Part shown: positions 1 to 64,000 of the stretch, one piece after another
Layout of the letters: each line of letters starts with the position of its first letter
How positions within the stretch are numbered: position 1 is the stretch's first letter
DNA from: a virus
Length of the DNA: 64,000 nucleotides
Direction: 5' to 3' (one strand)
IMG/VR virus record: IMGVR_UViG_3300033148_006102
Coordinates: 32,001-96,000 of that record
Program-made: the position numbers and the translations under genes
Notes under the pieces: model-generated
Told to the model about the DNA's origin: nothing
What the model saw: the letters and a program-made list of their open reading frames with translations, nothing else
Database searches by the model: none

Positions 1-11
1 GAGCCATCGCG

Positions 12-227
12 ATGCTTCCTCTGAGCGAGGACGGCCGGCGTAAGTTGGCGAAGCGCATTCTGAGGGATTGGCCGGAGAAGATCGAAGAATTGGTAGCTTC
101 GTGCGAAGGCAACACAGGCGCGGAATTCCAGGAACGATGTGCGCGCTGGGCCTTGGCGAAGCATTGGGATGATAAGGAAGACGATGAAGCCAGAAGTGTT
201 TTGGAACATGAACATGCGCGGTGCTGA
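12..227 (+). CDS. hypothetical protein, probably 5'-truncated by window edge
   Basis: ORF track; frame is open from the window start. Confidence 0.5.
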   Translation: MLPLSEDGRRKLAKRILRDWPEKIEELVASCEGNTGAEFQERCARWALAKHWDDKEDDEARSVLEHEHARC

Positions 228-585
228 TCCTGAACTGAGGGACACGCATCAGAAGTGGGATGAAGCCATGTTGAAGGCTGAAACTGCCTTCATCGAACAA
301 GTAATAGGTGCGTACCGCGAGCTCGGCAATGGTGACTTCATGCTGGTATCGTTGGCACGCAACCTGCGCTCACGCCTACGTAATGAAGTAATAGATTGCG
401 CGTACCACGCGCGGATGCAGGCGAAGACGCTCAAATCAAGCGCGAAGAAGATCTGTCGTAACTGTGATCTGTTGCGGTACGTACCAGATTCAATGAGTCA
501 CAGCAAATCATCAGGCTGTGAGGTTATGGGGAATCGCGAGCCCGATATGGAGGCTTGCGATGAATTTGTGGAGAAAGAAGGGTAA
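184..585 (+). CDS. hypothetical protein with C-terminal Cys cluster
   Basis: AAGGAAG before ATG 184; stop overlaps next start (TAATG). Confidence 0.65.
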   Translation: MKPEVFWNMNMRGADPELRDTHQKWDEAMLKAETAFIEQVIGAYRELGNGDFMLVSLARNLRSRLRNEVIDCAYHARMQAKTLKSSAKKICRNCDLLRYVPDSMSHSKSSGCEVMGNREPDMEACDEFVEKEG

Positions 586-983
586 TGACACAGTTAGACG
601 TAGCTAAGGCGCTTCAAAAAGGGGCAGAAGATGCGCTGGAAGGGGAAATGCGGAAAGTTCCGGAGACCTTAGAAGCAGTTAAAAAAGCCGACGATGTAAT
701 TGCGCGGCAACAAGCGAAGAAGAAGGAAGCAGATGCGACTAACCCGTCGCATTACAAGGATGTCGGCATTGACGCGCTGACAGTGATGGCCCTGAACAAT
801 CAGGACTATGACTTCTGTCTTGGCAATGTGTTGAAGTACGCGATGCGCGCCCAGCACAAGAACGGGACAGAGGATTTGCGTAAAGCTCGCTGGTATCTCA
901 CATACATGATCGGCCGTTCGTATGGTATGAGCGTGGAGGATGCGATCGCGAATTGCCGGTTGCCCTACCCAGGAGATAAATGA
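585..983 (+). CDS. DUF3310 (SaV-like) domain protein
   Basis: NPSHY...FCLGNVLKYAMRAQHKNGTEDLRKARWYL motif. Confidence 0.85.
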   Translation: MTQLDVAKALQKGAEDALEGEMRKVPETLEAVKKADDVIARQQAKKKEADATNPSHYKDVGIDALTVMALNNQDYDFCLGNVLKYAMRAQHKNGTEDLRKARWYLTYMIGRSYGMSVEDAIANCRLPYPGDK

Positions 984-1294
984 TGCTGAAAAAAGGCGCA
1001 TTTTATTCTCCAAGGGATGTTGATGACAGCTATGACGTCAATTCATGGCGTTGGATGTACGGTACTGATCGAGATGTGCGCGTACATATAGAACAAAACG
1101 CATTGGACTATGCAAAGCACATGGCTCGAAGGGCAGCGGCCGCAGAAGCGCGGCTTAACAGTATTTTGATGCGGGTTGTGGGCACGATAGCTGGTGAGGA
1201 AACACGAGCATTGCATCACATCAGGGACATGTGCATGGATTCGTTGTACCCAGAAAGGAAAAGAGCACGTGAGAGAAGACAAAGAAGCGCCTGA
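980..1294 (+). CDS. hypothetical protein
   Basis: ORF coupled to the previous stop. Confidence 0.6.
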   Translation: MMLKKGAFYSPRDVDDSYDVNSWRWMYGTDRDVRVHIEQNALDYAKHMARRAAAAEARLNSILMRVVGTIAGEETRALHHIRDMCMDSLYPERKRARERRQRSA

Positions 1295-1475
1295 AGAGAT
1301 CATTCAACAGATCAAGAAACAGGCAGGTAAAGCAGCAACTGCGCTCAATCAAGGCACATGGGAAGAGGTCTACGATGAGTCGATGAAGCTGTATGACATC
1401 ACAAAACATCTCGTCGAACGTGTCGCGGAAGAGCGGGACGCTGAAGAGGATGAGTTAGAAGAGGATGAAGATTGA
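1269..1475 (+). CDS. acidic hypothetical protein
   Basis: GTG start inferred; stop overlaps next ATG. Confidence 0.5.
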   Translation: MREDKEAPEEIIQQIKKQAGKAATALNQGTWEEVYDESMKLYDITKHLVERVAEERDAEEDELEEDED

Positions 1476-1678
1476 TGGCACGAGTTCATTGCGAAGTGGA
1501 ATACACGCAGCAACTGAATGAAGACACTGAACGCATGCAGGACTGCGTGGTCGTGACATGCACCAAGTGTGGCGATTCCCAGATGAGCTGGGGCCACGGC
1601 GACGCAAGCGTACGACGCTGTTTGGCGCTGTTGTCAGAGGAATGCGTCGAGAACAATTTCTATGTAGTTGATGAATAA
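1475..1678 (+). CDS. small Cys-rich (zinc-ribbon-like) protein
   Basis: CTKC and RRC motifs; coupled start. Confidence 0.6.
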   Translation: MARVHCEVEYTQQLNEDTERMQDCVVVTCTKCGDSQMSWGHGDASVRRCLALLSEECVENNFYVVDE

Positions 1679-2168
1679 GCAGAAGGAAACGGATATGGCG
1701 GTAAACGCGGATCGTGCGATTGATAGGCTGGTCAATAAAGAGCGAAAATTCGCGAAAGCGCTCTCGGAGCCAGAATCGGTAGAAGTCTCGCTTCATTTGT
1801 TTCGTAAATGGCTAGAGTTTCGCCATATCGAAAAAGAAGAGGCGCATGAGCTATTCGCCAATCGTCTCAAGGGATTTCGCGGCGCACCAGCGGCGTACAT
1901 GAAATTGCAGCATGAATTGGATCAAGTATCTGGCAGTCATCTGCTTGACCATGCGCGAGCATTCAGGACAGCTGATAAGGCAGTTGTACTTGTGTCGCAG
2001 CCATATACCGACCCAGGTACCGCTGAGCGCGAAGCTATCGAAGAATACTGTCAAGAGCATGGTATGCGTGTGCGCTTCTGCTCACCAAGCGAATCATGGC
2101 ATTATCCAGAGCACACAACGCTTGTTGAATTTTGGAAAGCGGAAGAATATCCGCAGTCAGAGAAGTAA
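1668..2168 (+). CDS. hypothetical protein
   Basis: 166-aa ORF in operon. Confidence 0.65.
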   Translation: MMNKQKETDMAVNADRAIDRLVNKERKFAKALSEPESVEVSLHLFRKWLEFRHIEKEEAHELFANRLKGFRGAPAAYMKLQHELDQVSGSHLLDHARAFRTADKAVVLVSQPYTDPGTAEREAIEEYCQEHGMRVRFCSPSESWHYPEHTTLVEFWKAEEYPQSEK

Positions 2169-2170
2169 GC

Positions 2171-2440
2171 ATGCCACGAGAAGGTCAGTATAAATTAGAT
2201 GAGATCGGCGCCGTTCTCGAAGACGAAGACGGCGTGCGCGAGGTCTGGCATGATGGACAATGGGTCAAGTGGTACCGAAATTCGGACCATAAAAACATCG
2301 TGGAATTAAAACACGAAATGAAGGAACTGAAGGCTGTTGTGTATGACCTTGTATGCGCAACAATTGTTCAGCATCCGTCACATTCGGTTGCCAAAAATCT
2401 CAAGGGATACTATCTCAAACACAAAGCAACGAAAGGATAA
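2171..2440 (+). CDS. hypothetical protein
   Basis: ATG 2171 just after previous stop. Confidence 0.6.
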   Translation: MPREGQYKLDEIGAVLEDEDGVREVWHDGQWVKWYRNSDHKNIVELKHEMKELKAVVYDLVCATIVQHPSHSVAKNLKGYYLKHKATKG

Positions 2441-2441
2441 A

Positions 2442-3221
2442 ATGGATACGCTTATTGTAGTTGAGCCGCATTTCGAGCTCATTACACCACGGGAAGATCT
2501 TGGGCGCATGCTGAAACTGCTCGAGGCTGCCGGCCGGACTTGCTACAAGTCTGAGGCAATGATAAAGGAAGACTCGGCCGGCAAGTTCATTCAAGGTATT
2601 GTCAAGCGCGGTCATGAGTCCGTGATCGAGCACTGTGTTATCACAGGGCGTTTTGTGGGCGATAGGACCATGTCGCATCAGCTGGTGCGGCATAGGATCG
2701 CGGCCTATTCACAGGAATCTCAGCGATATTGTGATTATGGCAAAGTCTCAGCCATGCAGATCGTGGCGCCACCGGATACTAGGTTGCCGCCAGGAATATA
2801 CGAACGGGACGAGAACAAGCTTATCCGCTTTACCAAACGTACTGGTGAAGGCCCATTCAGGCTGCAGGCCTACATGGCAGAGGATAATTGGTCTATTGCG
2901 GAAATGGCAATAGCCAAAGCTTTTCTTGGTATCAACTTCGATGCTTACTGGACATATCAGTGGTTGCGCAATCACGGCCTCAAGCCAGAGGACGCGCGGT
3001 TGGTGCTTCCAGGTGGATCCAAGACCGAAGTGGTGACTACCTTCAATTTGCGGATGTGGCGGCACGTGTTTGAGGAACGCGCGCTCAATCCACATGCGCA
3101 GTGGCAAATCAAGAAGATCATGCGCCAAGCATTGGAGATCTTCGGGGAAGAGTTGCCAGAATTGTACGGTGACCAGTTGGAACGCTTGAAGGAACAAGTG
3201 GCAAATGAACAAAGCAGTTGA
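2442..3221 (+). CDS. thyX: flavin-dependent thymidylate synthase
   Basis: GHESVIEH, SHQLVRHR-x-x-x-YSQESQRY, EDARLVLP, NLRMWRH, HAQWQI motifs; AAGGA before ATG 2442. Confidence 0.95.
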   Translation: MDTLIVVEPHFELITPREDLGRMLKLLEAAGRTCYKSEAMIKEDSAGKFIQGIVKRGHESVIEHCVITGRFVGDRTMSHQLVRHRIAAYSQESQRYCDYGKVSAMQIVAPPDTRLPPGIYERDENKLIRFTKRTGEGPFRLQAYMAEDNWSIAEMAIAKAFLGINFDAYWTYQWLRNHGLKPEDARLVLPGGSKTEVVTTFNLRMWRHVFEERALNPHAQWQIKKIMRQALEIFGEELPELYGDQLERLKEQVANEQSS

Positions 3222-3606
3222 TTGTGAAGGGACGGAGTTGCGGCCAGGTGATCTGGTCGCCTCAGCCCCTACGGATGAACAAATCCATTGTGCACGCGTC
3301 GAGGCCATCCTTGAGGAGGAATGGTTGGAATTGAAGCACATGAAGACCGGTGAGAAGTATCAGATGCTAGCGCACGGCACATTGCTCATGAAGAGTAAGA
3401 CGATGACCTACAAGTCGCGCAAACGGCGTCGACGCAAGCCTGATCATCACCGGCGTGCACAGGAACGTCGGCAAAATCATTATCCACCGAAGCCTACAGC
3501 TTCTGAGGATTACAATCCTCAGGCGTACCATAGTGATATGCGTGAGCCGCCGGAACCTGAATATCAATCTGATAACCCGCAGTGCTACCACAGCGACGAA
3601 AGGTGA
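3205..3606 (+). CDS. hypothetical protein, KOW/SH3-like N-terminus and basic low-complexity tail
   Basis: LRPGDLV motif; RKRRRRK; repeated YHSD. Confidence 0.55.
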   Translation: MNKAVDCEGTELRPGDLVASAPTDEQIHCARVEAILEEEWLELKHMKTGEKYQMLAHGTLLMKSKTMTYKSRKRRRRKPDHHRRAQERRQNHYPPKPTASEDYNPQAYHSDMREPPEPEYQSDNPQCYHSDER

Positions 3607-4199
3607 TGATGAACGCAGCGATATTCGGTGGGATGGCTTCTCACTACACCGATCTGATCAAGCGATTGATCAAGATTGGTTTCAATAAATCAGACGCCAC
3701 ATACTACGCGAACAATTTTGTGCAGACAGTCATGCAAACTAGCGCGCCAAGTGTACCGGCGTGTCAGTTGGACGAGCATCCGATGGCGACATGCATCAAG
3801 CAGTTTTTGGCGTTGCCGGTGCTTGAGCAATGGGAGGTAGTGAAACGGCTGGATCCGCGATACTCCGATCGTTACCGCGGCTATTCGCGTGAATGGTTGT
3901 TTGTGAATCTTGTCCAAAATCTACTGAGACAGCATATTGACCTGAAAACTATCTACATGACTGTGGAATGGTATGCTACAGGTCGCATAGCGGCATACGA
4001 AACATTTGAACGACAACAGCAACAAGGAGAAGTACCTGATGGGGATGATGATAGGAGCGATCCAGCCAGTGGGCTCAGCGATCCCGACAGTGTCGAATGC
4101 ACTTATGTTAAGCATGTCATTCATTCAGACCAGCCCAATAAGAACGGAGACATTTTCGTTCACGAGTCGGCCGATAAAGACGCCGGCGATAGTGACTGA
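3606..4199 (+). CDS. hypothetical protein
   Basis: coupled TGATG start. Confidence 0.6.
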   Translation: MMNAAIFGGMASHYTDLIKRLIKIGFNKSDATYYANNFVQTVMQTSAPSVPACQLDEHPMATCIKQFLALPVLEQWEVVKRLDPRYSDRYRGYSREWLFVNLVQNLLRQHIDLKTIYMTVEWYATGRIAAYETFERQQQQGEVPDGDDDRSDPASGLSDPDSVECTYVKHVIHSDQPNKNGDIFVHESADKDAGDSD

Positions 4200-4252
4200 G
4201 GTGTCGAATATCGCGGACGAATCCGTGCTTGCGAAATTGGGAGTACCGACGT

Positions 4253-4753
4253 ATGCCTGAAGCAAAACGACATGCTCCGATGTGTTTAACAGATGAAGAG
4301 TGGGAACTCTCGGCGGAAGAGTTGTGGAAGCTCAATGACGAATTATTGGCGGCGGCTGATAGATTTATGGCAGCAGGCGGTAATAGGCAATTCAGCCCAG
4401 AATCTGGGAAGGCAGGTTCATTGAGACTCCGTGCTAGTCTTGTGCGTAGGCTTGCGCGAGTAAAAGAGTCGACGGCACCACAACGTGCATTGGCTACTGA
4501 GCTACATGAGCTGTTCTGTTACAACAATCACACCGATATGAGCGGTGGGTGTTACGAGGAAATTGATTACCGAGACAGCAAGAGACCAATGGAACTTGCG
4601 CATTATATTATGTGGTCAGGTAACACACATGCCGACTGGTTGAAGAAAGCGAAAGCGCTCGAAGAGACATCGGCGCTGTCGTATGGCGAGCTAATCGGCG
4701 CCACGCAATCCATGATTCCGCACTTCAAGTTTCCAGATAGTTTGAGGCGATGA
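4253..4753 (+). CDS. hypothetical protein
   Basis: GGGAG before ATG. Confidence 0.6.
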   Translation: MPEAKRHAPMCLTDEEWELSAEELWKLNDELLAAADRFMAAGGNRQFSPESGKAGSLRLRASLVRRLARVKESTAPQRALATELHELFCYNNHTDMSGGCYEEIDYRDSKRPMELAHYIMWSGNTHADWLKKAKALEETSALSYGELIGATQSMIPHFKFPDSLRR

Positions 4754-4769
4754 CGGAACAAAACGATTT

Positions 4770-5144
4770 TTGTCGAATGATGAATTAGCTGCATCCACAT
4801 CGATAAAGACATCCATTTCGCTATTAGCGGATATTGCTCCGTCATTAAAAGAGCTGATGAGCATGGATTTGGATGCGCTCGATGACGACAAAGACGCGAA
4901 AACAGAATGGGTAATACATGCTTATACGCTATCTCGGGCGCTTAAAGAATCAGCGGAGATGTATTTGAATGCCTGTGATGCGCTGCGTGAACGCGTACTT
5001 ACGGCATTAAGCGAAGAGGCAGTGGGTAATTTGGATAAATTGGCGCATAGCGTGTTTCACGATAACATGACGGTTTACTATAAAAGGGAATTCAGATGTA
5101 CGCGTGATGCATTGAATGAGGACAAGACAGATGATCAGTCGTGA
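4770..5144 (+). CDS. hypothetical protein
   Basis: ORF track; start uncertain. Confidence 0.55.
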   Translation: MSNDELAASTSIKTSISLLADIAPSLKELMSMDLDALDDDKDAKTEWVIHAYTLSRALKESAEMYLNACDALRERVLTALSEEAVGNLDKLAHSVFHDNMTVYYKREFRCTRDALNEDKTDDQS

Positions 5145-5448
5145 TGGCCTAACCGGTAGATGGTGGACGCTTGGACCAGAAACACCATGGCTGCCACACC
5201 CAGATGAGTGGGTAAATGTCCGTGGGAACCATACTGTGTACTCGTGGATGTTTTATCATCCTGGCTCAGAGAAATGGGAGCCAGTATTTTCGTTGCGCGA
5301 AGCTCGTGATCTAGCGAAGCATGGCTATGTACTGGTATGCTTTACGGAGCACGACGAAGTGAATCGGTATATTGAGGACCAGCGTCGACAGGAAGCGGCG
5401 AAGTGCGGTCAAGACTTCGGGCCGGACAAATGGCGGCCAAATTATTAG
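5131..5448 (+). CDS. hypothetical Trp-rich protein
   Basis: ORF in operon. Confidence 0.6.
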   Translation: MISRDGLTGRWWTLGPETPWLPHPDEWVNVRGNHTVYSWMFYHPGSEKWEPVFSLREARDLAKHGYVLVCFTEHDEVNRYIEDQRRQEAAKCGQDFGPDKWRPNY

Positions 5449-5459
5449 AATCTGGGATT

Positions 5460-6182
5460 ATGGCAAAATCACAGGAACGCGCATTGGTGCCAGGTAAGCT
5501 AGCGGATTCGGATCTTAGTCCGAATCTATTACGCGAACTGGCGCCATTGCTCAAAGATAGAATAACGCAGCCAGATAACGCTCACGATGCGCGTGCGTTG
5601 AAGCATGCGTTCGAGCTGGTTATGCCGCGGATGATCGAAGCGGCAAAGATGCTGGGGTTGACAGGTGTTGAGGCATTGATGCGCGCTACGGACGAGGTCC
5701 TGGCTGATAAAGGTCCGCGGCAAGAGTTGTATGATGCGTGGATAGCCTGCGCAGGTGATTTGGATCCTGACGAGCAGCTTAAACAAAATGCCCGTATTGC
5801 GGCGCATAATGCTCCGATTGATAAACTGGCGCCGTTGGCACATAAAGCTGTGATAAACGCCATGATGGAGCTGCGTGGCGAGTTCAGTGCACGCAAACTA
5901 TCGATTGACAAGTACCAGTTGGGTACTGAGGCATATGATGTGTTGCGGTCTCGTGAGGACTATGGCGTAAAGGGTCATTCGGACGGTAGCCTTACCTTCG
6001 AGCACATATTTATTCAATTGATGGATGACTTCCCGTTCCGCGGGATTCGTGCACTCAATCATGAAAAACAGCTGGCGATAACTTTGGAAATCGGCGGCGA
6101 ATTTGTAGTTACGTCGGGTGAGTCTCCGCCGCGATTCAAGCGGCCGGATGCGCCTACAACAGTAGAGGCAAAGGTGAGGTAA
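5460..6182 (+). CDS. hypothetical protein
   Basis: long ORF; start ATG lies within a palindrome copy. Confidence 0.65.
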   Translation: MAKSQERALVPGKLADSDLSPNLLRELAPLLKDRITQPDNAHDARALKHAFELVMPRMIEAAKMLGLTGVEALMRATDEVLADKGPRQELYDAWIACAGDLDPDEQLKQNARIAAHNAPIDKLAPLAHKAVINAMMELRGEFSARKLSIDKYQLGTEAYDVLRSREDYGVKGHSDGSLTFEHIFIQLMDDFPFRGIRALNHEKQLAITLEIGGEFVVTSGESPPRFKRPDAPTTVEAKVR

Positions 6183-6518
6183 ATGGCTAAGAAACTTCGA
6201 CGGCGCGGCAAAAAGAAGATGCCACATCTGTGGAAGGACATGTTGGAAGTCCTGCAGGATATTCAATGGAGCGGTAGCGTGATTTCAGTGCCGACAGGCG
6301 GATCGCTATCGCAAACATGCCCCTCCTGTGGAGCTGTCGAAGTCCGCGGCCATTATCCGGACTGTAAGATCCAATATTTTATACAGATATTGGAATTGCT
6401 GACGTCCGAGAAGATGAACAAGGTATACGAGGTGTTCCGTGACAACCTGACTGAGATCATGGAGCCGCCAACGTCCGAGGAAATGTTCAACCTGTTGTTG
6501 GACCGGGAAAGGTCATAA
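6183..6518 (+). CDS. hypothetical protein with CxxC...HxxxC zinc-binding motif
   Basis: CPSCGAVEVRGHYPDC. Confidence 0.65.
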   Translation: MAKKLRRRGKKKMPHLWKDMLEVLQDIQWSGSVISVPTGGSLSQTCPSCGAVEVRGHYPDCKIQYFIQILELLTSEKMNKVYEVFRDNLTEIMEPPTSEEMFNLLLDRERS

Positions 6519-6931
6519 TGAACGGTTTTGACATATTTGATTGTGGGCCAACTAAAAAGAAACCTAAATGCGAAGAGTGTCCAGAAGAGGCCGCGTGCGA
6601 GTTAACGCCACCACGGTTGTTTATGGAACAACTGATTGAGATCTTGGAAGAATCCGAGATGTTTGAGGAAGTAATCAAGCCTGTGCCGCTAGGTATGCCA
6701 CTACTGCTGGATAGCTACGACAAGGTAGCGGAAGCATATGACATGGCAGCGGATGCGTTTGATCTGACAGCACAGTACATTCGGGAGTATCCGAAGAACG
6801 ATGCTCTGGCACATTTTATCGCCGCGCAATTTACAGAAGCATTGGGCAGAATAATTATACGGCTACGGACACTCAGGCGTATTCGGGAAAAAATGAATCA
6901 ACCGGATCCACCTGATCCGCGGTTGAATTGA
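6518..6931 (+). CDS. hypothetical protein
   Basis: coupled TAATG start. Confidence 0.65.
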   Translation: MNGFDIFDCGPTKKKPKCEECPEEAACELTPPRLFMEQLIEILEESEMFEEVIKPVPLGMPLLLDSYDKVAEAYDMAADAFDLTAQYIREYPKNDALAHFIAAQFTEALGRIIIRLRTLRRIREKMNQPDPPDPRLN

Positions 6932-6938
6932 GGAAGCG

Positions 6939-7142
6939 ATGGCAGCGATTGACAAATTGCTGGACGCGATTGATGACTTGGCCAAGTACACACGCTGGCG
7001 CGGTACGCACGGCGATACGGCCACAATGGTGTTTCAGCTTCACCATCTTTCTCGCCACGTGCGACGTGAGTTGAGTGAGGAACGTGCGGTTGAGCACCCG
7101 GACAAACGAATAACCACAAAGGTACGAAAGGAAACTGATTGA
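6939..7142 (+). CDS. hypothetical protein
   Basis: GAGGA before ATG. Confidence 0.55.
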   Translation: MAAIDKLLDAIDDLAKYTRWRGTHGDTATMVFQLHHLSRHVRRELSEERAVEHPDKRITTKVRKETD

Positions 7143-7345
7143 AGCACATCAATGACCGGGAACCTAATTTTTGTGATGAAGATGGTGCCTTTCATCTAGT
7201 ACGTTGCTTCGCGTGTAGTACTACGCCACGCGGCCGCGAGAACTGGAAGCTAGCCGTTTCGTCGGGGCGCTGTTGCCACTGCGGGTGGACGGAAGAACAG
7301 GCAAAACAAGATGCCCAAGAACGACTCAAGTCAGCCACCAGATAA
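7139..7345 (+). CDS. small Cys-rich hypothetical protein
   Basis: CFAC...CCHC. Confidence 0.55.
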   Translation: MKHINDREPNFCDEDGAFHLVRCFACSTTPRGRENWKLAVSSGRCCHCGWTEEQAKQDAQERLKSATR

Positions 7346-7508
7346 ATACGTCGACACGGAGCCAAGTAACAATCGTTGTTACCATTGTGGCCGCGAAACG
7401 ACATTTTCATTTAGGCTTGGCCAATACTACTGTGATCGTTGCGGCATGCCCACAATTTCCAGTTGTGACGGCGCCGAGCGCATGGGTCAGTTGAAAGATG
7501 AGGAGTAA
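7311..7508 (+). CDS. small zinc-ribbon protein
   Basis: CYHC...CDRC; stop coupled to next ATG. Confidence 0.5.
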   Translation: MPKNDSSQPPDKYVDTEPSNNRCYHCGRETTFSFRLGQYYCDRCGMPTISSCDGAERMGQLKDEE

Positions 7509-8137
7509 TGTACAACAACACAGTATCCAAACGACCGACACATATCATTTGTGGCGTACCGCTTATCCAGAAGGCAATGGAAGATACAGGTGTGCCATCA
7601 GAGAATTGGGCGTACCCGACAGAGCATCGTCTCGGGGATCCTGTGCACGATGATTACTACGCGGAGATCTGGACCAATGGCATGGATTGGCAGGTGGTTT
7701 ACTGGTTGCTTGAGCAGCGCAATCTGGATAACCCGGTCGCGATTCCGTTGATCACCTTTGACGACTACAAGGACCGCGAGGCCTTTCCGGACTTCGATGA
7801 GTTCTTGATTGCACTTATATGGGAGCGCCGGCGTTCATCGCGCAAGGATGACAACAATTGGGGAATATACTGGGATTCGGTATGGCCGTTCTTTCAGATT
7901 CAGCTCGATAGGACGCAGCACACGAATGCAACAAAGCCTGGTGAGCCGTTTTGGGTAGGCGCGAAGTTTGAGCACGCCGGCGGCCGATCAGAGTTCTATG
8001 TGCATCGTACTGTGGCTGAAATGGCTGTGGTATATCGTGCTGCACAGGATGAAGCGGTCAAGCGCCATAAACAGAAGTATCCAGACGAAATGGATATGAA
8101 AGCGGAGACCGAATTTCCTAAGACACGCATGCCATAG
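7508..8137 (+). CDS. hypothetical protein
   Basis: GAGGAG before ATG; last gene before terminator. Confidence 0.7.
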   Translation: MYNNTVSKRPTHIICGVPLIQKAMEDTGVPSENWAYPTEHRLGDPVHDDYYAEIWTNGMDWQVVYWLLEQRNLDNPVAIPLITFDDYKDREAFPDFDEFLIALIWERRRSSRKDDNNWGIYWDSVWPFFQIQLDRTQHTNATKPGEPFWVGAKFEHAGGRSEFYVHRTVAEMAVVYRAAQDEAVKRHKQKYPDEMDMKAETEFPKTRMP

Positions 8138-8147
8138 GATCTGAGGT

Positions 8148-8181
8148 AAAAGAAATAGGGGCACATGCCCCTTTTCTTTTT
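8148..8181. terminator. bidirectional intrinsic terminator between convergent genes
   Basis: AAAAGAAAT-AGGGGC-ACAT-GCCCCT-TTTCTTTTT. Confidence 0.8.
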
Positions 8182-8389
8182 ATCTGAGGATCGACGGGCG
8201 GCGCCGAATTAGCGCAACCGCGTGATCTGTAGTTCTAGGCAGAAACATCGATGTAACAACAGCGTGGCTGCCAAAGAGCGCCGCCCAGAGCCATTGATGC
8301 ATGGCAATACAGTACAGGGCAACACCAGTTGTTACAGGCAGGCTGAACAACAGGCCTAGACACAGGCTTATCAGCAACATGCGGCGCAT
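8180..8389 (-). CDS. small membrane protein
   Basis: two hydrophobic stretches. Confidence 0.55.
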   Translation of the reverse strand: MRRMLLISLCLGLLFSLPVTTGVALYCIAMHQWLWAALFGSHAVVTSMFLPRTTDHAVALIRRRPSILR

Positions 8390-8404
8390 GGTTGTTTCCT
8401 TTCT

Positions 8405-8578
8405 TTATTCGTATGTGCCGACGCAATCAGCGTCAGACGACTGGGTAGTTTGTGCTAGTATTGTGCGCATCAGGGGTTCCAGTTCGAAATCCGCGTCGCG
8501 CAGGTCTTTCAGCTCCTCGTTGTCGTAAACCTCGACAACTTCTGTTTCTTGTTCGACTTGTGTGAGGTAAACGAACAT
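8405..8578 (-). CDS. acidic 57-aa hypothetical protein (below ORF-track cutoff)
   Basis: read manually: MFVYLTQVEQETEVVEVYDNEELKDL...; abuts previous stop. Confidence 0.5.
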   Translation of the reverse strand: MFVYLTQVEQETEVVEVYDNEELKDLRDADFELEPLMRTILAQTTQSSDADCVGTYE

Positions 8579-8827
8579 TTAGAGGCGATACCATTCTTCG
8601 CAAAACGGTAGGCCGATGACGGTCAGTCCGTCTTCGTTTTCGGCGACTTTGAGTACGCCGTAGTTGGTGTACTTCCAGTGGCTGCATTCGCTGTAGATCC
8701 AGGCAATACCTTCTTCGGCTGCGCTGGCGTCAGCTTTGGTGGCAAGTTTGACGTCGTCATCTGGTAGATTTGTAAAACAGATCACGAACAGCGCCGCGAT
8801 AAGCATAATGAATAGAACGAGTCTCAT
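8579..8827 (-). CDS. small protein with N-terminal signal/TM segment
   Basis: AAGGAG RBS; hydrophobic N-terminus. Confidence 0.6.
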   Translation of the reverse strand: MRLVLFIMLIAALFVICFTNLPDDDVKLATKADASAAEEGIAWIYSECSHWKYTNYGVLKVAENEDGLTVIGLPFCEEWYRL

Positions 8828-8907
8828 GGTCTCTCCTTGAGTAGAGGGTTGAGAAATATGGTTGTTCTTCAGTGGCTTATGCCACGAAATAGGCTATTTT
8901 TGGCAGT

Positions 8908-9267
8908 TTATGAGACATACCACGTTGCTTGGGGATGGAGCAGCGCCCACCCAAGTAATACATTGCAGGCGTGACCAGCGTTGCCGCGGGTTGCTGCCCA
9001 GTAGTCTTCGTCTTTATCTATCCCGAGTTCACGTACCATACGTTCAAGTTCAGGTACGGTATCCGTAGCATGACGTCCATGCAGATTACGGAGACTGAAT
9101 CCGAGATCCCGCCAGATGGTCGAGTAGTTGTACGTGATACATATGTCGGCCGCACAGCTGTCAATAGGATTGCAGTTGAGGTCGGCCATCAAGATACTGC
9201 CTTCGCGGTGAGGTGGTACTGAGACTGCGCGGCCGTCTGGGTTTTCGAGTCGTACAGTGAAGCTCAT
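8908..9267 (-). CDS. hypothetical protein
   Basis: ATG coupled to previous stop. Confidence 0.6.
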   Translation of the reverse strand: MSFTVRLENPDGRAVSVPPHREGSILMADLNCNPIDSCAADICITYNYSTIWRDLGFSLRNLHGRHATDTVPELERMVRELGIDKDEDYWAATRGNAGHACNVLLGWALLHPQATWYVS

Positions 9268-9461
9268 TTGACACCATCTTCTAAGCCGAATTTGTACGCC
9301 ATACGAATGAGTTTGCAGCTGAACCACGAGTCGGCAGACGGAACGACTCCAACTTTCTTACCATTTCGATAAACGTTATGGCGTTGAATCGGCGCATCAC
9401 ATGTTGGTGAGTATGGTTCCTCTTCAAAACGTATTTCGAATTTGGGTGGCGTATCAGCCAT
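9264..9461 (-). CDS. hypothetical protein
   Basis: AAGGAAG before ATG. Confidence 0.55.
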   Translation of the reverse strand: MADTPPKFEIRFEEEPYSPTCDAPIQRHNVYRNGKKVGVVPSADSWFSCKLIRMAYKFGLEDGVK

Positions 9462-9732
9462 AGCTTCCTTTCTATTCAGCCCACTCACCGTGCAGGTGCG
9501 CACTCAGTTGCTTTCGGTCGAAGCATTTACGTTCAAAATAAATGCCTTGGATGAAACCAATGGTATGCATGGTGGCTGAGATATCGTTTTTCTTGGCAGA
9601 TTTCAGAGCGACCTAGCAGAGAGCGTATGCCATCGTGTGCGATGGACTTACCAATCGTTGGCCGCTGTACCGCATATAACGATGGATCAAATCAATGATT
9701 TTGTCTTGTGTGAGAGCAGGCATAATTCCTTT

Positions 9733-10284
9733 CTAGAATAATTCGGCCATGCGTTCATCAAAGAACCCATCAGGCCAATCACTCGTAAAGTCGCCTTCGT
9801 CATTGATTTCCAAAGTGACGTTTTCGCCATCTTTGGTTATGTATATGACTGTGACATCTTTGGGTGTGATGCACGGTGTGTCTTTATCTTCGTGATGTTC
9901 GCGGATGCGACGCAGAATGCGAAGCATGAGGTGCTCGCTGTGCGTCTCCACGAAGATAGTGTTACCGAGTTTGTGCGACTCAATTAATAAATCGCCAAGT
10001 TCGACCTGGACCTTTGGGTGCAGGCCGGTCTCTGGATACTCGATTCCGATGATGTCGTTTTCGTTGCCCAGTAGCGCATTTACTACGGGTTCGATCATTG
10101 TCCAACCGAAACCACCGATAATGAGATTGGACATCATCCATGTACGACCAGCATTGTATTTGGTAGGTCGTCGGTAGTTGAGGTTGCGCCGTGCGTCAAT
10201 GTATGTGCATTTGCGAGGGTCGCACAACCCTTTAAGGAGTGAGGATTTACCTACGCCGGTAAATCCAAAGATGAGAGTGATCAT
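9733..10284 (-). CDS. miniature ABC/AAA_21-type ATPase with DUF3696-like C-terminus
   Basis: Walker A GFTGVGKS, GFG signature, IEYPETGLHP, ETHSEHL, terminal WPDGFFDE. Confidence 0.75.
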   Translation of the reverse strand: MITLIFGFTGVGKSSLLKGLCDPRKCTYIDARRNLNYRRPTKYNAGRTWMMSNLIIGGFGWTMIEPVVNALLGNENDIIGIEYPETGLHPKVQVELGDLLIESHKLGNTIFVETHSEHLMLRILRRIREHHEDKDTPCITPKDVTVIYITKDGENVTLEINDEGDFTSDWPDGFFDERMAELF

Positions 10285-10829
10285 TCGTCCTCCGTACAAT
10301 TGGTGGCAATAGCTTCACCACCGATGGTCACTTCATTTGGCAGCGGATCTGTATAGATTTGTGCTTCCATCCCACAGTTGTGACAGCGCAAAATTCGATA
10401 CAGGCCGCCATGCGCCTTGTTCGTATGGGTAACGTACACAAGTCGGTGGCCGCGGTACTTCATCGTTGTTCTTGCGTCGTGCTCCATCAATTTCATGCGA
10501 TTCCAGTCGGATGTTAATTTCGCTGGAACGCGCGCACGATCGTGTAGCAGTGAAAGGTATGCTTTGTACGCTAGCTGCAGGTCATCCGGTGCGTAGTACT
10601 CGCCGTTGAACAAGCGCAAGCCACCATCGTCCGTATGACAAGAGCATACAGCCCACCAGCCACGCGCGTCTTCAGGTGCGGCGCAGTCATCTAGATGTTC
10701 CGCAGTGATTTGTGCGAGGCTGATTGTTTCATATGGAACATGAGGGTCCAGCGGATGTACTGCGGTCTCCGCGATTATGTTTCGGTCCTCTAGCTTCGTT
10801 AGAATGAAGAGGCCGTTAATATCCATCAT
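10281..10829 (-). CDS. hypothetical protein with C-terminal zinc-ribbon-like motif
   Basis: CHNC; coupled to next gene. Confidence 0.6.
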   Translation of the reverse strand: MMDINGLFILTKLEDRNIIAETAVHPLDPHVPYETISLAQITAEHLDDCAAPEDARGWWAVCSCHTDDGGLRLFNGEYYAPDDLQLAYKAYLSLLHDRARVPAKLTSDWNRMKLMEHDARTTMKYRGHRLVYVTHTNKAHGGLYRILRCHNCGMEAQIYTDPLPNEVTIGGEAIATNCTEDE

Positions 10830-11053
10830 GTAAACATCTCCTTTTGATGGGGCGGCTCAGCTGGGAATTCGAGCGCGCCATACGCGTCGTCGGTAATTCC
10901 GCAAAGCCGCCATTGTTTGTCTTGAAGGCGGAACCAATAGATGCGTTCGAGTTGAATGCCTATGGTCCCGCCCAGTTCCAGGTAGGTCGAAACCTTATGC
11001 TCAGAGCATAGGGTTTTGATCAATGTGTTCACCGATCGCGCGCTGGTACGCAA
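10826..11053 (-). CDS. hypothetical protein
   Basis: ORF track; start uncertain. Confidence 0.45.
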   Translation of the reverse strand: MRTSARSVNTLIKTLCSEHKVSTYLELGGTIGIQLERIYWFRLQDKQWRLCGITDDAYGALEFPAEPPHQKEMFT

Positions 11054-11219
11054 CGATCACGCCTCCTAAGATGAAGTTGAGTGTTATGCTGGCACTGAGC
11101 AACATCCCGGCGAACAGTGATGTTTTGTAGCCCCAAACACTTAACAACAGTACGCCGATGAATACAAAGATCAGAAAGCCAATCCAGGCTTTCTTGCCCT
11201 CAAGAGTTCTAGCAGGCAT
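11001..11219 (-). CDS. small two-TM membrane protein
   Basis: GAAAGGAGG RBS; two hydrophobic helices. Confidence 0.65.
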   Translation of the reverse strand: MPARTLEGKKAWIGFLIFVFIGVLLLSVWGYKTSLFAGMLLSASITLNFILGGVIVAYQRAIGEHIDQNPML

Positions 11220-11289
11220 GTTGCCTCCTTTCTAATGTTCTCTTCACTCTCTTATGCCATGAAAAGCTGGTATTTTGGCATAATCCCAG

Positions 11290-11318
11290 TTGGCAAAACC
11301 GCACCACCAAGTTATTCT
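11290..11318 (+). promoter_or_regulatory. sigma70-like promoter
   Basis: TTGGCA-N17-TATTCT upstream of ORF 11359, directly abutting a 23-bp palindrome. Confidence 0.55.
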
Positions 11319-11358
11319 GCTTGGCCGTTGTAAATCCTATTGGTAGTGGGAGATAACT

Positions 11359-11829
11359 ATGACTGATATGACGTTTATGTGGCAGGACGCAGAGGCTTGC
11401 CAGCACGCGTCGCGTGCGTTGGACAAGCTACGTTGGCGCTTTAACTCGGACATCGAGACTTCGCCAGATTTCGATGGCGAGGATGAGGAAGGGCTGCAGC
11501 AGGTTCGCTGGGCGTTGCAATCGCTTCGGGGTATCATGTGTTTGGAGATCCCGGATGAGAGCGACCACGCAGCTGGACCGATCTGGAAGACTTTGCTCGA
11601 GATGATGCGGGATCGCTTCGCTGAGAAGTTCAAGAATCACACGACTAACGAAGTTCTGACGTCATGGGAGAAAGCGTGGGAGAAATTCTGCGCACAGCTC
11701 TATCAATTCCCGGAAGAACCGTTTCGCCTCACATCTGATGAACAGGCTCTTGTGTATCCTATACTGTTGGAGTGGCTTGATCGTTTGATTGCCGAACAAC
11801 AAGATCTCCAAATGAAGATGTACGCATGA
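11359..11829 (+). CDS. hypothetical protein
   Basis: GGGAG before ATG. Confidence 0.7.
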   Translation: MTDMTFMWQDAEACQHASRALDKLRWRFNSDIETSPDFDGEDEEGLQQVRWALQSLRGIMCLEIPDESDHAAGPIWKTLLEMMRDRFAEKFKNHTTNEVLTSWEKAWEKFCAQLYQFPEEPFRLTSDEQALVYPILLEWLDRLIAEQQDLQMKMYA

Positions 11830-12044
11830 GAGACCCGTGTACCGACCCCGTCCCAGGTGATACGCTTTCGCGCGAATCACATAGCGGTGTGCGTACAACC
11901 TGGCGAACGGTGGTGGAGGTAGACGGGGATACCCTTACATATGTATCCAACAACTTCCAAGGCAAGGTCCGGAAGTGTAAGAAACTCACTTGGTACGACT
12001 GGGCCAAGCGAGCCAAAGTTGTTACGCGTGGTGAAGAGCTATAA
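11826..12044 (+). CDS. hypothetical protein
   Basis: ATGA overlap with previous gene. Confidence 0.6.
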   Translation: MRDPCTDPVPGDTLSRESHSGVRTTWRTVVEVDGDTLTYVSNNFQGKVRKCKKLTWYDWAKRAKVVTRGEEL

Positions 12045-12054
12045 TGCTAGCGAG

Positions 12055-14256
12055 ATGTTGCCACCGCATTTACAGAAGATTGCTGTACCGATCAGTCAAC
12101 GACTTCCGACATTAAGCGCGGCAAGTCAAAAGCGCTTGATGCAAGCCGGCGACGTCCCGTTTCAGCCCGTTACTCCAGAAACTACTCAGCAGGGAACCTT
12201 CCCAGGTTTTTTGCATGGTATGCGCGAAGGTATGCGTCAACAGGAGATGCCGCCAATCGTACAGCGTCTGCAGGATTCCATAAAGAAGCATTGGGATATG
12301 TACCAGCAGACGGGTAACGCGCATCATTTTGAAACAGCTAAGCAGTACGAAAACATGCTTCGATCACAGGCCGGTGCGATGGAACGAATCGCACGGGTGA
12401 TGGCCGGACCGCCAGGTGATCGGTACGAAGCGCACTGGATGCAGTACGATTCCATTAGGAAGCGGAAGAAGCGCGAGAAAAAGGAACGGGTAAAAGAAGG
12501 CGATTGGTTTCGCTACCTTGGTGAGCCAGTAGGTCTTCGCATGAAGACTGCGACGTATATTTATCCTGGCGACGAGGTGATTGTCACGGCTGTGAAGCAG
12601 GACAGTGGCGCACCGCTGTATGAATTGATGGCAGCCAAAAACGGCAAGATTGCAGCACCACAACGGATAGATACGTTGGAATCCGTGCCTAACAAAGAAG
12701 CCAAGTACGACGGCCGGCGCGGTCCGAAGATGAAGGCGCTCAAGAAGGGGCGTCGTTCATTGGATCCGGAAGAGCGCAAATTGGTGATGGACCGCGGCGC
12801 GGTATGGCAAAATGGCCCAGGTCACGAAATGTCGCCAGCTGTTTGGAAGTCAGTGGTTGATGGTAAAACATGGTACGTCTGCAACACACATAGAGCTATG
12901 AATGTATCACCTACGCTCAAGGGTGCGATTCGCAACTATGATTTCATCAAGACAACAGCTGGATTGAAGGAAGCTGGGTTTAGTCGCAAGATGCTGGGCA
13001 ACTTGGCGACCAGTATTCTTTTAGGTGGGCCAGCGGCATTGGGCGCACTGGGTACAGGTGCAGCAACAGCAGGTCTTGGTTCCGCCATGCCATTTGTTGG
13101 TGGTATCGCAGGTGGCACGCTCGGCCGCGCAATATTTGGTGATAAAGCCAACAAGATCATGCAGTGGGCGCATGCGCCGACGTTGAAGGATATCAAGAAA
13201 AAGCTCAAGAAGCAGGCTCCGCATTTGTCTCCAGAAGAGCAATTATCCTTGGCAAAACAGCATCATGCATATTTGGAGGCCATGCGAAAGGGCAAGACCG
13301 CCGCAGAAGAAAAGAAGGATAGTAAGCCATTAGCGCCGATGCGTGATATAGGCTTGGGTGTAGCCGGTGCTGGCGGCGGATTTTACGGATTGGATAGATT
13401 ATCTAGCGCCATTCTTCGTTCGGCGGGAGAAGGTGACCCAGAGCAGATGTCACCACATGATTTCATGCGACGCTACTACGGTCCTGACTACGAAGACGAC
13501 GTACGTGCAGCTCGTGCATATACGGAAGAAGGAAAGATGCCGAGCGGCGTCACGGAAATGGACTGGGATAGATTTGATCGTGAAGTACCAGTATATCGAT
13601 CATCGCCAGAAGCCATGCAGGCTATCGCCAGTGCGCCGGTACATGGACTTCGTGCGCGTACGCCATTAACCGGTGAAGATATCGTCCTTATGCGTAAGGG
13701 TTATGGGGAAAGTTCGCCGGAGTACAACACCACACTCGGAGAAGAATTGACGCATGCCGGGCAAAAAACGACGTTGCCTGGTCGTTTGGCCGAGTTCTTC
13801 CAGAATGCGATTACTGGCGGAGGGGATTTCAGCGATTATTATAATCGTTCGGAAGAACTGGGACCACGTTACGCGCATGCACGTCGTATGTATGAAATGC
13901 ACACTGGAAACGATGTGCGGTCACCTGAAGATGCCATGAAGGCCGTTCACTGGTATGCTAGTCAGCTTGAGAAGAATGAAGCTGGTGAGGAATTGCCGAG
14001 CACGTTTGAAATACGTGGTGATGAAGATCGTTGGATGCCGCGGCAGGATGCAAGAGGCGCATGGGAATGGGATGAAGATCATGCACATCCGTTTAACCAC
14101 CAAGATCTACCAACACCTACGGAGCGTGCTGAAGAAATGGCACAAGCGATGCCGGGGCTCATTTCGTACGAAGTCCCGCCTCACATGCAGGACATGCTGC
14201 CACCAGGAGCACTTACTGAAGATATGTTCGCGTCCGGTCCGGCGCATATGGTGTAG
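12055..14256 (+). CDS. large multi-segment (polyvalent-like) probable virion protein with zincin-like motif
   Basis: ATG 12055 chosen because the track start overlaps the previous gene; Gly/Ala hydrophobic segments; EELTHAGQ...YYNRSEE motif; several KxA motifs. Confidence 0.6.
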   Translation: MLPPHLQKIAVPISQRLPTLSAASQKRLMQAGDVPFQPVTPETTQQGTFPGFLHGMREGMRQQEMPPIVQRLQDSIKKHWDMYQQTGNAHHFETAKQYENMLRSQAGAMERIARVMAGPPGDRYEAHWMQYDSIRKRKKREKKERVKEGDWFRYLGEPVGLRMKTATYIYPGDEVIVTAVKQDSGAPLYELMAAKNGKIAAPQRIDTLESVPNKEAKYDGRRGPKMKALKKGRRSLDPEERKLVMDRGAVWQNGPGHEMSPAVWKSVVDGKTWYVCNTHRAMNVSPTLKGAIRNYDFIKTTAGLKEAGFSRKMLGNLATSILLGGPAALGALGTGAATAGLGSAMPFVGGIAGGTLGRAIFGDKANKIMQWAHAPTLKDIKKKLKKQAPHLSPEEQLSLAKQHHAYLEAMRKGKTAAEEKKDSKPLAPMRDIGLGVAGAGGGFYGLDRLSSAILRSAGEGDPEQMSPHDFMRRYYGPDYEDDVRAARAYTEEGKMPSGVTEMDWDRFDREVPVYRSSPEAMQAIASAPVHGLRARTPLTGEDIVLMRKGYGESSPEYNTTLGEELTHAGQKTTLPGRLAEFFQNAITGGGDFSDYYNRSEELGPRYAHARRMYEMHTGNDVRSPEDAMKAVHWYASQLEKNEAGEELPSTFEIRGDEDRWMPRQDARGAWEWDEDHAHPFNHQDLPTPTERAEEMAQAMPGLISYEVPPHMQDMLPPGALTEDMFASGPAHMV

Positions 14257-14258
14257 CT

Positions 14259-14462
14259 ATGCGATATCCGCCACATTTGATTTGGCTGAAGGAAGCAAAC
14301 GACCTAGTCGCGCAGAAATTCGAGCTTGGGCCGGATGCCCTAAAAGATAAGCAGACGCCAAAGCGCATTCTCAAGCGCGATACTCATTACACTGGTGATA
14401 ACTTGCGCGGCGACAGTGCTGGACCGCCTCATATCCAGTCGACGCCCAGCGCAAGTTTGTGA
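14259..14462 (+). CDS. hypothetical protein
   Basis: ORF directly after previous stop. Confidence 0.5.
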   Translation: MRYPPHLIWLKEANDLVAQKFELGPDALKDKQTPKRILKRDTHYTGDNLRGDSAGPPHIQSTPSASL

Positions 14463-14507
14463 CTATGCTGATAGAGGACAAATGACCTGTTTTGACCAGG
14501 AGTAGCA

Positions 14508-15233
14508 ATGTACGCCAACCCATACTTCATTCAGGGTTTTGTTGATCGTCTTACGCAATTTGCTGAGCATGAGAAAACAGCGCGTGGCCCAGTAGGTGAG
14601 GGCGGCAAGTTCATGCAGATGCTTGGCGATATCATGAAGTTTGGGCCAGGGGGCGCAGTAAATGCATTAACCGCACCACTCTCAATTCCAATGAATTTGT
14701 TGACATCGGCTGCTGGATCAAGGAGCGACCTGTCCAAATATCTCGGCGATGAGAGCAAAGGGCGTGGACTCATGCATCTTCTGCTCGGCCGCGGGTCTGG
14801 ACGTGCAACAGAGCGTGCAGCACAAGAGCTTCGTGATGTCACATCGCCCGAGGAACTGGGGGCGTTACAACAGGCAGTCGGTAAGTCATCAGCGCCAGGA
14901 CGCGTAGGCGGCGCAACAGATAAGATTCTACACGCGTTACAAACGCTTCAAGCAGCAGGCTCAGGCAACGTGGTCGGATTGGCCATGAATCCATTGCGTG
15001 CATTGATATCGGCTAACAAGCCGCGCGAGCGTTTGATGGAAGGTTTGGGTGGTGATAGGCCTGGATTCTTCCGCAGGTGGTTTGATCCGGCTGGCGGACG
15101 TGCCAAAGGTCTTGGTGCGATGATTGCAGAACAGTCACCGGAATTTGCAGAAATGTTGCGTAGTCGTATGGAAGCGCAGAAGCAAACAGATGCAGGCAGC
15201 GCATTGAGAGGCATGGTGCCGGCACCGGCGTAA
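14508..15233 (+). CDS. Gly-rich probable virion/head protein
   Basis: AGGAG RBS; N-terminal YFIQGFVDRL...EKTA motif. Confidence 0.65.
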   Translation: MYANPYFIQGFVDRLTQFAEHEKTARGPVGEGGKFMQMLGDIMKFGPGGAVNALTAPLSIPMNLLTSAAGSRSDLSKYLGDESKGRGLMHLLLGRGSGRATERAAQELRDVTSPEELGALQQAVGKSSAPGRVGGATDKILHALQTLQAAGSGNVVGLAMNPLRALISANKPRERLMEGLGGDRPGFFRRWFDPAGGRAKGLGAMIAEQSPEFAEMLRSRMEAQKQTDAGSALRGMVPAPA

Positions 15234-15245
15234 TCGAGGAGTAGC

Positions 15246-15785
15246 ATGTACTATAACATCTATTTTGCGAAGGGCTTCATGGACAAGCTTGCGGCGCTTG
15301 CGCCGGACGAGAAGATTGCGTCTGCGGCAATGGCCCAGCTCGAGGAATTCGAAAAGCTCGCAAAGATGACGCCGTTTGGTCGTACAGCATTGACCGCGGG
15401 CCTTGGTGCGTTGGGCGGCATTGGTGGTCTGGGCGGCATCTGGGGCTCAATGGGACCATCTGCTGAAGAATCACAGATCCAACGGCTGCAGAACCAACTT
15501 GGCAATGTGCAGCAGAAGTACCAAGGACTTGAGCAAACTTCTGGTGCGCAGCAGCAGGCTCTTGCGCCATTACTGCAGAACATGTCACACGAAGATTACA
15601 TGAAGTTCATGGCGTCACAGGGTCATAAAGATCCATTTGCCGCGGAGGCAGGCGATGTTCCGGATTGGTTGGAACCTGAACTGACTCGACGTAAACAACA
15701 ATTCATGCAGGCAGGCTTGCATCAGGCGCTGCAACCAACGCCGGCGCCGGTGCCGACAGCGGCACCACCAGTAGCCGGAAAGTAG
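15246..15785 (+). CDS. probable virion/head protein with coiled coil
   Basis: GAGGAG RBS; N-terminal YFAKGFMDKL...EKIA motif. Confidence 0.65.
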   Translation: MYYNIYFAKGFMDKLAALAPDEKIASAAMAQLEEFEKLAKMTPFGRTALTAGLGALGGIGGLGGIWGSMGPSAEESQIQRLQNQLGNVQQKYQGLEQTSGAQQQALAPLLQNMSHEDYMKFMASQGHKDPFAAEAGDVPDWLEPELTRRKQQFMQAGLHQALQPTPAPVPTAAPPVAGK

Positions 15786-15871
15786 GCTTCTGGGACTATG
15801 CCAAAATCCCAGTTATCGGGGGTTTCTACCAGTTGAGGTCTTCGATAGCCCCTGGACAAAGGGGGAGTGTA

Positions 15872-16156
15872 ATGTTTGGAGCAATCTATAACTGGTTATT
15901 CGGCGCAAATGTCGGCGCAAAATTCGTTTACAACCGAGAGCGGAACTTTGGCGCGGCCAATGGCTATTACATGATTGGGCCGGTCAATCGTTTGGAAATC
16001 ACAGTGGACGGCAAAAAGGTCACCGTTAAAAAGGTAGGCAAGGAGGTTTTGCTGTTCACGGGAGCTGAGCTCAAGAAAGCACGCGATCGGGCGCGCAAGA
16101 ATCTTGAAGACATCCCAGTGGGGTGGAAGAATTACGTATCTAAAGGAAATTCATAA
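15872..16156 (+). CDS. hypothetical protein
   Basis: GGGGAG before ATG; palindrome copy upstream. Confidence 0.6.
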   Translation: MFGAIYNWLFGANVGAKFVYNRERNFGAANGYYMIGPVNRLEITVDGKKVTVKKVGKEVLLFTGAELKKARDRARKNLEDIPVGWKNYVSKGNS

Positions 16157-16434
16157 TGCCGTCTAATCTTGTAGGACCGGGAAAGCGGTACAGTGAAAAG
16201 GCATGGGGTCAAGCCAAGGATCTCGCCGAGAAGTCATATGACGAACCAGGTCCCGGTGCGTCAGATGCGGAGAAGGCGAAATTCTACGGTACGGTTAACA
16301 AGATCACCAAGAACATTCAGCACGCGCATGGCCGCAAGGGACGCTCCGCCAAGAAGCACAAGAAAGACATCAATAAAGAGGCTTTCTGGCGTGGTTTCAT
16401 GGATCGGCTTGCGCGGTTAGATGACGAAGGATAG
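16156..16434 (+). CDS. small basic probable virion protein
   Basis: C-terminal KEAFWRGFMDRL motif. Confidence 0.6.
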   Translation: MPSNLVGPGKRYSEKAWGQAKDLAEKSYDEPGPGASDAEKAKFYGTVNKITKNIQHAHGRKGRSAKKHKKDINKEAFWRGFMDRLARLDDEG

Positions 16435-16439
16435 GGCTT

Positions 16440-17522
16440 ATGGCTCGCGAGCGCATCTATGGTCTTGAAGGCTTCCGGGACCGGGCAGTCACTGGCATCA
16501 AGTTGTTCAATATGATCGTTGAGCAGCTCGAGCCGGATGTACGTATTCAGCTATTTGAGGCGTTGATTGAGGAACATCTGGCTGTAGGGCAATCTACGGA
16601 CGCCGTAGTTCAGATCCAACAAGATCCTCGTCAAGTTGAGAATGCGCTTGAATTCACAGAGGCATTTCTGGTCGCGCGCCAGGCATCATTACCGAGTGGC
16701 TTGGCAGTCAAGCAGCCCGCGCGGGTCGGCACCACCGCGGATATTGGTGCTACGTACGCGCCAACAGGTGGTTTGACACAGCGCGGATATTTCACCAGTG
16801 CGCCAACAACGGTGGACGGGATTCTGCTGGAAGATAACGACCGTATTTTGGTCAAGGACCAGATAAATGCGGACGAGAACGGAATTTACTACGCAGTTGA
16901 CGCAGCCGCCGGTGAATGGGACCGCGCAACGGACTTTGATCAAGATGAAGATGCGCGACCTAACTCATACCTGTGGTGCGAAGAAGGTGCCACGTGGGAA
17001 GACACCAGCTGGGTGCTGACGACGGATCGGCCGATTGTGGTCGGCGGTCTCAGCGGTACAGATCAAACATGGATACAGTTTGGTGGTGCAGGTGCGCTTG
17101 TTGCCGGCGATGGCATCAGTATCTTTGGCACAGTCATCTCTGTGCAACTAGACGGAGATTCAGCACAGGTATCGCCGGCAGGACTGAAGACGGCCGTACC
17201 CGTGTTGACGGATAAAGCACGGGCGTGTTTAACGACCACAACGGACGGCCAGCCAGCCTTTTCAGGAGGCATAACATCGACACCAGCTGGAAACAGTTAT
17301 CCCGCGGTGTTTGTAAACGGAATACAGTACAGGGTGGCATTAGACGACAGCGAACGTACTACCGCGCCTTGTTACTTCAGCGGAGATGGTGGCGCAACTG
17401 CGCGAGCCATTGCAGATATTGTTGCAGGAGATCGCCTGTACTGGAACGGTAGCCAAGTTATGCCGCCATTTCAGTTGGCGCCTACGGATACCATTATCCT
17501 AGCGTACGTAGATCACGTCTAG
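16440..17522 (+). CDS. virion fibre/decoration-like protein
   Basis: DGILLEDNDRILVKDQ...ENGIY...WDRATD domain typical of phage fibre proteins; C-terminal domain shared with 17538-18887. Confidence 0.7.
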   Translation: MARERIYGLEGFRDRAVTGIKLFNMIVEQLEPDVRIQLFEALIEEHLAVGQSTDAVVQIQQDPRQVENALEFTEAFLVARQASLPSGLAVKQPARVGTTADIGATYAPTGGLTQRGYFTSAPTTVDGILLEDNDRILVKDQINADENGIYYAVDAAAGEWDRATDFDQDEDARPNSYLWCEEGATWEDTSWVLTTDRPIVVGGLSGTDQTWIQFGGAGALVAGDGISIFGTVISVQLDGDSAQVSPAGLKTAVPVLTDKARACLTTTTDGQPAFSGGITSTPAGNSYPAVFVNGIQYRVALDDSERTTAPCYFSGDGGATARAIADIVAGDRLYWNGSQVMPPFQLAPTDTIILAYVDHV

Positions 17523-17537
17523 GTAAGGAGTTATGAC

Positions 17538-18887
17538 ATGGGTGACGGCAAACAACTGTTTATTGATAGTGTTGAGAATGACAAACTGGCACCGAATGCG
17601 GTAGCTGGCAGTGCGTCAGGCGCGTCAGGAGACAATGTCATTGAGGCGGCATCGATAGATACTGCCGATTTGGCTTTAGATGCTGTGGATAACACGATCC
17701 TCGACCTCGCCGGAACCTATGATTTTGGTGGCGGTGGTGGTGATGTTCAAGTTGCTGATACGCCAGCTGGCCCAAGTAGTGCTACGAACAAGAACTACGT
17801 TGACGGCGTCGCGCAAGGCCTCAAGATCAAAGAATCCGTTGTGGCAGCGACAACTGGTCCGCTCACCTTAGCCACGGACTTTGAAAACGGCGATACGCTC
17901 GACACATCTGTAACGTTAACGACAGGCGATCGCATCCTGATTAAGGATCAGGCGTCCGGCGTTGAGAACGGTATCTATGTCGTACAGGCTTCTGGTGCAC
18001 CGGTGCGTGCGGCAGATCTACCCGCAGCAGATAACGCACGAAGCATCTTCGTCTTTATTGAAGAGGGCACGGTCAACGCTGATACTGGTTGGGTATGTAC
18101 CAACGATGCAGGCAGCGATGTCGTCGGCACAGACGCACTAGCTTTCACGCAGTTTACTGGTGCAGGTACATACACAGGTGGTAACGGTATCGACGTCTCC
18201 GGCACAACGATCAGTGCGGATCTCGCAGCGCCAGGCGCCGGAACAGGTGGTTTGGAATTTGTCGGCATTGAGATGGCAGTAGATGCTGGTAACGGTATCG
18301 AATTGACTGCTGGGGGTGTCGCAGTTGAGCCATATAGCGGCGCAGACACGAGCGTTGCTCCGTTGACAGTGGATGGCGACGGCGCCGGTGTCGATACAGA
18401 CGATGTTACGATTGAGCATGCGGCAGGCGTCCTTAATGTGAAGGCAGATGGTATTGGCGCCACGGAATTGGATGAAACCGATACATATGACTTCACAGGT
18501 GGCAGTGTTGACGTAGCTACACAAGCAGCCGGAAACAATTCTACGAAGGCTGCGTCGACGGCATACGTCCAAGGCGAGGTTGCCCAAGCAACAGCTGGTG
18601 ACAAAGAGCTCACACCAGCGGTCACAGCAGGCAATTACTCCACAACTGGCATCACCATTTCAGCTACGCCTAAAGGCTATGTTGGCGTGGCAATAAATGG
18701 TGAGTGGTATACCGTTGGTAATGGCGTTCGCACGAAAGACTGCTATTTCAGTAACGATGGTGGAGCAACGGCAAGAGCTATTTCCGCGATTGTGTCTGGC
18801 GATACGTTGTATTGGAATGGCCCACAGGTGACGCCGCCGTTTGAACTCGCAGCGACTGACCGCGTCGACTTGCACTACGAAGTCTAG
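17538..18887 (+). CDS. virion fibre/decoration-like protein, paralogous to 16440-17522
   Basis: ATNKNYVD, GDRILIKDQ...ENGIYVV...FVFIEEGTVNADTGW. Confidence 0.75.
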   Translation: MGDGKQLFIDSVENDKLAPNAVAGSASGASGDNVIEAASIDTADLALDAVDNTILDLAGTYDFGGGGGDVQVADTPAGPSSATNKNYVDGVAQGLKIKESVVAATTGPLTLATDFENGDTLDTSVTLTTGDRILIKDQASGVENGIYVVQASGAPVRAADLPAADNARSIFVFIEEGTVNADTGWVCTNDAGSDVVGTDALAFTQFTGAGTYTGGNGIDVSGTTISADLAAPGAGTGGLEFVGIEMAVDAGNGIELTAGGVAVEPYSGADTSVAPLTVDGDGAGVDTDDVTIEHAAGVLNVKADGIGATELDETDTYDFTGGSVDVATQAAGNNSTKAASTAYVQGEVAQATAGDKELTPAVTAGNYSTTGITISATPKGYVGVAINGEWYTVGNGVRTKDCYFSNDGGATARAISAIVSGDTLYWNGPQVTPPFELAATDRVDLHYEV

Positions 18888-18907
18888 ATAATTGAGAGTT
18901 AGGCCTT

Positions 18908-21900
18908 ATGGGACACGTCAAACAGACGGCCGTCAACAAGGTTGGCACGCCTACATACGAATCGTTGGAAGCGTTCTTGAATTTCTTCGCATCTTCAAGC
19001 GCGTATACCGGTGGCGTGTGCACGGATGGCGGTAGCGGTACATTGAATGTGACGGGCGGCTCGGCCATATTCAAAACCACGGACGACATAAATGCCGTAG
19101 TAGAATGGGCGGACTTTCTCGGCGAAATCGGAATGGCGTTGGTCGATAATTCGGTCAACTATATCTACGCAGATTATAACGCTGGTTCACCAGCGGTTGC
19201 TTCTACGACAAGCCCAACTATTTTTGCCGATAGTACCGTTGCGCTATTTGCCGCCGTATTCCGTAAAGGCACCGACCTGCACATCATGAATACGCCAGGT
19301 CAGTACGCAGATTTCATTCGTCAGAACAACATTAAGTTCTGGGAAATGTTCGGACCTCACCGTGTTAGCGGTATCTTGATCAGTGAAACTGGTACGCGAA
19401 ACATTGCTCTTTCAGCTGGCGCATACTACGTGGCAAATGTGCGGTTGGATTTCTCTTCGTACGATACTAGCGGTGCAGATGATTTCTCATATTGGTACAA
19501 CGATGGTTCGTGGCAAGAAGTCACGGCGCAATCGCAGATCGATAATACACAGTACAACGATTACGGTGTAGGTCTGGATTCATTGACTCCCAATCGTTAC
19601 GGCGTGCACTGGGTATTTTCTGATTGGGACGGCGACCATATTCAAGTTGTATATGGTATAGGCGATTATACGCTGGCGAAAGCCGAGGCTGCTACGATCC
19701 CAGCCAATTTGCCGCCGATTGTCGCACAGTATGGCTTTGTGGTCGGCAAGATCATTATTCAAGAAGGTGCGTCTACTTTTATCGCAGCTGAGAGTCCTTT
19801 CGCTGTACAGTTTTCAGCTTCTGGTGCTACCAGCCACCTGGACTTAATAGACCTACAGGGCGGTACCACTGATCAGTATTATCATTTGACTGCAACAGAC
19901 TATGCGAACCGGCCGACCTGGGTAAAAGCAACCACAAGGCTGGTCCATGTATCGCAAGGCGGCAATGATGGCACGGCCACCGGTATGCCATGGCTACCAT
20001 ATTTGACTTTGAGCGCAGCTATCTCAGCATTTGGTGATGATACTGTCTATGTTTTACACGGAACCATTACAGAAACAGCTGTCGTTGATATTAGTGACAG
20101 GAAGAACATCGCGATTATTGGTGATGGGAACAAAGCGACAAATCTTCTCAACTCCACCACAACGCAGACATTGGAGTACACGCCCACTGCCGCCGGCGGC
20201 GAGGTCGCTCTCATTGGCTTTAAGATACGAAATACTAATGATGATGCTGCAAGCCAGGCGCTGAAGCTTGGGCCGATTGGAGCATCAGGCACGATCGATG
20301 GTCTATGGGTTCAGGATGTCCATTGTGCAGCGCGTGGTGGTTCAGCTGGTATAGCGCAAATCACCACGGATAACGCAGCGGGTGTATGGAGCGAGCATTT
20401 CATTGATGGCTTGACGATTGAGTGGCTGCAGGCGCCTACATCACCATCAACATCGTATGGTATTGATTTACAGACAAACTTGAATGCCGCTAATGTTATC
20501 AAGGTCAGTAATACTAGATTCTTGAACATTGGCTGGGGTGCTGGCGGAGTAAACGATGTCGCCGGTATGATCTTCCCGACAACAGGTGCTACGTCGGCAC
20601 AGTTCGAGATTGATGGTGTTCGCGCTCGCGGTATCGACATAGCGACGACCGCGGCTAAGTACATCCTTCATGGTGTAAACGTTAATTCACGCGTACGTGT
20701 CTGGGATGCGGATGTCGATGTATATTTGGGTGATGATTTGGCTGGCGCATTCTACGGCATGAATTTTGTTGAGGCATTTAATTGCCGCATGCGCGCGGAG
20801 CGTGATTACGGAGAGCATACAGCATTAGCAGCTAATATCGGCATGCGCTTGCTGGAGCAATCAGATGGTAACCATTCGTATATGGAACTGACTGCAAAGC
20901 CAGCCACTGCATTTGATTTTGATGAGATGACGGCCGCGCTAGTATTGGAAACTGGATTCACGAATCACAGTCGGAATACAGGTATTCTGCAGATTAGTGG
21001 TGGTGCCGGCGCAACTATTACCGTAAATGCCAACCAAGATGTCGCAGCAGTAATTGTTAGTACGTCAGGTGCTATTACAGCAGCTACTGCCGGACATGTC
21101 TCAGCCACGATAAAATTCACTCGCATTGCTGGCGTCGGGACAACAGATTTCCAAGATTTTGATGCCTGTCGTATGGTCGGTTTTGGCGGCTATAGTCGAA
21201 TAGGCTTCATCGATGCCGCACTTGAGTTGCTTACAAGCACCAGCACTACGCTTACAGATTGTGCTGCACTGGGGTTGGTGAAGGATTCATTGCTAGGCGC
21301 AGTATACGAGCTGTATGCAGGTTTACTCCAATATATAGATGCCGGTTCACCAGCTACGTTAACTGGATCTGCCATTATGCCGCGGTACAGGTCTGGTGCA
21401 TCAGGTACTCAGGATGTCTATACACAATCAAACGCTGTAACTGTCGCGCGATTTACGAAATCTGCAGATTCGAATATCAGCGTTAAAAACACCGAAGGCC
21501 AGCCGGTCATAGGTATTACGGAAGTTGTAGCTGGAACAGGCTGTGCTGGCGGCGGTAGTGATGGTTCTATCACCGTCAATGTTGGCGGCGGCGATGGCAT
21601 AAACGCTAATGCGAATGATGTTTCAGTGGATCCGTATAGTGGCGGTGATACTTCTGTGGCGCCAGCGTTTGTTGATGCAAACGGCGCAGGTGTGGATACA
21701 GATGATTCGACATTGACACATGCTGCGGGTGTACTCCAGGTTAAAGATGACGGTATAGGTCCTACACAACTAGCAGATACTGCGGTAGTAGCTGATTCAT
21801 ATACCAACGCTGATATTACAGTTGATGCTCAAGGACGGATTACAGCCGCCGCTGATGGTTCTGGCGGAGGAACACCGTGGGCTGAAGCCACGACGTTCCA

Positions 21901-23467
21901 TTGCCATGTTTCTGAGGGTGGAGATGATGGTACGGCTGACGGCAGTCCAGAGAAGCCATATCTGACATTGAGCGGCGCGCTTTCGGCAAATGGAAGCGAT
22001 ACAGCATATTATCTGCATGGAACGATAACGGAAACATCAACAGTTGCGCTGGCCGCATATACGAATATTGCAGTCATTGGTGAGGGTGAAGAAGTAACGC
22101 TGCTTACGAAGTCAACCACTGGTGTTACGCTTACATACATTCCGACAGCATCAACAAAGCGCAATGTGGTCATTAGGGATCTCACAATTGAGAATACTTA
22201 CGACGGCACAGGTAGTGAAGCTTATCACATCGGGCCTGGTTCCAGTGGTGATATGAACGGTTTCGTGATGCGTAATGTGCGCGGCCGCGCCCGTGGTAGT
22301 TTTCTTATCGAAATCGAGAACCAAGGTGGAACTGATTGGTCGGACTGCACACTTGAAAACTTGTCAATTGAGTGGGGCGCAGAGCCAACGTCGCCAGGTG
22401 CGACGACTGTCGGTTTCGAGATGAACGCGTTCGATGCTGGTGATGGCGAAGTTTTCATCAATGGTATGCGCTTCATAAACTTCGGTTATCCAGCAGCACA
22501 TTCGGTGAAGATCGTTGGCGTTCGTGGCCCGACGGCGGCAGGCGACATTCCTATTACCATTGCGCATGTGGAAGGCCGCGGTCTGATTTCATATTCAGAT
22601 GAAGACACGGCTGTGTTATCGGCGAGTAACTTCTCACCTTCGTCTGTATCCACGATGATAATTCGTGATGCGAACATTCAGATTGACATGGGTTCTGATA
22701 ACACATCGAATAATTACGGTGTGTACTGTCTTGAGATCTATGATAGTTTTGTAGAACTTGCTAGAACGTTTTCGGCTAATCCAAGCAGCGCGGATACAGT
22801 AGCTATTTATCGTCCAACGAAGCGTTCTGCGCATAATACTGGACAAACCATAATCACTGTGTCAGCAACATTAACAGCGTTTGATGATTCGCAGTCTGGG
22901 ATCGAATTGCAAGCTGGCGCAGATAACTACTGTCCCACTGAAAATACTGGTATTCTCAAGCTAATCGCGTCGGGAAGCAGCACGACGATTACTTGTTCGG
23001 AGTCGGCGGATGTGGCAGGAGTTGCTGTGTTGGGCGGATCGCGGCTCACGGTAGGAAAGATAACGGGTATTGTGGAGTTGGACCAGAGTGGCTCGTCCAA
23101 TACTTTTGTTAATTTTGATGGTGTGCGCTTTGACTATCCGGCTGCTGGAGGCAGTGAACAATTTGTTATAGCTGACGTAAATGCGATACTACATGAAGTG
23201 GACGCAGCTTTGACGCTTACAACATGCGCTGGCATAGGGGTTATACATACAGACTTAGGCACCATATATCATTACGTACACCGTGGTGTGGCAGCTTATC
23301 ATGCGCCTGGTCCAGGTTCGTATACGGGTTATGCAGTCCGAGAGCGTTCATCAGGATTAGGTACAACATACTTGCGGACTCCCGCAAACGGCGGTATTCA
23401 GCGTTCGAACTTTACATCGTCGTATACCGGACTTTCAGTAGATAGAACGAATCAGAGCTACGTTTAA
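18908..23467 (+). CDS. 1519-aa tail fibre/tailspike-like protein with two predicted beta-helix regions
   Basis: two copies of HVSxGGxDGTAxGxPxxPYLTLSxA...HGTITET followed by beta-helix-like repeats. Confidence 0.75.
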   Translation: MGHVKQTAVNKVGTPTYESLEAFLNFFASSSAYTGGVCTDGGSGTLNVTGGSAIFKTTDDINAVVEWADFLGEIGMALVDNSVNYIYADYNAGSPAVASTTSPTIFADSTVALFAAVFRKGTDLHIMNTPGQYADFIRQNNIKFWEMFGPHRVSGILISETGTRNIALSAGAYYVANVRLDFSSYDTSGADDFSYWYNDGSWQEVTAQSQIDNTQYNDYGVGLDSLTPNRYGVHWVFSDWDGDHIQVVYGIGDYTLAKAEAATIPANLPPIVAQYGFVVGKIIIQEGASTFIAAESPFAVQFSASGATSHLDLIDLQGGTTDQYYHLTATDYANRPTWVKATTRLVHVSQGGNDGTATGMPWLPYLTLSAAISAFGDDTVYVLHGTITETAVVDISDRKNIAIIGDGNKATNLLNSTTTQTLEYTPTAAGGEVALIGFKIRNTNDDAASQALKLGPIGASGTIDGLWVQDVHCAARGGSAGIAQITTDNAAGVWSEHFIDGLTIEWLQAPTSPSTSYGIDLQTNLNAANVIKVSNTRFLNIGWGAGGVNDVAGMIFPTTGATSAQFEIDGVRARGIDIATTAAKYILHGVNVNSRVRVWDADVDVYLGDDLAGAFYGMNFVEAFNCRMRAERDYGEHTALAANIGMRLLEQSDGNHSYMELTAKPATAFDFDEMTAALVLETGFTNHSRNTGILQISGGAGATITVNANQDVAAVIVSTSGAITAATAGHVSATIKFTRIAGVGTTDFQDFDACRMVGFGGYSRIGFIDAALELLTSTSTTLTDCAALGLVKDSLLGAVYELYAGLLQYIDAGSPATLTGSAIMPRYRSGASGTQDVYTQSNAVTVARFTKSADSNISVKNTEGQPVIGITEVVAGTGCAGGGSDGSITVNVGGGDGINANANDVSVDPYSGGDTSVAPAFVDANGAGVDTDDSTLTHAAGVLQVKDDGIGPTQLADTAVVADSYTNADITVDAQGRITAAADGSGGGTPWAEATTFHCHVSEGGDDGTADGSPEKPYLTLSGALSANGSDTAYYLHGTITETSTVALAAYTNIAVIGEGEEVTLLTKSTTGVTLTYIPTASTKRNVVIRDLTIENTYDGTGSEAYHIGPGSSGDMNGFVMRNVRGRARGSFLIEIENQGGTDWSDCTLENLSIEWGAEPTSPGATTVGFEMNAFDAGDGEVFINGMRFINFGYPAAHSVKIVGVRGPTAAGDIPITIAHVEGRGLISYSDEDTAVLSASNFSPSSVSTMIIRDANIQIDMGSDNTSNNYGVYCLEIYDSFVELARTFSANPSSADTVAIYRPTKRSAHNTGQTIITVSATLTAFDDSQSGIELQAGADNYCPTENTGILKLIASGSSTTITCSESADVAGVAVLGGSRLTVGKITGIVELDQSGSSNTFVNFDGVRFDYPAAGGSEQFVIADVNAILHEVDAALTLTTCAGIGVIHTDLGTIYHYVHRGVAAYHAPGPGSYTGYAVRERSSGLGTTYLRTPANGGIQRSNFTSSYTGLSVDRTNQSYV

Positions 23468-23470
23468 GGA

Positions 23471-24040
23471 GTGGCTGTGTACGAGAACGTTATTATTAGT
23501 CGTAACGACGATCGTGTTCTTTTGTCGAACTCGGAAGAGATGGCTGTGCTTGACGCAGCTGATTGGGTTATTGACGCGGATATGGCAGCGGTTTCAGATG
23601 AGAATGGTAAGCCGAACGTGCCGCGTAAGTACTGGAAGCTTCCGAATGTCGGCGAGACTGTCGTTACTGAAATGCCGCAAGAAGAGAAAGATGTGGTGGA
23701 TGCCGACGAGGTTGCCGCGTACAAACTACAGAAGAAGCGGGAACTCGCCGACGAATGTCACGCATACATTATCAATAAATGCCCTGCGCATAATCAGATC
23801 ACGTTGTTTGGGATGCACTCGATCGCGCATCGAGAAAACAAGAACAATCGTGCGGATTACATTCAAGCGTTTTGGAATTGGTTGGATGAAGTAATCGCAC
23901 ACAACCACGTGAAGCAAGCCGAGGTCGATGCTGCGGCAGATACGGCGGCAGTTGATGCGGTGGCCCAGGACTTCAGTACGTTTGACACAGACTGGGGTAC
24001 GGGTTGGTTTATCGCGGAAGCACGTGCTATTCCTGATTGA
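23471..24040 (+). CDS. acidic protein after fibre gene, possible assembly chaperone
   Basis: position directly after the fibre gene; AAGGAG before GTG. Confidence 0.55.
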   Translation: MAVYENVIISRNDDRVLLSNSEEMAVLDAADWVIDADMAAVSDENGKPNVPRKYWKLPNVGETVVTEMPQEEKDVVDADEVAAYKLQKKRELADECHAYIINKCPAHNQITLFGMHSIAHRENKNNRADYIQAFWNWLDEVIAHNHVKQAEVDAAADTAAVDAVAQDFSTFDTDWGTGWFIAEARAIPD

Positions 24041-24053
24041 TTTGGGATTATAC

Positions 24054-24081
24054 TAGATTACCACGTTTGGCTCGCTATACT
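24054..24081 (+). promoter_or_regulatory. possible sigma70-like promoter
   Basis: TAGATT-N16-TATACT upstream of TSCPD gene; weak -35. Confidence 0.35.
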
Positions 24082-24126
24082 AGCGGGCCGTACTAATCTC
24101 TGGTAGTGGATTAGAAGAGACACACG

Positions 24127-24579
24127 ATGAACGAACGTGAGCACTTACCGCCAGTGCGCAAGGGCTGTCGGTACGAAGGTAATCTTGGCAAGACCAAATT
24201 CTATCTGACGTTGAACTATTTCCCTGATGGGCGCCTCGGAGAGATGTTCGTAGACTTGGCTCGTGAAGGGGCTGAGCTCCGGACGATGTATCATCAGTTG
24301 TCAATGTTAGTTTCACGGCTGTTGCAGTATGGATTGCCAGCAGAGAATCTGGTCCGTTGGTGGAAGGGCGTACGTTCTGAAATCAGTGGATTCATGAATG
24401 GTTGTGGAATTGCGGAGCTCGATAACAAGTCATACAGCAGTCTGTTTGATATGTTTGCCGCAATCATAGAACATGAGGCAATCGGCGAAGATGCAAGAGA
24501 GGCTAACAGCGGAGGAGTTTCAGGTCAAATACGGACGTGTCCCGAAGAGGAAACTGAAGAGGCGGCTGAAGCAGCATGA
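24127..24579 (+). CDS. stand-alone TSCPD-domain protein (class II RNR C-terminal/NrdJb-like)
   Basis: GKTKFYLTLN...GRLGEMF...LVSRLLQYG...LVRWWKGVRSE pattern. Confidence 0.7.
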   Translation: MNEREHLPPVRKGCRYEGNLGKTKFYLTLNYFPDGRLGEMFVDLAREGAELRTMYHQLSMLVSRLLQYGLPAENLVRWWKGVRSEISGFMNGCGIAELDNKSYSSLFDMFAAIIEHEAIGEDAREANSGGVSGQIRTCPEEETEEAAEAA

Positions 24580-25015
24580 TCTTGAGGCTATGGCGACGGA
24601 TGGGCAAAGCGAAGCCATAGAAGTACGTATTCCCGGCAAGATCCCATCTTCCAATCATATTTACGCGACAGTTCAAGCGGGCCGGAAGACACGGCGTGTG
24701 TTGAACAAGAAGGGTAAGGCCTACAAGACATATGTGAAGGCCTTGGTCGCAGACGCATGTCGTAAAGCTGGTGGACTTCGTAAATCTAGATGGTATAAGT
24801 TTACCTTATTCACATACTTTTCGTTGATCACACAGAAGGACGAAGTACGTAAGCGCGACGTATCGGATTGCATCAAGTTAATTGAGGATGCGACAGCTGA
24901 GGCGTTGAGGATCGACGACAAGCATAACAAGCGTGTCGAAACTGAGAAGTTCAACAATGATGGCGAAGAGTATATTGTGGTCAAAGTGAGGGTTTACGAA
25001 CCGCTGGTGGAGTGA
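24491..25015 (+). CDS. rusA: RusA-family Holliday junction resolvase
   Basis: IPGKIPSSNH...KRDVSDCIKLIEDA...IDD acidic catalytic pattern. Confidence 0.75.
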   Translation: MQERLTAEEFQVKYGRVPKRKLKRRLKQHDLEAMATDGQSEAIEVRIPGKIPSSNHIYATVQAGRKTRRVLNKKGKAYKTYVKALVADACRKAGGLRKSRWYKFTLFTYFSLITQKDEVRKRDVSDCIKLIEDATAEALRIDDKHNKRVETEKFNNDGEEYIVVKVRVYEPLVE

Positions 25016-25917
25016 TGGCGAAGTTTACGGCCAAGCAAGTCGAAGACGCACTCGAGGAATACCATTATCGTAAGAATCCCGCCTGGGGCATCATCTTCCA
25101 GATGGGCTTTCAGATTAAAGATGACTGGTACGGCCACCAGCGTGTGGTGGATGGGATTGCTTGGCGTCGCCAGGCACACAAGTTTACGATCGACATTATC
25201 GAGATCAAAGTTAACCGATCTGACTGGCTCGCTGAGCTCAAGAGTGAGAAGTGGAAGGATACTTTTGAGATCGGCCAGCGGTTCTGGTTTGCGGCACCGC
25301 GAGGCGTCATTAAAGAAGAAGAGCTCCCGGCCGGCTGTGGGTTGTATCACGTCAATCCGGATGCGTCGAAGGTGAAGGTGCGTATTGCGCGTAACGCCAA
25401 GTCATTCACCCAGCGAGAGATCAAGACGCACACGATCCTGCGCCTCTTCATGAAGTACCAATGGAAAGTTGACGAGATTATTGAAGAGCGCGTCCAGGAA
25501 TTGTTGGGCGATAGACAGGAAGAAGTCGCCGAGCGCATACGCAAGGAACATGAGAAGGATCGCAAGATCAAGAAGTTGGAGAAGCAGCTTGAGCGTAATC
25601 CGCTGATTAATCCGCACATGTACATTTCACTTGAAGAGCTCTCGAATGCGCTAGGCGTGTTTGTGTGGAAGGACAAGATCTCGGAAGAAGAGCGGCTCAA
25701 GCGGTTGCGAGAGAAGCTATTGAAGCAGCTGAAGGTCACATCCCGTATGATGGGTTACAGCGGTCGGCAACTGCGCTCATTGATTAAAGATATGGATGAG
25801 TTGGTGAAATTTGCGGACTTTCTGCAGGATCTACGGACTCAATCGAAAGATAAGGTCATGGAGCCAGAAGAACGTGAAGATGCTGACTGGGAAGATGAGG
25901 ATGAAGACGATGGGTAA
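25012..25917 (+). CDS. MmcB-like PD-(D/E)xK nuclease with C-terminal coiled coil
   Basis: VDGIAW...IIEIKVNRSDWLAEL...FWFAAPRGVI...ELPAGCGL. Confidence 0.75.
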   Translation: MMAKFTAKQVEDALEEYHYRKNPAWGIIFQMGFQIKDDWYGHQRVVDGIAWRRQAHKFTIDIIEIKVNRSDWLAELKSEKWKDTFEIGQRFWFAAPRGVIKEEELPAGCGLYHVNPDASKVKVRIARNAKSFTQREIKTHTILRLFMKYQWKVDEIIEERVQELLGDRQEEVAERIRKEHEKDRKIKKLEKQLERNPLINPHMYISLEELSNALGVFVWKDKISEEERLKRLREKLLKQLKVTSRMMGYSGRQLRSLIKDMDELVKFADFLQDLRTQSKDKVMEPEEREDADWEDEDEDDG

Positions 25918-26215
25918 GCGGCGAATGTGCGAAGAGGAAGAAGATCGGCGTCGCCGGCCGAACGAGTTCTTCGATGATTGGGAGAAAGAGAAGGATTTCC
26001 GCGAGGAAATGAATCATGAGCGTGAACTCGAGAAGGAAATGGACGAGTTAGATCGAATAGAAGCGGAAGCCTGGGAAAAGGAAATGGAACTCGAGGCTGA
26101 GGAAGCTGAGCTGCTCCCAGACTGGGATTGCATGTCCTGCGGCTACGAGTTTTGTGATGAAGAGGGCACGGAGTACTGCCCGTATTGTGGGTCATGGGAT
26201 ATAAGGAGGTATTAG
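25910..26215 (+). CDS. highly acidic protein with C-terminal zinc ribbon
   Basis: E/D-rich; CMSC...CPYCGS. Confidence 0.65.
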   Translation: MGKRRMCEEEEDRRRRPNEFFDDWEKEKDFREEMNHERELEKEMDELDRIEAEAWEKEMELEAEEAELLPDWDCMSCGYEFCDEEGTEYCPYCGSWDIRRY

Positions 26216-26620
26216 ATGGCGAATAGATACCCAGATTATAAATACAAAGCGAAGGTAGTACGTGTCGTTGATGGCGACACTATTGAGGTCATTATTGATC
26301 TCGGCTTTCGTTTGACGATTCAAGAGCAGATCCGCTTAGCCGACATTGATACGCCAGAACTGCGCCCGCGCAAGGGTACGAAAGCGCAAAGAGAGCAGGA
26401 AAAGCAGAAGGCACGCGAAGCACGCGACTACGTAATGATGAAGTTGGCTGATTACTATTACGGTTCATTTCCATCGACGGCCAAGGATCTGTACATCCGT
26501 GTCTATAAGGGTGATTCCTTTGGGCGTTGGATCGCAGACATATATCTGTCGGCAACGGCCACAAAATCACTTAATCAGATGCTTCTTGAAGAAGGACTGG
26601 CAAAGCCGTACAAGCGGTAG
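26216..26620 (+). CDS. thermonuclease (SNase) family protein
   Basis: VVRVVDGDTI...IRLADIDTPE...DSFGRWIA...NQMLLEEGLA. Confidence 0.9.
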   Translation: MANRYPDYKYKAKVVRVVDGDTIEVIIDLGFRLTIQEQIRLADIDTPELRPRKGTKAQREQEKQKAREARDYVMMKLADYYYGSFPSTAKDLYIRVYKGDSFGRWIADIYLSATATKSLNQMLLEEGLAKPYKR

Positions 26621-26740
26621 TAGACTGCCAGAAGCTTGGTCACAATCAATTTATACATATGCGGCGGTAGGCGTTTGGCTATCTTGACCAAGCCTATGCC
26701 GAAACGGCGTCTGCCGCCGCGCCAATTTGAAAGATTCCAA

Positions 26741-28768
26741 ATGTCATTAGACACATTAACTGCAATTGAGATCTTGGGGCCAGATGGTCCAATCGCAAAG
26801 TATCTCGACGATTACGAGATGCGTCCACAACAAGTGACGATGGCGCAAGCTGTGGAGAATGCGTTCATCAATGAGAGAAATCTGATTGCGGAGGCGGGAA
26901 CCGGAGTTGGTAAGTCATTTGCTTATCTGATACCAGCTATTCTGACTTCCCGTCGAACACGGCAACCAGTGGTAATATCAACTGGAACGATCGCGCTGCA
27001 GGAGCAGTTGCTACGAAAAGACATACCGTTTTTGCAGGAGGTTTTGAAGGATATCCCATTTACGGTGGCGTTGGCAAAAGGACGCTCGAACTATGTTTGT
27101 CCTCGGCGCCTAGCGAAGGCCGAATTTCAGCCGAAGGATAAGCGTATTCTTGATCGTATCCGCCACTGGGCGGCGCGCACTAAGGACGGTTCCCGGACGG
27201 ATCTGGATTTCAAGGTATATCCGTATCTATGGCAACAGGTATGCAGTGACCGGTATGACTGCAAAAAGAACCGGTGCAAAGGCTGCTTCTATTACTATAT
27301 GCGCTCAAGCCTGGCGAAGGCAAACATCGTGGTGGTCAACCACAGTTTGTTGTTGATCAACGCGATGCTGCCACCCAAGGCGCGTATCATTCCGAATACA
27401 AGTCGATTGATTCTGGATGAGGCTCACGAGCTTGAAGATATCGCAAGCACAGCGTTCGGAACGGAACTACGGCGTTCACAGATTGATTATCTGTTGAGCG
27501 ATATAGCACGTTTCATGCGTAATGACGCAGATGCCATGGGAGTCACTGGGCTCCTTAGTCCGCTGAATCACGCTGAAGAAGCTATGCACCCAGCGTATGC
27601 AGATTTGAAGGCTGCTATGGGCCGCGGTAAGTGGAGTTCGCGTGCCAAGCGCATTAAGATCCCTCTCGAGTCGCGCTCGGTGGACGCGCTTATTGGTGCA
27701 TTGGCACAACTTGGTAAGCTATTCGAATATAAGCATTCGGAAGCGATCGCCGAGTACGGGACTGAGGATGAGGCTGTGATCCGCATGGACTCGATTATCC
27801 AACGTTCTATGTCCTTTGCGCATCAGTTGGAGCAGTTTGCGAACGTGGAAGCACCGGATGCATATGTGTATTGGATTTCGCAGACTGGGGCGAAGACAGA
27901 CAACATTACGTTGAATATACGGCCGATCGAAGTGGCAAAGCTATTTGAAGAATACATCTTAGATCAGGCTAGCAGCGTAATCCTCACAAGCGCAACATTG
28001 GCGACGGACGCAGCGGATAGTCCTTGGCCGTTTGGTCATTTCCGGCAGCGGCTGGGATTCAGCATGGGCGGAGAAGATTTCTTCAATACCGGCAACAACT
28101 ATCCAGGTTCCACAGCAGCGGACGAGCTACAGGTGGATACGCCTTTCAATTATGCTGAGCAGGTTTCGCTGTACATTCCATACATAGCAGAGCCGAAGGC
28201 AGAGACGTATCTTGATGAGGTGACGGAAGAGGTTCTCGAAGCGATTAAAAAGTCGGCCGGTGGTGTGCTTGTATTATTTACGAGCTATCTGGCGCTGAAT
28301 ACGGTGTACAGTAATGTGGAAGATCGCTTTTATGCAGATGGCGTAAAAGACGTGGTATGCTTGAAGCAGGATTCCGGCGGAAATCGTGGAAAGTTGTTGG
28401 ATGCTTTTGTTCATGCGCCGCAGAAGGCTGTACTATTTGGTACGGAAAGTTTCTGGAAGGGTATCGACGTACCTGGCGACAGTTTGACGACTGTGGTCAT
28501 TACGAAGTTGCCGTTCCCAGTACCGACAGATCCGCTGCACGAAGCGCGGATGGAAGCAATTGAACGGCACGGCGGAGATCCGTTTGTGAGGTATTCGGAA
28601 CCGCATGCGCTTATCAAACTCAAGCAAGGCTTCGGACGCTTGATTCGTAGATCTACGGATAAAGGGCGAGTAGTAATATTGGATAGTCGTTTGTTGTCAC
28701 GGCGCAAAGGCTATGGGAAACGCTTCCTCGCAGCGTTACCACAGGTGCCGAGAGAAGATGACAATTGA
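26741..28768 (+). CDS. dinG: DinG/YoaA-family ATP-dependent helicase
   Basis: EAGTGVGKS, Cys cluster, DEAH, LTSATL, SFWKGIDVPGD, QGFGRLIR. Confidence 0.9.
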   Translation: MSLDTLTAIEILGPDGPIAKYLDDYEMRPQQVTMAQAVENAFINERNLIAEAGTGVGKSFAYLIPAILTSRRTRQPVVISTGTIALQEQLLRKDIPFLQEVLKDIPFTVALAKGRSNYVCPRRLAKAEFQPKDKRILDRIRHWAARTKDGSRTDLDFKVYPYLWQQVCSDRYDCKKNRCKGCFYYYMRSSLAKANIVVVNHSLLLINAMLPPKARIIPNTSRLILDEAHELEDIASTAFGTELRRSQIDYLLSDIARFMRNDADAMGVTGLLSPLNHAEEAMHPAYADLKAAMGRGKWSSRAKRIKIPLESRSVDALIGALAQLGKLFEYKHSEAIAEYGTEDEAVIRMDSIIQRSMSFAHQLEQFANVEAPDAYVYWISQTGAKTDNITLNIRPIEVAKLFEEYILDQASSVILTSATLATDAADSPWPFGHFRQRLGFSMGGEDFFNTGNNYPGSTAADELQVDTPFNYAEQVSLYIPYIAEPKAETYLDEVTEEVLEAIKKSAGGVLVLFTSYLALNTVYSNVEDRFYADGVKDVVCLKQDSGGNRGKLLDAFVHAPQKAVLFGTESFWKGIDVPGDSLTTVVITKLPFPVPTDPLHEARMEAIERHGGDPFVRYSEPHALIKLKQGFGRLIRRSTDKGRVVILDSRLLSRRKGYGKRFLAALPQVPREDDN

Positions 28769-28789
28769 TTATTCCGGAAGGAGGAAATT

Positions 28790-29317
28790 GTGGGGCGAGG
28801 CATGCGGAAAGGAACGAGCAAGCGCCGCACACGAAAGAAAAGGAGAGCGATTCCGGAGCCGATACCGAAGCATGAAGGACCTGATTTATCTGAACCGATT
28901 CCAGGAGACGGAGATACAGGTGGGATCGATACTCACAACTTCATATTACTGAAAGGCGAATACACAGGTGAGCGGTTGACTCGAGTACCGCTATCGTACC
29001 TACGCTGGATGGCTGCATCCGGGCACGAACATGCAGATTACGCCGAAGCAGAAATGCAGAGGCGCGGTACTCGAAAAGCGACCATTCATTTAACCGCGCA
29101 CGCTATTGACCGAGCATCGTTGAAGTGTTTATCTGTGTGGATCGCAACGCGGCAAGAAAATGAAGGAATCTATTCTTGGTTGATGCGGATAGCTGAAGAA
29201 GCGTTGAAGAACGGGAAGCAGGACAGCCGCGATAAGGAAGTCTACCTGTACAAAGGTGTGCGATTTATCTTCGTGTTTGACGGCAAGTTACCTGTATTGA
29301 AGACGCTGGCCGACTAA
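28790..29317 (+). CDS. DUF3820-like domain protein
   Basis: GEYTGERLTRVPLSYLRWM motif; start uncertain. Confidence 0.55.
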   Translation: MGRGMRKGTSKRRTRKKRRAIPEPIPKHEGPDLSEPIPGDGDTGGIDTHNFILLKGEYTGERLTRVPLSYLRWMAASGHEHADYAEAEMQRRGTRKATIHLTAHAIDRASLKCLSVWIATRQENEGIYSWLMRIAEEALKNGKQDSRDKEVYLYKGVRFIFVFDGKLPVLKTLAD

Positions 29318-29349
29318 TTTGGGATTATGGCATTATCACAGGAGAACGA

Positions 29350-29631
29350 ATGGCAGAAGAAATTGCTGATGTCAAACCAGACGCCACTGAAGCCGATAAC
29401 ATTAAAGTGGAGTCGTTCGGCTGGGAGCAAGCTGTTGAGGTTTTACGTGGAGAGCGCCCAGTGCGGCGTACCTGCTGGGAATCGACAGAACAGATTAGCC
29501 GAATGGTCCAGGACGGTAAGTTGGCAGAAGGCACTATCCAGCTTCGGCGGCGCGATGCTACCGGTGCGTTGGATTACTACGTGCCGTCCGCGGATGATAT
29601 GCGGGCGGAAGACTGGGTAGAGGCTGTGTGA
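29350..29631 (+). CDS. DUF2829/Tad2-like protein
   Basis: FGWEQAVEVL...VRRTCW...YVPSADDMRAEDW pattern. Confidence 0.55.
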   Translation: MAEEIADVKPDATEADNIKVESFGWEQAVEVLRGERPVRRTCWESTEQISRMVQDGKLAEGTIQLRRRDATGALDYYVPSADDMRAEDWVEAV

Positions 29632-29879
29632 TGCCGAAGTTTAGAAAGAAGCCTGAGACTGTGGAGGCGATATGTATGTTGAAAGACATACCTGTCTCCA
29701 CAGGTCGCGGGTTGATTCATGTTGCCGCCGGAGAGTGGTTAGTAACATACCCGGACGGTGAGCAAGGGATAGTGGATGATGTTACGTTTCGGCGGTTGTA
29801 CGATCCGGCAGATCGTAAGGCCGCGGAGTACCTTACGGGGATTATTTTGGATGGGCAAAGCAACAAAAATACTAAATGA
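29631..29879 (+). CDS. PGDYG-like small phage protein
   Basis: KFRKKPETVEA...AGEWLVTYPDGE...FRRLY pattern. Confidence 0.6.
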   Translation: MPKFRKKPETVEAICMLKDIPVSTGRGLIHVAAGEWLVTYPDGEQGIVDDVTFRRLYDPADRKAAEYLTGIILDGQSNKNTK

Positions 29880-30165
29880 AGACAAGGCTCGACAGGCCTT
29901 GCGCGAGATCCTTGAGATTATTGGGGAATTCGCAGCTGAAGACGTAGATGGTGAGCTACTGGTCAACACCGGGTCTCGCCAGGTACCGATTGATATCGTC
30001 GATGCGAAGGCACATCTGTGTTTCAATGAGAAGCAGCAGATCGAACTGCATTACGCGCTATTTGAGCACCTTGGCTGGCTGGCACCGGAGATTGGTAACA
30101 TCAATGAATTGACTGTTGACAGATTCATTGAGCTAATGCGCCAAGACGGATGTTTTGATGGCTAA
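29851..30165 (+). CDS. hypothetical protein
   Basis: ORF in operon. Confidence 0.55.
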   Translation: MGKATKILNEDKARQALREILEIIGEFAAEDVDGELLVNTGSRQVPIDIVDAKAHLCFNEKQQIELHYALFEHLGWLAPEIGNINELTVDRFIELMRQDGCFDG

Positions 30166-30343
30166 ACTGATGAGTGGAGGATCGGCGTGGTCCAGCTCGC
30201 TGGTGAATGGAATAAGCTTATGGCTCGACGTAAGCGCTCTAAGCCACCACGGGAATGGCCGGACGATGTCGTTTTCCTGCTATTATTGCAGTTAGCCCTT
30301 ATGGGCCTATTCGGATTGGTTTTATTGATCGTTCGTTGGTTTT

Positions 30344-30730
30344 ATGGGTAGGCTCATGTACGAATTTCACGCGCTGAAAGCACTTCTGCCCAAGTTTGGC
30401 GTTGCGAATGCGGTCCCGGCTACTGGTGAGCGTCAAGGTTATACGATTGATGCATCAGACATGGAAGCGGACGAAGGCACGAACGAGCCGAGCATGCGGA
30501 CAGACGACTATATGCGTGATCCGTACATGACTCATGCGATGGAGCTACTGCAAACTGATGATCCATCAGATCCAGAAGTCCACGAATTAAGCAAAGTGTT
30601 GGCGCGACAATTCAACAAGGTACGACGTGCCGTACCTTCGTTGGATGATGTGTTTGATCGCCAGCGTACAATGAAGCCAGGCGGGGAGGTCCTCGATAAA
30701 GGAGATCTGCCGGTCGACGCCAATATGTAG
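30344..30730 (+). CDS. hypothetical protein
   Basis: 128-aa ORF. Confidence 0.55.
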   Translation: MGRLMYEFHALKALLPKFGVANAVPATGERQGYTIDASDMEADEGTNEPSMRTDDYMRDPYMTHAMELLQTDDPSDPEVHELSKVLARQFNKVRRAVPSLDDVFDRQRTMKPGGEVLDKGDLPVDANM

Positions 30731-30767
30731 CTACATTGGTATCAGTGGCTGCAGGAGGAAAGGTTAT

Positions 30768-31193
30768 ATGAACGCATATTTCATGCAGGGTTTGAGGAAC
30801 ACGCTGACGAAACATGCAGAAGAACTCCCAGAGGGTATCTGCGAACAGCTGCGCAAGTTAGGCATGATCGGTGATGACGAAGCCGAAGGTGCCATGGCTG
30901 AGGACGGCATGGGCGAAGGTGGAATGCCTATGGATACGTCTCCAGGCGCCCCAGATGGCGACGAAGGCGACGCACAGCAGATTCTGCAGTTGATTGAACA
31001 ACTGCCGGAAGAGGCGCGTGTCATGTTGCTTCAGCAGCTGATGGCGCAACTGCAATCAGCAGCACCGCCAGAAGCACCATCACCAGATGGCCTTGACTAT
31101 CTCAATGAGGATGAGGGCGAAGAGGGCGCAGGCGAAGAAGAGCCCAAAGAGCCCGCCGAAGAGAAAGAAAAGGCTGCGCACCTGTACACCTAA
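30768..31193 (+). CDS. acidic low-complexity probable virion/scaffold-like protein
   Basis: N-terminal YFMQGLRNTLTKHA motif; GGAGGA RBS. Confidence 0.6.
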   Translation: MNAYFMQGLRNTLTKHAEELPEGICEQLRKLGMIGDDEAEGAMAEDGMGEGGMPMDTSPGAPDGDEGDAQQILQLIEQLPEEARVMLLQQLMAQLQSAAPPEAPSPDGLDYLNEDEGEEGAGEEEPKEPAEEKEKAAHLYT

Positions 31194-31203
31194 GGGGTAA
31201 CGC

Positions 31204-33198
31204 ATGGCGTTCACGTTACTGGCGGACCAGTTCAATCTGCCGGCTGAGGATTTTATCCGGACGATTGTGCAAGAGCGGTTCCCTACGCTTGATGTGCGTA
31301 AGGGTACGGCGCTATATCGTTTGGTGATTAAGCCGGCTGCATTGCTCATTGAGCCGTACAGGCGCATGCAGAATGTCTTGCGGCGTAACCAGACCATTCT
31401 CGCATTCGAAGATATGCTCGAGTACGAGTTGGATCAGTTGATGGCGAACTATTTTATAGATCGCCGCACATCCAGCACAGCCACAGGCATTGTACGTGTA
31501 TACGTTTCGGAAGCTGTGGAATTGGCTATTCCTCTTTCAGCACGTTTCTCAACCAATACAGGCTTGATCTTTCAGCCGTCATCACCTGTTGTAGCTACAG
31601 CGGCTGAACTGTTACTCAATGAATCTGGTGGATATTACTACGCGGATGTGCCAGTAATTGCGGAAGCACCTGGCGCGGATTACGTAATTGAATCAGGGAC
31701 GATTGTTAACTTCGAAGGCGTGAGCGCTGATTTCGTTGACAATCCTTCGGCTACTGCAGGCGGTCAGAACATTGAGTCAAACAGCGAACTTGTGGAGCGC
31801 AGTCGCGGCACGATTGCGACGCGCACACTTACATCCGAGAACGGCATTCGCGCCACGTTGCTCGATAACTTTGATTCGGTAACGGGCGTAGATGTTATCG
31901 GTTATCTGGATGCAGAGATGGAGCGGGATGTCATCCAAGCGGTGACCAGTTTCCGGGAACTGTTCGGCGTCCGGTTTGCGCGAAAAGTCAACGTATGGGT
32001 TGATCCGACTACGAATTTACCCACATCAAGCCCAACCGGTGTATACAAGGCTGCCATTATTGATGTGCAGAATACGTATGCAGATTCGTTGCAGGTAGGC
32101 GACCCGTATTTCTTCCACAAACTTGAAGTGGATGCGGACACTGTTGAGTCATACGAGTACAGTGTTCAGCGTGGTGATATGGTAGTTATCAGCACAAACG
32201 GCGGCTCGGTTGATGACGGCCGATACACGGTGCTGAATGTAATCTTTGGTGTGTGGAAGTCCGGTGAGGCAAATACACATTTCTTGCTGCTTGACGGTGT
32301 GTTCGCAGATACGGCTTTTGATGCAGTCACACCGAACAACGCGGATTTCACCAAACACGAATATACGATTGAGTCATCTGTGCGAGTGGATGAGTTTCAT
32401 GTGGGTGGCAAGGCCGACATCTACGTAAATTCTACGAATATTTCAGAGCAGGTGATTCAGATCCCACAGGTGACTACTGTGACAGGTTCGTCGCCGGCGC
32501 GGATGATTGATATACCGATATCTGCTATCCCTGTGACGTATTCAGATGTGGGCGCCACTACGTTGGGCAGCACGTCGCTGTATGAGGACTCACAGACATT
32601 CCTGTTACCGTTTCTGGACATCGTGTCGATCGAGGTTATTGACTTTTCGAATGCAGCTTTGGTATTGCGTACGCTGGATCGCGGAGCAGACTATACGTTC
32701 ATTACTCGCAATCCGGATACTCGATTCACTGAGCAGGAAGATTCGTTCATTCGTTTACTGGACGATTCATTGGCGACCAGTGGTGCACGACTCAAGATTA
32801 CGTATCAGACGAACTCAGATATTCCGACGATTCAGGCTTTTGTGTCAGATCCGGAGAATCGTGACACGACCGCGGATCTGCTTGTGCGCAGCGTGAAACC
32901 TATCCAGGTTGATTTCCTCATGTCGTATGCGGGCACGCCGACTATTGATGAAGTGACAGGATTACTCGAGGCATACGTTGAATCACGGCCGCAAGGTGGA
33001 ACGATTCGTGCTAGTGATGTGGTAGCTTTCCTGCAAGTTTTTGGAGTCACGTCTGTTACGTTGCCGCTCACAATGACCGCGGTATCGTTCGCTGACGACG
33101 GTAGTATTGAAAGCCAGGTAAGTACAAATAGCATATCTATTGGCGTCCGCGAGATTTTCCAGTTGAGCGCGTCTCAGCAGATCACTAAGCTCGAATAG
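31204..33198 (+). CDS. baseplate J-like wedge protein
   Basis: LDVRKGTALYRLVIKP, ARFST...F, VIAEAPGADYVI, VDNPSATAGG...ESNSELVER pattern. Confidence 0.8.
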   Translation: MAFTLLADQFNLPAEDFIRTIVQERFPTLDVRKGTALYRLVIKPAALLIEPYRRMQNVLRRNQTILAFEDMLEYELDQLMANYFIDRRTSSTATGIVRVYVSEAVELAIPLSARFSTNTGLIFQPSSPVVATAAELLLNESGGYYYADVPVIAEAPGADYVIESGTIVNFEGVSADFVDNPSATAGGQNIESNSELVERSRGTIATRTLTSENGIRATLLDNFDSVTGVDVIGYLDAEMERDVIQAVTSFRELFGVRFARKVNVWVDPTTNLPTSSPTGVYKAAIIDVQNTYADSLQVGDPYFFHKLEVDADTVESYEYSVQRGDMVVISTNGGSVDDGRYTVLNVIFGVWKSGEANTHFLLLDGVFADTAFDAVTPNNADFTKHEYTIESSVRVDEFHVGGKADIYVNSTNISEQVIQIPQVTTVTGSSPARMIDIPISAIPVTYSDVGATTLGSTSLYEDSQTFLLPFLDIVSIEVIDFSNAALVLRTLDRGADYTFITRNPDTRFTEQEDSFIRLLDDSLATSGARLKITYQTNSDIPTIQAFVSDPENRDTTADLLVRSVKPIQVDFLMSYAGTPTIDEVTGLLEAYVESRPQGGTIRASDVVAFLQVFGVTSVTLPLTMTAVSFADDGSIESQVSTNSISIGVREIFQLSASQQITKLE

Positions 33199-33255
33199 CG
33201 GCCGGCGCGCATTCTCGTCAATCGCTCGCAGCTTCTGGCAGGATCCGCCGGTCGC
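33198..33255 (+). other. GC-rich stem-loop after baseplate J gene
   Basis: GCGGCCGGCG (33198-207) pairs with CGCCGGTCGC (33246-255). Confidence 0.4.
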
Positions 33256-33535
33256 AGCCTTTCATCTGGGATGATGCCAAAATCCCATTGATATGCGGCA
33301 TAAGACTATGAGAATTTGGTTTCTATGTCCAACTATCCTGTTGATGTGAAACCGAGAGTAAAAACTTTACTGCAATGGGGGAGCCGCACCGCGGCTTTTT
33401 GACACAACGGAGCCGCGAGTACTGGCGAACGCTGTATTAGTCGGCTTCCTGGGCATGGTGGTCTGCCGCAATTGGCTCAGTTTGCTCAACGCACAGACTC
33501 ATAAACCCGTGTACCCGTTTGTCCGTGACGTCTTA

Positions 33536-33904
33536 ATGGCCTCGGACGGTTTGCCACAAGAAATTATTGATGACTGGGTTGAGGCCATTTCCTTTGAAGA
33601 GTTGTATTGTCCGGATGCACAGGCCTCGGGACATCTAATCGATAATCTTGGTGAGATTCCAGTCGATACACCATTGCGTAAATTCGAAGAGGCGCTGCAG
33701 CACCGACTACACACCGCTCGTCATAGCTTGGAATACGCAATGACGCATCTCACGTCCGAGGATGTTCGCAAGCTTACATGCGGTCTGTATGTTGAGCTCC
33801 GCAAGGACTACGACATTCATCAGTATTACATGCGACCACCGGAAGAAATAAACCCGGAAGAGGGGATGCCGTTGCCGCTTGGAACGTTGCCACCAGACTG
33901 GTAA
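33536..33904 (+). CDS. hypothetical protein
   Basis: ORF; start uncertain (33455 or 33536). Confidence 0.55.
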   Translation: MASDGLPQEIIDDWVEAISFEELYCPDAQASGHLIDNLGEIPVDTPLRKFEEALQHRLHTARHSLEYAMTHLTSEDVRKLTCGLYVELRKDYDIHQYYMRPPEEINPEEGMPLPLGTLPPDW

Positions 33905-33923
33905 AAGTTTTTCACAAAATCTC

Positions 33924-33952
33924 TTGATTCTTGATGCTATCACAGATACCTT
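33924..33952 (+). promoter_or_regulatory. sigma70-like promoter of tRNA unit 1
   Basis: TTGATT-N17-TACCTT; same -10 as the promoter at 49967. Confidence 0.6.
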
Positions 33953-33966
33953 TACGTCTTACTGTA

Positions 33967-34107
33967 ATGGATAGCTTTTGCTACATGTTGCGGATGAGAC
34001 CAATGCGTTTGATAAGACAAGCCGAACCGAAAACGACACCAGTCACCCATAATATGGGTCGACAGGTGATTGATTTCGCGTGGAAGGATCCCGGCCGGTT
34101 TGCTTAA
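33967..34107 (+). promoter_or_regulatory. leader peptide ORF 1 (46 aa; alternative ATGs at 33985, 33994, 34003)
   Basis: MDSFCYMLRMRPMRLIRQAEPKTTPVTHNMGRQVIDFAWKDPGRFA*; last codons overlap the antiterminator strand. Confidence 0.65.
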
Positions 34108-34166
34108 AAGACGCTGAACATAGTAGCGCAAACCGGCGGGAACTCAAAAGCCCGCCGGTTTCTTTT
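34094..34166 (+). terminator. mutually exclusive antiterminator/terminator (attenuator 1)
   Basis: GCCGGTTTGC (34094-103) pairs with GCAAACCGGC (34128-137); AAACCGGCGGG (34130-140) pairs with CCCGCCGGTTT (34151-161), followed by a U-tract. Confidence 0.8.
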
Positions 34167-34171
34167 TGACA
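34161..34171 (+). promoter_or_regulatory. boxA-like variant
   Basis: TCTTTTTGACA, followed by ACTTTGTGA. Confidence 0.45.
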
Positions 34172-34200
34172 ACTTTGTGATCACCGGGAGCAGCATTAGA

Positions 34201-34283
34201 TCAGGGCAACCTTCGGGGTGAAGGAGCGGGCTGTTAACCCGTCGTGAGAAATCACATGCTGGGTTCGACACCCAGGCCCTGAG
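34201..34283 (+). tRNA. trnN: tRNA-Asn(GUU), long variable arm, no encoded CCA
   Basis: TCAGGGC/GCCCTGA acceptor, GCGGG-CTGTTAA-CCCGT, CTGGG-TTCGACA-CCCAG, G73. Confidence 0.75.
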
Positions 34284-34286
34284 CCC

Positions 34287-34314
34287 TTGAACCCTCCTCG
34301 CAGAATGTTATAGT
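34287..34314 (+). promoter_or_regulatory. promoter for HNH gene
   Basis: TTGAAC-N16, extended -10 TGnTATAGT. Confidence 0.5.
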
Positions 34315-34342
34315 GTAGTTAACTTTTGTAAGGAGGGTTCGA

Positions 34343-34888
34343 ATGGGAACATCGCAGCATGTTAAAGATTGGCGGGCGCGAACAAAGGCACGGATGGTCG
34401 CGGCAATGGGAGGCGCATGTGTTTGTTGTGGTTACGACACGTACGAGGGAGCGCTGCTTTTTCATCATCGAGATCCGAGCACGAAAGATTTTTCGTTGAG
34501 CGGAGTTCGAATGAATCCGAAGAAGTGGTCACGGATTGTCGAGGAACTGAGAAAATGTGTGCTCGTTTGTTGGAACTGCCATATCGAGTTACATGCGGGC
34601 TTACGAAACATACCTGTAGGTGCGGCGGGCTTTGATGAATCGTTTGCCGATTATCGGGCAGAACAACGGGCGAAACTTTTTGATACGTGTCCTGTTTGTG
34701 GGGATAGAAAACGTAAACGACGGAAGTACTGTTCCATCGCATGTAGCCATGAAAATAAAAAGCGTGTATCTGATGAACAATTACGCGCAATGGCAGAACA
34801 AGGAGCAAACTATTCGCAGATAGGACGCGAGTACGGGATTTCTGGAAATGCTGTGAAGAAACGACTGGAGAAATTAAACGGGGTGTAG
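34343..34888 (+). CDS. HNH endonuclease with zinc finger and C-terminal HTH
   Basis: CVCCG...FHHRDP...CVLVCWNCHIELH; ANYSQIGREYGIS. Confidence 0.85.
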   Translation: MGTSQHVKDWRARTKARMVAAMGGACVCCGYDTYEGALLFHHRDPSTKDFSLSGVRMNPKKWSRIVEELRKCVLVCWNCHIELHAGLRNIPVGAAGFDESFADYRAEQRAKLFDTCPVCGDRKRKRRKYCSIACSHENKKRVSDEQLRAMAEQGANYSQIGREYGISGNAVKKRLEKLNGV

Positions 34889-34953
34889 TTCAGAGGAAGA
34901 ACGCCGTGTTTGGGACGCGGAGGCCGGGATTTCAAAATTCCCCACCCCGACCA
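34879..34953 (+). tRNA. trnP: tRNA-Pro(UGG)
   Basis: cloverleaf, TTTGGGA loop, CCA end. Confidence 0.9.
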
Positions 34954-34962
34954 CTTGAGGAT

Positions 34963-35040
34963 GCCTAGCGAGGCCGAAGTAGTCGAGGCACTTGGTTGTG
35001 GTCCAAGGGGAAGTGGGCGCAAGTCCCATCGCTAGGCCCA
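34963..35040 (+). tRNA. trnH: tRNA-His(GUG) with G-1; atypical T-loop CGCAAGT
   Basis: CTTGG-TTGTGGT-CCAAG, C73, CCA end. Confidence 0.85.
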
Positions 35041-35050
35041 GATTGAAAGA

Positions 35051-35124
35051 GCGCCTGTAGTTCAATGGAAGAATGACAGCCTTCCAAGCTGTAGACGAGG
35101 GATCGATACCCTCCAGGCGCTCCA
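35051..35124 (+). tRNA. trnG: tRNA-Gly(UCC)
   Basis: ACAGC-CTTCCAA-GCTGT, U73, CCA end. Confidence 0.9.
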
Positions 35125-35135
35125 GCTCTTTGACA
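35125..35135 (+). promoter_or_regulatory. rrn-type boxA
   Basis: GCTCTTTGACA; no -10 element at promoter spacing. Confidence 0.55.
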
Positions 35136-35158
35136 TCTGAAACGGCCAAACAAAAAAC

Positions 35159-35228
35159 GGGCGTAGATACAGGCTCGATGCCTGTCCTTTCCCGGTTGGG
35201 TAAGGTAGCTTAACGCAAAGCGACGCCC
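35159..35228 (+). ncRNA. circularly permuted, anticodon-less tRNA-like RNA (YrlA-like topology)
   Basis: order: GGGCGT, T-arm ACAGG-CTCGATG-CCTGT, capped acceptor-like stem, TA plus D-arm GCTT/AAGC, ACGCCC. Confidence 0.55.
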
Positions 35229-35233
35229 TTTTC

Positions 35234-35307
35234 GCCGCTCTAGCTCAAGGGCAGAGCGCCACTCTCGTAAAGTGGAGATCCCAGTTCGACTCTGGGGAGC
35301 GGCTCCA
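35234..35307 (+). tRNA. trnT: tRNA-Thr(CGU)
   Basis: CCACT-CTCGTAA-AGTGG, CCA end. Confidence 0.92.
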
Positions 35308-35333
35308 AATTTCTTTTACATGAAAGGATAATT

Positions 35334-35522
35334 GTGGATTTGGTGACGAAAGAAGACGTAAACATCGACTTCGCAGAGGAAACAGAATTTCAGCTGCAGC
35401 TACTCGACCACCGCGTTGCGCCTACGTTGGTCGTCAAGCGCGGTGGTGACATCGTCCTGATCAAGATTTCGAAGGCCAAGGCCGAAGAGCTCTTGAAACT
35501 GGACATTACGGTAGAGGGATAG
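35334..35522 (+). CDS. small hypothetical protein
   Basis: GAAAGGA before GTG; last base of stop is tRNA G1. Confidence 0.55.
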   Translation: MDLVTKEDVNIDFAEETEFQLQLLDHRVAPTLVVKRGGDIVLIKISKAKAEELLKLDITVEG

Positions 35523-35595
35523 CCACTATAGCTCAAGGGAAGAGCACTCGCTTGGTACGCGGGCGATCTCAGTTCGACTCTGAGTAGTGGCTCCA
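35522..35595 (+). tRNA. trnT: tRNA-Thr(GGU)
   Basis: CTCGC-TTGGTAC-GCGGG, CCA end. Confidence 0.92.
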
Positions 35596-35615
35596 CATCA
35601 TTATGAAAGGGATCG

Positions 35616-35799
35616 ATGATTGAACGTGAGCGGGAAATTGAAGAACGTTTCTTGTTAACACAAATGACCAGCGAAGTTGGCAAAACGATGGCGACGCACA
35701 TAACAGTAGGAGCCATTCAAACGGTCGAACAGCTGAAGGAACAGTTTTGCGAATACGTAGACTCGTGTTATGCAAATTTTCGCTCAAAGATAGGAGTAC
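35616..35799 (+). CDS. hypothetical ORF with no stop before tRNA-Thr(UGU); frame continues to 36152
   Basis: GAAAGGG before ATG; frame open through the tRNA. Confidence 0.4.
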
Positions 35800-35874
35800 G
35801 CCAGCGTAGCTCAACGGCAGAGCTTTCGACTTGTAATCGGAAAGACGTCGGTTCGAATCCGACCGCTGGCTCCA
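35800..35874 (+). tRNA. trnT: tRNA-Thr(UGU)
   Basis: TTCGA-CTTGTAA-TCGGA, CCA end. Confidence 0.92.
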
Positions 35875-35891
35875 AACTTGAAAAGGACGGA

Positions 35892-36152
35892 GTGGAATAC
35901 AAGGTTGGCGATCGCGTCATCATGGCCGGTCGCGGAATAAACGAGATAGTAGAACTTCCGAATCCGCCCGAAAAGACCACAATCACCCTGCTGTCACCGA
36001 GTGGTCAGGTATGGTGGGCCGGAGTTGAAGACATTGTGCGATTCCCTGAGAAAGAGTATTACGATCAGTTTATAGCAGATTCGGAAAGACTTGATCTTTG
36101 GGGTGTACCCGCTTTGTACAGATGGCGGGACGAAACATATCCGGAAACGTAG
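35892..36152 (+). CDS. small hypothetical protein (KOW-like YKVGDRV)
   Basis: AAGGA before GTG; stop is tRNA-Phe U8-A9-G10. Confidence 0.5.
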   Translation: MEYKVGDRVIMAGRGINEIVELPNPPEKTTITLLSPSGQVWWAGVEDIVRFPEKEYYDQFIADSERLDLWGVPALYRWRDETYPET

Positions 36153-36221
36153 CTCAGTTTTGGTAGAGCACCGGCCTGAAGAGTCGGGTTGTCGCCGGTT
36201 CGATTCCGACCGGTTCCACCA
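36143..36221 (+). tRNA. trnF: tRNA-Phe(GAA)
   Basis: CCGGC-CTGAAGA-GTCGG, CCA end. Confidence 0.9.
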
Positions 36222-36292
36222 ACTTCCGACATGGACAGTTTTCCCGCTATATTGATGTAGAGGGAAAACTGTCCTTTGTTCGGGAGAATAAC

Positions 36293-38821
36293 ATGCCTGA
36301 TGCTGATCTCAGCCTGATCCTGAAGGGAAGTCGTGAAGTACATACGGCTTACCAAATCCAGATCATTTACGACGGCTTGAATGCGACACAACAAACTGCT
36401 GCAGCCACGCTGTTGGCAGAATACGGCATAAATGCCACAAATATCACGGCGACGAGTGCGCCGTTGGATGATATCGAACGCGCTCTGCAAACTATGTTGG
36501 CGACATTTATGGGAACTGCAGCTACAGGCTCAGGACCAGGTGTCGCTGACTTGGCGGCCTTGAAAGCGATCATTGCAGGTGATCGTACAGACAAGGACGT
36601 GCGGCTAGTCGAATCAGTAGGGTTAACCTATCGTTTCGATGCTGACAGCATTGTGGATCCTACAACAGATCCTGACATTGAAATTCCGGATGACGTTACG
36701 CATCCAGCCCCAGGTCGCTGGTATCTGGTTGAACTGGATGAAGCTGACGAAATTCTGTACGTCAACACAGCGAGTTGGCTGACGGCCACGCATATGCAAG
36801 CGGCTGTCGACGAATTGGCACCGGTGATGCATTCGCCAGTTGCAGATATTGCTGGATTGACGGCGATTGTCGCAGCTTCGCGTGCAGACAGGATGCTGGC
36901 CTTTGTTGATGATCAGAATCGTTTGTATAGTTTTGATGCTGCGGATACGACAGATCCGACTACGCGCACAGACATGGAAATTCCTGATGACGTGACGCAC
37001 CCAGCGCCAGGTCGTTGGATTCGAATGGCGTATCATGCATCTGAGCATGAAAACGGCGGTGTTGATGAGATCAGTGTTGCCGGTCTTAGTGGCCTCTTAG
37101 CAGATGACCAGAATCCGGTTAATCACGCAACTGATCACCAGCATGGCGGCAGCGATGAAGTCGCAACTGCCACACCTGGCGCCAACGCTATTCCGAAGGC
37201 AGACGCATCTGGCTTGCTTGATGGCTGGATCACACAGGCTTGGGACGCGATCGTCGTGGGCACTAACACGGCGGCTACGGATAAGACCAATATTGATGCG
37301 GCTATCTCAGCTGTATCTGCTGGGTCAGGCGATCGTAAGACCATCCTGTTGATGGGACGGTTTGCACTCGGTGCTAATGTGTTCGCGGCAGCGGATTACA
37401 TTACTTTCAATGCTGAGCAAGCATATTTCCGCAAGACTGCAGACAACGCTGGTACGATTTACTTCACCGGTACTGAAATGGTTATGCTCGGCGGTTTTGT
37501 CGAGAACGCCGGTTCATCGTCTAGCGGTGGTTTCTTTGGTGGTCATAAGTGGGAAGGCGGCTTTGTTCTTAGCTGGCCAGCCGCAACACTTATTTCAACT
37601 TCGCAGACCTATGCGCAGTTATCATACCGCGCACAGAGCGGCCTGCCTGTTTCGATATCTGGGGCGGGTTCACAGATTACCGCGAATTATGTAAACGGCG
37701 CAACAGCACCAACCAATAGTTCTTGGGATGTCGCCGCTTCGTCTGGAACGATCACACTTTCTGGCGATAACGTTAATTATCGTAATGGTGGAGGCGGCCC
37801 AGCTGTTGTGGTTTCAGGCTCGGGATCATACTGGCGTGGTAGAGCAAGTGGCGGTATTACAGTAACAGGTACGTATTCGCATGTTGAGGTACCGAACGGT
37901 GCTGCGACATGTAGCGTTACGCAATCTGGCCAAGAAAGCTTTGTAGACGTTCGAGCATCAACTGGCGCAATAGCGCTGAGTGGTATCAATATCACAACGC
38001 GCATCCAATACACTGGTTCCACAGTGTCATCTTTCACGAATACCGCGTCGGATTCAGATATTTTGGTTCGCATGCGTTACCTCGGTAATGCAGTAAATAT
38101 CGCGTTGGGTACAAGAAACACGTACTCGCTGCTCGTGCGGGATACAGCTGGTGGTACAGCTGATACTCTAACGCTGTTATCAGGTACGGACTGTCCAGAA
38201 GCTAAGATTCAGACAGTTCAGCCGACAGTTGATATCGGTGGCGCATCTTTGACAGGCTGCTCCATGACGGTGATGGCTACTGCAGCAGGCGCAGCGGTAA
38301 CAGCCAAGAATGGCTCAGTCGGTAACACGATTGACATTTATTGCGATACGCAGCCGACAGTCGAGGCAGACGCGGCACTTGAGAACACAATTCGTTGGTA
38401 CGACACTTCTGCCCGCGGTATCCTTCGGATGGCGTGGGAGAAGGGTCGCCTGTACCAGACCAAGGAAGAGCTCATCGACTTTGGTGGTACCGGTGCGAAG
38501 AACACGACTATTCAGGTCGACGCGAACGAATGGTGCGAAGGTGTACCGTTGGTTATCGAAACCATTGTTGCGGGTACAAACCCAGGAGCACCGACACAGG
38601 TTGTACCGACTTGGAATGCTGGCGGTATGACAGATCCAACACCGATTGCAGGTGTTGCGGTCAATACGAAGAGTACAGCAGATCTCTTCGAACAGTCTGC
38701 AGCAGCAGCTACTTTGAATCTTGATCCACAGACCGGCGGTGCAGCCTCTGTGGTTGATGCGACCGGCAAGGTGCGGGTCCGTTTCACAACCATCAGGAAT
38801 CTGGCAATGCCGGACGAATAA
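36293..38821 (+). CDS. 842-aa fibre/virion-like protein with internal repeats, inside tRNA array
   Basis: duplicated EIPDDVTHPAPGRW module; HxxxHxxGGxDE repeats; beta-helix-like Ser/Thr/Gly-rich region. Confidence 0.7.
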   Translation: MPDADLSLILKGSREVHTAYQIQIIYDGLNATQQTAAATLLAEYGINATNITATSAPLDDIERALQTMLATFMGTAATGSGPGVADLAALKAIIAGDRTDKDVRLVESVGLTYRFDADSIVDPTTDPDIEIPDDVTHPAPGRWYLVELDEADEILYVNTASWLTATHMQAAVDELAPVMHSPVADIAGLTAIVAASRADRMLAFVDDQNRLYSFDAADTTDPTTRTDMEIPDDVTHPAPGRWIRMAYHASEHENGGVDEISVAGLSGLLADDQNPVNHATDHQHGGSDEVATATPGANAIPKADASGLLDGWITQAWDAIVVGTNTAATDKTNIDAAISAVSAGSGDRKTILLMGRFALGANVFAAADYITFNAEQAYFRKTADNAGTIYFTGTEMVMLGGFVENAGSSSSGGFFGGHKWEGGFVLSWPAATLISTSQTYAQLSYRAQSGLPVSISGAGSQITANYVNGATAPTNSSWDVAASSGTITLSGDNVNYRNGGGGPAVVVSGSGSYWRGRASGGITVTGTYSHVEVPNGAATCSVTQSGQESFVDVRASTGAIALSGINITTRIQYTGSTVSSFTNTASDSDILVRMRYLGNAVNIALGTRNTYSLLVRDTAGGTADTLTLLSGTDCPEAKIQTVQPTVDIGGASLTGCSMTVMATAAGAAVTAKNGSVGNTIDIYCDTQPTVEADAALENTIRWYDTSARGILRMAWEKGRLYQTKEELIDFGGTGAKNTTIQVDANEWCEGVPLVIETIVAGTNPGAPTQVVPTWNAGGMTDPTPIAGVAVNTKSTADLFEQSAAAATLNLDPQTGGAASVVDATGKVRVRFTTIRNLAMPDE

Positions 38822-38834
38822 TAGAGGATGAACG

Positions 38835-39080
38835 ATGGCAGTAACAAGAGATGATGTGGTCACGAAGTTTGACGCACTTCCTGACACCGGTACCATTCGC
38901 GCCCTCGGTTCGGACTACAACATTGTCTGTACCAAGGACGAGGAAACGCCGGCGAACCCTCCGCTGATCGTGGCGGTACAACCACTTGATGGCAGCACGC
39001 ATGTCTTTCTTCAGCATCAGAATGATGATACGCCAGAACCATATGTCGAAGGACCTTGGGAGGCGTTAATTACAGCGTAA
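38835..39080 (+). CDS. hypothetical protein
   Basis: GAGGA before ATG; coupled to next gene. Confidence 0.6.
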   Translation: MAVTRDDVVTKFDALPDTGTIRALGSDYNIVCTKDEETPANPPLIVAVQPLDGSTHVFLQHQNDDTPEPYVEGPWEALITA

Positions 39081-39630
39081 TGAATTCATTCTTTACTGCG
39101 GATCTCCATTTGGATCACGCGAAGATACTACGGCCGGACTTTTGTGCCCGGCCGTATTCTTGTGTAGAGGAAATGAATGAGGCGTTGATCGCGAATTGGA
39201 ACGACCGCGTTACCAAACATGACCAGATATACATACTTGGCGACGTTTCATGGGAGAAACGCGCGATAGAGCATGTACAACGATTAAATGGTCAGAAGTT
39301 TTGATCATAGGTAATCATGATCGAAAGCTACTACCAAAGTACAAGAAGTCAGGCCTATTCCAGTGGGTAAAACCGCTGCACGAAATCAAGGTCGACGACC
39401 AGAAGATTGTGCTTTGTCATTACTCCATGCGCACATGGAATCGTATGCAGCACGGATCCTGGCATTTATTCGGCCATAGTCACGGAACGCTCCCGCCGCA
39501 TGGTAAGTCATTCGATGTAGGCGTGGACTGTTGGAACTATGCGCCGGTCTCATATGAAGAAGTAAAACAAAAGATGGACACACTCGAGATAATATCAGTT
39601 GATCACCACAGACCAAAAGAAGGAGAATAA
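39080..39630 (+). pseudogene. calcineurin-like metallophosphoesterase with a 1-nt frameshift at about 39300
   Basis: ADLHLDH and LGDVS in one frame; GNHD, LCHY and HLFGHSH in another; break at AAG-TTTT-GATC. Confidence 0.8.
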
Positions 39631-40021
39631 CTTGGCAATAAAACTGAACCAATTTCAAAACGGTCGACAGCGAGAGCATACTGTATCGATTCGCACTATC
39701 ATGGAACGTGCATTGGCGCGGACCGAAGATCAAACGCCTTTTCTAAGGGGTGTGCTGTTGTTAGATAAAGAATGGCGACAGATCTGTACAAAGCTGGACT
39801 ACATTGATGCTGCGCTAGCAGCGGCGGAACGCTACGAAGCTTCACTCAATGATAGCAGTCAAACGGCGGAAGATATGATGTTTGAAGCTTTGCGCGAACG
39901 TCTACCCAGCGATGTTGTCGACATGATGGAGTCGGTCACGCCATTCCGCAAGGATGGCAGTACACCGGCAGTTGAGGCAGTTGAGAAACTGGGAAAGTTT
40001 GTAGACAATGCGAAGCTTTAA
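39599..40021 (+). CDS. hypothetical protein
   Basis: ORF; start may be TTG near 39632. Confidence 0.55.
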   Translation: MITTDQKKENNLAIKLNQFQNGRQREHTVSIRTIMERALARTEDQTPFLRGVLLLDKEWRQICTKLDYIDAALAAAERYEASLNDSSQTAEDMMFEALRERLPSDVVDMMESVTPFRKDGSTPAVEAVEKLGKFVDNAKL

Positions 40022-40208
40022 GCAATGTGTTGAAGAATACAAACAAAATCATGCCTGTTTTTGCCTATATTGCGGTCACGACGAGCTGATAGTTCAAGAG
40101 CGATCTGGTCCTAAGATCGAGATGAAACAGCTTGTGACGTGCCCCAAGTGCAAGAGGGCCTGGTGGGAATACTGGGGCTTGATCAGTGTTGAAGAAGCGC
40201 TAGCATGA
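40008..40208 (+). CDS. small zinc-ribbon protein
   Basis: CLYCG...CPKC. Confidence 0.6.
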   Translation: MRSFKQCVEEYKQNHACFCLYCGHDELIVQERSGPKIEMKQLVTCPKCKRAWWEYWGLISVEEALA

Positions 40209-40283
40209 GGCCTCGTCGTCTAATGAACAGGACACTACCCTCCGAAGGTAGAGATCCAGGTTTGAGTCCTGGCGGGGCTACCA
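40209..40283 (+). tRNA. trnR: tRNA-Arg(CCG)
   Basis: CTACC-CTCCGAA-GGTAG, CCA end. Confidence 0.88.
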
Positions 40284-40297
40284 ATTGAAAGGAACAG

Positions 40298-40783
40298 ATG
40301 AAGATTTTGCCCAAGCCATATGATTGGGATATATGCATGCTTGAGATGGCGGCCACACTCGCCAAGATGAGCAAAGATACGTCGACACAGGTTGGCGCAC
40401 TGCTTGTCAGCCCTGATAAGCGGCGCATGTCAGGAGGCTACAACGGCTTTCCGACGAACATTCCCGATTATGAGGACTGGTGGAATCGACGCGAAGACAC
40501 AGAAGGTGAATTTACCAAGTACGAGCTGGTGGTCCATGCTGAGGAAAACGCCATCTGCCAAGCGCGTACGGATCTCACGGGCTGGACGCTGTACTGCACG
40601 CATCAACCATGTCTTCGGTGTTCAAGGTTGATAGCTTCGCAAGGTATTCGACGTGTTGTATGGGATGCGGGTCATGAGGTGACGCGCATGGATCTACAAA
40701 CAGAGAAGGCGCTGAAGCTTTTCGAAGAAGCGGGAATCGAAGTACACACGATTCATTACCGGGATACATATAAGGGGGCGTAG
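40298..40783 (+). CDS. dCMP deaminase (ComEB/T4 cd-like)
   Basis: SKDTSTQVGA, GYNGFP, HAEENAI, PCLRC zinc motifs. Confidence 0.9.
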   Translation: MKILPKPYDWDICMLEMAATLAKMSKDTSTQVGALLVSPDKRRMSGGYNGFPTNIPDYEDWWNRREDTEGEFTKYELVVHAEENAICQARTDLTGWTLYCTHQPCLRCSRLIASQGIRRVVWDAGHEVTRMDLQTEKALKLFEEAGIEVHTIHYRDTYKGA

Positions 40784-40851
40784 CTCAACGGAATTAGAGC
40801 GCTGGTCTACGGAACCAGAGGTTGAAGGTTCGAATCCTTCCGTCCCTACCA
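40774..40851 (+). tRNA. trnR: tRNA-Arg(ACG)
   Basis: CTGGT-CTACGGA-ACCAG, CCA end. Confidence 0.92.
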
Positions 40852-40984
40852 TCTTGAAAGGAAACTGTGGAGAAGCAGGAAGTTGTAATCAAAGTAGTTG
40901 AAAAGGGTGGCAGCGGAATAAGTATCCTGTCGCTGCTTGGCATCGCCGGCGTACTGCCAAGCAGTATGGTTGGTATCAGTAATT

Positions 40985-41058
40985 GGCCACGTCGTCTAAT
41001 GGAAGGATACCAGGCTTTCAACCTGGAGACCGGGGATCGATACCCCGCGTGGCTACCA
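40985..41058 (+). tRNA. trnE: tRNA-Glu(UUC)
   Basis: CCAGG-CTTTCAA-CCTGG, CCA end. Confidence 0.88.
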
Positions 41059-41076
41059 ATTTCACAAGGAGAAGGA

Positions 41077-41262
41077 ATGGCAGAAGAATATGTGACATCG
41101 TTGGTGGACAAACCATCGATTGATATTACTGCACCAAAGGCAGTACAGATCGATATTCGTGAGGATGGGAAGGTGCTCTGGATCAACGTGGACGGGATCT
41201 GTCGTTTACGTTGTTGTCAGATTGAGCTCCTTGAAGTTGAAGACAGGCGAACGAAGAAATGA
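41077..41262 (+). CDS. small hypothetical protein
   Basis: GGAGAAGGA before ATG. Confidence 0.6.
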   Translation: MAEEYVTSLVDKPSIDITAPKAVQIDIREDGKVLWINVDGICRLRCCQIELLEVEDRRTKK

Positions 41263-41567
41263 AGATGTATATTTTGGTCAAGGAGGATGTGCGCTTAGGC
41301 CTTGCCGCCGTAAGTATCGCGCACGCTGCCATGGCCGCCTATTTGGCATACAAAGACACGCCAGAAGTAAAAGAATGGCTCGCCGGTCCTTTCTACAAAG
41401 TTGTGTGTAAAGTGACTGCGCAAGAGATGGAGCAGGCTAAGGACGCCGGGGACTATGTCAGGATCACAGATTCAAACTATGCGGATGGGACTGTGATAAT
41501 TGCACTGGCATTCAAGCCGCGGGAAGAATACCCGAAGGCGTTCAAATACTTCAAGCTTTTCAAATAG
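41259..41567 (+). CDS. pth2: peptidyl-tRNA hydrolase, Pth2 family
   Basis: KMYILV...AAVSIAHAA...EWL...KVVCKV...ITD...ALAFKP. Confidence 0.8.
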   Translation: MKMYILVKEDVRLGLAAVSIAHAAMAAYLAYKDTPEVKEWLAGPFYKVVCKVTAQEMEQAKDAGDYVRITDSNYADGTVIIALAFKPREEYPKAFKYFKLFK

Positions 41568-41642
41568 GTCGCGTGGCGCAACAGGGAGCGCATCAGCATG
41601 ACACGCTGAAGGTTAGAGGTTCGATTCCTCTCGTGGCCACCA
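41567..41642 (+). tRNA. trnV: tRNA-Val(GAC)
   Basis: TCAGC-ATGACAC-GCTGA, CCA end. Confidence 0.88.
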
Positions 41643-41656
41643 AATTTGAGGAAAAC

Positions 41657-41905
41657 ATGCTAGAACCACAGAAGACAAAACACATCAAAGAATACCCAGT
41701 CACCATAGAAACCATATTTCCTTTGGATACGTTTGACGTGCGATGGACAGAAGGTCCGGCGACGCAGCGCGTAAAGATTCGACAGGTAGAAACAGGAATC
41801 TATTTGATGTGCGACAACGATGTGCGCCCGCTCGAGGTCACAATTCCTTGGGAACGATTCTTCAATAAAATTGAAGAGCTCGTATTATCGAGCAAGCCGA
41901 TATAA
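41657..41905 (+). CDS. hypothetical protein
   Basis: GAGGA before ATG. Confidence 0.6.
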   Translation: MLEPQKTKHIKEYPVTIETIFPLDTFDVRWTEGPATQRVKIRQVETGIYLMCDNDVRPLEVTIPWERFFNKIEELVLSSKPI

Positions 41906-41981
41906 GCCCGCATAGCTCAACTGGGAGAGCGCCTGACTTACATTCAGGAGGTTGGGAGTTCGAAACTCTCTGTGGGCACCA
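41906..41981 (+). tRNA. trnV: tRNA-Val(UAC)
   Basis: CCTGA-CTTACAT-TCAGG, CCA end. Confidence 0.92.
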
Positions 41982-41982
41982 T

Positions 41983-42060
41983 GGCCGCATCGTCTAGTCT
42001 GGCTCAGGATACTGCCCTCTCAAGGCAGAGACGAGGGTTCAAATCCCTCTGCGGCTACCA
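41983..42060 (+). tRNA. trnE: tRNA-Glu(CUC)
   Basis: CTGCC-CTCTCAA-GGCAG, CCA end. Confidence 0.9.
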
Positions 42061-42078
42061 CAATTTTGAGAAAGGAAA

Positions 42079-42154
42079 AGCCCCGTAGCTTAATTGGAAA
42101 AGCGTCCGCCTCCTAAGTGGTCAGATCTCGGTTCGACTCCGGGCGGGGCCGCCA
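42079..42154 (+). tRNA. trnR: tRNA-Arg(CCU), A1:C72 mismatch
   Basis: CTCCTAA loop, T-arm TTCGACT, GCCA end. Confidence 0.8.
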
Positions 42155-42159
42155 ATAAC

Positions 42160-42435
42160 ATGACACACAAATTCATCAAAGAAAAAATAGAACCAAAACT
42201 TGCGGAGCTTGAAGCGAAGTTTCCGCGACGTTCAAAAGTGAGAGTGCGGAGCGCGCCTTGGGAATACCCGCATTGGCAGCGCATAGGGCACGTAGTTGAC
42301 TATGACGTGCGACACAGCGCAAATGATAGTTTGCGTGGTGTGATCAAGATTGTCGCACAGGATGTAGATCCTTGGTATGCATGGGAAGAGGATGTTGAGA
42401 TTCTTTGGGATGCGCCATCTGGGACTTTACCATAA
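42160..42435 (+). CDS. hypothetical protein
   Basis: ORF between tRNAs. Confidence 0.55.
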   Translation: MTHKFIKEKIEPKLAELEAKFPRRSKVRVRSAPWEYPHWQRIGHVVDYDVRHSANDSLRGVIKIVAQDVDPWYAWEEDVEILWDAPSGTLP

Positions 42436-42444
42436 TCACAGAAT

Positions 42445-42520
42445 GCCGCTGTCGTTCAACGGAATAGGACATCCGCCTTCTAAGCGGAGAATCGGGGTTC
42501 GAATCCCTGCAGCGGTACCA
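42445..42520 (+). tRNA. trnR: tRNA-Arg(UCU)
   Basis: TCCGC-CTTCTAA-GCGGA, CCA end. Confidence 0.9.
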
Positions 42521-42521
42521 G

Positions 42522-42593
42522 GGCACACCCGCATGGTGCGGACTTGCCTCTCATAAGGGCAAAGATTGAGTTCGATTCTCAGGTGTGCCACCA
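42522..42593 (+). tRNA. tRNA with CAU anticodon (Ile2 or Met), reduced D-arm
   Basis: GGCACAC/GTGTGCC acceptor, CTCATAA loop, CCA end; no U8. Confidence 0.75.
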
Positions 42594-42684
42594 AATTTCT
42601 CTTGCAACGGTGAATCGGCATAATAGGATTCACGCAGGACTTTATTTTGCCGGAACAGTCCGCCGGCTTACAAAGGAGATCGCA

Positions 42685-44082
42685 ATGATGCATCACAGTA
42701 ACTGTGTGGTCACGCTCTGTGACCAGGACAACCGCCCATTCAGAGAATACAGCCACCACCGCGAAGGCGACGCCTCTCGCGCTAAGGTTAGTATTTCGTA
42801 CGGAACTGAGTACAAGTTCATGTTCCGTATCAGGGACCATCTTCGCCGGCGCGTCGAGTTCACGATCGACGGGTCGCAGGTAGGCGAGCTCATCTTCGAG
42901 GGTAACTCGCAGACCTATCTCGAGCGCTTCATCGACAGCGCACGCAAGTTCAAGGTCGTACATCCGGAGAGTAGCGAGTGCCAGGATCCGGGTAATCCGA
43001 AGAACGGCCAAGTCGAATTGACGGTATGGACAGAGAAGGCGCCGCCTCCGCCACCACCAAGGCCTGCGCGGCGTGCATTCCGCAGCCGTGGTATCACGGG
43101 ACAGACCATAGGTTGTTCTGGTATGAACAGCCCCGTCTTTGGTTCTTCTGCAGGCTCACTGGGATCCGCAGGTCCTGAATATGAGATGTTGACCAACGGC
43201 GCGGCCGCAACAGGCGAGGGCGGTTACTCGAATCAGGAATTTGGGTCGACTACCTGGCGCGGCGACGCAGGTGAGCCGATTACCTTCCAGTTCAAGATTA
43301 TGGGGAAGGAAGATGAGCATGCGCCGAACAGTAAGTTCTTCTACTGTGCGAAGTGCGGTGATCAGGTTCCTGTAGGCTCTAATTATTGCGGCAGGTGTGG
43401 TGCGCATATAGCAAGCATGAATCCTGACGGGTGCACGATTCATCTCGGCATCGTGCTTGATGAGTCGTCATCTATGGAAGGCGACTGGGATATGACGATC
43501 GACGCGATCAACGAGTATCTCGATACGCTGCAGGGTGACGACCACCGATACAGGGTCTCGATCACAGCCTTCAATACGGTGAGTCGTCCGGTCTTTCATG
43601 CGACGGATCTGACGAAGGATGTCCGGATAAGTCGGCACAACTACCGGCCTAACGGTATGACGGCGTTGTACGACGCGATCGCGGATGGTATCGGTAGCCT
43701 CGAAGACAGCGTATGGGATTATGACGGCAAGGCCATGCTGGTGATCATGACAGATGGCCAAGAGAATAGCTCCAGGAACTTCAGCCTTGACCGGATCCGT
43801 AAGTTGATCTCGAGCAAAGAACGCGATGGCAACTGGACGTTTGTCTACATGGGATCGCACAACGATGCTTGGAAGCATGGCAGCGCGCTCGGAATTAGTA
43901 AGGCGAATGTCATGCAGTTTGATCAGGCACAGGCGCAGCCGTTGATGCGCGCGTTTGGTGCAAGTACGCAGGCATATGCCAGCAGCGCGGATGCAAACTC
44001 GCAGGCCATCTTCGCGTCGAATAAAGCGGATTACAAGAATATCGGCGCAACGGCGATAGACGATCATAAGGCGGATTGTTAA
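42685..44082 (+). CDS. fusion protein: N-terminal beta domain, double zinc ribbon, vWA domain
   Basis: CAKC...CGRC; LDESSSM MIDAS, TALYDA, MTDGQEN; AAGGAG RBS. Confidence 0.85.
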   Translation: MMHHSNCVVTLCDQDNRPFREYSHHREGDASRAKVSISYGTEYKFMFRIRDHLRRRVEFTIDGSQVGELIFEGNSQTYLERFIDSARKFKVVHPESSECQDPGNPKNGQVELTVWTEKAPPPPPPRPARRAFRSRGITGQTIGCSGMNSPVFGSSAGSLGSAGPEYEMLTNGAAATGEGGYSNQEFGSTTWRGDAGEPITFQFKIMGKEDEHAPNSKFFYCAKCGDQVPVGSNYCGRCGAHIASMNPDGCTIHLGIVLDESSSMEGDWDMTIDAINEYLDTLQGDDHRYRVSITAFNTVSRPVFHATDLTKDVRISRHNYRPNGMTALYDAIADGIGSLEDSVWDYDGKAMLVIMTDGQENSSRNFSLDRIRKLISSKERDGNWTFVYMGSHNDAWKHGSALGISKANVMQFDQAQAQPLMRAFGASTQAYASSADANSQAIFASNKADYKNIGATAIDDHKADC

Positions 44083-44154
44083 CGTTTTCCGGCCCCAAAG
44101 CATAAGTAGTGACGGGCTCTTGACTTTGTGATGCACCTGTGTTTTACTCGGCGC

Positions 44155-44637
44155 ATGAAAAAGTTCAAGAGCCCAGCTAAGCACCAAACACCGTTATATC
44201 GAGCACGATGTGCGTATCGTGATATGTCACGTCGTTGCGGCAATCCTAACGGAAAGAATCCAGCATATGTTGATGTTGAACTCCGAATGACGATGGAAGC
44301 ATGGCTGGAGTGGTCGCTGCCGCATTACGAAAAGTTTATAGCTGAAAACCCCGGTGTGTCGCCAAGCGTATCGCGTAACGGCGATGTAGGTCATTATGAA
44401 ATCGGGAACCTGGAAATCGTGTCTTTACAAGAAAATCGTCGACGACAGAAGACGAAGTTGTTGGTGCGACCAAACGGTACGAAGCTTTGTTGTACGTGCA
44501 GGGTGGTGCAGCCAAAAGAAAATTTTTGTAAGAACAGAACACGCGCAGATGGCTTGAATCACGAGTGTCGTAGCTGTCGCGCCATTCGTGTGCGTGAATG
44601 GCGCGCAAAGAAAAAGAAGGCTCCTACTCCTAGATAG
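44155..44637 (+). CDS. HNH-like homing endonuclease with C-terminal zinc finger
   Basis: AYRDMSRRC.NP...SVSRNGDVGHYEIGNLEIV...EN; CCTC...CRSC. Confidence 0.7.
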   Translation: MKKFKSPAKHQTPLYRARCAYRDMSRRCGNPNGKNPAYVDVELRMTMEAWLEWSLPHYEKFIAENPGVSPSVSRNGDVGHYEIGNLEIVSLQENRRRQKTKLLVRPNGTKLCCTCRVVQPKENFCKNRTRADGLNHECRSCRAIRVREWRAKKKKAPTPR

Positions 44638-44693
44638 CGAGGAACCTGTCTCTTAAACAGGGAAGCGGCGTGCAAGTCGTCGAGGAGCCACCA
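44619..44693 (+). tRNA. trnK: tRNA-Lys(CUU), T-loop TGCAAGT, no U8
   Basis: GGCTCCT/AGGAGCC acceptor, CCTGT-CTCTTAA-ACAGG, CCA end. Confidence 0.8.
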
Positions 44694-44701
44694 ACATATA
44701 A

Positions 44702-44776
44702 GGGCTCATAGTTCAATTCGTAGAACAGCTGACTCATAATCAGCCGATCTCGGTGCAAATCCGGGTGAGCCCACCA
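44702..44776 (+). tRNA. tRNA-Met(CAU), elongator-like (Met or Ile2); T-loop TGCAAAT
   Basis: GCTGA-CTCATAA-TCAGC, CCA end. Confidence 0.85.
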
Positions 44777-44798
44777 TCGCTTTCCTTGAAAGGATGGG

Positions 44799-45263
44799 AT
44801 GTCATATACATACGAAACTCTTGTTGAAGTTCAATGTTATAAGTGTGGGATTCGCTTTGGACTGATCCAGAGCTATTACGATCTGCGGAAGCGTGATAAG
44901 AAAGAGTGGTATTGTCCGAACGGCCATACACAGTATTTCATAGGTGAAACTGCTGAACAACGGTTACGCCGTGAATTGCGCGCGGAGGAAGCAAAACACA
45001 GGAAAACCAAGCAAACACTGAAGACACAGCAGACAAGGACTGCAAATTATAGGGAAGACAACGACGCTAAGGATCGCCAGATGATTTCCTTGCGTGGCAC
45101 GATAACCATGTTGCGCCGATACATGAAGGATGGTAAATGTCCGTGTTGTCACAAGACAGTTGATGATTTACCGGGGCATCTAAAAGAAAAGCATCCCCAT
45201 TTCATGGCGCCGGTGCAACCCAAGAAAGAGAAGGAATGCCAAAACCAGAACAAGAACGAGTGA
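44799..45263 (+). CDS. zinc-binding coiled-coil protein
   Basis: CYKCG...CPNGH; CPCC...HLKEKH. Confidence 0.7.
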   Translation: MSYTYETLVEVQCYKCGIRFGLIQSYYDLRKRDKKEWYCPNGHTQYFIGETAEQRLRRELRAEEAKHRKTKQTLKTQQTRTANYREDNDAKDRQMISLRGTITMLRRYMKDGKCPCCHKTVDDLPGHLKEKHPHFMAPVQPKKEKECQNQNKNE

Positions 45264-45508
45264 ACCTCAAACTGGAGCTGACAGGCCTGCGGGAGTGCGA
45301 TGCGGTCAGTATTGTCAAGCTGATGTGCATGATGAACTACTTCGGCTCGGCCGGTTGCTCGCGAACCATCAAGCTGTTCGTGGACGGCGACGGCGCATTT
45401 AATTTCGGTCGCGTGCTGGTCGACGGCGAGGAAGTATCACGCAAGGAGCGGCTGAAGCTGATTGGGGAATATGACAAGGAAGATGGGCTGGACTTCGCGT
45501 TCGATTAG
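45236..45508 (+). CDS. hypothetical protein
   Basis: GAAGGA before ATG; last base of stop is tRNA G1. Confidence 0.65.
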   Translation: MPKPEQERVNLKLELTGLRECDAVSIVKLMCMMNYFGSAGCSRTIKLFVDGDGAFNFGRVLVDGEEVSRKERLKLIGEYDKEDGLDFAFD

Positions 45509-45584
45509 GGAGCGTGGCGCAATGGTATAGCGCATCGGTCTTTTAAACCGAGGGTTGTGGGTTCGAGTCCCACCGCTCCCACCA
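45508..45584 (+). tRNA. trnK: tRNA-Lys(UUU)
   Basis: TCGGT-CTTTTAA-ACCGA, CCA end. Confidence 0.93.
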
Positions 45585-45585
45585 T

Positions 45586-45660
45586 TGGCGCGTAGTGTAA
45601 TTGGGAACACGGCAGACTCTGGATCTGCAGTAGAGGGTTCGATTCCTTCCGCGCCAACCA
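45586..45660 (+). tRNA. trnQ: tRNA-Gln(CUG)
   Basis: GCAGA-CTCTGGA-TCTGC, U1-A72, CCA end. Confidence 0.92.
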
Positions 45661-45695
45661 AATTTATGGCCGTTCAGATGGACGGAGAAAGGAAG

Positions 45696-46289
45696 ATGAT
45701 GAAGCGGAACGTACTATTGTTAAACAAGAATTGGCAGCCGATCGCGTCGGCGCCGTGGAGAACTGCGGTAAAGATTGTGATTCGCGGCCATGGGTACGTC
45801 GTGGATCATCGAACTTTTGAACGCTTGGATTGGGTAGCTTGGGTCGCTACGCATTCGGCCGGTATCGATGCGGATGTAGACCGGAGGAGATACATCCAAA
45901 CTGGTGTACGGTTAATCGAATGTCCGAAAGTAGTGACCCTTGCCCGATTCGGCGGTTTACCCAAGCGTCGCCTGGCGTTCAGCCGTAACGGCATTTATGC
46001 CAGAGACAGCCATCGTGGTAAGCCGCAGTGTCAGTACTGCGGATCTTACCCAACTGGTAGAAGCCTGACGTTGGATCACGTTATCCCGCGGGCGCAGGGC
46101 GGAAAGACGCAGTGGGAGAATTGTGTTGTGGCCTGCGAAAAATGCAATATGCTCAAAGCAGATCGCACACCAGAACAAGCAGGCATGCGCCTGTTGAGTA
46201 AGCCTAAACGGCCAGAAGTTTTCCAAGCGTTGCTTGGCGAACTCGAACCGGAATGGGAAGTGTTTGTGAAGCAAGGAAATACAGCATGA
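45696..46289 (+). CDS. HNH endonuclease (HNH_5/McrA-like)
   Basis: VLLLNKNWQP...CQYCG...LTLDHVIPRAQGG...WENCVVACEKCN.LKADRTPEQAGM. Confidence 0.9.
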   Translation: MMKRNVLLLNKNWQPIASAPWRTAVKIVIRGHGYVVDHRTFERLDWVAWVATHSAGIDADVDRRRYIQTGVRLIECPKVVTLARFGGLPKRRLAFSRNGIYARDSHRGKPQCQYCGSYPTGRSLTLDHVIPRAQGGKTQWENCVVACEKCNMLKADRTPEQAGMRLLSKPKRPEVFQALLGELEPEWEVFVKQGNTA

Positions 46290-46471
46290 ATGGGACTGAG
46301 CTGAGAGAATACATACGGAAGCAGGTCCGCAGGTTCCATTACATGAGCCTGTGGGATCTTGTCAGTGAACGAAGTAGCCTACCCAGAAATGGAATGCTAC
46401 ATCGAATCCTGGGACACGTGATTGATTACCGACTCTTGGAGTCGGCGCGACAAAGAGCAGGTACAACGTAG
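46286..46471 (+). CDS. small hypothetical protein
   Basis: ATGA overlap; stop overlaps tRNA-Trp 5' end. Confidence 0.5.
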   Translation: MNGTELREYIRKQVRRFHYMSLWDLVSERSSLPRNGMLHRILGHVIDYRLLESARQRAGTT

Positions 46472-46541
46472 GTCGGGCGCTGGGTCGCAGGACGGTCTCC
46501 AAAATCGTCCTTGGTGGGTTCGATTCCCACCCGGCCTGCCA
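46470..46541 (+). tRNA. trnW: tRNA-Trp(CCA), reduced D-arm
   Basis: AGGTCGG/CCGGCCT acceptor, CTCCAAA loop, G73, CCA end. Confidence 0.82.
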
Positions 46542-46558
46542 ACAATTTTGGAGGTAAC

Positions 46559-46759
46559 GTGGAATTTGAATATGAATGCAAACTTTGCGGAGCGATCGTC
46601 AAACTAGCGGATCTTGATAAACATCTTGAAGAGGAGCATTGGCTCTCTGCGGATGTTAAAGCTGCGCCCAAGAGTGAGTTCTATAAGCTCCACCTCGAGG
46701 GAGATTGTTATGCGATTGCGGCAGACAGCCTGCCAAAAATAAACGGTTCTGTGGCATAA
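46559..46759 (+). CDS. small C2H2-type zinc finger protein
   Basis: CKLCG...LDKHLEEEH; GGAGG before GTG. Confidence 0.6.
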   Translation: MEFEYECKLCGAIVKLADLDKHLEEEHWLSADVKAAPKSEFYKLHLEGDCYAIAADSLPKINGSVA

Positions 46760-46818
46760 GACTGTGTAAGGGCAATCTTATGTGGGATGGCCCGTAATGT
46801 AACGGCTAGCACATGGAA

Positions 46819-46893
46819 TGCGGGATCGTTCAATTGGTAGGACACCTGACTTTGAATCAGGCAATGAGAGTTCAAATCTCTCTCCCGCAGCCA
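46819..46893 (+). tRNA. trnQ: tRNA-Gln(UUG)
   Basis: CCTGA-CTTTGAA-TCAGG, U1-A72, CCA end. Confidence 0.92.
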
Positions 46894-46907
46894 AAAAAGG
46901 AATAGCG

Positions 46908-47399
46908 ATGAAAAAACACAGTCATGGGAAATACGTGATGTTAGTGTTTTCCGATGGTACACGTGTTCTAGAACATCGCTATGTGATGGCGCGACATATT
47001 GGTCGGAAACTACATAGTGATGAAGTGGTGCATCATCGGAACGGAGACGGAAAAGATAATCGTCTACGCAATTTACGGTTATGGTCTTCGAACAGTGAAC
47101 ATACACAACATCACGCGCGGGAGCGTAGTCGAAGTGTCACATGCATGACCTGTGGTAGGTCCTTTGTGTTGAGCCTGGGCGAGTATACGCGCAGGAAACG
47201 TCGAGTAAAACATGGTTTGTACTGCTCACGCTCGTGTGCAGCGCGTTCACCATATACGCGGCGCGCGGAAAGCAAAATTGGTGATTACATACAGCTGTGT
47301 AAAGATTTACCAGGTATATCGATCAATGAAGCAGCAAGTATTCTGAGGGTTTGTCGTAGGACCATATGTAATTGGCGACGACGCCTGAAGAACAATTAA
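46908..47399 (+). CDS. HNH endonuclease (HNH_3) with zinc finger and HTH
   Basis: EHRYVM...VVHHRNGDGKDNRLRNL; ISINEAASILRVCRRTICNW. Confidence 0.88.
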   Translation: MKKHSHGKYVMLVFSDGTRVLEHRYVMARHIGRKLHSDEVVHHRNGDGKDNRLRNLRLWSSNSEHTQHHARERSRSVTCMTCGRSFVLSLGEYTRRKRRVKHGLYCSRSCAARSPYTRRAESKIGDYIQLCKDLPGISINEAASILRVCRRTICNWRRRLKNN

Positions 47400-47435
47400 C
47401 TTTCTTTTGAATCTTTCGTCAAAGGAGAACGAAGA

Positions 47436-49031
47436 ATGGCGAACAAGTCAATTTTCAGCACCCAGCGGGGGCCTGTACATCGACAGTACGGGGAAAGTGT
47501 GAAGACCGTTGATACGGTCAATGAGGCAGGCGGAGAGGCTTACAGCTTCACAGCAAAGTCTGCATTGGCGCAGTTGGCATCGACGGGCTGCTTTGGCAAC
47601 ACGTTCTATGTGAATGCCAAGAGTCAGCTTGACAAGGTTCAGGAATTGTTGCCACAGGTTGACAGCGAGTTTTTGGCCAAGCTGGCCGTATATGCCCGCC
47701 AGAAGGGTTACATGAAGGACATGCCGGCGCTCATGCTCGCGTATCTCTTCGCGCATGCGAAGGATTCTGCGACAGTTGGCGCGTATTTCAAGGCAGCGTT
47801 CCCGGAGGTCATGGACAATGGCCGTATGTTGCGAAACTTTGTCCAGATCATCCGTAGTGGCGTCACCGGGCGTAAGTCGTTCGGTACGGCCGGCAAGCGT
47901 GTGATCCAGGACTGGTTGACTAACCGGTCATACTGGAAGTTGTTCGGCGAAGCAGTTGGCAATGATCCGTCGATGTGTGATGTGCTCAAGATGACGCGGC
48001 CGCATCCAAAGGATGATGAGCAGCGTGCATTGTTTGGTTACATCACTGATGCGAAGGAAGGTTGGGACCGCGAGGCTCTGCCGGACTTCGTGAAGGAATT
48101 TGAGGCCTTCAAGCAGGATCAGACCAAACCTGTACCGAACGTTTCATTCGAACGGTTGTCTGCCCTTCCGCTTGGAAAGGAACACTGGATCGAGATCGCC
48201 AAGAAGGCGACTTGGTTCCAGACGCTCAAATCTCTTAACACGTACAAGCGTCATGGGGCGCTTGAGCATTCTGATGTTGTCGACATTGTCGCTGAGCGTT
48301 TGGCAGATCTTGAGTTGGTCAAGAAGGCCAAGGTATTTCCGTACCAGATCTTTGTGGCTTACAAGGCCGCGAATGACCTGCCACGGAAGATTACTAATGC
48401 GCTGCAGGATGCGCTGGAGCACGCGCTCCGAAACATCCCATTTTATGAGGGCCAGGTTTACATCTTCCCAGATGTTTCCGGCTCAATGTTATGGGGTAAC
48501 TTGACAGGTCATTCGCAGAGTTCAATTCGTTGTATTGACGTGGCGGCATTGATCACCGCGGCGATCATGAAGACGAACTATCTGGCGGAAGTACTTCCGT
48601 TTGATACACGCGTGCATGATGCGAAGTCATTGAATCATCGTGATTCAGTAGTACGCAACGCAGAGATCTTGTCGCGCTTTGGCGGTGGCGGAACGTACTG
48701 CGAGCTTCCGCTGCGTGAACTGAACGACCGTAACGCGAAGGGCGACCTGTTAATCTACGTCTCGGATAACGAGTCGTGGGTCGGCGCCGGCTATCGCAGC
48801 CATACAGGCTTGCTCAATGAGTGGGCGAAGTTCAAGCAGCGTAACCGGCAGGCCAAGATGGTCTGCATTGATCTGCAGGCTAACACCAGCACGCAGGCAA
48901 CGGATACGCCGGACATCTTGAATGTCGGTGGATTCTCTGATCAGGTGTTCAACGTTATCGACGCCTTTTTGAAGGGTGGATCTGATAAGGAACATTGGGT
49001 CAAGGAAATCGAGAAAGTTTATCTAGGATAG
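47436..49031 (+). CDS. rsr: Ro60/TROVE-domain RNA-binding protein
   Basis: NEAGGEAY...GCFGNTFY...LAVYARQKGYMKD; C-terminal vWA with DVSGSM, SDNESW, VGGFSDQVF. Confidence 0.92.
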   Translation: MANKSIFSTQRGPVHRQYGESVKTVDTVNEAGGEAYSFTAKSALAQLASTGCFGNTFYVNAKSQLDKVQELLPQVDSEFLAKLAVYARQKGYMKDMPALMLAYLFAHAKDSATVGAYFKAAFPEVMDNGRMLRNFVQIIRSGVTGRKSFGTAGKRVIQDWLTNRSYWKLFGEAVGNDPSMCDVLKMTRPHPKDDEQRALFGYITDAKEGWDREALPDFVKEFEAFKQDQTKPVPNVSFERLSALPLGKEHWIEIAKKATWFQTLKSLNTYKRHGALEHSDVVDIVAERLADLELVKKAKVFPYQIFVAYKAANDLPRKITNALQDALEHALRNIPFYEGQVYIFPDVSGSMLWGNLTGHSQSSIRCIDVAALITAAIMKTNYLAEVLPFDTRVHDAKSLNHRDSVVRNAEILSRFGGGGTYCELPLRELNDRNAKGDLLIYVSDNESWVGAGYRSHTGLLNEWAKFKQRNRQAKMVCIDLQANTSTQATDTPDILNVGGFSDQVFNVIDAFLKGGSDKEHWVKEIEKVYLG

Positions 49032-49036
49032 GAATT

Positions 49037-49178
49037 TGGGGCGAATGCGGACGGGATTACATTGATTCATAATCCGTTGGTCGGAGGTTCGAATCCTTCC
49101 CTCGCCACCACTATGGCGAGGTAGCTCAGTCTGGTAGAGCAGCGTATATGTCAAATCTCGTCGATTCTCGTCGCCCCA
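49037..49178 (+). ncRNA. Y RNA (YrlA-like) containing a permuted tRNA-Met
   Basis: TGGGGCGA/TCGCCCCA outer stem, GAATGC...TACATT motif, T-arm then capped acceptor then D-arm. Confidence 0.8.
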
Positions 49179-49195
49179 TCCTTTTCCTTCTTATT

Positions 49196-49274
49196 TGGGT
49201 GAATGCCGGTATGGGAGTACATTTCTGCGTGTAATGCTGAACCATGACCACTCTCTACCATCTTTCGTCACCCA
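49196..49274 (+). ncRNA. Y RNA 2 (no tRNA-like domain)
   Basis: TGGGTGA/TCACCCA stem, GAATGCCGG...GTACATT, 3' TCGTC. Confidence 0.7.
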
Positions 49275-49285
49275 CCCTTTTGAAA

Positions 49286-49353
49286 TGGCCGAATGCCGAT
49301 TGGACTACATTGTATCCATCACAAACAACGTCTAATCATAAGCTCGTCGGCCA
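49286..49353 (+). ncRNA. Y RNA 3 (no tRNA-like domain)
   Basis: TGGCCGA/TCGGCCA stem, GAATGCCGA...CTACATT, 3' CTCGTC. Confidence 0.7.
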
Positions 49354-49362
49354 TTTTCTTTT

Positions 49363-49759
49363 GGGGGTGAGTAGGATCGACTGGTCGTTACTGACTGGAA
49401 GAAGCGTGTCGCAGTTGACCAACACCTGCGTTATCAAGATGGTCGCAAACCCAGATGGCAACATCCATCACATGAGCGATTACGCTCGTCCGCAGCTTCA
49501 GGCTGCATAAAGGACAGCTCCGACCAGGTAGCTACCACACCTGGCTGCGGGATACCAACCCAAGGTGAGAAACCAAACAGAGTTAGGTCGGTGAACATGC
49601 CGCAGAGGGGATTCACCATCGAAGTTACGGCGGATAAGGCGTGACCGGGCTGTCGTCGGCTCAGAGGATCGCTCGAAAACATAGATGACGACTACACACG
49701 TAGAAGTGCCGGAATGATCGATACAGCACACGGGGTGCGACTCCCCGTCACCTCCACCA
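49363..49759 (+). ncRNA. ssrA: tmRNA; predicted tag (A)ANPDGNIHHMSDYARPQLQAA
   Basis: GGGGGTGA...GGATCGAC 5' end, G3:U70, T-arm plus TCCACCA 3' end, tag ORF 49445-49510 ending in AA. Confidence 0.9.
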
Positions 49760-49765
49760 GATTTT

Positions 49766-49873
49766 GCCGTCGAATGCGGTGATAATTATTACCCCGCACT
49801 GAAAACTATTTCGGGAATTTGGCTACCGGAAATAGGCAGTAGGAAGCCGAATAGCCTACGGGGAATCGGCGGC
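49766..49873 (+). ncRNA. unassigned multi-branch structured RNA candidate
   Basis: GCCGTCGA/TCGGCGGC outer stem enclosing three hairpins; begins with GAATGCGG. Confidence 0.4.
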
Positions 49874-49907
49874 CCATATTGAGAGCGCACGGGGGTTCCG
49901 TGCACGC

Positions 49908-49957
49908 GCCGCGCAACGTTCATGCTCATGTCCGTTGCGCGGCTGCTTTCTTTTTTA
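49908..49957 (+). terminator. intrinsic terminator ending tRNA/Ro60/tmRNA unit 1
   Basis: 11-bp GCCGCGCAACG/CGTTGCGCGGC followed by TGCTTTCTTTTTT. Confidence 0.7.
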
Positions 49958-49966
49958 CGAAGAGGG

Positions 49967-49994
49967 TTGACATCCGATTTATCGAATGTACCTT
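49967..49994 (+). promoter_or_regulatory. sigma70-like promoter of tRNA unit 2
   Basis: TTGACA-N16-TACCTT. Confidence 0.65.
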
Positions 49995-50014
49995 GAGATG
50001 TTCGCGGAGCTTAG

Positions 50015-50130
50015 CAGGCTTGCACTGCGATTTCGGTTTCTCTGTTCCGACCTGGCACGCTATGCGTGATTAAAAACAGAGTGGTGGACTGGGACAGTGG
50101 ATGGAGGACACCAAATCCGCCGGAAGCCTG
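50015..50130 (+). ncRNA. long irregular hairpin RNA candidate
   Basis: nested pairs CAGGCTT/AAGCCTG, GCGATTTCGGT/ACCAAATCCGC, CTCTGTT/AACAGAG, CACGC/GCGTG. Confidence 0.4.
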
Positions 50131-50184
50131 TCACGCCCTCGTCTTGATCCGGGACGCTAACTTGGATCAGCTTTTTGAATTTGT

Positions 50185-50262
50185 TGCGGGGTGGAGCAGT
50201 CTAGTCAGCTCGCAAGGCTCATAACCTTGAGGTCGTCAGTTCAAATCCTTCCCCCGCCACCA
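50185..50262 (+). tRNA. trnfM: initiator-type tRNA-fMet(CAU) with disrupted T-stem
   Basis: GCGGGGTGGAGCAG...GCTCATAACC...TTCAAAT...CCCCGCCACCA; 1:72 mismatch; T-stem GTCAG/CCTTC has 2 of 5 pairs. Confidence 0.7.
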
Positions 50263-50275
50263 ATTTGGAGAAAAG

Positions 50276-50341
50276 ATGAAGACGTTACTGAGTTACTCGT
50301 CCTTGTATCTGTGCCTCTCAGGCGCGGAGGTTGGCGTGTAA
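50276..50341 (+). promoter_or_regulatory. leader peptide ORF 2, MKTLLSYSSLYLCLSGAEVGV*
   Basis: GGAGAAAAG before ATG; 12 consecutive Leu/Ser/Tyr/Cys codons; stop inside the antiterminator strand. Confidence 0.75.
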
Positions 50342-50401
50342 CTGGATCTTCATCACCTACCGGTCCCAGAAACCCGCCAGCACAACCTGGCGGGTTTTCT
50401 G
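50331..50401 (+). terminator. mutually exclusive antiterminator/terminator (attenuator 2)
   Basis: AAACCCGCCAG/CTGGCGGGTTT terminator with T-rich tail; 50331-345 can pair with 50366-380 (12 of 15). Confidence 0.75.
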
Positions 50402-50405
50402 TTGA

Positions 50406-50416
50406 GCTCTTTGACA
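50406..50416 (+). promoter_or_regulatory. rrn-type boxA
   Basis: GCTCTTTGACA directly after attenuator 2. Confidence 0.6.
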
Positions 50417-50433
50417 TTTGTGACGGAACTAAT

Positions 50434-50523
50434 GGTCGGTGTTCCCCATGGCGGTCTGTAAAACCGTTGTCGTTAAATATTTGGGGTAGTAGACGAATGG
50501 TCCAATTCCATTACCGACCACCA
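50434..50523 (+). tRNA. trnY: atypical tRNA-Tyr(GUA): no D-stem, long variable region
   Basis: GGTCGGT/ACCGACC acceptor, GCGGT-CTGTAAA-ACCGT, AATGG-TCCAATT-CCATT, A73, CCA end. Confidence 0.72.
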
Positions 50524-50540
50524 TTTCTTGAAAGGAAAAC

Positions 50541-51029
50541 ATGGGAAGAGAAGTACGAATGGTTCCACCCAACTGGAAGCATCCAATAGGCGATCGTGGA
50601 TACCTACAACCAATGCACGATGAGAACTTCGAAGAAGCACTTGCGGAGTGGAAGAACGGTCAGGCTGCATGGGAAGCTGGCACGCACGAAGATTTCGCAG
50701 AATATGGTGAAGACACCTCCTGGGAAGATTGGGCCGGCGAAGAGCCAGAGCCTGAATACTATCGGCCATGGAAAGCCGAAGAAGCCACGTGGTATCAGCT
50801 CTGGGAGACGGTTAGCGAAGGTACGCCGGTAACACCACCTTTTGCAACAAAGGAAGAGCTCGCGGACTACCTAGTCAATGTCGGCGAAGACTTCGGCCGG
50901 CGACAGACATGGCCGCGCGAGGCCGCTGATAACATGATGCGAGAAGAATGGGCGCCTTCGTTCATTGCTCGAGACGGCGTGATAATGGAGCCTAAGGATC
51001 CTGCTTTCTTTTCGGGAATGAAGAAATAA
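50541..51029 (+). CDS. acidic Trp-rich hypothetical protein
   Basis: GAAAGGA RBS; YQLWETVSEGTPVTPPF. Confidence 0.7.
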   Translation: MGREVRMVPPNWKHPIGDRGYLQPMHDENFEEALAEWKNGQAAWEAGTHEDFAEYGEDTSWEDWAGEEPEPEYYRPWKAEEATWYQLWETVSEGTPVTPPFATKEELADYLVNVGEDFGRRQTWPREAADNMMREEWAPSFIARDGVIMEPKDPAFFSGMKK

Positions 51030-51032
51030 TAA

Positions 51033-51109
51033 GCCTCCGTAGGCGAATTGGGATAGCCGCTTGACTTAGGATCAAGTGTTTGTGAGTTCGACTTTCACCG
51101 GAGGTACCA
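51033..51109 (+). tRNA. trnL: tRNA-Leu(UAG), short variable arm
   Basis: CTTGA-CTTAGGA-TCAAG, CCA end. Confidence 0.88.
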
Positions 51110-51114
51110 ATATT

Positions 51115-51236
51115 GAAGAGTACGGCGACGCAGCGAACTGCGGACGGGGTAGGCGGGTTGCTAGCACTTGGCCTGCACGGGCGGAATAAATCGAAAGACG
51201 CCGTGAGCAGAGGTAATTGAACTGCCCGTACTCTTC
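51115..51236 (+). ncRNA. unassigned five-helix structured RNA candidate
   Basis: perfect 11-bp GAAGAGTACGG/CCGTACTCTTC stem closing four hairpins. Confidence 0.55.
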
Positions 51237-51244
51237 TTCATTTT

Positions 51245-51321
51245 GGCAGCGTAGGCGAATTGGGATAGCCGCCGTACTCAAAATGCGGTGTTTGTGGGTT
51301 CGACTCCCACCGCTGCTACCA
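51245..51321 (+). tRNA. trnL: tRNA-Leu(CAA), short variable arm
   Basis: CCGTA-CTCAAAA-TGCGG, CCA end. Confidence 0.88.
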
Positions 51322-51330
51322 CATTCAACT

Positions 51331-51413
51331 GGCTGGATGGCGGAACTGGTAGACGCGCACGGTTGAGGGCCGTGTTCCCAGGAGTGAGGGTTCGAATCCC
51401 TCTCCAGCCACCA
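51331..51413 (+). tRNA. trnL: tRNA-Leu(GAG), long variable arm
   Basis: CACGG-TTGAGGG-CCGTG, CCA end. Confidence 0.92.
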
Positions 51414-51423
51414 GTTTGACGGA

Positions 51424-51500
51424 GCCTCCGTAGCCCAACTGGGAGAGGCACTTGGTTTAAGCCCAAGTCAGTGTCGGTTCGAATCCGACCGGAGGTACCA
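51424..51500 (+). tRNA. trnL: tRNA-Leu(UAA), short variable arm
   Basis: CTTGG-TTTAAGC-CCAAG, CCA end. Confidence 0.88.
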
Positions 51501-51501
51501 A

Positions 51502-51589
51502 GGAGGTATGGCTGAGTGGAAAAGCTCCCGGTTGCTAACCGGTGGACAGGGTAACACCTGCGCAGGTTCGAATCCTGCTACCTCCGCCA
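51502..51589 (+). tRNA. trnS: tRNA-Ser(GCU)
   Basis: TTGCTAA loop, long variable arm, G73, CCA end. Confidence 0.9.
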
Positions 51590-51608
51590 ATTTTCTTAAA
51601 GGAGAAAA

Positions 51609-51980
51609 GTGAAACGATATAAGCTGAACCTATCAACAAGATTAGTCGGCACGCTAAATATAGAAGCCGAATCAAAAGAAGAGGCCCTGGAAAAGGCAAA
51701 CGTACGAAGTGATAACAGTAATATCGAATGGTTGAATCACGACCAGGCAGCTGAGATCACCGGTGTTGACTGTCTGGGCGAGGCCACCATCCGCGAATAC
51801 ACCTTCACGGTTAAGCGACAGCTTCAAGGTCAATGTGAAGTAGAGGCGGCTAATGAAGACGAGGCCCGCCGAAAGCTCGACAGTATCATGGAGCATAGTG
51901 ATGGTGACATCGAATGGGATGATGATGGCTATGACATCGAAGATGTTGAAATTGAGGAATGGGAAGCTGACGAGGAGTAA
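51609..51980 (+). CDS. acidic protein with two DpnD/PcfM-like repeats
   Basis: LNIEAESKEEALEKA and CEVEAANEDEARRKL. Confidence 0.6.
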   Translation: MKRYKLNLSTRLVGTLNIEAESKEEALEKANVRSDNSNIEWLNHDQAAEITGVDCLGEATIREYTFTVKRQLQGQCEVEAANEDEARRKLDSIMEHSDGDIEWDDDGYDIEDVEIEEWEADEE

Positions 51981-51981
51981 A

Positions 51982-52479
51982 ATGTCGGCAAAATGTAAAA
52001 CACCAAACAAAATAGATCTCAAGAAGCTCGATCTTTATCGAGTCAAATTTGAATGGAATGGTGAGACAGTTTACGGTCTTGTCGATTTGTACGATAGAGA
52101 CTCTGATGAATACGCCGAACGTGGCTTAGTACTTGTGGATCATTGTGTGCTGAGGACACGATATGCGCTACCGCCAAGTAAACTGACACCAATGAAATGT
52201 TCTTTTGAACCTGATGATGAATTTGACCAATATGTTGAGCAGCAGGCCAAAGAGGCGCAAGAGCTCCATAAATCGCTGCCGAAGGACAAGCTCTGTGTTG
52301 GCCATATGTTTTCAATCGGTGTGGGCGATGGTTATGCGTCTTATGTGGTAACAAAGGTATTCAAGAAGAATTGCGATATTGAATGGCGCGGCTTCTGTGT
52401 GGATCGTTGGACGGACCATCACTTCGGATGGGGCGGCCGCTTCCCGATCGATGAGATCATGCGGTACGTGGGACCATAG
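51982..52479 (+). CDS. hypothetical protein
   Basis: GAGGAG before ATG. Confidence 0.65.
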   Translation: MSAKCKTPNKIDLKKLDLYRVKFEWNGETVYGLVDLYDRDSDEYAERGLVLVDHCVLRTRYALPPSKLTPMKCSFEPDDEFDQYVEQQAKEAQELHKSLPKDKLCVGHMFSIGVGDGYASYVVTKVFKKNCDIEWRGFCVDRWTDHHFGWGGRFPIDEIMRYVGP

Positions 52480-52487
52480 CTTTGACG

Positions 52488-52703
52488 ATGTACATACGCG
52501 AGTCCGCGGATGAATATAGGCCGATCTCAGATGAGGAATTCGATGAGATCAACCGCAAGTGTGATACTGTTTCAGGTGATGCAATTTGTGAAGTATGTGG
52601 AAAACCATATCGTGATCACCCTACGTTGAAGATATACCAGGATCGACACACAGCGTGGTGGTTTCCGAAGATCCTTTGCAACGGGCGCTATGGTCATACG
52701 TAG
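52488..52703 (+). CDS. small hypothetical protein with CEVC...H motif
   Basis: last base of stop is tRNA G1. Confidence 0.55.
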   Translation: MYIRESADEYRPISDEEFDEINRKCDTVSGDAICEVCGKPYRDHPTLKIYQDRHTAWWFPKILCNGRYGHT

Positions 52704-52789
52704 GAGGGTACCGCTGAAGTGGTCGGCAACCGGTCTTGAAAATCGGGGTGGTGTAACAGCCAGGGGTTCGAACCCTCTACCCTCCGCCA
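52703..52789 (+). tRNA. trnS: tRNA-Ser(UGA)
   Basis: CCGGT-CTTGAAA-ATCGG, long variable arm, G73, CCA end. Confidence 0.88.
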
Positions 52790-52896
52790 AATTACTACGC
52801 CCTCGGTGGCTAAATAGACCTCCGAGGGCGTAGCGAAAAGGCTCGACGCATTCTGGGAAGGTTTTTCAGATCTGTCAATTGCAATCTTTTGTACGG

Positions 52897-52969
52897 GGCC
52901 GCGATCCGCTGGGAGTGGGGTGCGTCTGCAAAACGCACAGATCAGGTTCGACTCCTGACGCGGCCTCCA
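52897..52969 (+). tRNA. trnC: tRNA-Cys(GCA)
   Basis: TGCGT-CTGCAAA-ACGCA, U73, CCA end. Confidence 0.88.
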
Positions 52970-53089
52970 TAATTTTTTACCTGCCTCCGCGTTTGTGGAG
53001 GCAGCTGTCGTTGCTGGTTATACTGATAAAGAGAGGCTGTCTAATTTGGGACTATCGCATAGTCCCAGGTCGGTTCGTGGAGCTAGCTC

Positions 53090-54595
53090 ATGACCATTCC
53101 CGCCAGACAACGAGATACGGTTTCACGTGAAAACCGGCTTGTAGATTTGCTCCAAAAGTACATCGCTACTCTGTCAACTTCAGACCAGACACTGGCGCGC
53201 GCAGATCTAGCGTCAATGGGTATTGAGATTGACAATTATGCTAAGGCCGGTGCGGCTTCTTTGGAAGCGTTGCGCAGTGGGCTTGGCTACGTCCAATCGC
53301 AATATGGTGCCGGGGAAGGCGAGTATGTCCCGCAGGTCAAATTGACCATTGAGTCATTTGTCGCGGATTTTGCTGCAGCCTTAGCGGAGCTGAACACTGC
53401 TATTGAGGAAGCACGGGCGATCAATCAATTTTCGATCGAGCTCATCCTGGAGCGTACAGATCCTTCAACCAGCACATGGTTCTATATGAAAGAAGCTGTA
53501 GCGGGTGATACGACGCTGAGCTTAGCTGGTTTTGAGAATGTGTTCATTTCATCCTACGACACGTTACGTGTTGCGTGCATGGAAATGAAGCTACATTTGA
53601 GCAAGAATATCCGACGACTCGTTATCACGGATGCCTATGTGGGCGCGTACGAGATTGAGCCGGTCGAAGATGATGGGACTGTATCAACCTGGGCGTATCC
53701 ACTAACGTTGGATCTCATAGGTGGTGCGCTATACGAGCGAGGCACAGCAGCGCCATTTACAGCCACACGTCTTCCGGTTGGTGCAGTTTATTCCCGGCGT
53801 GCACAGCTGTTTGCGCCGTTGTTAGGCTATCCGTTGGAATCTAGCGCGTTAACGTACAACACGCTTTATATGTTCGATGAGCTGAGTTGGGTTCTTGGAT
53901 CCACTCCGCAGAATGGACTCATCAAGCTTTTAGATGGCTATGATACAGAAGTAACTATTCGTCGGCCGTACATGCAAGGTAGCAGTGCAAACGCGGCGTT
54001 ATTTACGGTGGCACCAGGCGAAATTGGCTTCTTCCGGATGCTGTACGTGTACGACCACATATATCCACGAGGTGGTTTGCGGCCGCGCTATGTGCTGTTC
54101 GCCAGCGTAGATGGCGCTACGTACAACATTAATGAGGCGTTGTTTGCCGATACGCCAGACGTTTATAATCGTTCACTTGATGATCAGGTAAACGGTTGGT
54201 TCCCGCTTGATTCTACGAAGGCACCGCTAGCACATTATGGCCGTTGCACCTTGCGGAATATCGCGATCCAGACAGCAGATTGGAGTTACCTAAATGATTC
54301 GATCTATGTGGATGTGACAGAGTCGTTTGTGTTGGATAACGTGCGTCTTCATAAAGACGGGGATACTAATCCCATGTTCTCGATGCACAGCGATTGTACA
54401 GTGCATTTGACGAACTGCCATTTTGACGGCGCTATGGCATGGCCTATCATCGAAGAGAATGGTGGTACACCAACAGTAAATGTATTGGTTAATTCAAGCT
54501 TTATGGGAACTGGTTTCACCGAGTGGCTGAAGGGCCAAGGTGTGACAGCGAATGGCGCTGTCGGTCGTAACATTGAAAACGGGGCAGTAGTCTAA
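53090..54595 (+). CDS. probable virion protein, C-terminal beta-helix-like region
   Basis: 501-aa ORF upstream of structural block. Confidence 0.65.
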   Translation: MTIPARQRDTVSRENRLVDLLQKYIATLSTSDQTLARADLASMGIEIDNYAKAGAASLEALRSGLGYVQSQYGAGEGEYVPQVKLTIESFVADFAAALAELNTAIEEARAINQFSIELILERTDPSTSTWFYMKEAVAGDTTLSLAGFENVFISSYDTLRVACMEMKLHLSKNIRRLVITDAYVGAYEIEPVEDDGTVSTWAYPLTLDLIGGALYERGTAAPFTATRLPVGAVYSRRAQLFAPLLGYPLESSALTYNTLYMFDELSWVLGSTPQNGLIKLLDGYDTEVTIRRPYMQGSSANAALFTVAPGEIGFFRMLYVYDHIYPRGGLRPRYVLFASVDGATYNINEALFADTPDVYNRSLDDQVNGWFPLDSTKAPLAHYGRCTLRNIAIQTADWSYLNDSIYVDVTESFVLDNVRLHKDGDTNPMFSMHSDCTVHLTNCHFDGAMAWPIIEENGGTPTVNVLVNSSFMGTGFTEWLKGQGVTANGAVGRNIENGAVV

Positions 54596-54777
54596 TGTTT
54601 GTAGAAAATCTGGAAGCAATCAACGCGACCACGGTTAGAGCTACGTTTGATGATGCTTCAACCGTCGATGTCACCGTATCATATGCAAATCGCCAATTTA
54701 CTGTATCATCAGAGGGACTCACTGCTCCGCAGGAAGCTGCAATCAGAGCGTGGGTAGATGAATTCGGACCGCCGTAA
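54595..54777 (+). CDS. small hypothetical protein
   Basis: coupled TAATG overlaps on both sides. Confidence 0.6.
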   Translation: MFVENLEAINATTVRATFDDASTVDVTVSYANRQFTVSSEGLTAPQEAAIRAWVDEFGPP

Positions 54778-56270
54778 TGGTACAAGTGCCGGTACATCTG
54801 GAAGGCTCAGTAAAAGCTGCTAAGGTTAAGGCCGAGCTGCAGCCGTTGCAACGTAACGTTGTTGAGGCACTACGGCGTTCTCCAGGTTTGGTTGCGGCGT
54901 ACGGTACCGGTACAGGCAAGACGTTGGCCAGCATAGCAGCGGCGCATGAACTCGGTATGCCTATCGAAGCAATCGTGCCTGCTGCTCTTCAAGAGAACTA
55001 CGCCAAAGAAATCGCAAAGCATGTCGAAGGCGAGCAGCCGGCACGCATCCGATCGTATGAAAAGGCGACGAAAGATCAGACGATTGATCCGAATGCGTTA
55101 ATGGTGCTGGATGAGGCACATCGAATTCGAAACGCGATGTCTAGTCGTAGTGCGACGCTTCAGGGTCTTGCACCGCATGCACAGAAACGATTGGCATTGA
55201 CTGGTTCGCCAATTTACAACCGCCCAGCCGACATTGCTTCGCTGGTGAACTTTGCAGCCGGCAAAGAAGTTTTGCCATCGAATCCGAAGCAGTTCAAGAA
55301 GATGTTTATCGGCGAGCGGAAGCTGATGCCGAGTTTGTATGCGCAGCTACGCGGTGTACAGCCCGGTGTTGAAGAGTACGTGAAGGGTGATCCGTATCTT
55401 TACGAGCAGCTCAAGAAGTACGTGCTTTACAAGAAGGATCAAGGGAACGAGCACTTTCCGAAGCAGGATGACGAGGTCGTCAATGTTCCCATGTCGAAGG
55501 TACAGAATCGCGTATACCGTGGTTTGCTCAGACGGCTTCCTTTCTGGGCGCAATACAAGTTCAAGCGTGGATTGCCGCCGTCAAAACGTGAAGCACGTGA
55601 GCTCAATGCCTTCATGGGCGGTGTGCGGCAAGTATCGAATACGCCATCGGGTTTTTTACGTAAGCTTACGCCGGAGAAAGAGCGTGAGCATACACCGAAG
55701 ATCAACAAGGCGGTCGAGACGATTAGGAAGAATCTCAAGAAGAACCCGCGGCACCGGGCTGTGATCTTCACGAATTATTTACAGAGTGGTGTGGATCCGA
55801 TCGAGCGTCGTTTGCGTGAGGCTGGGATTCCTCATGCGGTATTCAAGGGTGGATTGAAGCCGGAAGAGCGTAAGCAGATCGTGCACGATTACAACACGGG
55901 CAAAACACCAGTATTAGCGATCACTTCGTCTGGGGCTGAGGGTTTGGATCTCAAAGGCACGCGAGCAGTTCACCTCATAGAGCCACACTTCAATGATGAA
56001 AAGATCCAGCAGGTAATTGGCCGCGCTCGCCGATACAAATCGCATGAGCACCTCCCGGAGGATGAACGGAAGGTTAAGGTTCTGCATTACGCAGCGCAGC
56101 CACGTGCTGGCCTGTTGAAACGCCTGTTTACCAAGCAGAAGCACGTGCCGGGTGTTGACGAGTACTTGATGGGCCTATCGCACAGAAAAGCACAACTGGG
56201 TAAGCAGTTGGAGCGAATGATGCAAATCGCGACGAAAGAACGACTTAGGGCGCCACACATGGCAGCCTGA
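54777..56270 (+). CDS. SF2 (SNF2 / poxvirus D6-D11-like) helicase
   Basis: GTGTGKT, LDEAH, LTGSP, SSGAEGLDLK, EPHFN...QVIGRARRYKSHEHLP. Confidence 0.88.
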   Translation: MVQVPVHLEGSVKAAKVKAELQPLQRNVVEALRRSPGLVAAYGTGTGKTLASIAAAHELGMPIEAIVPAALQENYAKEIAKHVEGEQPARIRSYEKATKDQTIDPNALMVLDEAHRIRNAMSSRSATLQGLAPHAQKRLALTGSPIYNRPADIASLVNFAAGKEVLPSNPKQFKKMFIGERKLMPSLYAQLRGVQPGVEEYVKGDPYLYEQLKKYVLYKKDQGNEHFPKQDDEVVNVPMSKVQNRVYRGLLRRLPFWAQYKFKRGLPPSKREARELNAFMGGVRQVSNTPSGFLRKLTPEKEREHTPKINKAVETIRKNLKKNPRHRAVIFTNYLQSGVDPIERRLREAGIPHAVFKGGLKPEERKQIVHDYNTGKTPVLAITSSGAEGLDLKGTRAVHLIEPHFNDEKIQQVIGRARRYKSHEHLPEDERKVKVLHYAAQPRAGLLKRLFTKQKHVPGVDEYLMGLSHRKAQLGKQLERMMQIATKERLRAPHMAA

Positions 56271-56288
56271 CATATCGTCATCTACATA

Positions 56289-56316
56289 TTGACATTGCTA
56301 TATTGACAGGTATCCT
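56289..56316 (+). promoter_or_regulatory. sigma70-like promoter
   Basis: TTGACA-N16-TATCCT before ORF 56337. Confidence 0.55.
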
Positions 56317-56336
56317 TTTGCGATGCGGAGACCCTG

Positions 56337-56936
56337 ATGGCAAAGATATATGTAGACACCGACGATGGCGGCCGGTCTGTTTACTACGTACGAGAAGACG
56401 ACTTAGTTTTTTGTCTGCGAACAATTGGGAAATTTGCTACGAGAGCGCCAGTAGAGACGATTCCCGCATCGTCGAAAGAAGTGCGATTTGCTGAGGCGCT
56501 CAGTCGTGTACGTAAACACTGGGACGAATTGACCCAGGAACTGCGGCCGGACGTATGTAGGCGCATCCAGGATACCTGGGGCCGCCAACCTGCGTGGTTT
56601 TTTGAGCAGGGAAATTCGCATTACCGGGCCGACATCAATAACGCCAACCAAGCTATTGACAGCATTCTCGCACGTCGGGATAAACAGTCCAGCCACCTCT
56701 TAGCAATTCAAGATACCGGTGCAAGAGCGCTCACCTTGGTCAGTAACTGGGCTAGGTTAACACAAAACGAAAAGAGCTCGCTTGCACGCCTCCATATTTT
56801 GTTGGAGGCCGCGGAAGAAAGATTAGGCAATCCCGTGGAAGGCGAGGATGCTGAGAAGTATATTGGCGAAGCTCTATTTGGGACACGTTTCAGAGATCTA
56901 CGTGAGATCGTAGATGAAGTATATGCGCGCTTGTAA
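56337..56936 (+). CDS. hypothetical protein
   Basis: GGGAG before ATG. Confidence 0.65.
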   Translation: MAKIYVDTDDGGRSVYYVREDDLVFCLRTIGKFATRAPVETIPASSKEVRFAEALSRVRKHWDELTQELRPDVCRRIQDTWGRQPAWFFEQGNSHYRADINNANQAIDSILARRDKQSSHLLAIQDTGARALTLVSNWARLTQNEKSSLARLHILLEAAEERLGNPVEGEDAEKYIGEALFGTRFRDLREIVDEVYARL

Positions 56937-57277
56937 TGGCTATGATGCTATTGCAAGGACGACGTATGCATTACCTCACGTGGGAACAAATTTCTGAGAA
57001 TGAATTCCTGGGAAAATGCCAGGAAGGCACTATTCAAGCGCGTCTGATCCGTCGTCGAAAGGGTTGGATGCTGGAGCTTCGCATACTAACAAATCACTGG
57101 TTGCAGGACCCCAGTGTATCGGCGAAACCCACGGACCTGCAAGACAGAGCGGATCGAATTATCCGCAATGGCGTGGCCCGATGGCTTCGGGTCTCGGAAG
57201 GAGTAGAAAATGCCAGAAGATGCAATTGCAGTAGAAATGCTAAGTACGCCCGCGCAGTTTGCAGCGAGGCCGAGTGA
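56936..57277 (+). CDS. hypothetical protein
   Basis: coupled TAATG start. Confidence 0.55.
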   Translation: MAMMLLQGRRMHYLTWEQISENEFLGKCQEGTIQARLIRRRKGWMLELRILTNHWLQDPSVSAKPTDLQDRADRIIRNGVARWLRVSEGVENARRCNCSRNAKYARAVCSEAE

Positions 57278-57827
57278 GAACCCGCATTACAAGTTTGGGT
57301 ACAACCAGCAGAAGGATATTCTCGCGTTACGCCAGAGGATCCTTGACAACATTGAGGAAGATCATGGGTCAGAGCCGCTGGTCTATTTGGACGGTATGCC
57401 GCCGCGGGAGTTCTGTGCAGCGAACTTTCAAATATTCCGCAAAGAGAATGTGGTGGTCACTCGCCCACGCGTCGATCGAAAGCCTAAACTGTTATATGGT
57501 TTCGGCTATCAGGAAACCGGGCGTAGTATTTACGGTCGCTTCGGACTGCCGAACAAAGACGATATCTTGGAGCTTGGCGGCAAGATCCAGGACATCATGG
57601 ATAAAATGGTAGAACCCGATAGTGAGTTGATCAGAAAGCTTGAGCTGAAGAGCGCCGTCGCAGGCACCACGCCTATGCTCGAGAAAGCTGATCCTGCACA
57701 GGTAGTACCAAATACAGGTGGAGTCATCCGAAAAGATTTTAGCGGTACCCAGATCTACCAACGTGTTGTGATTATACAGCGGGATCAAGAAGCGTCGCAC
57801 AATGAATGGTTCGCGGTACTTGTGTAG
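57210..57827 (+). CDS. probable virion structural protein
   Basis: AAGGAG upstream; precedes baseplate/tail block. Confidence 0.6.
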   Translation: MPEDAIAVEMLSTPAQFAARPSENPHYKFGYNQQKDILALRQRILDNIEEDHGSEPLVYLDGMPPREFCAANFQIFRKENVVVTRPRVDRKPKLLYGFGYQETGRSIYGRFGLPNKDDILELGGKIQDIMDKMVEPDSELIRKLELKSAVAGTTPMLEKADPAQVVPNTGGVIRKDFSGTQIYQRVVIIQRDQEASHNEWFAVLV

Positions 57828-57839
57828 GGATGATTACCT

Positions 57840-60596
57840 GTGGCCGGTGGTATTACATCTGACCTGTTCGGAGGCTTTGAAGACGTAGATCCAAGGCCGG
57901 ATCCGAACCCAAATCTACTTGATTACGACACACTCTTCAGGGCGGTCGGCAATACGTTCCGTACGTTCCGGGCTGTTGACCGGGACTTGGTGCGGTCGAT
58001 TTGGGAAGGCATTACGCGCGTCTTTGATAACGAGTATCGTCAGCTCGAGCAGATTAATGCGTCGAAGAACATCAACACGGTACCGACGTATATTCGAAAG
58101 GATTGGCTGCAGTACGAACTGGAGTACGATTACCTTGGCACCCCGCATGCACATGTACTCCAACAGGTCGTAACCACCGGTGGCCTACCGACTGATCTCA
58201 ATGGGAAATATTATGTTGATCTCCTGCACTTCTATCAAGAGGACGCATTCCAGCTGTGGATAGATGGTAAGGAAGTACTACCGAACCTCGATCCATTCAG
58301 CCTGACGAATGTGCCAGCGCTTGGTGGAAGTACGCTGACTGGTTCTCGCTTGTGGTTTGATTCAGACTTGTCAATAGGCACTGTGCTTGTCATCCATGGT
58401 CTACGGCAGCAGGAACGGCTGTCATTTACTGGCGACGGAACAACAGCTACATTCTCATTCGGGAATGCAGTTGATATTAACAGCGCCACAGTTTATCTGA
58501 ATGATGTGCAGATCGGCGAAGGCACTGTCCGGTTTGTCGGGTCGAAGGTTATTCTAACTGGCGGTGTATCTGTTGGTGATACTTTCCGCATCACAGATGG
58601 CACCAACTCATATGGCGTGACGGCCACATCGCCGACGCAGACGTTCAATGTTGGGTTCATTCCGAATCGGGAAACGGCGAAGGTATACCTGAACGGTATC
58701 GAGATCCAACATGGCTTTACGCTGGAAAGTTCGCGGATTAGCTTCTTGGTGGCACCGCGAGTCGGCACGACTATTTCTGTTGTTGGAACCGTTATTCGGA
58801 CACATTCGCATGAAGAGATTTCATTCACGCTACCATCGCCAACAGATACGCTAACACTACCGGCAGATGTTGAGCCTTTTACATTGGATGCCGGTGGGGA
58901 CATGGATGGTTTCTTCCCCGTATTGGTATTTGTAGACGGTTTGCTTGTTCCGCCGAGTGCGCTCTCGTTCACAAGTAGTACTATTGTTGTGTTGCCAGGC
59001 GTTGTACCAGCAGGCACGCAGGTTGATATGTGGTGGGCGGTGGACGCCGGCCGTGTAGCGCATGTTCATGATTTGCAGACGATTCAGGTAACTGCACCGG
59101 AAACGACGTTTGTTCATGGTGGTCAATATGACGTCGGTGATCCCATTATGGTGACTGTCGACGGCGTACTTCAAGTGAACAACGATGACTATCGGCTTGT
59201 TGGTTTGCGTGGTCAGACGATCATCTTTACGAGCGCCGTACCAGCTAGTGCTATCGTGCACATCACAGGTCAGCGGTTCCAGCATACGTGGCGCGCAACA
59301 ACAGCGACGTTCCCGAAACGACTTGTGGCGGCCGAATCAATTCAAAACGGAATTGATTATCCGACTATCGTGATGGTGCCGCGCGTAGATGGGGAAGGCG
59401 ATTTCGAGATTCTTGACGGGGTACTTTACACGCCGCTCAAGATTGATGCTCCATGGTTTAAGAATGCCGATATTGACGAGGATACGGTTTACAACAACTT
59501 CGGTTCGTTGTTGGAATATCGTCAAGCTTCTAGTGAAACGTATACGCGCATTGTGCGGGCTTTATTTGCAGCTTACACGGCAGGTAGTCAGGTCTATACG
59601 TTAGAGAACTTCTCGCGATTGATCCTCAACACGCCTTTTGCGCAAGAATCAGGCAAAGTTTTATCTGTTGTAGCAGATAGCACAGGTGATCATGTTGTCA
59701 CTATCCGTGAATTGGATGGGACGGAAACGGCATACCGTGTACCAGCGATTATGACTGTAGATGTGATACCTGGGCAGGCGGTACGCCGATACCAAAGTCT
59801 AGCCGCGGGTGTACAGATCCATGACTCGGTGACGTCGCCAGATTGGTACGACGTTTTCCCCTTTTTGATCTACATTGGCGATCAGTTCAGTTCGACATTC
59901 GAAGCAGGGCGCGTACTCGATCGCGGTGTACCAGCGACTTATAAAGGGGATGGTTCGTACGTATCGGCCACGCACCGAATTTCAGATCCTTTGCTTGATG
60001 CGGACAAGTTGGAGGGTTTGCGCAAGGGTGACCGAATTGAGTACACCATTGGTGCAACCACGTATGTTGATTACATCGATCAGATTGATGAGATATCGAA
60101 GGAAATTCTGCTCGGTACGGATCCCACCACAGTAGTTGCAGTTGTTCCGCCAGGTAATGCGACGGTTGATTCCTATACTATTTCGTTCCGTCGTTTTCCA
60201 CGCTACGACGAAAACTTCTTTATGGATCAACCGGAGAAGCCGTACATCGACTATATAAATCAGCAGATGTATGAGCTGCTCAAGCAGTTTGTATTCCTTG
60301 TTGAGGTCACGGCCGAGTTGGTGACAGATCCAGAAGCAATGGAAACTTTGCGGCTACTGCTGAATACGGGCAAGCGAGCTGTCACGACATACGTGTTTTT
60401 CAGTTTCTTGGGCGGTGATGCGTTGTCTTCGCTCGATGGGCGTGACGGTATGCACGAAAATGTGTCTTTGAACATGCAGGATGACGTTACATTTACGACG
60501 ACGCCGGCATATCTGATTTTTGGTCAGACCACGCTTAGTACGGGCGGAGCACACCCGACGACAGGTGGTTACGTGGCGCCTAGCCCAGTACCGTAG
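57840..60596 (+). CDS. large baseplate/tail-associated structural protein with repeated beta-sandwich modules
   Basis: repeated VxVDG/VYLNG..Q modules; tail-wedge-like C-terminus. Confidence 0.7.
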   Translation: MAGGITSDLFGGFEDVDPRPDPNPNLLDYDTLFRAVGNTFRTFRAVDRDLVRSIWEGITRVFDNEYRQLEQINASKNINTVPTYIRKDWLQYELEYDYLGTPHAHVLQQVVTTGGLPTDLNGKYYVDLLHFYQEDAFQLWIDGKEVLPNLDPFSLTNVPALGGSTLTGSRLWFDSDLSIGTVLVIHGLRQQERLSFTGDGTTATFSFGNAVDINSATVYLNDVQIGEGTVRFVGSKVILTGGVSVGDTFRITDGTNSYGVTATSPTQTFNVGFIPNRETAKVYLNGIEIQHGFTLESSRISFLVAPRVGTTISVVGTVIRTHSHEEISFTLPSPTDTLTLPADVEPFTLDAGGDMDGFFPVLVFVDGLLVPPSALSFTSSTIVVLPGVVPAGTQVDMWWAVDAGRVAHVHDLQTIQVTAPETTFVHGGQYDVGDPIMVTVDGVLQVNNDDYRLVGLRGQTIIFTSAVPASAIVHITGQRFQHTWRATTATFPKRLVAAESIQNGIDYPTIVMVPRVDGEGDFEILDGVLYTPLKIDAPWFKNADIDEDTVYNNFGSLLEYRQASSETYTRIVRALFAAYTAGSQVYTLENFSRLILNTPFAQESGKVLSVVADSTGDHVVTIRELDGTETAYRVPAIMTVDVIPGQAVRRYQSLAAGVQIHDSVTSPDWYDVFPFLIYIGDQFSSTFEAGRVLDRGVPATYKGDGSYVSATHRISDPLLDADKLEGLRKGDRIEYTIGATTYVDYIDQIDEISKEILLGTDPTTVVAVVPPGNATVDSYTISFRRFPRYDENFFMDQPEKPYIDYINQQMYELLKQFVFLVEVTAELVTDPEAMETLRLLLNTGKRAVTTYVFFSFLGGDALSSLDGRDGMHENVSLNMQDDVTFTTTPAYLIFGQTTLSTGGAHPTTGGYVAPSPVP

Positions 60597-60625
60597 GCGC
60601 TTATCCTGTTAGCAGGAAGACAATT

Positions 60626-62005
60626 ATGGACAAGGTTCGCTTTCAAGATAACGAAGTCGCCGAAAAAGACGACATGAACGCCATTACGGACCTGACTCAG
60701 GATTACCTGAAAGAGTTCGTACAGGCTTTTGGTAACGACGCATTGTCGTTCCTGTTCAACAATTCACCGCCGTCTATTGCAAGCGAAGTTGGCCAGACGC
60801 TTACGTATGACATTCCGACGCAGCGTTATTGTGCGAGCGGTTTGATTGAACTGATTCCTGATGATGGTGGCGGCGTACATCAGGAGAGCGTTGTCAATTC
60901 AAGTCCGACGGTGACGATGTGGCACTGGATCTTCTTTACCATTATCGAAACCGAGCTTACTGGTACACGTACGATTGTAAATCCGGCGACGGGCGTAGGT
61001 GCGGCGACGCCAGGAACAGTCGTACAAACACAGTTAAGCTACCAAGTTGAGTCGGTGGAAACGGCTGTCGGTGCAGGCATGCCGTCGTTACCTGCATGGG
61101 GTGGTGCTGGTACACGCGTCGGAGAGGTGTGTTACGGTTACTGGGTAATGGATCCTACGGGTGGCGCCAGTTCATGGCAGCAGCTTGTAGCGAATGTACT
61201 AGTGTTACCAGGTTCCGTGGCTATTGGTGATCACGCAGCAGCGCATGTAGTTAGTGGAGGCTCGAACGAAATTCCTTTGCCAACGGGTACGGCGCGCGGC
61301 TTGATGGATATCAACTCTGGCAGTTACTTGGCCAAGATGTTGACGCATGTGAAGCCCGGAACGAATGAACCATTCAGCACTGTGATGGGTGGCGCGAACA
61401 ACTATCCGGCCAGTCCATATCATGCGGTGTCTTCGCCGGGGCGATACGCCGAGTTAGCTCTGACAGTTGGTTCAGGACTCTCGAAGGCTGGCGGTGTATT
61501 GAATCACGATTGGGGTACGCCCGGCGTTGATGCAAACAAGCCAGCCCGTGCTATTGATGTTGTTGCAGCAGCAGTCCCGAAATTTGCCAGCGGATATATC
61601 AACGTGTCTTCTGCAGGATCCTACAACGACATCAATCTTGTTCACAACTGGGGTAACAATCCGGCCACAGGTCAGCCTTACGTGCCACGCATGATTTATG
61701 TGCATGGCGTCGTAGAGGCACCGGGCGGCGTTTTGCGCTATGGCTGGGGTGTGGCAAGCAGTAATGATGTTGGTAATCACGCAACAGAGTGGGCTAATTT
61801 GGTGGCAAGCCAAGTATGCCTGGGTGGTTCAAAGGCAAACACGTCGTCTACAGAAGGTGTGCCGCTGACCGGTAAGCTGGTTCACAACATGTTAAATGGA
61901 TCGGTTTCTTACGAAGGTAAACTGCAGGGCCGTTATTCCAACTACGTGACTTTACGGATAGGCTCGAATCGAGACTTCCCGTTGATTTGGTGGATGATTG
62001 CATAA
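60626..62005 (+). CDS. tail/baseplate fibre-associated protein
   Basis: HAAAHVVSGGSNEI motif, also seen in 36293-38821; position in the tail block. Confidence 0.65.
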   Translation: MDKVRFQDNEVAEKDDMNAITDLTQDYLKEFVQAFGNDALSFLFNNSPPSIASEVGQTLTYDIPTQRYCASGLIELIPDDGGGVHQESVVNSSPTVTMWHWIFFTIIETELTGTRTIVNPATGVGAATPGTVVQTQLSYQVESVETAVGAGMPSLPAWGGAGTRVGEVCYGYWVMDPTGGASSWQQLVANVLVLPGSVAIGDHAAAHVVSGGSNEIPLPTGTARGLMDINSGSYLAKMLTHVKPGTNEPFSTVMGGANNYPASPYHAVSSPGRYAELALTVGSGLSKAGGVLNHDWGTPGVDANKPARAIDVVAAAVPKFASGYINVSSAGSYNDINLVHNWGNNPATGQPYVPRMIYVHGVVEAPGGVLRYGWGVASSNDVGNHATEWANLVASQVCLGGSKANTSSTEGVPLTGKLVHNMLNGSVSYEGKLQGRYSNYVTLRIGSNRDFPLIWWMIA

Positions 62006-62559
62006 TGAAGATACGAGAACCTATGTCCATTGCGGTTCGCGGGCGCATGTCCATGCAGTTGGGTCATTCACCAGATGATTCGATCGAAGCGTTCGTGCCG
62101 CAAGAACCGCAGGTGTTTCATTCCAACTTGTTTTTGACAGAGGGATACAACCTTCTAGCCGAGATTGTTGGTGGAAACTTCGTTGACGCCCAGGTCGCAT
62201 ACATCGACATAGGTAACTGGGGCGATTACCGAAACGGAATCGATGTGGGTGCGCGTGTAGCGGAAGATCTCACGGACACCGGTGTACGGAATTCGATCTT
62301 TCGAAAGGCCGTGTTGGACTTTAGCTATACGGCAAACTTAGCCGTGTTTCGTACGATCTTGCGGCCGTATGAAGGAAACACAGCTGGAGAGACTCCACCG
62401 TACATTAATGAATTCGCGCTGCTGTCTGCAGATCTGCGCGCTTTCAGTCATATTGTGCTACCGGAATCTGCAGGACTTGGTACGCCGGCTGTTCAAAAAA
62501 CAAAGACGGCCGGATTGCATGCTTTGTTGGTATACGAACTGGAATTCTTGCCGGCCTAA
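62005..62559 (+). CDS. tail-collar/baseplate-attachment-like protein
   Basis: YIDIGNWG...IFRK...FRTIL...EGN...INEFAL...FSHIVLP...KT pattern. Confidence 0.6.
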   Translation: MKIREPMSIAVRGRMSMQLGHSPDDSIEAFVPQEPQVFHSNLFLTEGYNLLAEIVGGNFVDAQVAYIDIGNWGDYRNGIDVGARVAEDLTDTGVRNSIFRKAVLDFSYTANLAVFRTILRPYEGNTAGETPPYINEFALLSADLRAFSHIVLPESAGLGTPAVQKTKTAGLHALLVYELEFLPA

Positions 62560-62571
62560 TAGGTAACGACC

Positions 62572-64000
62572 ATGACACAGAGACGCGTCTTTTCATACCA
62601 CGATCTGGAAACATCCCGCCAGCATAACCGGCGTTTTGCGAAAGTTATCCAGAGCGGTGTTTATTCCGGTTTCATTCCATCCATGGCGGCCGGCAGCACC
62701 AGCAAGATTGATTTGAGCCCAGGCACCTTTGATGCTTCGCGCGCTTTGACAAAAGAAGGTGTGCTCATCATCGAAGATGCGACGATCTATGACGCTGTCG
62801 AAGTATCACAGCCGGACGCAGTGAATCCGCGGTGGGATTTATTGGTCATTGAATATCAGTACACGACTAATGCAGCTTTGGCCGCTACCTACACACTGAT
62901 ATCTGGCACACCAAGCGCGACACCAACACAGCCCACCGCGAATGATTATCAAGTACCGCTTGCGTATGTTTACGTGCGAGCAGATACATCCGGCTCTTCA
63001 CCGCGAGTACCAAACATACTTGACGACGATTTGTATCCTGTGCAGCGCGCAAATTTGGTAAACGGTAGCGCAGAGGTCGGTGATCTTAAACCGGTAATTG
63101 CGCCAGATACGCAGCACGTGTACATCAACTCTGGCTCGTTCCACAATGCCGATGGCACAGCCGTGCTGACTTTTGAAGGCGGTTACTCGCCAGACATTGA
63201 TATTAGTTCCACGTCGGTATGGTACTACGTATACGGCATAACAGATAACCTAACGATTGTTGAGATTGAGAAGGTTAGTAGCCTAGCAGATGTGTCGGCA
63301 TTTTCCAGCACCGTCATGCCTTTGGTCATCGCTCGTACTGTGGCTGCTACTGGACCAACTACTAATGACGCACAGATAGCAGAGTTAATTGACCTGCGTA
63401 CGATTTTCTATCGGGCGCCAGCGCTGAATCTGGAAAACGATAAGTGGACCGATCACTTCCAGAATTCGATGTTTCTCAATATGGTACCCGAATACTTCGA
63501 AGATGATTCGGGGTTGTTGAATCTTGGTGTGTATGATTCAGGATCAACTACATATAATACAACGGATGTGGCCGGTGGGGCGTCAACACCAGACTTTACG
63601 CTATCCATTGATGCGGTTACAACTGAGTTGGTGATTACATACAATGGTTCGGGGTTATCGCAGGAAGCGTATATCATTCTTGATGATTTGTTGACGAACC
63701 CGAGCGCAGGCTTTACGCAACCTACGCATTTGCAAGTAATCGGCGAATCCAATTTAACGAAGAATTTGCGGTATTCATATGCGACGGCGAGCCCGACATC
63801 GCCTGCTTCCTTTATTACGATAAGCCAGAAGGTAGAGCCGCCAGAGGAAGCGCTGCCCATACTGTTTGCGTCACCGGGACCAAGTAATCTTTACTTGCGA
63901 CTTGAGCTACAAGCAGGCGAGTTTAGCGCGGCCGGCGAGACGCGTAGAATTGGGGCCATCGTAAGCTTCTTTAACATCGATCCAGCTACTGGTGCGCAGA
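62572..64000 (+). CDS. tail fibre-like protein, truncated by window end (absent from ORF track)
   Basis: open frame MTQRRVFSY...NPRWDLLVIEY...GTPSATPTQP...VPLAYVYV running off the edge. Confidence 0.7.
   Translation, partial: MTQRRVFSYHDLETSRQHNRRFAKVIQSGVYSGFIPSMAAGSTSKIDLSPGTFDASRALTKEGVLIIEDATIYDAVEVSQPDAVNPRWDLLVIEYQYTTNAALAATYTLISGTPSATPTQPTANDYQVPLAYVYVRADTSGSSPRVPNILDDDLYPVQRANLVNGSAEVGDLKPVIAPDTQHVYINSGSFHNADGTAVLTFEGGYSPDIDISSTSVWYYVYGITDNLTIVEIEKVSSLADVSAFSSTVMPLVIARTVAATGPTTNDAQIAELIDLRTIFYRAPALNLENDKWTDHFQNSMFLNMVPEYFEDDSGLLNLGVYDSGSTTYNTTDVAGGASTPDFTLSIDAVTTELVITYNGSGLSQEAYIILDDLLTNPSAGFTQPTHLQVIGESNLTKNLRYSYATASPTSPASFITISQKVEPPEEALPILFASPGPSNLYLRLELQAGEFSAAGETRRIGAIVSFFNIDPATGAQ

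Follow-up and report, generated by a model that had tools for sequence, protein, structure and literature searches.

Genomic setting

The window analysed here is a stretch of 64,000 nt, bases 32001–96000 of a 195,108-bp phage contig from IMG/VR that has direct terminal repeats at its ends. G+C content of the phage genome is ∼50% and its + strand carries nearly all genes. The leader that is the subject of this report is preceded by a baseplate-J gene and an orphan open reading frame (ORF), and followed by 28 tRNA genes called by ARAGORN, spanning 34879–52969, among which lies a module of Ro60, YrlA-like RNA and tmRNA genes. The flanking features are:

31204–33198, baseplate-J gene (Pfam PF04865), 0.7 kb upstream of the leader
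33455–33904, orphan 149-codon ORF, ending 20 nt before the leader
34199–34284, + strand, tRNA-like RNA with a GUU (Asn) anticodon loop, first gene 3′ of the switch described below; 33.3 bits with the Rfam tRNA-Sec model, below the gathering score
34287–34314, + strand, sigma-70-like promoter TTGAAC-16-TATAGT with an upstream TG, preceding the HNH-like gene
34343–34888, + strand, HNH-like gene
34879–36221, + strand, first tRNA block (ARAGORN), Pro(UGG), Gly(UCC), Thr(CGU), Thr(GGU), Thr(UGU), Phe(GAA); could depend on readthrough
36233–36274, + strand, terminator-like hairpin following tRNA-Phe, −26.4 kcal/mol, tail TTTGTTC, the strongest of the region
47436–49031, + strand, Ro60/TROVE protein gene
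49038–49180, + strand, YrlA-like RNA directly 3′ of the Ro60 gene, 64.9 bits against a gathering score of 69
49363–49759, + strand, tmRNA, uncalled by ARAGORN
49906–49946, strong terminator 3′ of tmRNA, −25.6 kcal/mol

In the Asn-like tRNA, missed by ARAGORN, the acceptor stem has 7 bp, the discriminator is G, the variable arm is long (GTGA-GAAA-TCAC) and CCA is not encoded. With it included, ARAGORN and Rfam give 22 tRNA genes before a second leader near 50276 (leader 2), where a first-pass annotation of the sequence had counted 24. In the 257-nt gap 3′ of the baseplate-J gene, a short terminator-like hairpin was found by eye at 33379–33403 (+ strand; AGCCGC-ACC-GCGGCT, then TTTTTGA), so that the late structural transcript may stop upstream of the 149-codon orphan ORF.

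Elements of the leader

The leader contains the following elements, in 5′ to 3′ order:

33924–33952, + strand, weak sigma-70-like promoter candidate, TTGATT (33924–33929)-N17-TACCTT (33947–33952)
33962–33993, + strand, 5′ hairpin, which in the folds buries ATG 33967 and ATG 33985
33967–34107, + strand, leader ORF from ATG 33967 to TAA 34105–34107, 46 codons
34017–34027, + strand, segment 1 (anti-antiterminator), paired with strand A in the minimum-energy fold
34028–34078, + strand, long imperfect hairpin, enclosed by the pairing of segment 1 with strand A and lying within the stall window defined below
34091–34103, + strand, segment 2 (strand A), a near-copy of the terminator 3′ arm overlapping the last four ORF codons
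34128–34140, + strand, segment 3 (strand B), common to the antiterminator (with strand A) and the terminator 5′ arm
34151–34167, + strand, segment 4 (terminator 3′ arm) and tail CTTTTT

A recount confirmed 35 distinct codons and the full set of 20 amino acids in the ORF, as described earlier. The last ORF codons do overlap, as had been noted, a decamer that pairs perfectly over 10 bp with the 5′ arm of a perfect 11-bp U-tailed terminator. This terminator, AAACCGGCGGG (34130–34140) and CCCGCCGGTTT (34151–34161) followed by CTTTTT, has a 10-nt loop and a predicted energy of −19.7 to −20.3 kcal/mol; a consensus terminator scan accepting loops of 3–8 nt missed 34130–34161 only because of the loop of 10 nt. 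The core of strand A, GCCGGTTTGC (34094–34103), is covered by the codons GGC CGG TTT GCT and pairs with GCAAACCGGC (34128–34137); beyond a G-G mismatch, C34091-C34092 can give two extra G-C pairs with G34139-G34140. Strand A and the terminator 3′ arm form a direct repeat, 10/11 identical and 60 nt apart. All three elements were independently recovered by repeat finding (I4, I6 and the direct repeat D8), which counts in favour of an attenuator.

The promoter-like site reported earlier is present, with a correction as to its quality: TTGATT-N17-TACCTT agrees with the sigma-70 consensus at 7/12 positions and falls under the threshold of the promoter scan, which counts against an attenuator. By our own arithmetic a match of this quality is expected by chance about once per 570 nt per strand. 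Transcription is predicted to start at about 33959–33961. TACCTT was considered as a genome-wide −10 motif and rejected, its 47 copies on the + strand being the chance level.

Folding and chance expectation

The leader folds with −85.7 kcal/mol (z = −6.6), and none of 200 shuffles was as good, an argument for an attenuator. The minimum-energy fold pairs strand A not with strand B but with ∼34017–34027, which closes a domain holding the hairpin 34028–34078, and the terminator forms; together, these pairings supply the four segments of a trp-type attenuator. The energies compared were:

Terminator alone, −20.3 kcal/mol
A:B antiterminator (10 + 2 bp), −25.3 kcal/mol
Whole leader, terminator state, −78.3 kcal/mol
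Whole leader, A:B forced, −74.3 kcal/mol

The last two values make termination the predicted default, a further point for an attenuator, and it is the anti-antiterminator (1:2) that sets it. The predicted terminator is a G+C-rich hairpin with a U tract ahead of genes; the antiterminator, exclusive with it, uses the same 5′ arm and is no less stable; and the ORF is so placed that segment 2 would be freed by a stalled ribosome but covered by one at the stop codon.

As an internal control, 137 terminator-like hairpins were collected from both strands of the 195-kb phage genome. Only three, this one included, have a perfect upstream complement of at least 10 nt to the 5′ arm, which again speaks for an attenuator. 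The alternative A:B pairing is more than chance, and the folds indicate that the tRNA island is headed by a terminator/antiterminator/anti-antiterminator switch. No upstream complement of this kind in the genome is longer than the perfect 12-nt one of another terminator-like hairpin, at 52819–52861 (+ strand) in the gap between tRNA-Ser and tRNA-Cys (complement and hairpin within 52795–52861).

Other RNA identities were tried for the leader. T-box and known riboswitch families were rejected, the Rfam search having matched none at E up to 10; the antiterminator moreover has a single mismatch only and no 7-nt bulge of the T-box kind. A Y RNA or YrlA identity was rejected, as the leader ends do not pair and the YrlA-like RNA lies elsewhere, at 49038–49180. 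boxA-like antitermination was set aside as well, the resemblance at 33974–33985, judged by eye, being weak.

Possible translation of the leader ORF

The ORF spans segment 1, and its TAA at 34105 starts 1 nt past strand A, a placement that favours an attenuator and that we estimate to have a chance probability of ∼0.05. We moved a ribosome footprint along the ORF and folded the leader with the footprint masked. With the A site at about 34009–34078 (the stall window) the antiterminator is favoured at equilibrium by 1.6–3.5 kcal/mol, a small preference that counts against an attenuator; for the same positions the antiterminator would also be the first to form during transcription. Stalls before ∼34009 favour the terminator by 4–12 kcal/mol, and near or at the stop codon the terminator is favoured again because strand A is covered and A:B is impossible. 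This dependence on the stall position is itself an argument for an attenuator.

The possible starts differ in accessibility (probability of being unpaired, P) and in the energy of the duplex with the anti-Shine–Dalgarno (anti-SD) sequence, here given with two genes for comparison:

ATG 33967, duplex +1.2 kcal/mol, P 0.09–0.24
ATG 33994, duplex +1.5 kcal/mol, P 0.81–0.84
ATG 34003, duplex −3.3 kcal/mol, P 0.65–0.74
HNH-like gene, 34343, duplex −12.6 kcal/mol
Leader 2, 50276, duplex −6.4 kcal/mol

Judged by these duplex energies, no SD stands ahead of any of the in-frame starts 33967, 33994 and 34003 (34003 having little at best), a point against an attenuator. ATG 33967 moreover lies ∼7 nt away from where transcription is predicted to begin. 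The accessible ATG 33994 and 34003, which count for an attenuator, give 37 and 34 codons, respectively, and if the ORF is translated they are the most likely starts on the folding evidence. A frame starting at GTG 34080 and running through the terminator was rejected, its SD-like AGGTGA being buried in the long hairpin.

Codon content of the leader ORF

The first-pass annotation had taken the ORF for a codon sampler and proposed comparing its diversity with null expectation. Having all 20 amino acids in 46 codons gives P ∼0.01 against genome codon usage, real gene windows and the 279 small ORFs of the genome, and P = 0.025–0.027 against random sequence of uniform or local composition. At least 35 distinct codons give P = 0.02–0.04 against coding nulls and 0.16–0.18 against random sequence; the excess is not a clear one. 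We regard as decisive a control in which the non-coding frame 3 of the same stretch was read: 36 of its 46 triplets are distinct, including a run of 25 all different. Diversity is hence a property of this non-repetitive stretch and not of the reading frame, which counts against an attenuator, and a deliberate all-codon sampler is not supported. The longest all-different run in the ORF itself, 27 codons (P = 0.002–0.009), was discarded as support for a sampler, this statistic having been chosen post hoc and being nearly equalled in frame 3.

The ORF has the exact codon for 15 of the 20 downstream anticodons, against 10.8–11.4 expected (P = 0.02–0.05), which favours an attenuator; in correction of the earlier list of cognates, neither ARAGORN nor Rfam finds a tRNA-His downstream. 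GAG, AGG and GGA are missing from the ORF, as reported. The stall window contains 24 different codons for 16 amino acids, among them ACG, ACA and ACC, exact matches to the three Thr anticodons, and CCA, AAT and TTC, which also match the first block. By our own count, 7 of the 24 window codons match first-block tRNAs, where ∼20% was our estimate of expectation; the difference is not significant.

The full set of 20 amino acids requires ATG 33967, which is paired and without an SD, and from which Ser, Cys and Tyr are codons 3, 5 and 6; stalling there favours termination, and this part of the earlier reading is not supported. From ATG 33994 there is indeed no Ser, Tyr or Cys codon and one Leu only. 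The nominal P for this depletion is 0.006 with the start picked post hoc, and 0.14 from ATG 33967. The ORF has no run of regulatory codons, a further point against an attenuator. With 24 codons and 16 amino acids in the stall window, a sensor here would be broad and not specific, as in the whiB7 upstream ORF (uORF) discussed below.

Genes that the switch could gate

The first-pass annotation had the leader gating the entire unit of 24 tRNAs, Ro60 and tmRNA. Two features intervene: the promoter-like site 34287–34314, a better match than 33924–33952, and the hairpin 36233–36274, likely the end of the gated unit. From these, the switch would gate at most seven tRNA genes (the Asn-like one and the six of the first block) along with the HNH-like gene, and the Ro60/YrlA/tmRNA module would be outside its control; gating of the entire unit is not supported. 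Most of the first block could also be expressed independently from 34287–34314, and the presence of this site downstream of the switch counts against an attenuator.

The same site has a second aspect. In transcripts coming from upstream, an inverted repeat (34289–34305/34324–34340, + strand) would keep the strong SD in front of the HNH-like gene, AAGGAGGG, paired. The promoter sits inside the 5′ arm of this repeat, and its own transcripts would leave the SD free. This arrangement resembles the control of homing-endonuclease genes in T4.

Leader 2 and neighbouring RNA

Leader 2 (50276–50341, + strand) is a 21-codon ORF, MKTLLSYSSLYLCLSGAEVGV, with a fair SD (GGAG 8 nt upstream) and followed by a terminator at 50371–50396; it contains 12 consecutive Leu, Ser, Tyr and Cys codons. 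It had been proposed that the two leaders divide the sensing between them. No competing antiterminator appeared in the leader 2 folds, where the terminator 50371–50396 forms whichever upstream RNA is masked, and the proposal is not borne out.

Between tmRNA and leader 2 lie further elements: TTGACA-N16-TACCTT at 49967 (+ strand), 3′ of the strong terminator 49906–49946; a structured RNA of ∼180 nt at 50003–50180 (+ strand), its ends paired in a long stem, with −65.1 kcal/mol and z of about −2.1 against mononucleotide shuffles; and a weak terminator at 50144–50170, just before tRNA-Met at 50185. The structured RNA may represent a leader or another Y-like RNA.

Relatives

The leader locus DNA gave no blastn match among GenBank phages, and the leader peptide no homologue in 1.84 billion representative proteins save one marginal, repeat-like match, which counts against an attenuator. 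For the neighbouring 149-aa protein, tblastn and a related-locus search found no relatives, and a search of 5.8 billion proteins returned only the query itself. The nearest baseplate-J relatives (L004, L006 and L007/G001, 39–45% identity) lack the tRNA island at the corresponding place and have suppressor-type tRNAs only; the 842-aa and 149-aa proteins show no homology to the L004 neighbours. In Vibrio phage D181 and Salmonella phage Arash, very distant phages with tRNA arrays, no comparable leader was seen at the array heads. When collections of viral and bacterial genomes were scanned for the A/B motif pattern, only chance matches turned up, in unrelated G+C-rich DNA. As the locus is absent from the relatives found, conservation and covariation lend the attenuator no support.

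Two of the baseplate-J relatives carry tRNAs with CUA anticodons (amber-suppressor type), at 15602–15676 (− strand) in L006 and 18326–18480 (− strand) in L007, one of them adjoining a tRNA with a 4-base anticodon call. These hint at stop-codon recoding in those phages, whereas the present window reads normally with table 11.

Interpretation

The proposal of an attenuator-type switch stands up in its architecture: there are three alternative pairings, and the ORF crosses segment 1 and stops 1 nt past the antiterminator strand, as in trp-type leaders. Our tentative reading, to which we give a little less than an even chance, is that the leader is a ribosome-sensed transcription attenuator of the trp type heading the first tRNA block of the 195-kb phage. 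The pairings, their computed energies and the ORF geometry are established here; that the promoter is used, the ORF translated, the terminator functional and the leader responsive to stalling is inferred. The proposed course of events is as follows. Transcription would enter from the weak promoter near 33950 or from upstream. In untranslated RNA, segment 1 (∼34017–34027) would bind strand A (34091–34103), leaving strand B (34128–34140) free to pair with 34151–34161, and the terminator would stop transcription at ∼34165. A ribosome that started at ATG 33994 or 34003 and reached the TAA would cover strand A, again with termination. A ribosome stalled with its A site at about 34009–34078 would open 1:A and free strand A to pair with strand B, and RNA polymerase would read on, to the Asn-like tRNA and at most, through the HNH-like gene and the six tRNA genes of the first block, to the hairpin 36233–36274. 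A more specific claim, that the translated leader is a broad-spectrum gauge of decoding in which a stall at any of ∼24 single codons (16 amino acids) switches on the first tRNA block, seems to us quite improbable. Anticodon-nuclease defences that cleave host tRNAs could cause such stalls, as could limits of tRNA supply late in infection.

The element could instead be a constitutive intrinsic terminator that senses nothing. The transcript it closes would be that of the orphan 149-codon ORF or of a short unit that is non-coding or encodes a small peptide; strand A would complement strand B fortuitously or as the vestige of a local duplication of the 3′ arm, and the ORF would be a chance open frame. 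A stop codon followed 22 nt on by a terminator is an ordinary gene end, strand A and the 3′ arm do form a direct repeat, and open frames of 46–58 codons have by our own arithmetic a chance of 6–11% per frame at 50% GC. The lack of a start with an SD, the equal codon diversity of a non-coding frame and the independent promoter-like site downstream fit this explanation as well. It must nevertheless accept a perfect 10-nt complement that is rare (3/137) and a leader that is extremely structured; the arm is duplicated without the B-like copy that simple tandem duplication would leave; and the 1:A pairing and the stop codon placed exactly past strand A are left unexplained. We hold it to be rather unlikely.

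Strong structure and missing translation signals would suit an RNA unread by ribosomes, with the ORF incidental. This might be a switch, a leader of ∼205 nt in which a protein, an antisense RNA or a tRNA disrupts 1:A, or else an sRNA, a stable terminated RNA acting in trans; a promoter-like site and a terminator do bound an RNA of ∼205 nt, and the island is rich in non-coding RNAs (the YrlA-like RNA, tmRNA and the structured RNA 50003–50180). We judge it unlikely. Against it, the Rfam search noted above, T-box and riboswitch families included, found no family, 1:A closes one long, plain hairpin and not a multi-helix aptamer, the antiterminator is without a T-box-like bulge, no effector can be named and the ORF geometry would be a coincidence of ∼5%.

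Comparison with known attenuators

Leader-peptide attenuators of the trp type control enterobacterial amino-acid operons (trpL, hisL, thrL, pheL, leuL and the ilv leaders). Like them, the phage leader has four segments with 1:2, 2:3 and 3:4 pairings, of which 3:4 is the U-tailed terminator, and an open frame running across segment 1 to a stop beside segment 2; termination would be the default whether the frame goes untranslated or is translated unhindered. Unlike them, it has no run of regulatory codons and no SD, its translation is only predicted, its 1:2 pairing encloses a hairpin of ∼50 nt, and the genes downstream are phage tRNA genes and not biosynthetic ones. The genes for which attenuation is known are, to our knowledge, amino-acid, antibiotic-resistance and stress genes; tRNA genes are not among them.

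In breadth of sensing, the nearest experimentally established relative would by analogy be the whiB7 (wblC) uORF of mycobacteria. The Mycobacterium smegmatis uORF encodes 19 of the 20 amino acids, and when its only Trp codon is removed it responds far less strongly to Trp depletion, so single codons suffice to sense depletion (PMC10274678), a precedent that we count for the attenuator. It is a broad-spectrum stall sensor in which stalling leads to the antiterminator and readthrough (PMC10274678). In contrast to the phage leader it controls a transcription factor, in Actinobacteria, is enriched in Ala and is established by experiment (PMC10274678). The two share no sequence relationship.

No paper on the attenuation of tRNA clusters in phages, and no published description of demand-driven control of tRNA genes by attenuation, came up in a full-text literature search. 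If the phage does read stalling to time the transcription of its own tRNAs, this would explain how a large tRNA array is deployed against codon-usage mismatch or tRNA-cleaving host defences, and would make the leader a compact natural sensor of decoding capacity. One instance does not by itself establish the mechanism; it adds a structurally clean predicted switch, in a phage without close relatives.

Other features of the window

A metallophosphoesterase-like gene at 39056–39630 (+ strand; motifs DLHLDH, GD and GNHD, by eye) appears split into two frames overlapping near 39295 at a TTTT run, which could reflect a frameshift or a sequencing error. Inside this gene, at 39129–39156, lies a stable hairpin.

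Follow-up and report, generated by a model that had tools for sequence, protein, structure and literature searches.

In this study, we describe a phage tRNA island in which protein-coding genes end at, or inside, the tRNA gene that follows them, and we consider these fused junctions to be probably, in the main, a tolerated by-product of genome compaction and not a system built around the phage's own tmRNA. The window analyzed comprises 64,000 nucleotides (G000:C1:32001-96000) of a 195,108-bp IMG/VR phage record that carries direct terminal repeats. ARAGORN at default settings placed 28 tRNAs in it, every one on the + strand and within 34879-52969. The single-strand island at 34.3-53 kb holds about 29 tRNAs, a tmRNA, Pth2 and dCMP deaminase genes, four HNH genes and about 15 small ORFs, laid out as a near-gapless repeat of tRNA, ribosome-binding site, ORF and next tRNA. 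A Y-RNA-like RNA and a Ro60 gene also lie inside this tRNA and translation island. The ORFs at its junctions are as follows.

34343-34888 (+): HNH endonuclease ORF; TAG 34886-34888 is nt 8-10 of tRNA-Pro(tgg) 34879-34953 (ARAGORN and ORF coordinates)
35334-35522 (+): 62-aa ORF; stop TA/G, the G being nt 1 of tRNA-Thr(ggt) 35522-35595 (1-nt overlap)
From ATG 35616 (+): 61-codon ORF with a ribosome-binding site 5' of it, ahead of tRNA-Thr(tgt) 35800-35874; score 13.5
35892-36152 (+): 86-aa ORF; TAG is nt 8-10 of tRNA-Phe(gaa) 36143-36221
40008-40208 (+): 66-aa ORF; TGA abuts tRNA-Arg(ccg) 40209-40283; coding support weak (score ~0)
40298-40783 (+): dCMP deaminase ORF (PF00383, 6.3e-20); TAG is nt 8-10 of tRNA-Arg(acg) 40774-40851
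From GTG 40867 (+): 39-codon hydrophobic ORF with a ribosome-binding site 5' of it, ahead of tRNA-Glu(ttc) 40985-41058; score 10.4
41259-41567 (+): PTH2-family ORF (PF01981); stop TA/G, the G being nt 1 of tRNA-Val(gac) 41567-41642
41657-41905 (+): 82-aa ORF; TAA abuts tRNA-Val(tac) 41906-41981
44128-44637 (+): HNH/EndoVII-like ORF (profile match 3.7e-8); TAG is nt 17-19 of a tRNA-Lys(CUU)-like cloverleaf 44619-44695
45236-45508 (+): 90-aa ORF; stop TA/G, the G being nt 1 of tRNA-Lys(ttt) 45508-45584; coding score 29.7
46253-46471 (+): doubtful 72-aa ORF; stop T/AG over nt 1-2 of tRNA-Trp 46470-46541
50541-51029 (+): 162-aa ORF; tandem TAA TAA, the second abutting tRNA-Leu(tag) 51033-51109; score 52.5
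52482-52703 (+): 73-aa ORF; stop TA/G, the G being nt 1 of tRNA-Ser(tga) 52703-52789

The first-pass annotation had counted nine ORFs ending within a tRNA. Eight of these are borne out by coordinates, and the ninth (44637) stands only if a tRNA-Lys(CUU)-like cloverleaf below the detection threshold is accepted. ARAGORN and the ORF coordinates agree on the three TAGs reported at tRNA nt 8-10 (34888/Pro, 36152/Phe and 40783/Arg) and on the five overlaps reported with nt 1-2 (35522, 41567, 45508, 46471 and 52703), and the coordinates likewise place the exact abutments at 40208 and 41905 where they had been noted. The junction formed by TAA 51029 and a second TAA abutting Leu(tag) at 51033 was absent from that list. 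TAG is the stop at 8/10 junctions vs 28% genome-wide, an excess expected if stops are borrowed from the tRNA. Among small ORFs, 35334-35522 has a coding score (~29-30) beyond the 99th percentile; the score of ORF 46253-46471 is negative (-7.5 to -9.2). Two ORFs have no stop of their own: the frame from ATG 35616 meets none before or within tRNA-Thr(tgt) and is open through it, with no homologues found for its 61-codon part, and the frame from GTG 40867 continues across tRNA-Glu(ttc). The ORF ending at 36152 starts at GTG 35892, and homologues of 83-99 aa align to its 86-aa part only; the gene is not the 178-aa frame, which crosses tRNA-Thr(tgt).

The element at 44619-44695 was called by ARAGORN at relaxed thresholds only, having been missed at default settings, and gave no Rfam match at E ≤ 1. 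It folds into a clean cloverleaf (z -2.1) that has a CUU anticodon and terminates in CCA; its position 8 is A and its T-loop is atypical. The combined features of a canonical tRNA (detection by default ARAGORN or a covariance model, U8, G18G19 and a consensus T-loop) were not found in it.

Profile matches confirmed the labels that the genes had been given from the sequence, namely HNH (34343 and 44128), dCMP deaminase, Pth2 and tmRNA. HNH ORF 34343 matches phrog_35854 at 1.6e-31 over aa 18-177 of 181. ORF 41259-41567 passes the Pfam gathering threshold for PF01981 (31 bits vs a cutoff of 23, E 3e-7, profile positions 1-81 of 115) and matches the PDB Pth2 1rzw at E 0.0026, and is thus predicted to encode a PTH2-family peptidyl-tRNA hydrolase. 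The tmRNA at 49363-49759 (+) reaches 69.1 bits against Rfam RF00023 (cutoff 47); it was missed by ARAGORN at default settings, and the relaxed threshold gives a 21-residue tag, ANPDGNIHHMSDYARPQLQAA, ending in LQAA. Pth2 aligns with its homologue in the related genome G001 to its last residues, the 86-aa protein to within 1-5 residues of its homologues' ends, and the HNH profile runs to aa 177/181. Judged by these alignments, the ends of all three proteins are natural and carry no extension.

Whether such overlaps exceed what packing density would give was addressed in two ways, counting a junction where the ORF-to-tRNA spacer was ≤0. Compared with 11 other phage tRNA arrays, the excess is real: 7/11 junctions (strict) or 9/12 (homology-adjusted) in G000 vs 23/88 elsewhere (Fisher p = 0.017 and 0.0015). 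Compared with the genome's own gene-gene packing, where 79/185 same-strand pairs (43%) overlap or abut, it is only marginal (p = 0.04 to 0.2, and p = 0.34 for tightly packed junctions alone). Compaction, which the first-pass annotation had offered as its own alternative, fits better than the regulatory reading it preferred. Gene-gene spacers in G000 peak at -1 (24 pairs) and at -4 (23 pairs). Among the 11 arrays that have tRNA-tRNA spacers, those of G000 (1, 1, 1, 1, 9, 10 and 18 nt) show the smallest median. Starts lie 13-22 nt after the preceding CCA, with ribosome-binding sites, except for 5 nt before ORF 42160.

Under compaction, intergenic DNA would be squeezed out until the units are tiled to the physical limit, so that a gene ends at spacer 0 or with a stop borrowed from invariant tRNA nucleotides: G+1 would supply the last base of TA/G, and U8-A9-G10 would be read as TAG. 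The gene-gene overlaps of 1 and 4 nt that prevail in this genome would follow the same logic. Promoter-like and terminator-like sites did not outnumber those in shuffled sequence. Zero or negative spacers leave no room for a promoter or terminator, so each ORF must, on this spacing, share a transcript with its downstream tRNA. RNase P cleaves at tRNA +1. This cut would define each upstream message's 3' end, and 8-9 ORFs would thereby lose their stop wholly or in part. Any one transcript could then serve either for an ORF that terminates normally or for a mature tRNA; the processed 5' fragments would be non-stop and probably short-lived. By analogy with earlier proposals for T4 and T5, a damping of HNH nuclease gene expression is plausible. 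Four observations sit less well with compaction. G000 is a clear outlier in frequency (the 9/12 noted above). Its relative G001, the only array-bearing one found, also carries a tmRNA and has 9/19 junctions at ≤0, 8 of them overlaps, so that a lineage-specific function is conceivable. Other very tight arrays, L086 among them, keep most stops 1-3 nt outside the tRNA, so packing alone does not force overlap. Finally, two ORFs with ribosome-binding sites and no stop before the tRNA are odd under a purely neutral model.

The regulatory reading holds that selection put the stops inside tRNAs, so that full-length protein would be made only before RNase P processing, while later products would receive the tag of the phage tmRNA and be removed, with Pth2 recycling dropped peptidyl-tRNA, which would explain the carriage of both. 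Its first step, removal of the stops by tRNA maturation, stands as reasoning from the zero or negative spacers and the +1 cut; the selected timer itself was not supported, and we regard it as quite unlikely. A related idea of expression damping has been published for T4 segB and T5 nucleases (PMC2330249). The loss of 8-9 stops, the two small ORFs without one, the presence of tmRNA and Pth2 in the same island as the fused ORFs, and the tmRNA and 8 overlaps of G001 would all suit a timer. Yet overlaps proved no commoner in arrays with tmRNA (ssrA), as the idea had led one to ask, than in those without (12/53 vs 11/35 across the 11 other arrays, p = 0.46): tmRNA-bearing XacN1, Bxz1 and G004 have none at 20 junctions, whereas T5 has overlaps and no tmRNA. 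Stop-tRNA overlaps are present as well in the G003, Atu_ph07 and KVP40 arrays. To our knowledge, every bacterial host has its own tmRNA, so a phage copy would not be needed for rescue. Nor is the arrangement conserved: Pth2 overlaps a tRNA at none of ~70 homologue loci, which makes the present case unique among them, and homologues of dCMP deaminase and of the 86-aa protein elsewhere showed no tRNA fusion. As a reason for carrying tmRNA and Pth2, the timer is therefore not supported by these comparisons, and the overlapping ORFs are mostly not toxic nucleases. In its strongest form, a mitochondrion-like, tRNA-punctuated operon in which RNase P deliberately makes messages non-stop and the brief products are then tagged via the phage tmRNA, we find the reading hard to credit. 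This form takes in two HNH nuclease messages and the two ORFs without any stop and, if true, would make tRNA maturation the basis of an expression timer encoded by the phage.

Insertion of mobile genes offers another route to the same junctions. Homing endonuclease genes or small cassettes, with targets in conserved tRNA genes, might insert at tRNA borders and so fuse ORF 3' ends to tRNA 5' ends. The island has four HNH genes with atypical codon scores, two of them with stops inside tRNAs, and the G001 homologue of HNH 34343 abuts tRNA-Gln at spacer 0; in T5, hegC and hegD end within tRNAs, and the tRNA genes of a phage related to T4 contain cleavage sites for T4 SegB (PMC2330249). The fused ORFs, however, are mostly non-nuclease with native-like codon usage, and insertion leaves the equally minimal tRNA-tRNA spacers unexplained, so we consider it unlikely as the general cause.

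Even if compaction is all there is to these junctions, they yield a practical annotation rule: a real gene of a large phage can have its end within a tRNA gene, and will be truncated or dropped by any gene caller that does not allow gene-tRNA overlap. The fused junctions also force translation termination to compete with tRNA maturation on one RNA. An island with 8-9 of them is a natural test bed for the old T4/T5 proposal that tRNA processing limits the expression of neighboring genes, and could help to probe the purpose of phage-encoded tmRNAs.

Three known systems invite comparison. In mitochondrial tRNA punctuation, mRNAs directly adjoin tRNAs whose excision creates the mRNA ends, and stops are incomplete or shared with the tRNA; U or UA is completed to UAA by polyadenylation. 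The phage island likewise has messages butt-joined to tRNAs, with incomplete or tRNA-shared stops, and differs in keeping ribosome-binding-site leaders. Its tRNA-punctuated layout, with four TA/G junctions and one T/AG junction at which the predicted cut would give a message ending in UA or U, could suggest that a host enzyme adenylates the message ends to UAA. This seems very improbable, since the three nt 8-10 cases lie beyond such rescue and bacterial poly(A) tails mainly promote decay; we know of no stop-completing polyadenylation step for this phage.

T4 segB resembles the HNH genes described here in being a homing nuclease gene within a co-transcribed tRNA cluster (PMC2330249). Brok-Volchanskaya et al. 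(2008, PMC2330249) proposed that its expression is lowered by a cut during tRNA-Arg maturation, which would fall between the final sense codon and the stop; the same paper cites transcript processing as proposed to lower expression of the F-Tfl nucleases of the T5 tRNA cluster. T4 segB is a single gene whose stop lies 5 nt upstream of tRNA-Arg with no overlap, and the proposal made no link to a phage tmRNA.

The T5 tRNA region (NC_005859, T5.057-T5.076) comes closest, with tRNAs on one strand mixed with small ORFs and HNH homing endonuclease genes; it also holds tRNA-like stable RNAs. Annotated T5 coding sequences end inside the next tRNA by 23 nt (hegD), 14 nt (hegC), 24 nt (T5.069) and 6 nt (T5.057), and T5.065 abuts, so that 5/12 annotated CDS-to-tRNA junctions overlap or abut. 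Each trait of this mosaic recurs in our phage: many one-strand tRNA genes mixed with ~15 ORFs, free-standing homing endonuclease genes in the array (HNH matches for 34343, 44128, 45663 and 46896), and ORF 3' ends that overlap or abut the downstream tRNA. T5 differs in having no tmRNA and in overlaps that are deeper (nt 4-24) and rarer, compared with mostly 1-nt and nt 8-10 overlaps at ~9/12 junctions here. The island therefore looks like a dense new example of an arrangement already visible in phage T5.

The tRNA array of the phage under study (G000, an IMG/VR phage record of 195,108 bp with direct terminal repeats) occupies 34.3-53 kb of the window, throughout which G+C is about 50%. Every gene and RNA that we list in this island lies on the + strand, and its 28 tRNAs, as called by ARAGORN, are the full tRNA set of the G000 genome. 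The island also holds four HNH endonuclease genes and about 15 small ORFs; features other than tRNAs include:

45663-46289, + strand, HNH_5 gene
about 46896-47399, + strand, HNH_3 plus HTH gene
47436-49031, + strand, Ro60/TROVE-vWA gene
49038-49180, + strand, YrlA-like Y RNA (64.9 bits, slightly below the cutoff of 69)
49363-49759, + strand, tmRNA (69 bits, cutoff 47)
in the island, + strand, VWA protein gene
40298-40783, + strand, dCMP deaminase gene
41259-41567, + strand, PTH2-family protein gene (also matching Pth2 in the PDB)

The YrlA-like RNA starts 6 nt past the Ro60/TROVE-vWA gene and the tmRNA (tag ANPDGNIHHMSDYARPQLQAA, read by ARAGORN at a relaxed threshold) lies about 180 nt beyond; together the three are a phage-borne RNA quality-control cluster. 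At the island head, a tRNA-like element (34199-34285) scores 33 bits to the tRNA-Sec model and is read as Asn(gtt) by ARAGORN at a relaxed threshold only. Some tRNAs are separated by gaps of 107-135 nt (35125-35233, 40852-40984, 51110-51244 and 52790-52896) or of 204 nt (35596-35799), inside which there may be further non-canonical RNAs.

The first-pass annotation had reported ORFs whose stop codons lie inside, or directly against, the next tRNA, and this is borne out by the ARAGORN tRNA and ORF coordinates:

ORF end 34888 (HNH gene from 34343), + strand, TAG is nt 8-10 of tRNA-Pro
ORF end 36152, + strand, TAG is nt 8-10 of tRNA-Phe
ORF end 40783, + strand, TAG is nt 8-10 of tRNA-Arg-acg
ORF end 35522, + strand, TAG whose G is nt 1 of tRNA-Thr, common to both
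ORF end 41567, + strand, TAG whose G is nt 1 of tRNA-Val, common to both
ORF end 45508, + strand, TAG whose G is nt 1 of tRNA-Lys, common to both
ORF end 52703, + strand, TAG whose G is nt 1 of tRNA-Ser, common to both
ORF end 46471, + strand, TAG whose AG is nt 1-2 of tRNA-Trp, common to both
ORF ends 40208 and 41905, + strand, exact abutment
51033, + strand, tandem TAA TAA adjoining tRNA-Leu (beyond the first-pass list)

TAG makes up 8/10 junction stops as against 28% of stops genome-wide, an excess that borrowing of the stop from G+1 or U8-A9-G10 would predict. A further stop, at 44637, had been placed in the D-loop of a tRNA-Lys. The element here (44619-44695) folds cleanly into a cloverleaf that ends in CCA and has the anticodon CUU, yet it is not a canonical tRNA: position 8 is A, the T-loop is atypical, neither Rfam at E ≤ 1 nor ARAGORN with default settings detects it, and ARAGORN reports it at relaxed thresholds only. 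In G001, the only array-bearing relative found, a canonical tRNA-Lys(ctt) is overlapped for 18 nt by its upstream ORF. Directly 5′ of three tRNAs (Arg-acg, Val-tac and Met) stands ATATAA plus G (40767-40773, 41899-41905 and 44695-44701), and the -1 base is A in half of all tRNAs.

By a codon-usage score trained on the G000 genome, the majority of junction ORFs appear coding, ORF 40008-40208 is neutral and ORF 46253-46471 is not coding-like. In alignments, the junction proteins are not visibly extended: Pth2 aligns with its G001 homologue to the last residues, the profile match of an HNH protein extends to residue 177 of 181, and the C-terminal end of the 86-aa protein (ORF 35892-36152) agrees with the ends of its homologues. 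A longer, 178-aa frame (35616-36152) passes through tRNA-Thr(tgt), and a word-indexed search with it gave no matches; we rejected a tRNA inserted into a gene, since homologues (83-99 aa) cover only residues 93-178 of this frame.

Packing is tight throughout the island. Spacers between adjoining tRNAs measure 1, 1, 1, 1, 9, 10 and 18 nt, and from CCA to the next start codon there are 13-22 nt, with a ribosome-binding site before the start, the lone exception being a 5-nt gap ahead of ORF 42160. The gaps between ORFs and tRNAs leave no room for transcription signals, and separate transcription units were rejected because promoter-like and terminator-like sites showed no excess over shuffled sequence. 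In a crude gene call of the whole G000 genome, 79/185 same-strand gene pairs overlap or abut, with overlaps of 1 nt (24 pairs) and 4 nt (23 pairs) the most common. Gene-tRNA junctions (ORF 3′ end to next tRNA 5′ end) have a spacer ≤ 0, meaning overlap or abutment, at 7/11 by strict count, or at 9/12 with the addition of the Lys-like element and of an HNH gene supported by homology. Their excess over gene-gene packing is marginal (p 0.04-0.2), and among tightly packed junctions alone the two classes do not differ (p 0.34). Compaction with tolerated side effects is probably the explanation. It appears unlikely that the nuclease junctions were instead shaped by insertion of mobile genes, a reading with which the atypical codon scores of the HNH genes, themselves consistent with mobility, would agree.

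Given the established specificity of RNase P, cleavage at tRNA +1 would fix the 3′ terminus of every message upstream and, in 8-9 cases, take away its stop, such that ORF termination and tRNA maturation would be alternatives on one RNA. The cleaved 5′ fragments would have no protective 3′ hairpin and are likely to be short-lived whether the stop is kept or not, which would weaken selection for stops outside the tRNA. That 3′ adenylation restores a UAA stop on such fragments seems very improbable. Stop-codon recoding was rejected, as 0/28 tRNAs carry a suppressor anticodon (CTA, TTA or TCA). Two small ORFs, housed in the gaps 35596-35799 and 40852-40984, have ribosome-binding sites and positive coding scores:

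35616-35874, + strand, stop-less ORF (ORF 35616, 61 codons) and tRNA
40867-41058, + strand, stop-less ORF (ORF 40867, 39 codons) and tRNA

Neither meets a stop before or within the next tRNA, and both frames run on, uninterrupted, into the cistron that follows, for which the chance expectation is roughly 1 in 10 per junction. If real, they would be stop-less on processed RNA. Among sequencing runs matched to window 39000-47000 there was none of RNA, the one match being a DNA run with a 0.06 share of words.

The first-pass annotation had proposed a timer, in which proteins made after removal of the stops are tagged for degradation, as a reason to carry tmRNA and Pth2, and had suggested comparing overlap frequency with the presence of ssrA. 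We applied one script to G000 and 11 other phage tRNA arrays, with tmRNA status taken from Rfam or ARAGORN.

Gene-tRNA junctions with spacer ≤ 0 in 11 other phage tRNA arrays
G001, tmRNA present, 9/19
G002, tmRNA present, 3/14
G004, tmRNA present, 0/8
XacN1, tmRNA present, 0/9
Bxz1, tmRNA present, 0/3
T5, tmRNA absent, 4/10
G003, tmRNA absent, 3/8
KVP40, tmRNA absent, 1/4
Atu_ph07, tmRNA absent, 2/6
Aeh1, tmRNA absent, 0/5
Myrna, tmRNA absent, 1/2

The comparison revealed no association (12/53 with tmRNA versus 11/35 without; Fisher p = 0.46), which speaks against a tmRNA-linked timer. G000 is an outlier (7/11 or 9/12 versus 23/88 elsewhere; p = 0.017 or 0.0015), as is G001, so that a high frequency of such junctions is a trait of the lineage and not of tmRNA carriage. 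In some equally tight arrays, such as L086, most stops fall 1-3 nt outside the tRNA; overlap is permitted, not forced, by packing. Across arrays, the correlation of tRNA-tRNA spacing with overlap frequency was too noisy for any claim. An RF00023 search found no tmRNA in Myrna or CcrColossus, and the tmRNAs of XacN1 and phiCbK, permuted forms, were found by ARAGORN only. ARAGORN also reported a tRNA with a four-base anticodon (aaac) in G001 (locus L017, G001:C1:20001-40000, at about 11355-11431), about 5 kb downstream of the G001 tmRNA, and tRNAs with the amber-reading anticodon CTA in the arrays of Xanthomonas phage XacN1 (L073-L074) and metagenomic contig L114, the latter abutted by its upstream ORF.

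For the genes concerned, fusion to a tRNA is not conserved. Pth2 homologues (33-61% identity) overlap a tRNA at none of about 70 viral and metagenomic loci, where the closest tRNAs stand at spacers of +1, +5, +9 and +41 and the neighbourhood of most loci has none; this, too, argues against the tmRNA-linked timer, which we regard as improbable. The gene after Pth2 in G001 is another ORF, the dCMP deaminase there has no same-strand tRNA behind it, and protein genes come next after homologues of the 86-aa protein. With the 842-aa protein, Ro60 or dCMP deaminase as query, no array-bearing relatives came up; Pth2 led to distant arrays only (43-61% identity), and locus L132 does not count as an independent relative, being 100% identical to G001. 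The searches turned up no close relative of G000.

Similar junctions are known from T5 and T4. In the curated T5 record, the HNH genes hegD and hegC end 23 and 14 nt inside the next tRNA, T5.069 and T5.057 end 24 and 6 nt inside, and T5.065 abuts tRNA-Lys; 5/12 annotated CDS-to-tRNA junctions overlap or abut. T5 has no tmRNA. In T4, the segB stop lies 5 nt upstream of a tRNA, and Brok-Volchanskaya et al. (PMC2330249) proposed that the maturation cut of tRNA-Arg separates the last codon of segB from its stop, limiting expression; they also cite transcript processing as proposed to lower expression of the T5 nucleases F-TflI and F-TflII. With these proposals already published, the heart of the first-pass idea had been put forward before, as a hypothesis about nuclease genes within tRNA clusters. 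The first-pass interpretation is partly supported: loss of stops through processing is a plausible mechanical consequence and has precedent, but an adaptive connection with tmRNA and Pth2 is not supported. The G000 island is a dense new example of this known arrangement.

What the first reader, a model, noticed from the sequence alone, without database searches (positions are those of the whole stretch)
49064..49144. Y RNA 1 contains a complete circularly permuted tRNA-Met, with anticodon loop and CCA
SEEN: placing 49115-49144 in front of 49064-49110 gives GGCGAGG TA GCTC AGTCTGGTA GAGC A GCG|GA TTCATAA TCCGT TGGTC GGAGG TTCGAAT CCTTC CCTCGCC A CCA. This is a fully paired 77-nt tRNA(CAU) broken between nt 29 and 30, with its CCA joined to its 5' end by a 4-nt linker (CTAT). 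ESTABLISHED: YrlA mimics tRNA D, T and acceptor arms in permuted order; permuted tRNA genes are known from some algae and archaea. INFERENCE: either a snapshot of YrlA arising from a real tRNA, a decoy displaying a CAU anticodon loop to anticodon nucleases, or a latent tRNA that could be released by cleavage and ligation.
Basis: partly seen in the sequence, partly recalled or inferred. Interest (0 to 1): 0.82.

Follow-up and report, generated by a model that had tools for sequence, protein, structure and literature searches.

The report
Phage Y RNA mimicking a whole tRNA
The small RNA gene after this phage's Ro60 gene is a YrlA-type Y RNA whose tRNA-like part really does include an anticodon-type loop and a CCA, but about half of its relatives in bacteria and phages have the same loop with other "anticodons", so it is an ordinary family member and not a hidden tRNA-Met.

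Summary
Joining 49115-49144 to 49064-49110 gives a 77-nt sequence that ARAGORN calls tRNA-Met(CAT). The native order gives no tRNA call.

The element (49038-49178) is a YrlA-class Y RNA that starts 7 nt after a Ro60 gene in a 195-kb phage. It matches Rfam YrlA at 64.9 bits (cut-off 69), and the loop region appears as a 15-nt insertion against the consensus.

The feature is not special to this RNA:
- Of 75 YrlA modules beside bacterial Ro60 genes, 40 have the same split 5-bp stem with a 7-nt loop.
- Those loops keep Y32, U33, R37 and A38 (37-39 of 40 each) but carry 22 different triplets at 34-36.
- Clear orthologues differ only in the triplet.
- Twelve of 23 phage modules show the same arm. 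CCA follows the discriminator in 13 bacterial and 7 phage modules.

CAU is one draw from a free triplet. The snapshot, decoy and latent-tRNA readings lose support.

What remains is a modest point. The stem-loop Chen et al. (2014) called "V" is better described as an anticodon-arm mimic. The scan has reported related un-permuted Y RNAs on other DNA, but not this loop signature.

The parts
47436..49031 (+). Ro60 (Rsr) orthologue, 531 aa
   Evidence: Pfam vWA_Ro60 (E 1.4e-14) and TROVE (E 2.6e-8). ORF. It is 46-51% identical to Ro60 of Acidobacteriota, Verrucomicrobiota and Myxococcota.
49038..49178 (+). YrlA-class Y RNA ('Y RNA 1'), whole gene
   Evidence: Rfam RF02553 hit at 49038-49180, 64.9 bits, E 1.3e-14, model positions 1-114. 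The terminal stem 49038-49044 / 49171-49177 appears in the fold.
49040..49047 (+). GGCGAATG, which matches the GNCGAAN0-1G motif proposed to contact Ro60
   Evidence: Sequence. The motif is defined in Chen et al. 2014, PMC4201824.
49050..49063 (+). 5' strand of the Ro-binding stem (GACGGGATT) plus the conserved YUAY/TACATT junction motif
   Evidence: It pairs with 49154-49162. TACAT is nearly invariant in the 70-row alignment A2. YUAY is described in PMC4201824.
49064..49077 (+). Anticodon-arm mimic: nt 30-31 (GA), the 7-nt loop TTCATAA (49066-49072, triplet CAT at 49068-49070), and nt 39-43 (TCCGT)
   Evidence: It shows as a 15-nt insertion against the Rfam consensus. It corresponds to the 'V' stem-loop of Chen et al. 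2014.
49078..49099 (+). Variable loop TGGTC and T arm (GGAGG-TTCGAAT-CCTTC)
   Evidence: The T helix is 100% paired with covariation in A2.
49100..49121 (+). 7-bp acceptor-like stem (CCTCGCC / GGCGAGG) closed by the loop A73-CCA-CTAT. The inferred RNase P site lies between 49114 and 49115.
   Evidence: The acceptor helix is 99.6% paired with changes on both sides at all 7 pairs. The CCA and TAT linker class is described. The RNase P precedent is M. smegmatis YrlA (PMC4201824).
49122..49144 (+). nt 8-9 (TA), D arm (GCTC-AGTCTGGTA-GAGC), A26 and nt 27-29 (GCG), which pair with 49075-49077
49145..49177 (+). 3' strand of the junction, the Ro-binding stem and the terminal stem
   Evidence: Fold and structure evaluation.

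Best explanation
Window 49038-49178 encodes a YrlA-type Y RNA, the partner RNA of the phage Ro60 gene that ends 7 nt upstream. Its ends pair into the Ro60-binding stem, which carries the GNCGAAN0-1G motif. Its middle is a circularly permuted mimic of a complete tRNA, in the order T arm, 7-bp acceptor stem closed by the loop A-CCA-CUAU, then D arm. The Ro60 stem joins through a three-way junction in the 5' strand of the anticodon stem, between nt 29 and 30. Three stem pairs therefore come from the 3' half (GCG:CGU), and two pairs plus the 7-nt loop come from the 5' half (GA-UUCAUAA-UC). This split anticodon arm is a normal feature of about half of all YrlA modules in both bacteria and phages. 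Selection keeps the loop's size and its U-turn signature (Y32, U33, R37, A38) but not the triplet. CAU is therefore incidental and 'tRNA-Met' is only a label. The following steps are inferred, not shown. The RNA is co-transcribed with Ro60. RNase P probably cuts at UAU|G49115, as it does in M. smegmatis YrlA. The linker is then trimmed back to the encoded CCA. The result would be a two-piece, Ro60-bound RNA whose tRNA shape serves as a stable handle or docking surface for tRNA-binding factors, not as a decoder.
For: Shown here:
- The ORF upstream is Ro60.
- The full-length Rfam YrlA match has E 1.3e-14.
- The permuted sequence is a canonical cloverleaf.
- In phage relatives, 12 of 23 modules have a strict anticodon arm against 1.0 in shuffles. 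Eight have U33 and R37 against 0.15. Seven have CCA against 0.57.
- Beside bacterial Ro60 genes, 40 of 75 YrlA modules have the arm with a 7-nt loop, against 5-7 for loops of 5, 6, 8 or 9 nt, and a shuffle mean of 2.5 (max 8).
- Loop composition in those 40 is Y32 in 39, U33 in 39, R37 in 37 and A38 in 37, with 22 different triplets.
- The junction always leaves 2 or 3 nt on the 5' side.
- CCA occurs in 13 bacterial modules, and 8 modules are complete with a 7-bp acceptor, CCA and the arm.
- In an unfiltered 70-row alignment, the lower anticodon helix is 86.7% paired and the upper one 75.8% paired, both with changes on both sides. The whole structure scores 0.72 on covariation, against 0.18 shuffled and at most 0.15 slid.
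- There is no promoter or terminator consensus between the Ro60 stop and the downstream tmRNA.

From the literature:
- M. smegmatis YrlA has a 7-bp acceptor stem, is cut by RNase P and carries CCA in vivo.
- Many YrlAs have a 'V' stem-loop after a conserved YUAY (PMC4201824).
Against: - The Rfam score (64.9 bits) is below the curated cut-off of 69.
- RNAalifold on the unfiltered alignment calls the T, acceptor and D helices but not the two anticodon half-helices.
- The nearest-neighbour model prefers a fold in which CAUA of the loop pairs with UAUG of the 3' strand. That fold scores -55.5 kcal/mol, against -47.3 for the tRNA-like fold, and the 2-bp GA/UC closure costs +2.3.
- No close relative of this particular Y RNA exists in the collections searched. 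Conservation of CAU over short distances could therefore not be tested.
- The modules counted are related to each other, so shuffle statistics overstate independence.
- No expression, processing or binding data exist for this uncultivated phage.
Confidence: 0.8

Rival explanations
1. Snapshot of origin: this Y RNA was recently built from a real tRNA-Met gene, for example from a tandem pair of tRNA genes. It still carries the donor's anticodon loop and CCA because they have not yet decayed.
For: The permuted 77-mer is a flawless cloverleaf. Its best full-length database matches are annotated phage tRNA-Met genes at 82-86%. All 28 tRNAs of this phage encode CCA, and several pairs lie 1 nt apart. 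The spacer CCA-CTAT-G also occurs between ordinary tandem tRNAs in metagenomes.
Against: The phage's own tRNAs are at most 74% identical. The best of 2,183 tRNAs reaches 0.83, and non-Met tRNAs (Lys, Asn, Ile, Phe) score the same. Other YrlA modules reach 0.80. The same junction position and loop signature occur in YrlAs of several bacterial phyla, so the layout is old and maintained, not transitional.
Confidence: 0.06
2. Decoy: the CAU loop is displayed to soak up or misdirect host anticodon nucleases (VapC-, PrrC- or colicin-type enzymes) that attack tRNA-fMet or tRNA-Met during infection.
For: The RNA sits in a phage island with 28 tRNAs and a tmRNA. The loop has the U33/R37 U-turn signature that such enzymes see. 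Triplets that vary between lineages could in principle reflect an arms race.
Against: The same loops occur in chromosomal YrlAs of free-living bacteria, which have no phage interest. The triplets include ATG, ATC, AAA and AAT, which, as far as I know, no bacterial tRNA uses as an anticodon. No nuclease or immunity gene was linked to the RNA. Only 2 bp close the loop in this copy.
Confidence: 0.06
3. Chargeable split tRNA: after RNase P cleavage and trimming, the free ACCA end together with CAU, the main identity mark for methionyl-tRNA synthetase, lets the Ro60-bound RNA be aminoacylated. It could then engage EF-Tu or the ribosome, much as tmRNA does.
For: The module has a 7-bp acceptor stem, A73, an encoded CCA and a canonical CAU loop. 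M. smegmatis YrlA is cut by RNase P and carries CCA, and its authors raised possible aminoacylation (PMC4201824). CCA is enriched in the family, with a conserved TAT before G1.
Against: Most family members lack CCA (62 of 75 bacterial modules). Their triplets are unconstrained, so charging cannot be the general function. The anticodon stem is interrupted by the large Ro60 stem. No data on processing exist.
Confidence: 0.05
4. Latent tRNA: two cuts at 49063|49064 and 49144|49145 followed by ligation would release a circular or re-joined RNA. That RNA would mature into a working tRNA(CAU), as in the permuted tRNA genes of some algae and archaea.
For: The sequence is complete and collinear after permutation.
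Against: The 195-kb genome has no RtcB or Rnl2-type ligase. The flanks of the break form the Ro-binding stem. Both of its bulges lie on the same strand, so it is not a bulge-helix-bulge motif (and by inspection). The phage already has three tRNA(CAU) genes. Homologues carry triplets that would make useless tRNAs.
Confidence: 0.02

Closest known systems
YrlA of Salmonella Typhimurium (Rfam RF02553; Chen et al. 2014, PMC4201824; crystal structure in Wang et al. 2018, bioRxiv 10.1101/312249)
   Same: It lies beside Ro60. It has the GNCGAAN0-1G motif near the 5' end and a conserved YUAY. The T arm, closed acceptor-like stem and D arm come in the same permuted order, and the ends pair into the Ro60 stem.
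   Different: The Salmonella RNA has a 6-bp acceptor-like stem and no CCA, and is stated to lack the anticodon loop. The window's RNA has a 7-bp stem, A73-CCA and a 7-nt anticodon-type loop. That loop shows as a 15-nt insertion against the Rfam consensus.
YrlA of Mycobacterium smegmatis (Chen et al. 2014)
   Same: It has a 7-bp acceptor-like stem. It is cleaved by RNase P in vitro and in vivo, and the 5' half ends in CCA. This is the precedent for a two-piece, tRNA-ended Y RNA.
   Different: There the CA is added after cleavage, whereas here CCA is fully encoded and followed by a 4-nt linker. I did not examine whether the mycobacterial RNA has the anticodon-arm mimic.
The 'V' stem-loop of YrlA RNAs (Chen et al. 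2014, Fig. 1-2)
   Same: It is the same element: a less conserved stem-loop between the YUAY motif and the T arm, present in many but not all YrlAs.
   Different: It was read as the tRNA variable arm. My counts fit an anticodon arm better: a 4-5-nt variable loop still follows it, the loop is 7 nt with Y32-U33-NNN-R37-A38, and the stem is 5 bp once the 2-3 pairs from the strand after the D arm are added.
Two-piece (circularly permuted) tmRNA genes (Rfam RF04321)
   Same: The gene order is T arm, acceptor 3' strand, CCA, a short intervening loop, then the acceptor 5' strand. It is processed into two base-paired pieces with a free CCA. One search shows a weak local match over exactly this part (17.8 bits, E 0.16).
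   Different: The window's RNA has no mRNA-like reading frame or pseudoknots, and its partner is Ro60 and not SmpB. The score is far below the family cut-off of 47.
Circularly permuted tRNA genes of Cyanidioschyzon merolae and some archaea (from my own knowledge; not checked in a paper here)
   Same: The 3' half of a tRNA is encoded upstream of the 5' half, with CCA or the acceptor ends joined by a short linker.
   Different: Those genes yield working tRNAs through a bulge-helix-bulge endonuclease and a ligase. Here the termini form a Ro60-binding stem, no such machinery is encoded, and the triplet is unconstrained in homologues.
Un-permuted 'tRNA-shaped' Y RNAs beside Ro60 genes, reported earlier in this scan on other genomes
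   Same: They are a complete tRNA body with the Ro60-binding module joined at the anticodon stem, and they lie beside Ro60 in phages and bacteria.
   Different: Those have true tRNA ends and the Y module replaces the anticodon loop. Here the gene is permuted, the acceptor end is closed by a loop, and an anticodon-type loop is kept beside the Y stem. I did not test those reports.

Membership tests
YrlA (Rfam RF02553) | Score at or above the curated gathering threshold of the covariance model (69 bits) | tested here: inconclusive
   The score is 64.9 bits with E 1.3e-14, and all 114 model positions are matched. The shortfall coincides with a 15-nt insertion (the anticodon-type loop) and a longer acceptor loop.
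YrlA (Rfam RF02553) | Encoded next to a Ro60/Rsr gene | tested here: met
   The RNA starts 7 nt after the stop of a TROVE plus vWA_Ro60 protein.
YrlA (Rfam RF02553) | GNCGAAN0-1G motif near the 5' end, and 5' and 3' ends paired | tested here: met
   GGCGAATG lies at 49040-49047. The terminal stem is 49038-44 / 49171-77, and a 9-bp stem pairs 49050-58 with 49154-62.
YrlA (Rfam RF02553) | Conserved T-like and D-like stem-loops with an acceptor-like stem-loop between them, in the order T-AS-D | tested here: met
   These helices are 99.6-100% paired, with covariation, in 70 aligned modules that include the window.
YrlA (Rfam RF02553) | Binds Ro60 in vivo, and the T and D loops carry tRNA modifications | not testable with these tools
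   This needs immunoprecipitation and modification mapping.
Functional tRNA-Met gene (ordinary or permuted) | A contiguous cloverleaf, or, for permuted genes, termini that form a processing motif (bulge-helix-bulge) with matching endonuclease and ligase | tested here: not met
   ARAGORN finds no tRNA in the native order. The termini form the Ro60 stem, with both bulges on the same strand. The genome has no RtcB or Rnl2-type ligase.
Functional tRNA-Met gene (ordinary or permuted) | Anticodon conserved among homologues | tested here: not met
   There are 22 different triplets among 40 bacterial modules and 9 among 12 phage modules. Orthologous series differ only in the triplet.
Permuted (two-piece) tmRNA (RF04321) | Covariance-model match including the mRNA-like domain and pseudoknots | tested here: not met
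   There is only a local match of 17.8 bits (cut-off 47) over the T arm and acceptor. The real tmRNA of the phage lies at 49363-49759.

The most novel reading that the evidence does not exclude
The anticodon-arm mimic is a working part of many YrlAs. An unknown partner, such as a synthetase, EF-Tu or the ribosome, a modification enzyme or a tRNA-sensing defence protein, would read the whole tRNA shape, including a U-turn loop. In the CCA class, to which this phage RNA belongs, RNase P would then turn the Y RNA into a Ro60-tethered split tRNA with a free CCA end. That RNA could be charged or bound like a tRNA, linking Ro60 RNA surveillance to the translation machinery during infection.
Probability: 0.12. 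Interest if true: 0.7.

Novelty: new member of a known kind. Interest (0 to 1): 0.35.

Why it matters
For this window the result is mainly a correction. The striking "hidden tRNA-Met" is a regular YrlA, and its CAU carries no special meaning.

The comparison does add something for people who work on Ro60 and Y RNAs. The tRNA mimicry of YrlA is more complete than the Salmonella structure suggests:
- About half of the modules I could parse keep an anticodon-type arm, with the canonical loop size and U-turn signature.
- A sizeable minority also encode CCA behind a 7-bp acceptor stem, with a conserved TAT before G1.

This narrows the search for the still unknown partner of the YrlA tRNA-like domain to factors that read the whole tRNA shape. 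It also gives concrete constructs to test, such as loop deletion, triplet swaps and CCA mutants.

Tried and rejected
- ARAGORN over all possible junctions of every candidate (12,292 constructs). It called tRNAs with many different anticodons for the same RNA, so it is too permissive to discriminate. I replaced it with a strict rule: all 5 pairs formed, a 7-nt loop, and at least 2 closing pairs from the 5' side.
- The Ro60-based fetch from viral contigs (L005-L011, 45% identity). These loci gave no Rfam hit at E below 0.01, so they were of no use for comparison.
- The MFE fold, in which the loop's CAUA pairs with UAUG of the 3' strand. L016 cannot form the same pairing, so I treat it as incidental. 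It remains listed as evidence against.
- The alternative hairpin GGATTA/TAATCC (49054-59 / 49070-75). It is shared with L046 but not with other homologues, and I did not pursue it.
- First metagenome scan for close relatives: no hits. The second scan returned tandem tRNAs and unrelated YrlAs only.
- Searches for RtcB and Rnl2-type ligase in the phage genome were both negative.
- RNAalifold on the unfiltered alignment did not call the anticodon half-helices. I counted the named pairs instead.
- The 2020 Annual Review on bacterial Ro60 and Y RNAs (PMC10870794) is not held. I cannot exclude that it already describes the anticodon-type loop.
- Typing the tRNA as Met, fMet or Ile2 from identity elements. 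I dropped this because the triplet proved unconstrained in the family.

Full report
**What is there**

The window is bases 32001-96000 of a complete 195,108-bp phage genome with terminal repeats. It carries 28 tRNA genes and a tmRNA. An ORF at 47436-49031 encodes a Ro60 orthologue with TROVE and Ro60 vWA domains. Seven bases after its stop, Rfam's YrlA model matches 49038-49180 over its whole length at 64.9 bits and E 1.3e-14, just under the curated 69 bits. In that alignment the bases auugauucauaaucc (49061-49075) are an insertion relative to the family consensus.

**Checking the observation**

Placing 49115-49144 in front of 49064-49110 gives 77 nt that ARAGORN calls tRNA-Met(cat), with all four arms, A73 and CCA. 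The native order gives no call. The feature is real.

The name "Met" rests only on the triplet CAU. The best full-length matches in phage records are annotated tRNA-Met genes at 82-86%, but tRNA-Lys, -Arg, -Asn and -Thr genes match about as well over 91-96% of the length. The D arm, variable loop and T arm are of a very common type.

**Relatives**

No close relative of this phage or of this Y RNA exists in the collections I could search. The nearest Ro60 is 50% identical, and two metagenome scans found nothing close. I therefore compared the RNA with the wider family.

A pattern built from the Ro-stem motifs and the T loop returned 72 phage loci. Two further patterns added more. A Ro60 protein alignment returned 80 bacterial Ro60 loci, mainly from Acidobacteriota, Verrucomicrobiota, Myxococcota and Planctomycetota.

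I parsed every permuted module by tRNA numbering, anchored on the T arm, the acceptor hairpin and the D arm. I excluded anything inside a normal tRNA called by ARAGORN.

**The decisive result**

The anticodon-type arm is common.

| Measure | Observed | Control |
|---|---|---|
| Phage modules with the Ro-stem motifs that have a fully paired 5-bp stem around a 7-nt loop, with at least two closing pairs from the 5' side | 12 of 23 | shuffle mean 1.0, max 5 in 2000 |
| Of those, with U33 and R37 | 8 | shuffle mean 0.15 |
| Phage modules with CCA after the discriminator | 7 of 23 | shuffle mean 0.57 |
| Bacterial YrlA modules with the same arm and a 7-nt loop | 40 of 75 | 5-7 for loops of 5, 6, 8 or 9 nt; shuffle mean 2.5, max 8 |

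The phage figures are and the bacterial figures.

In the 40 bacterial loops, position 32 is a pyrimidine in 39, position 33 is U in 39, position 37 is a purine in 37, and position 38 is A in 37. Positions 34-36 use all four bases and give 22 different triplets.

The junction always leaves 2 or 3 nt of the 5' strand on the 5' side. The Ro60 stem therefore enters between nt 28|29 or 29|30, as in the window.

Orthologous series show the drift directly:
- Pyrinomonadaceae copies share the stem GC...GCCGC but have loops CTCATAA, TTGATAA, TTATCAA and CTTCCAA.
- Phage copies share CC...GGACG but have ATCATAA, ATCACAA and ATGTTAA.

**Independent structural support**

I aligned 70 modules chosen without regard to whether they have the arm. 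RNAalifold recovers the T, acceptor and D helices with heavy covariation, but it does not call the two anticodon half-helices. About a third of the rows are gapped there.

Counting the named pairs gives 86.7% pairing for the lower helix (GC 17, CG 13; CG 16, GC 9, AU 8). The upper helix is 75.8% paired, with many changes on both sides. The whole structure has a covariation score of 0.72, against 0.18 in shuffles and at most 0.15 when partners are slid.

The nearest-neighbour model does not favour the tRNA-like fold of the window's RNA (-47.3 against -55.5 kcal/mol), and the 2-bp closure costs 2.3 kcal/mol. That model ignores tRNA tertiary contacts and protein, so I count this as a caution only.

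**Comparison with the literature**

Chen et al. 2014 defined YrlA, the GNCGAAN0-1G motif and a conserved YUAY. [quoted passage not shown] They showed that M. smegmatis YrlA has a 7-bp acceptor stem, is cut by RNase P and ends in CCA.

Wang et al. [quoted passage not shown]

The window's feature is the "V" stem-loop. My counts argue that it is an anticodon-arm mimic, because a normal 4-5-nt variable loop still follows it and its loop has the anticodon-loop size and signature. I could not read the 2020 Annual Review, so this reinterpretation may already be in print.

- Snapshot of origin. The module is no closer to real tRNAs (best 0.83 of 2,183; the phage's own at most 0.74) than to other YrlA modules (best 0.80). 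The layout is shared across phyla.
- Decoy. The same loops occur in bacterial chromosomes, and the triplets include ATG, ATC, AAA and AAT, which, as far as I know, no bacterial tRNA uses as an anticodon.
- Latent tRNA. The phage encodes no RtcB or Rnl2-type ligase. The termini form the Ro60 stem. The phage already has three tRNA(CAU) genes.

**How it most likely works**

Shown:
- It is a YrlA-type RNA beside Ro60.
- It has all tRNA elements in permuted order.
- The anticodon-type arm and, in a subset, CCA are family features under some constraint.

Inferred:
- It is co-transcribed with Ro60, because no promoter or terminator consensus lies between them.
- RNase P cleaves at UAU|G49115. In the CCA class the linker ends in TAT before G in 9 of 13 bacterial copies, and L055b has the identical CCACTAT.
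- The linker is trimmed to the encoded CCA.
- The resulting Ro60-bound two-piece RNA uses its tRNA shape for stability or docking.

**Verdict**

The RNA is a new member of a known kind. Earlier entries of this scan describe related un-permuted Y RNAs on other genomes. None of those listed mentions the loop signature.

Noticed in passing
window 49196-49275 and 49285-49353: Two further short RNAs directly after Y RNA 1 share its GAATGC...TACATT 5' motifs but lack a full tRNA-like module. Rfam gives no credible hit for them; the only match is a chance-level one to UCA1. Other first-stage notes on this genome cover them.
   Followed up: no
window 42522-42593, 44702-44776, 50185-50262: The phage has three ARAGORN tRNA(CAT) genes. 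The one at 42522 has no Rfam tRNA hit at gathering score. All 28 tRNAs encode CCA, and several pairs are separated by a single base.
   Followed up: no
L019 (module near 3058), L040, L045, L073, and L028/L043/L065/L074/L079: Some phage YrlA modules have a tRNA-Leu-type D arm (GGCGGAAtTGGtAGACGC) and a hairpin in the position of a long variable arm. They mimic class II tRNAs and not the usual class I type.
   Followed up: partly
L012 (Klebsiella phage KP13-26, OP617743.1) 2984-3086 and 3127-3231: Two unannotated, weak YrlA-like RNAs (40 and 32 bits) lie in the tRNA array. They sit after a 476-aa 'hypothetical protein' that hits DUF2828 and DUF7788 and not TROVE. The first has the loop A-CAA-CTAC, close to the window's A-CCA-CTAT, but no anticodon-type loop.
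   Followed up: partly
L046 (532-kb viral contig) around 12586-12660: A Y RNA after a Ro60 gene (43% identical) shares the 12-mer TTCATAATCCGT with the window, and its TACATT motif overlaps the loop. After the T arm the acceptor and D parts seem to be missing or rearranged.
   Followed up: no
L345, L376, L362, L333, L336 (bacterial Ro60 loci): Single bacterial Ro60 loci carry three to five YrlA-type modules in tandem downstream of the gene. Each has a different acceptor stem and loop triplet.
   Followed up: no
window 47436-49031: The phage Ro60 is as close to Ro60 of soil Acidobacteriota (Pyrinomonadaceae, Blastocatellia; 50-51%) as to any phage Ro60. This may hint at the host range or the source of the gene.
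   Followed up: no
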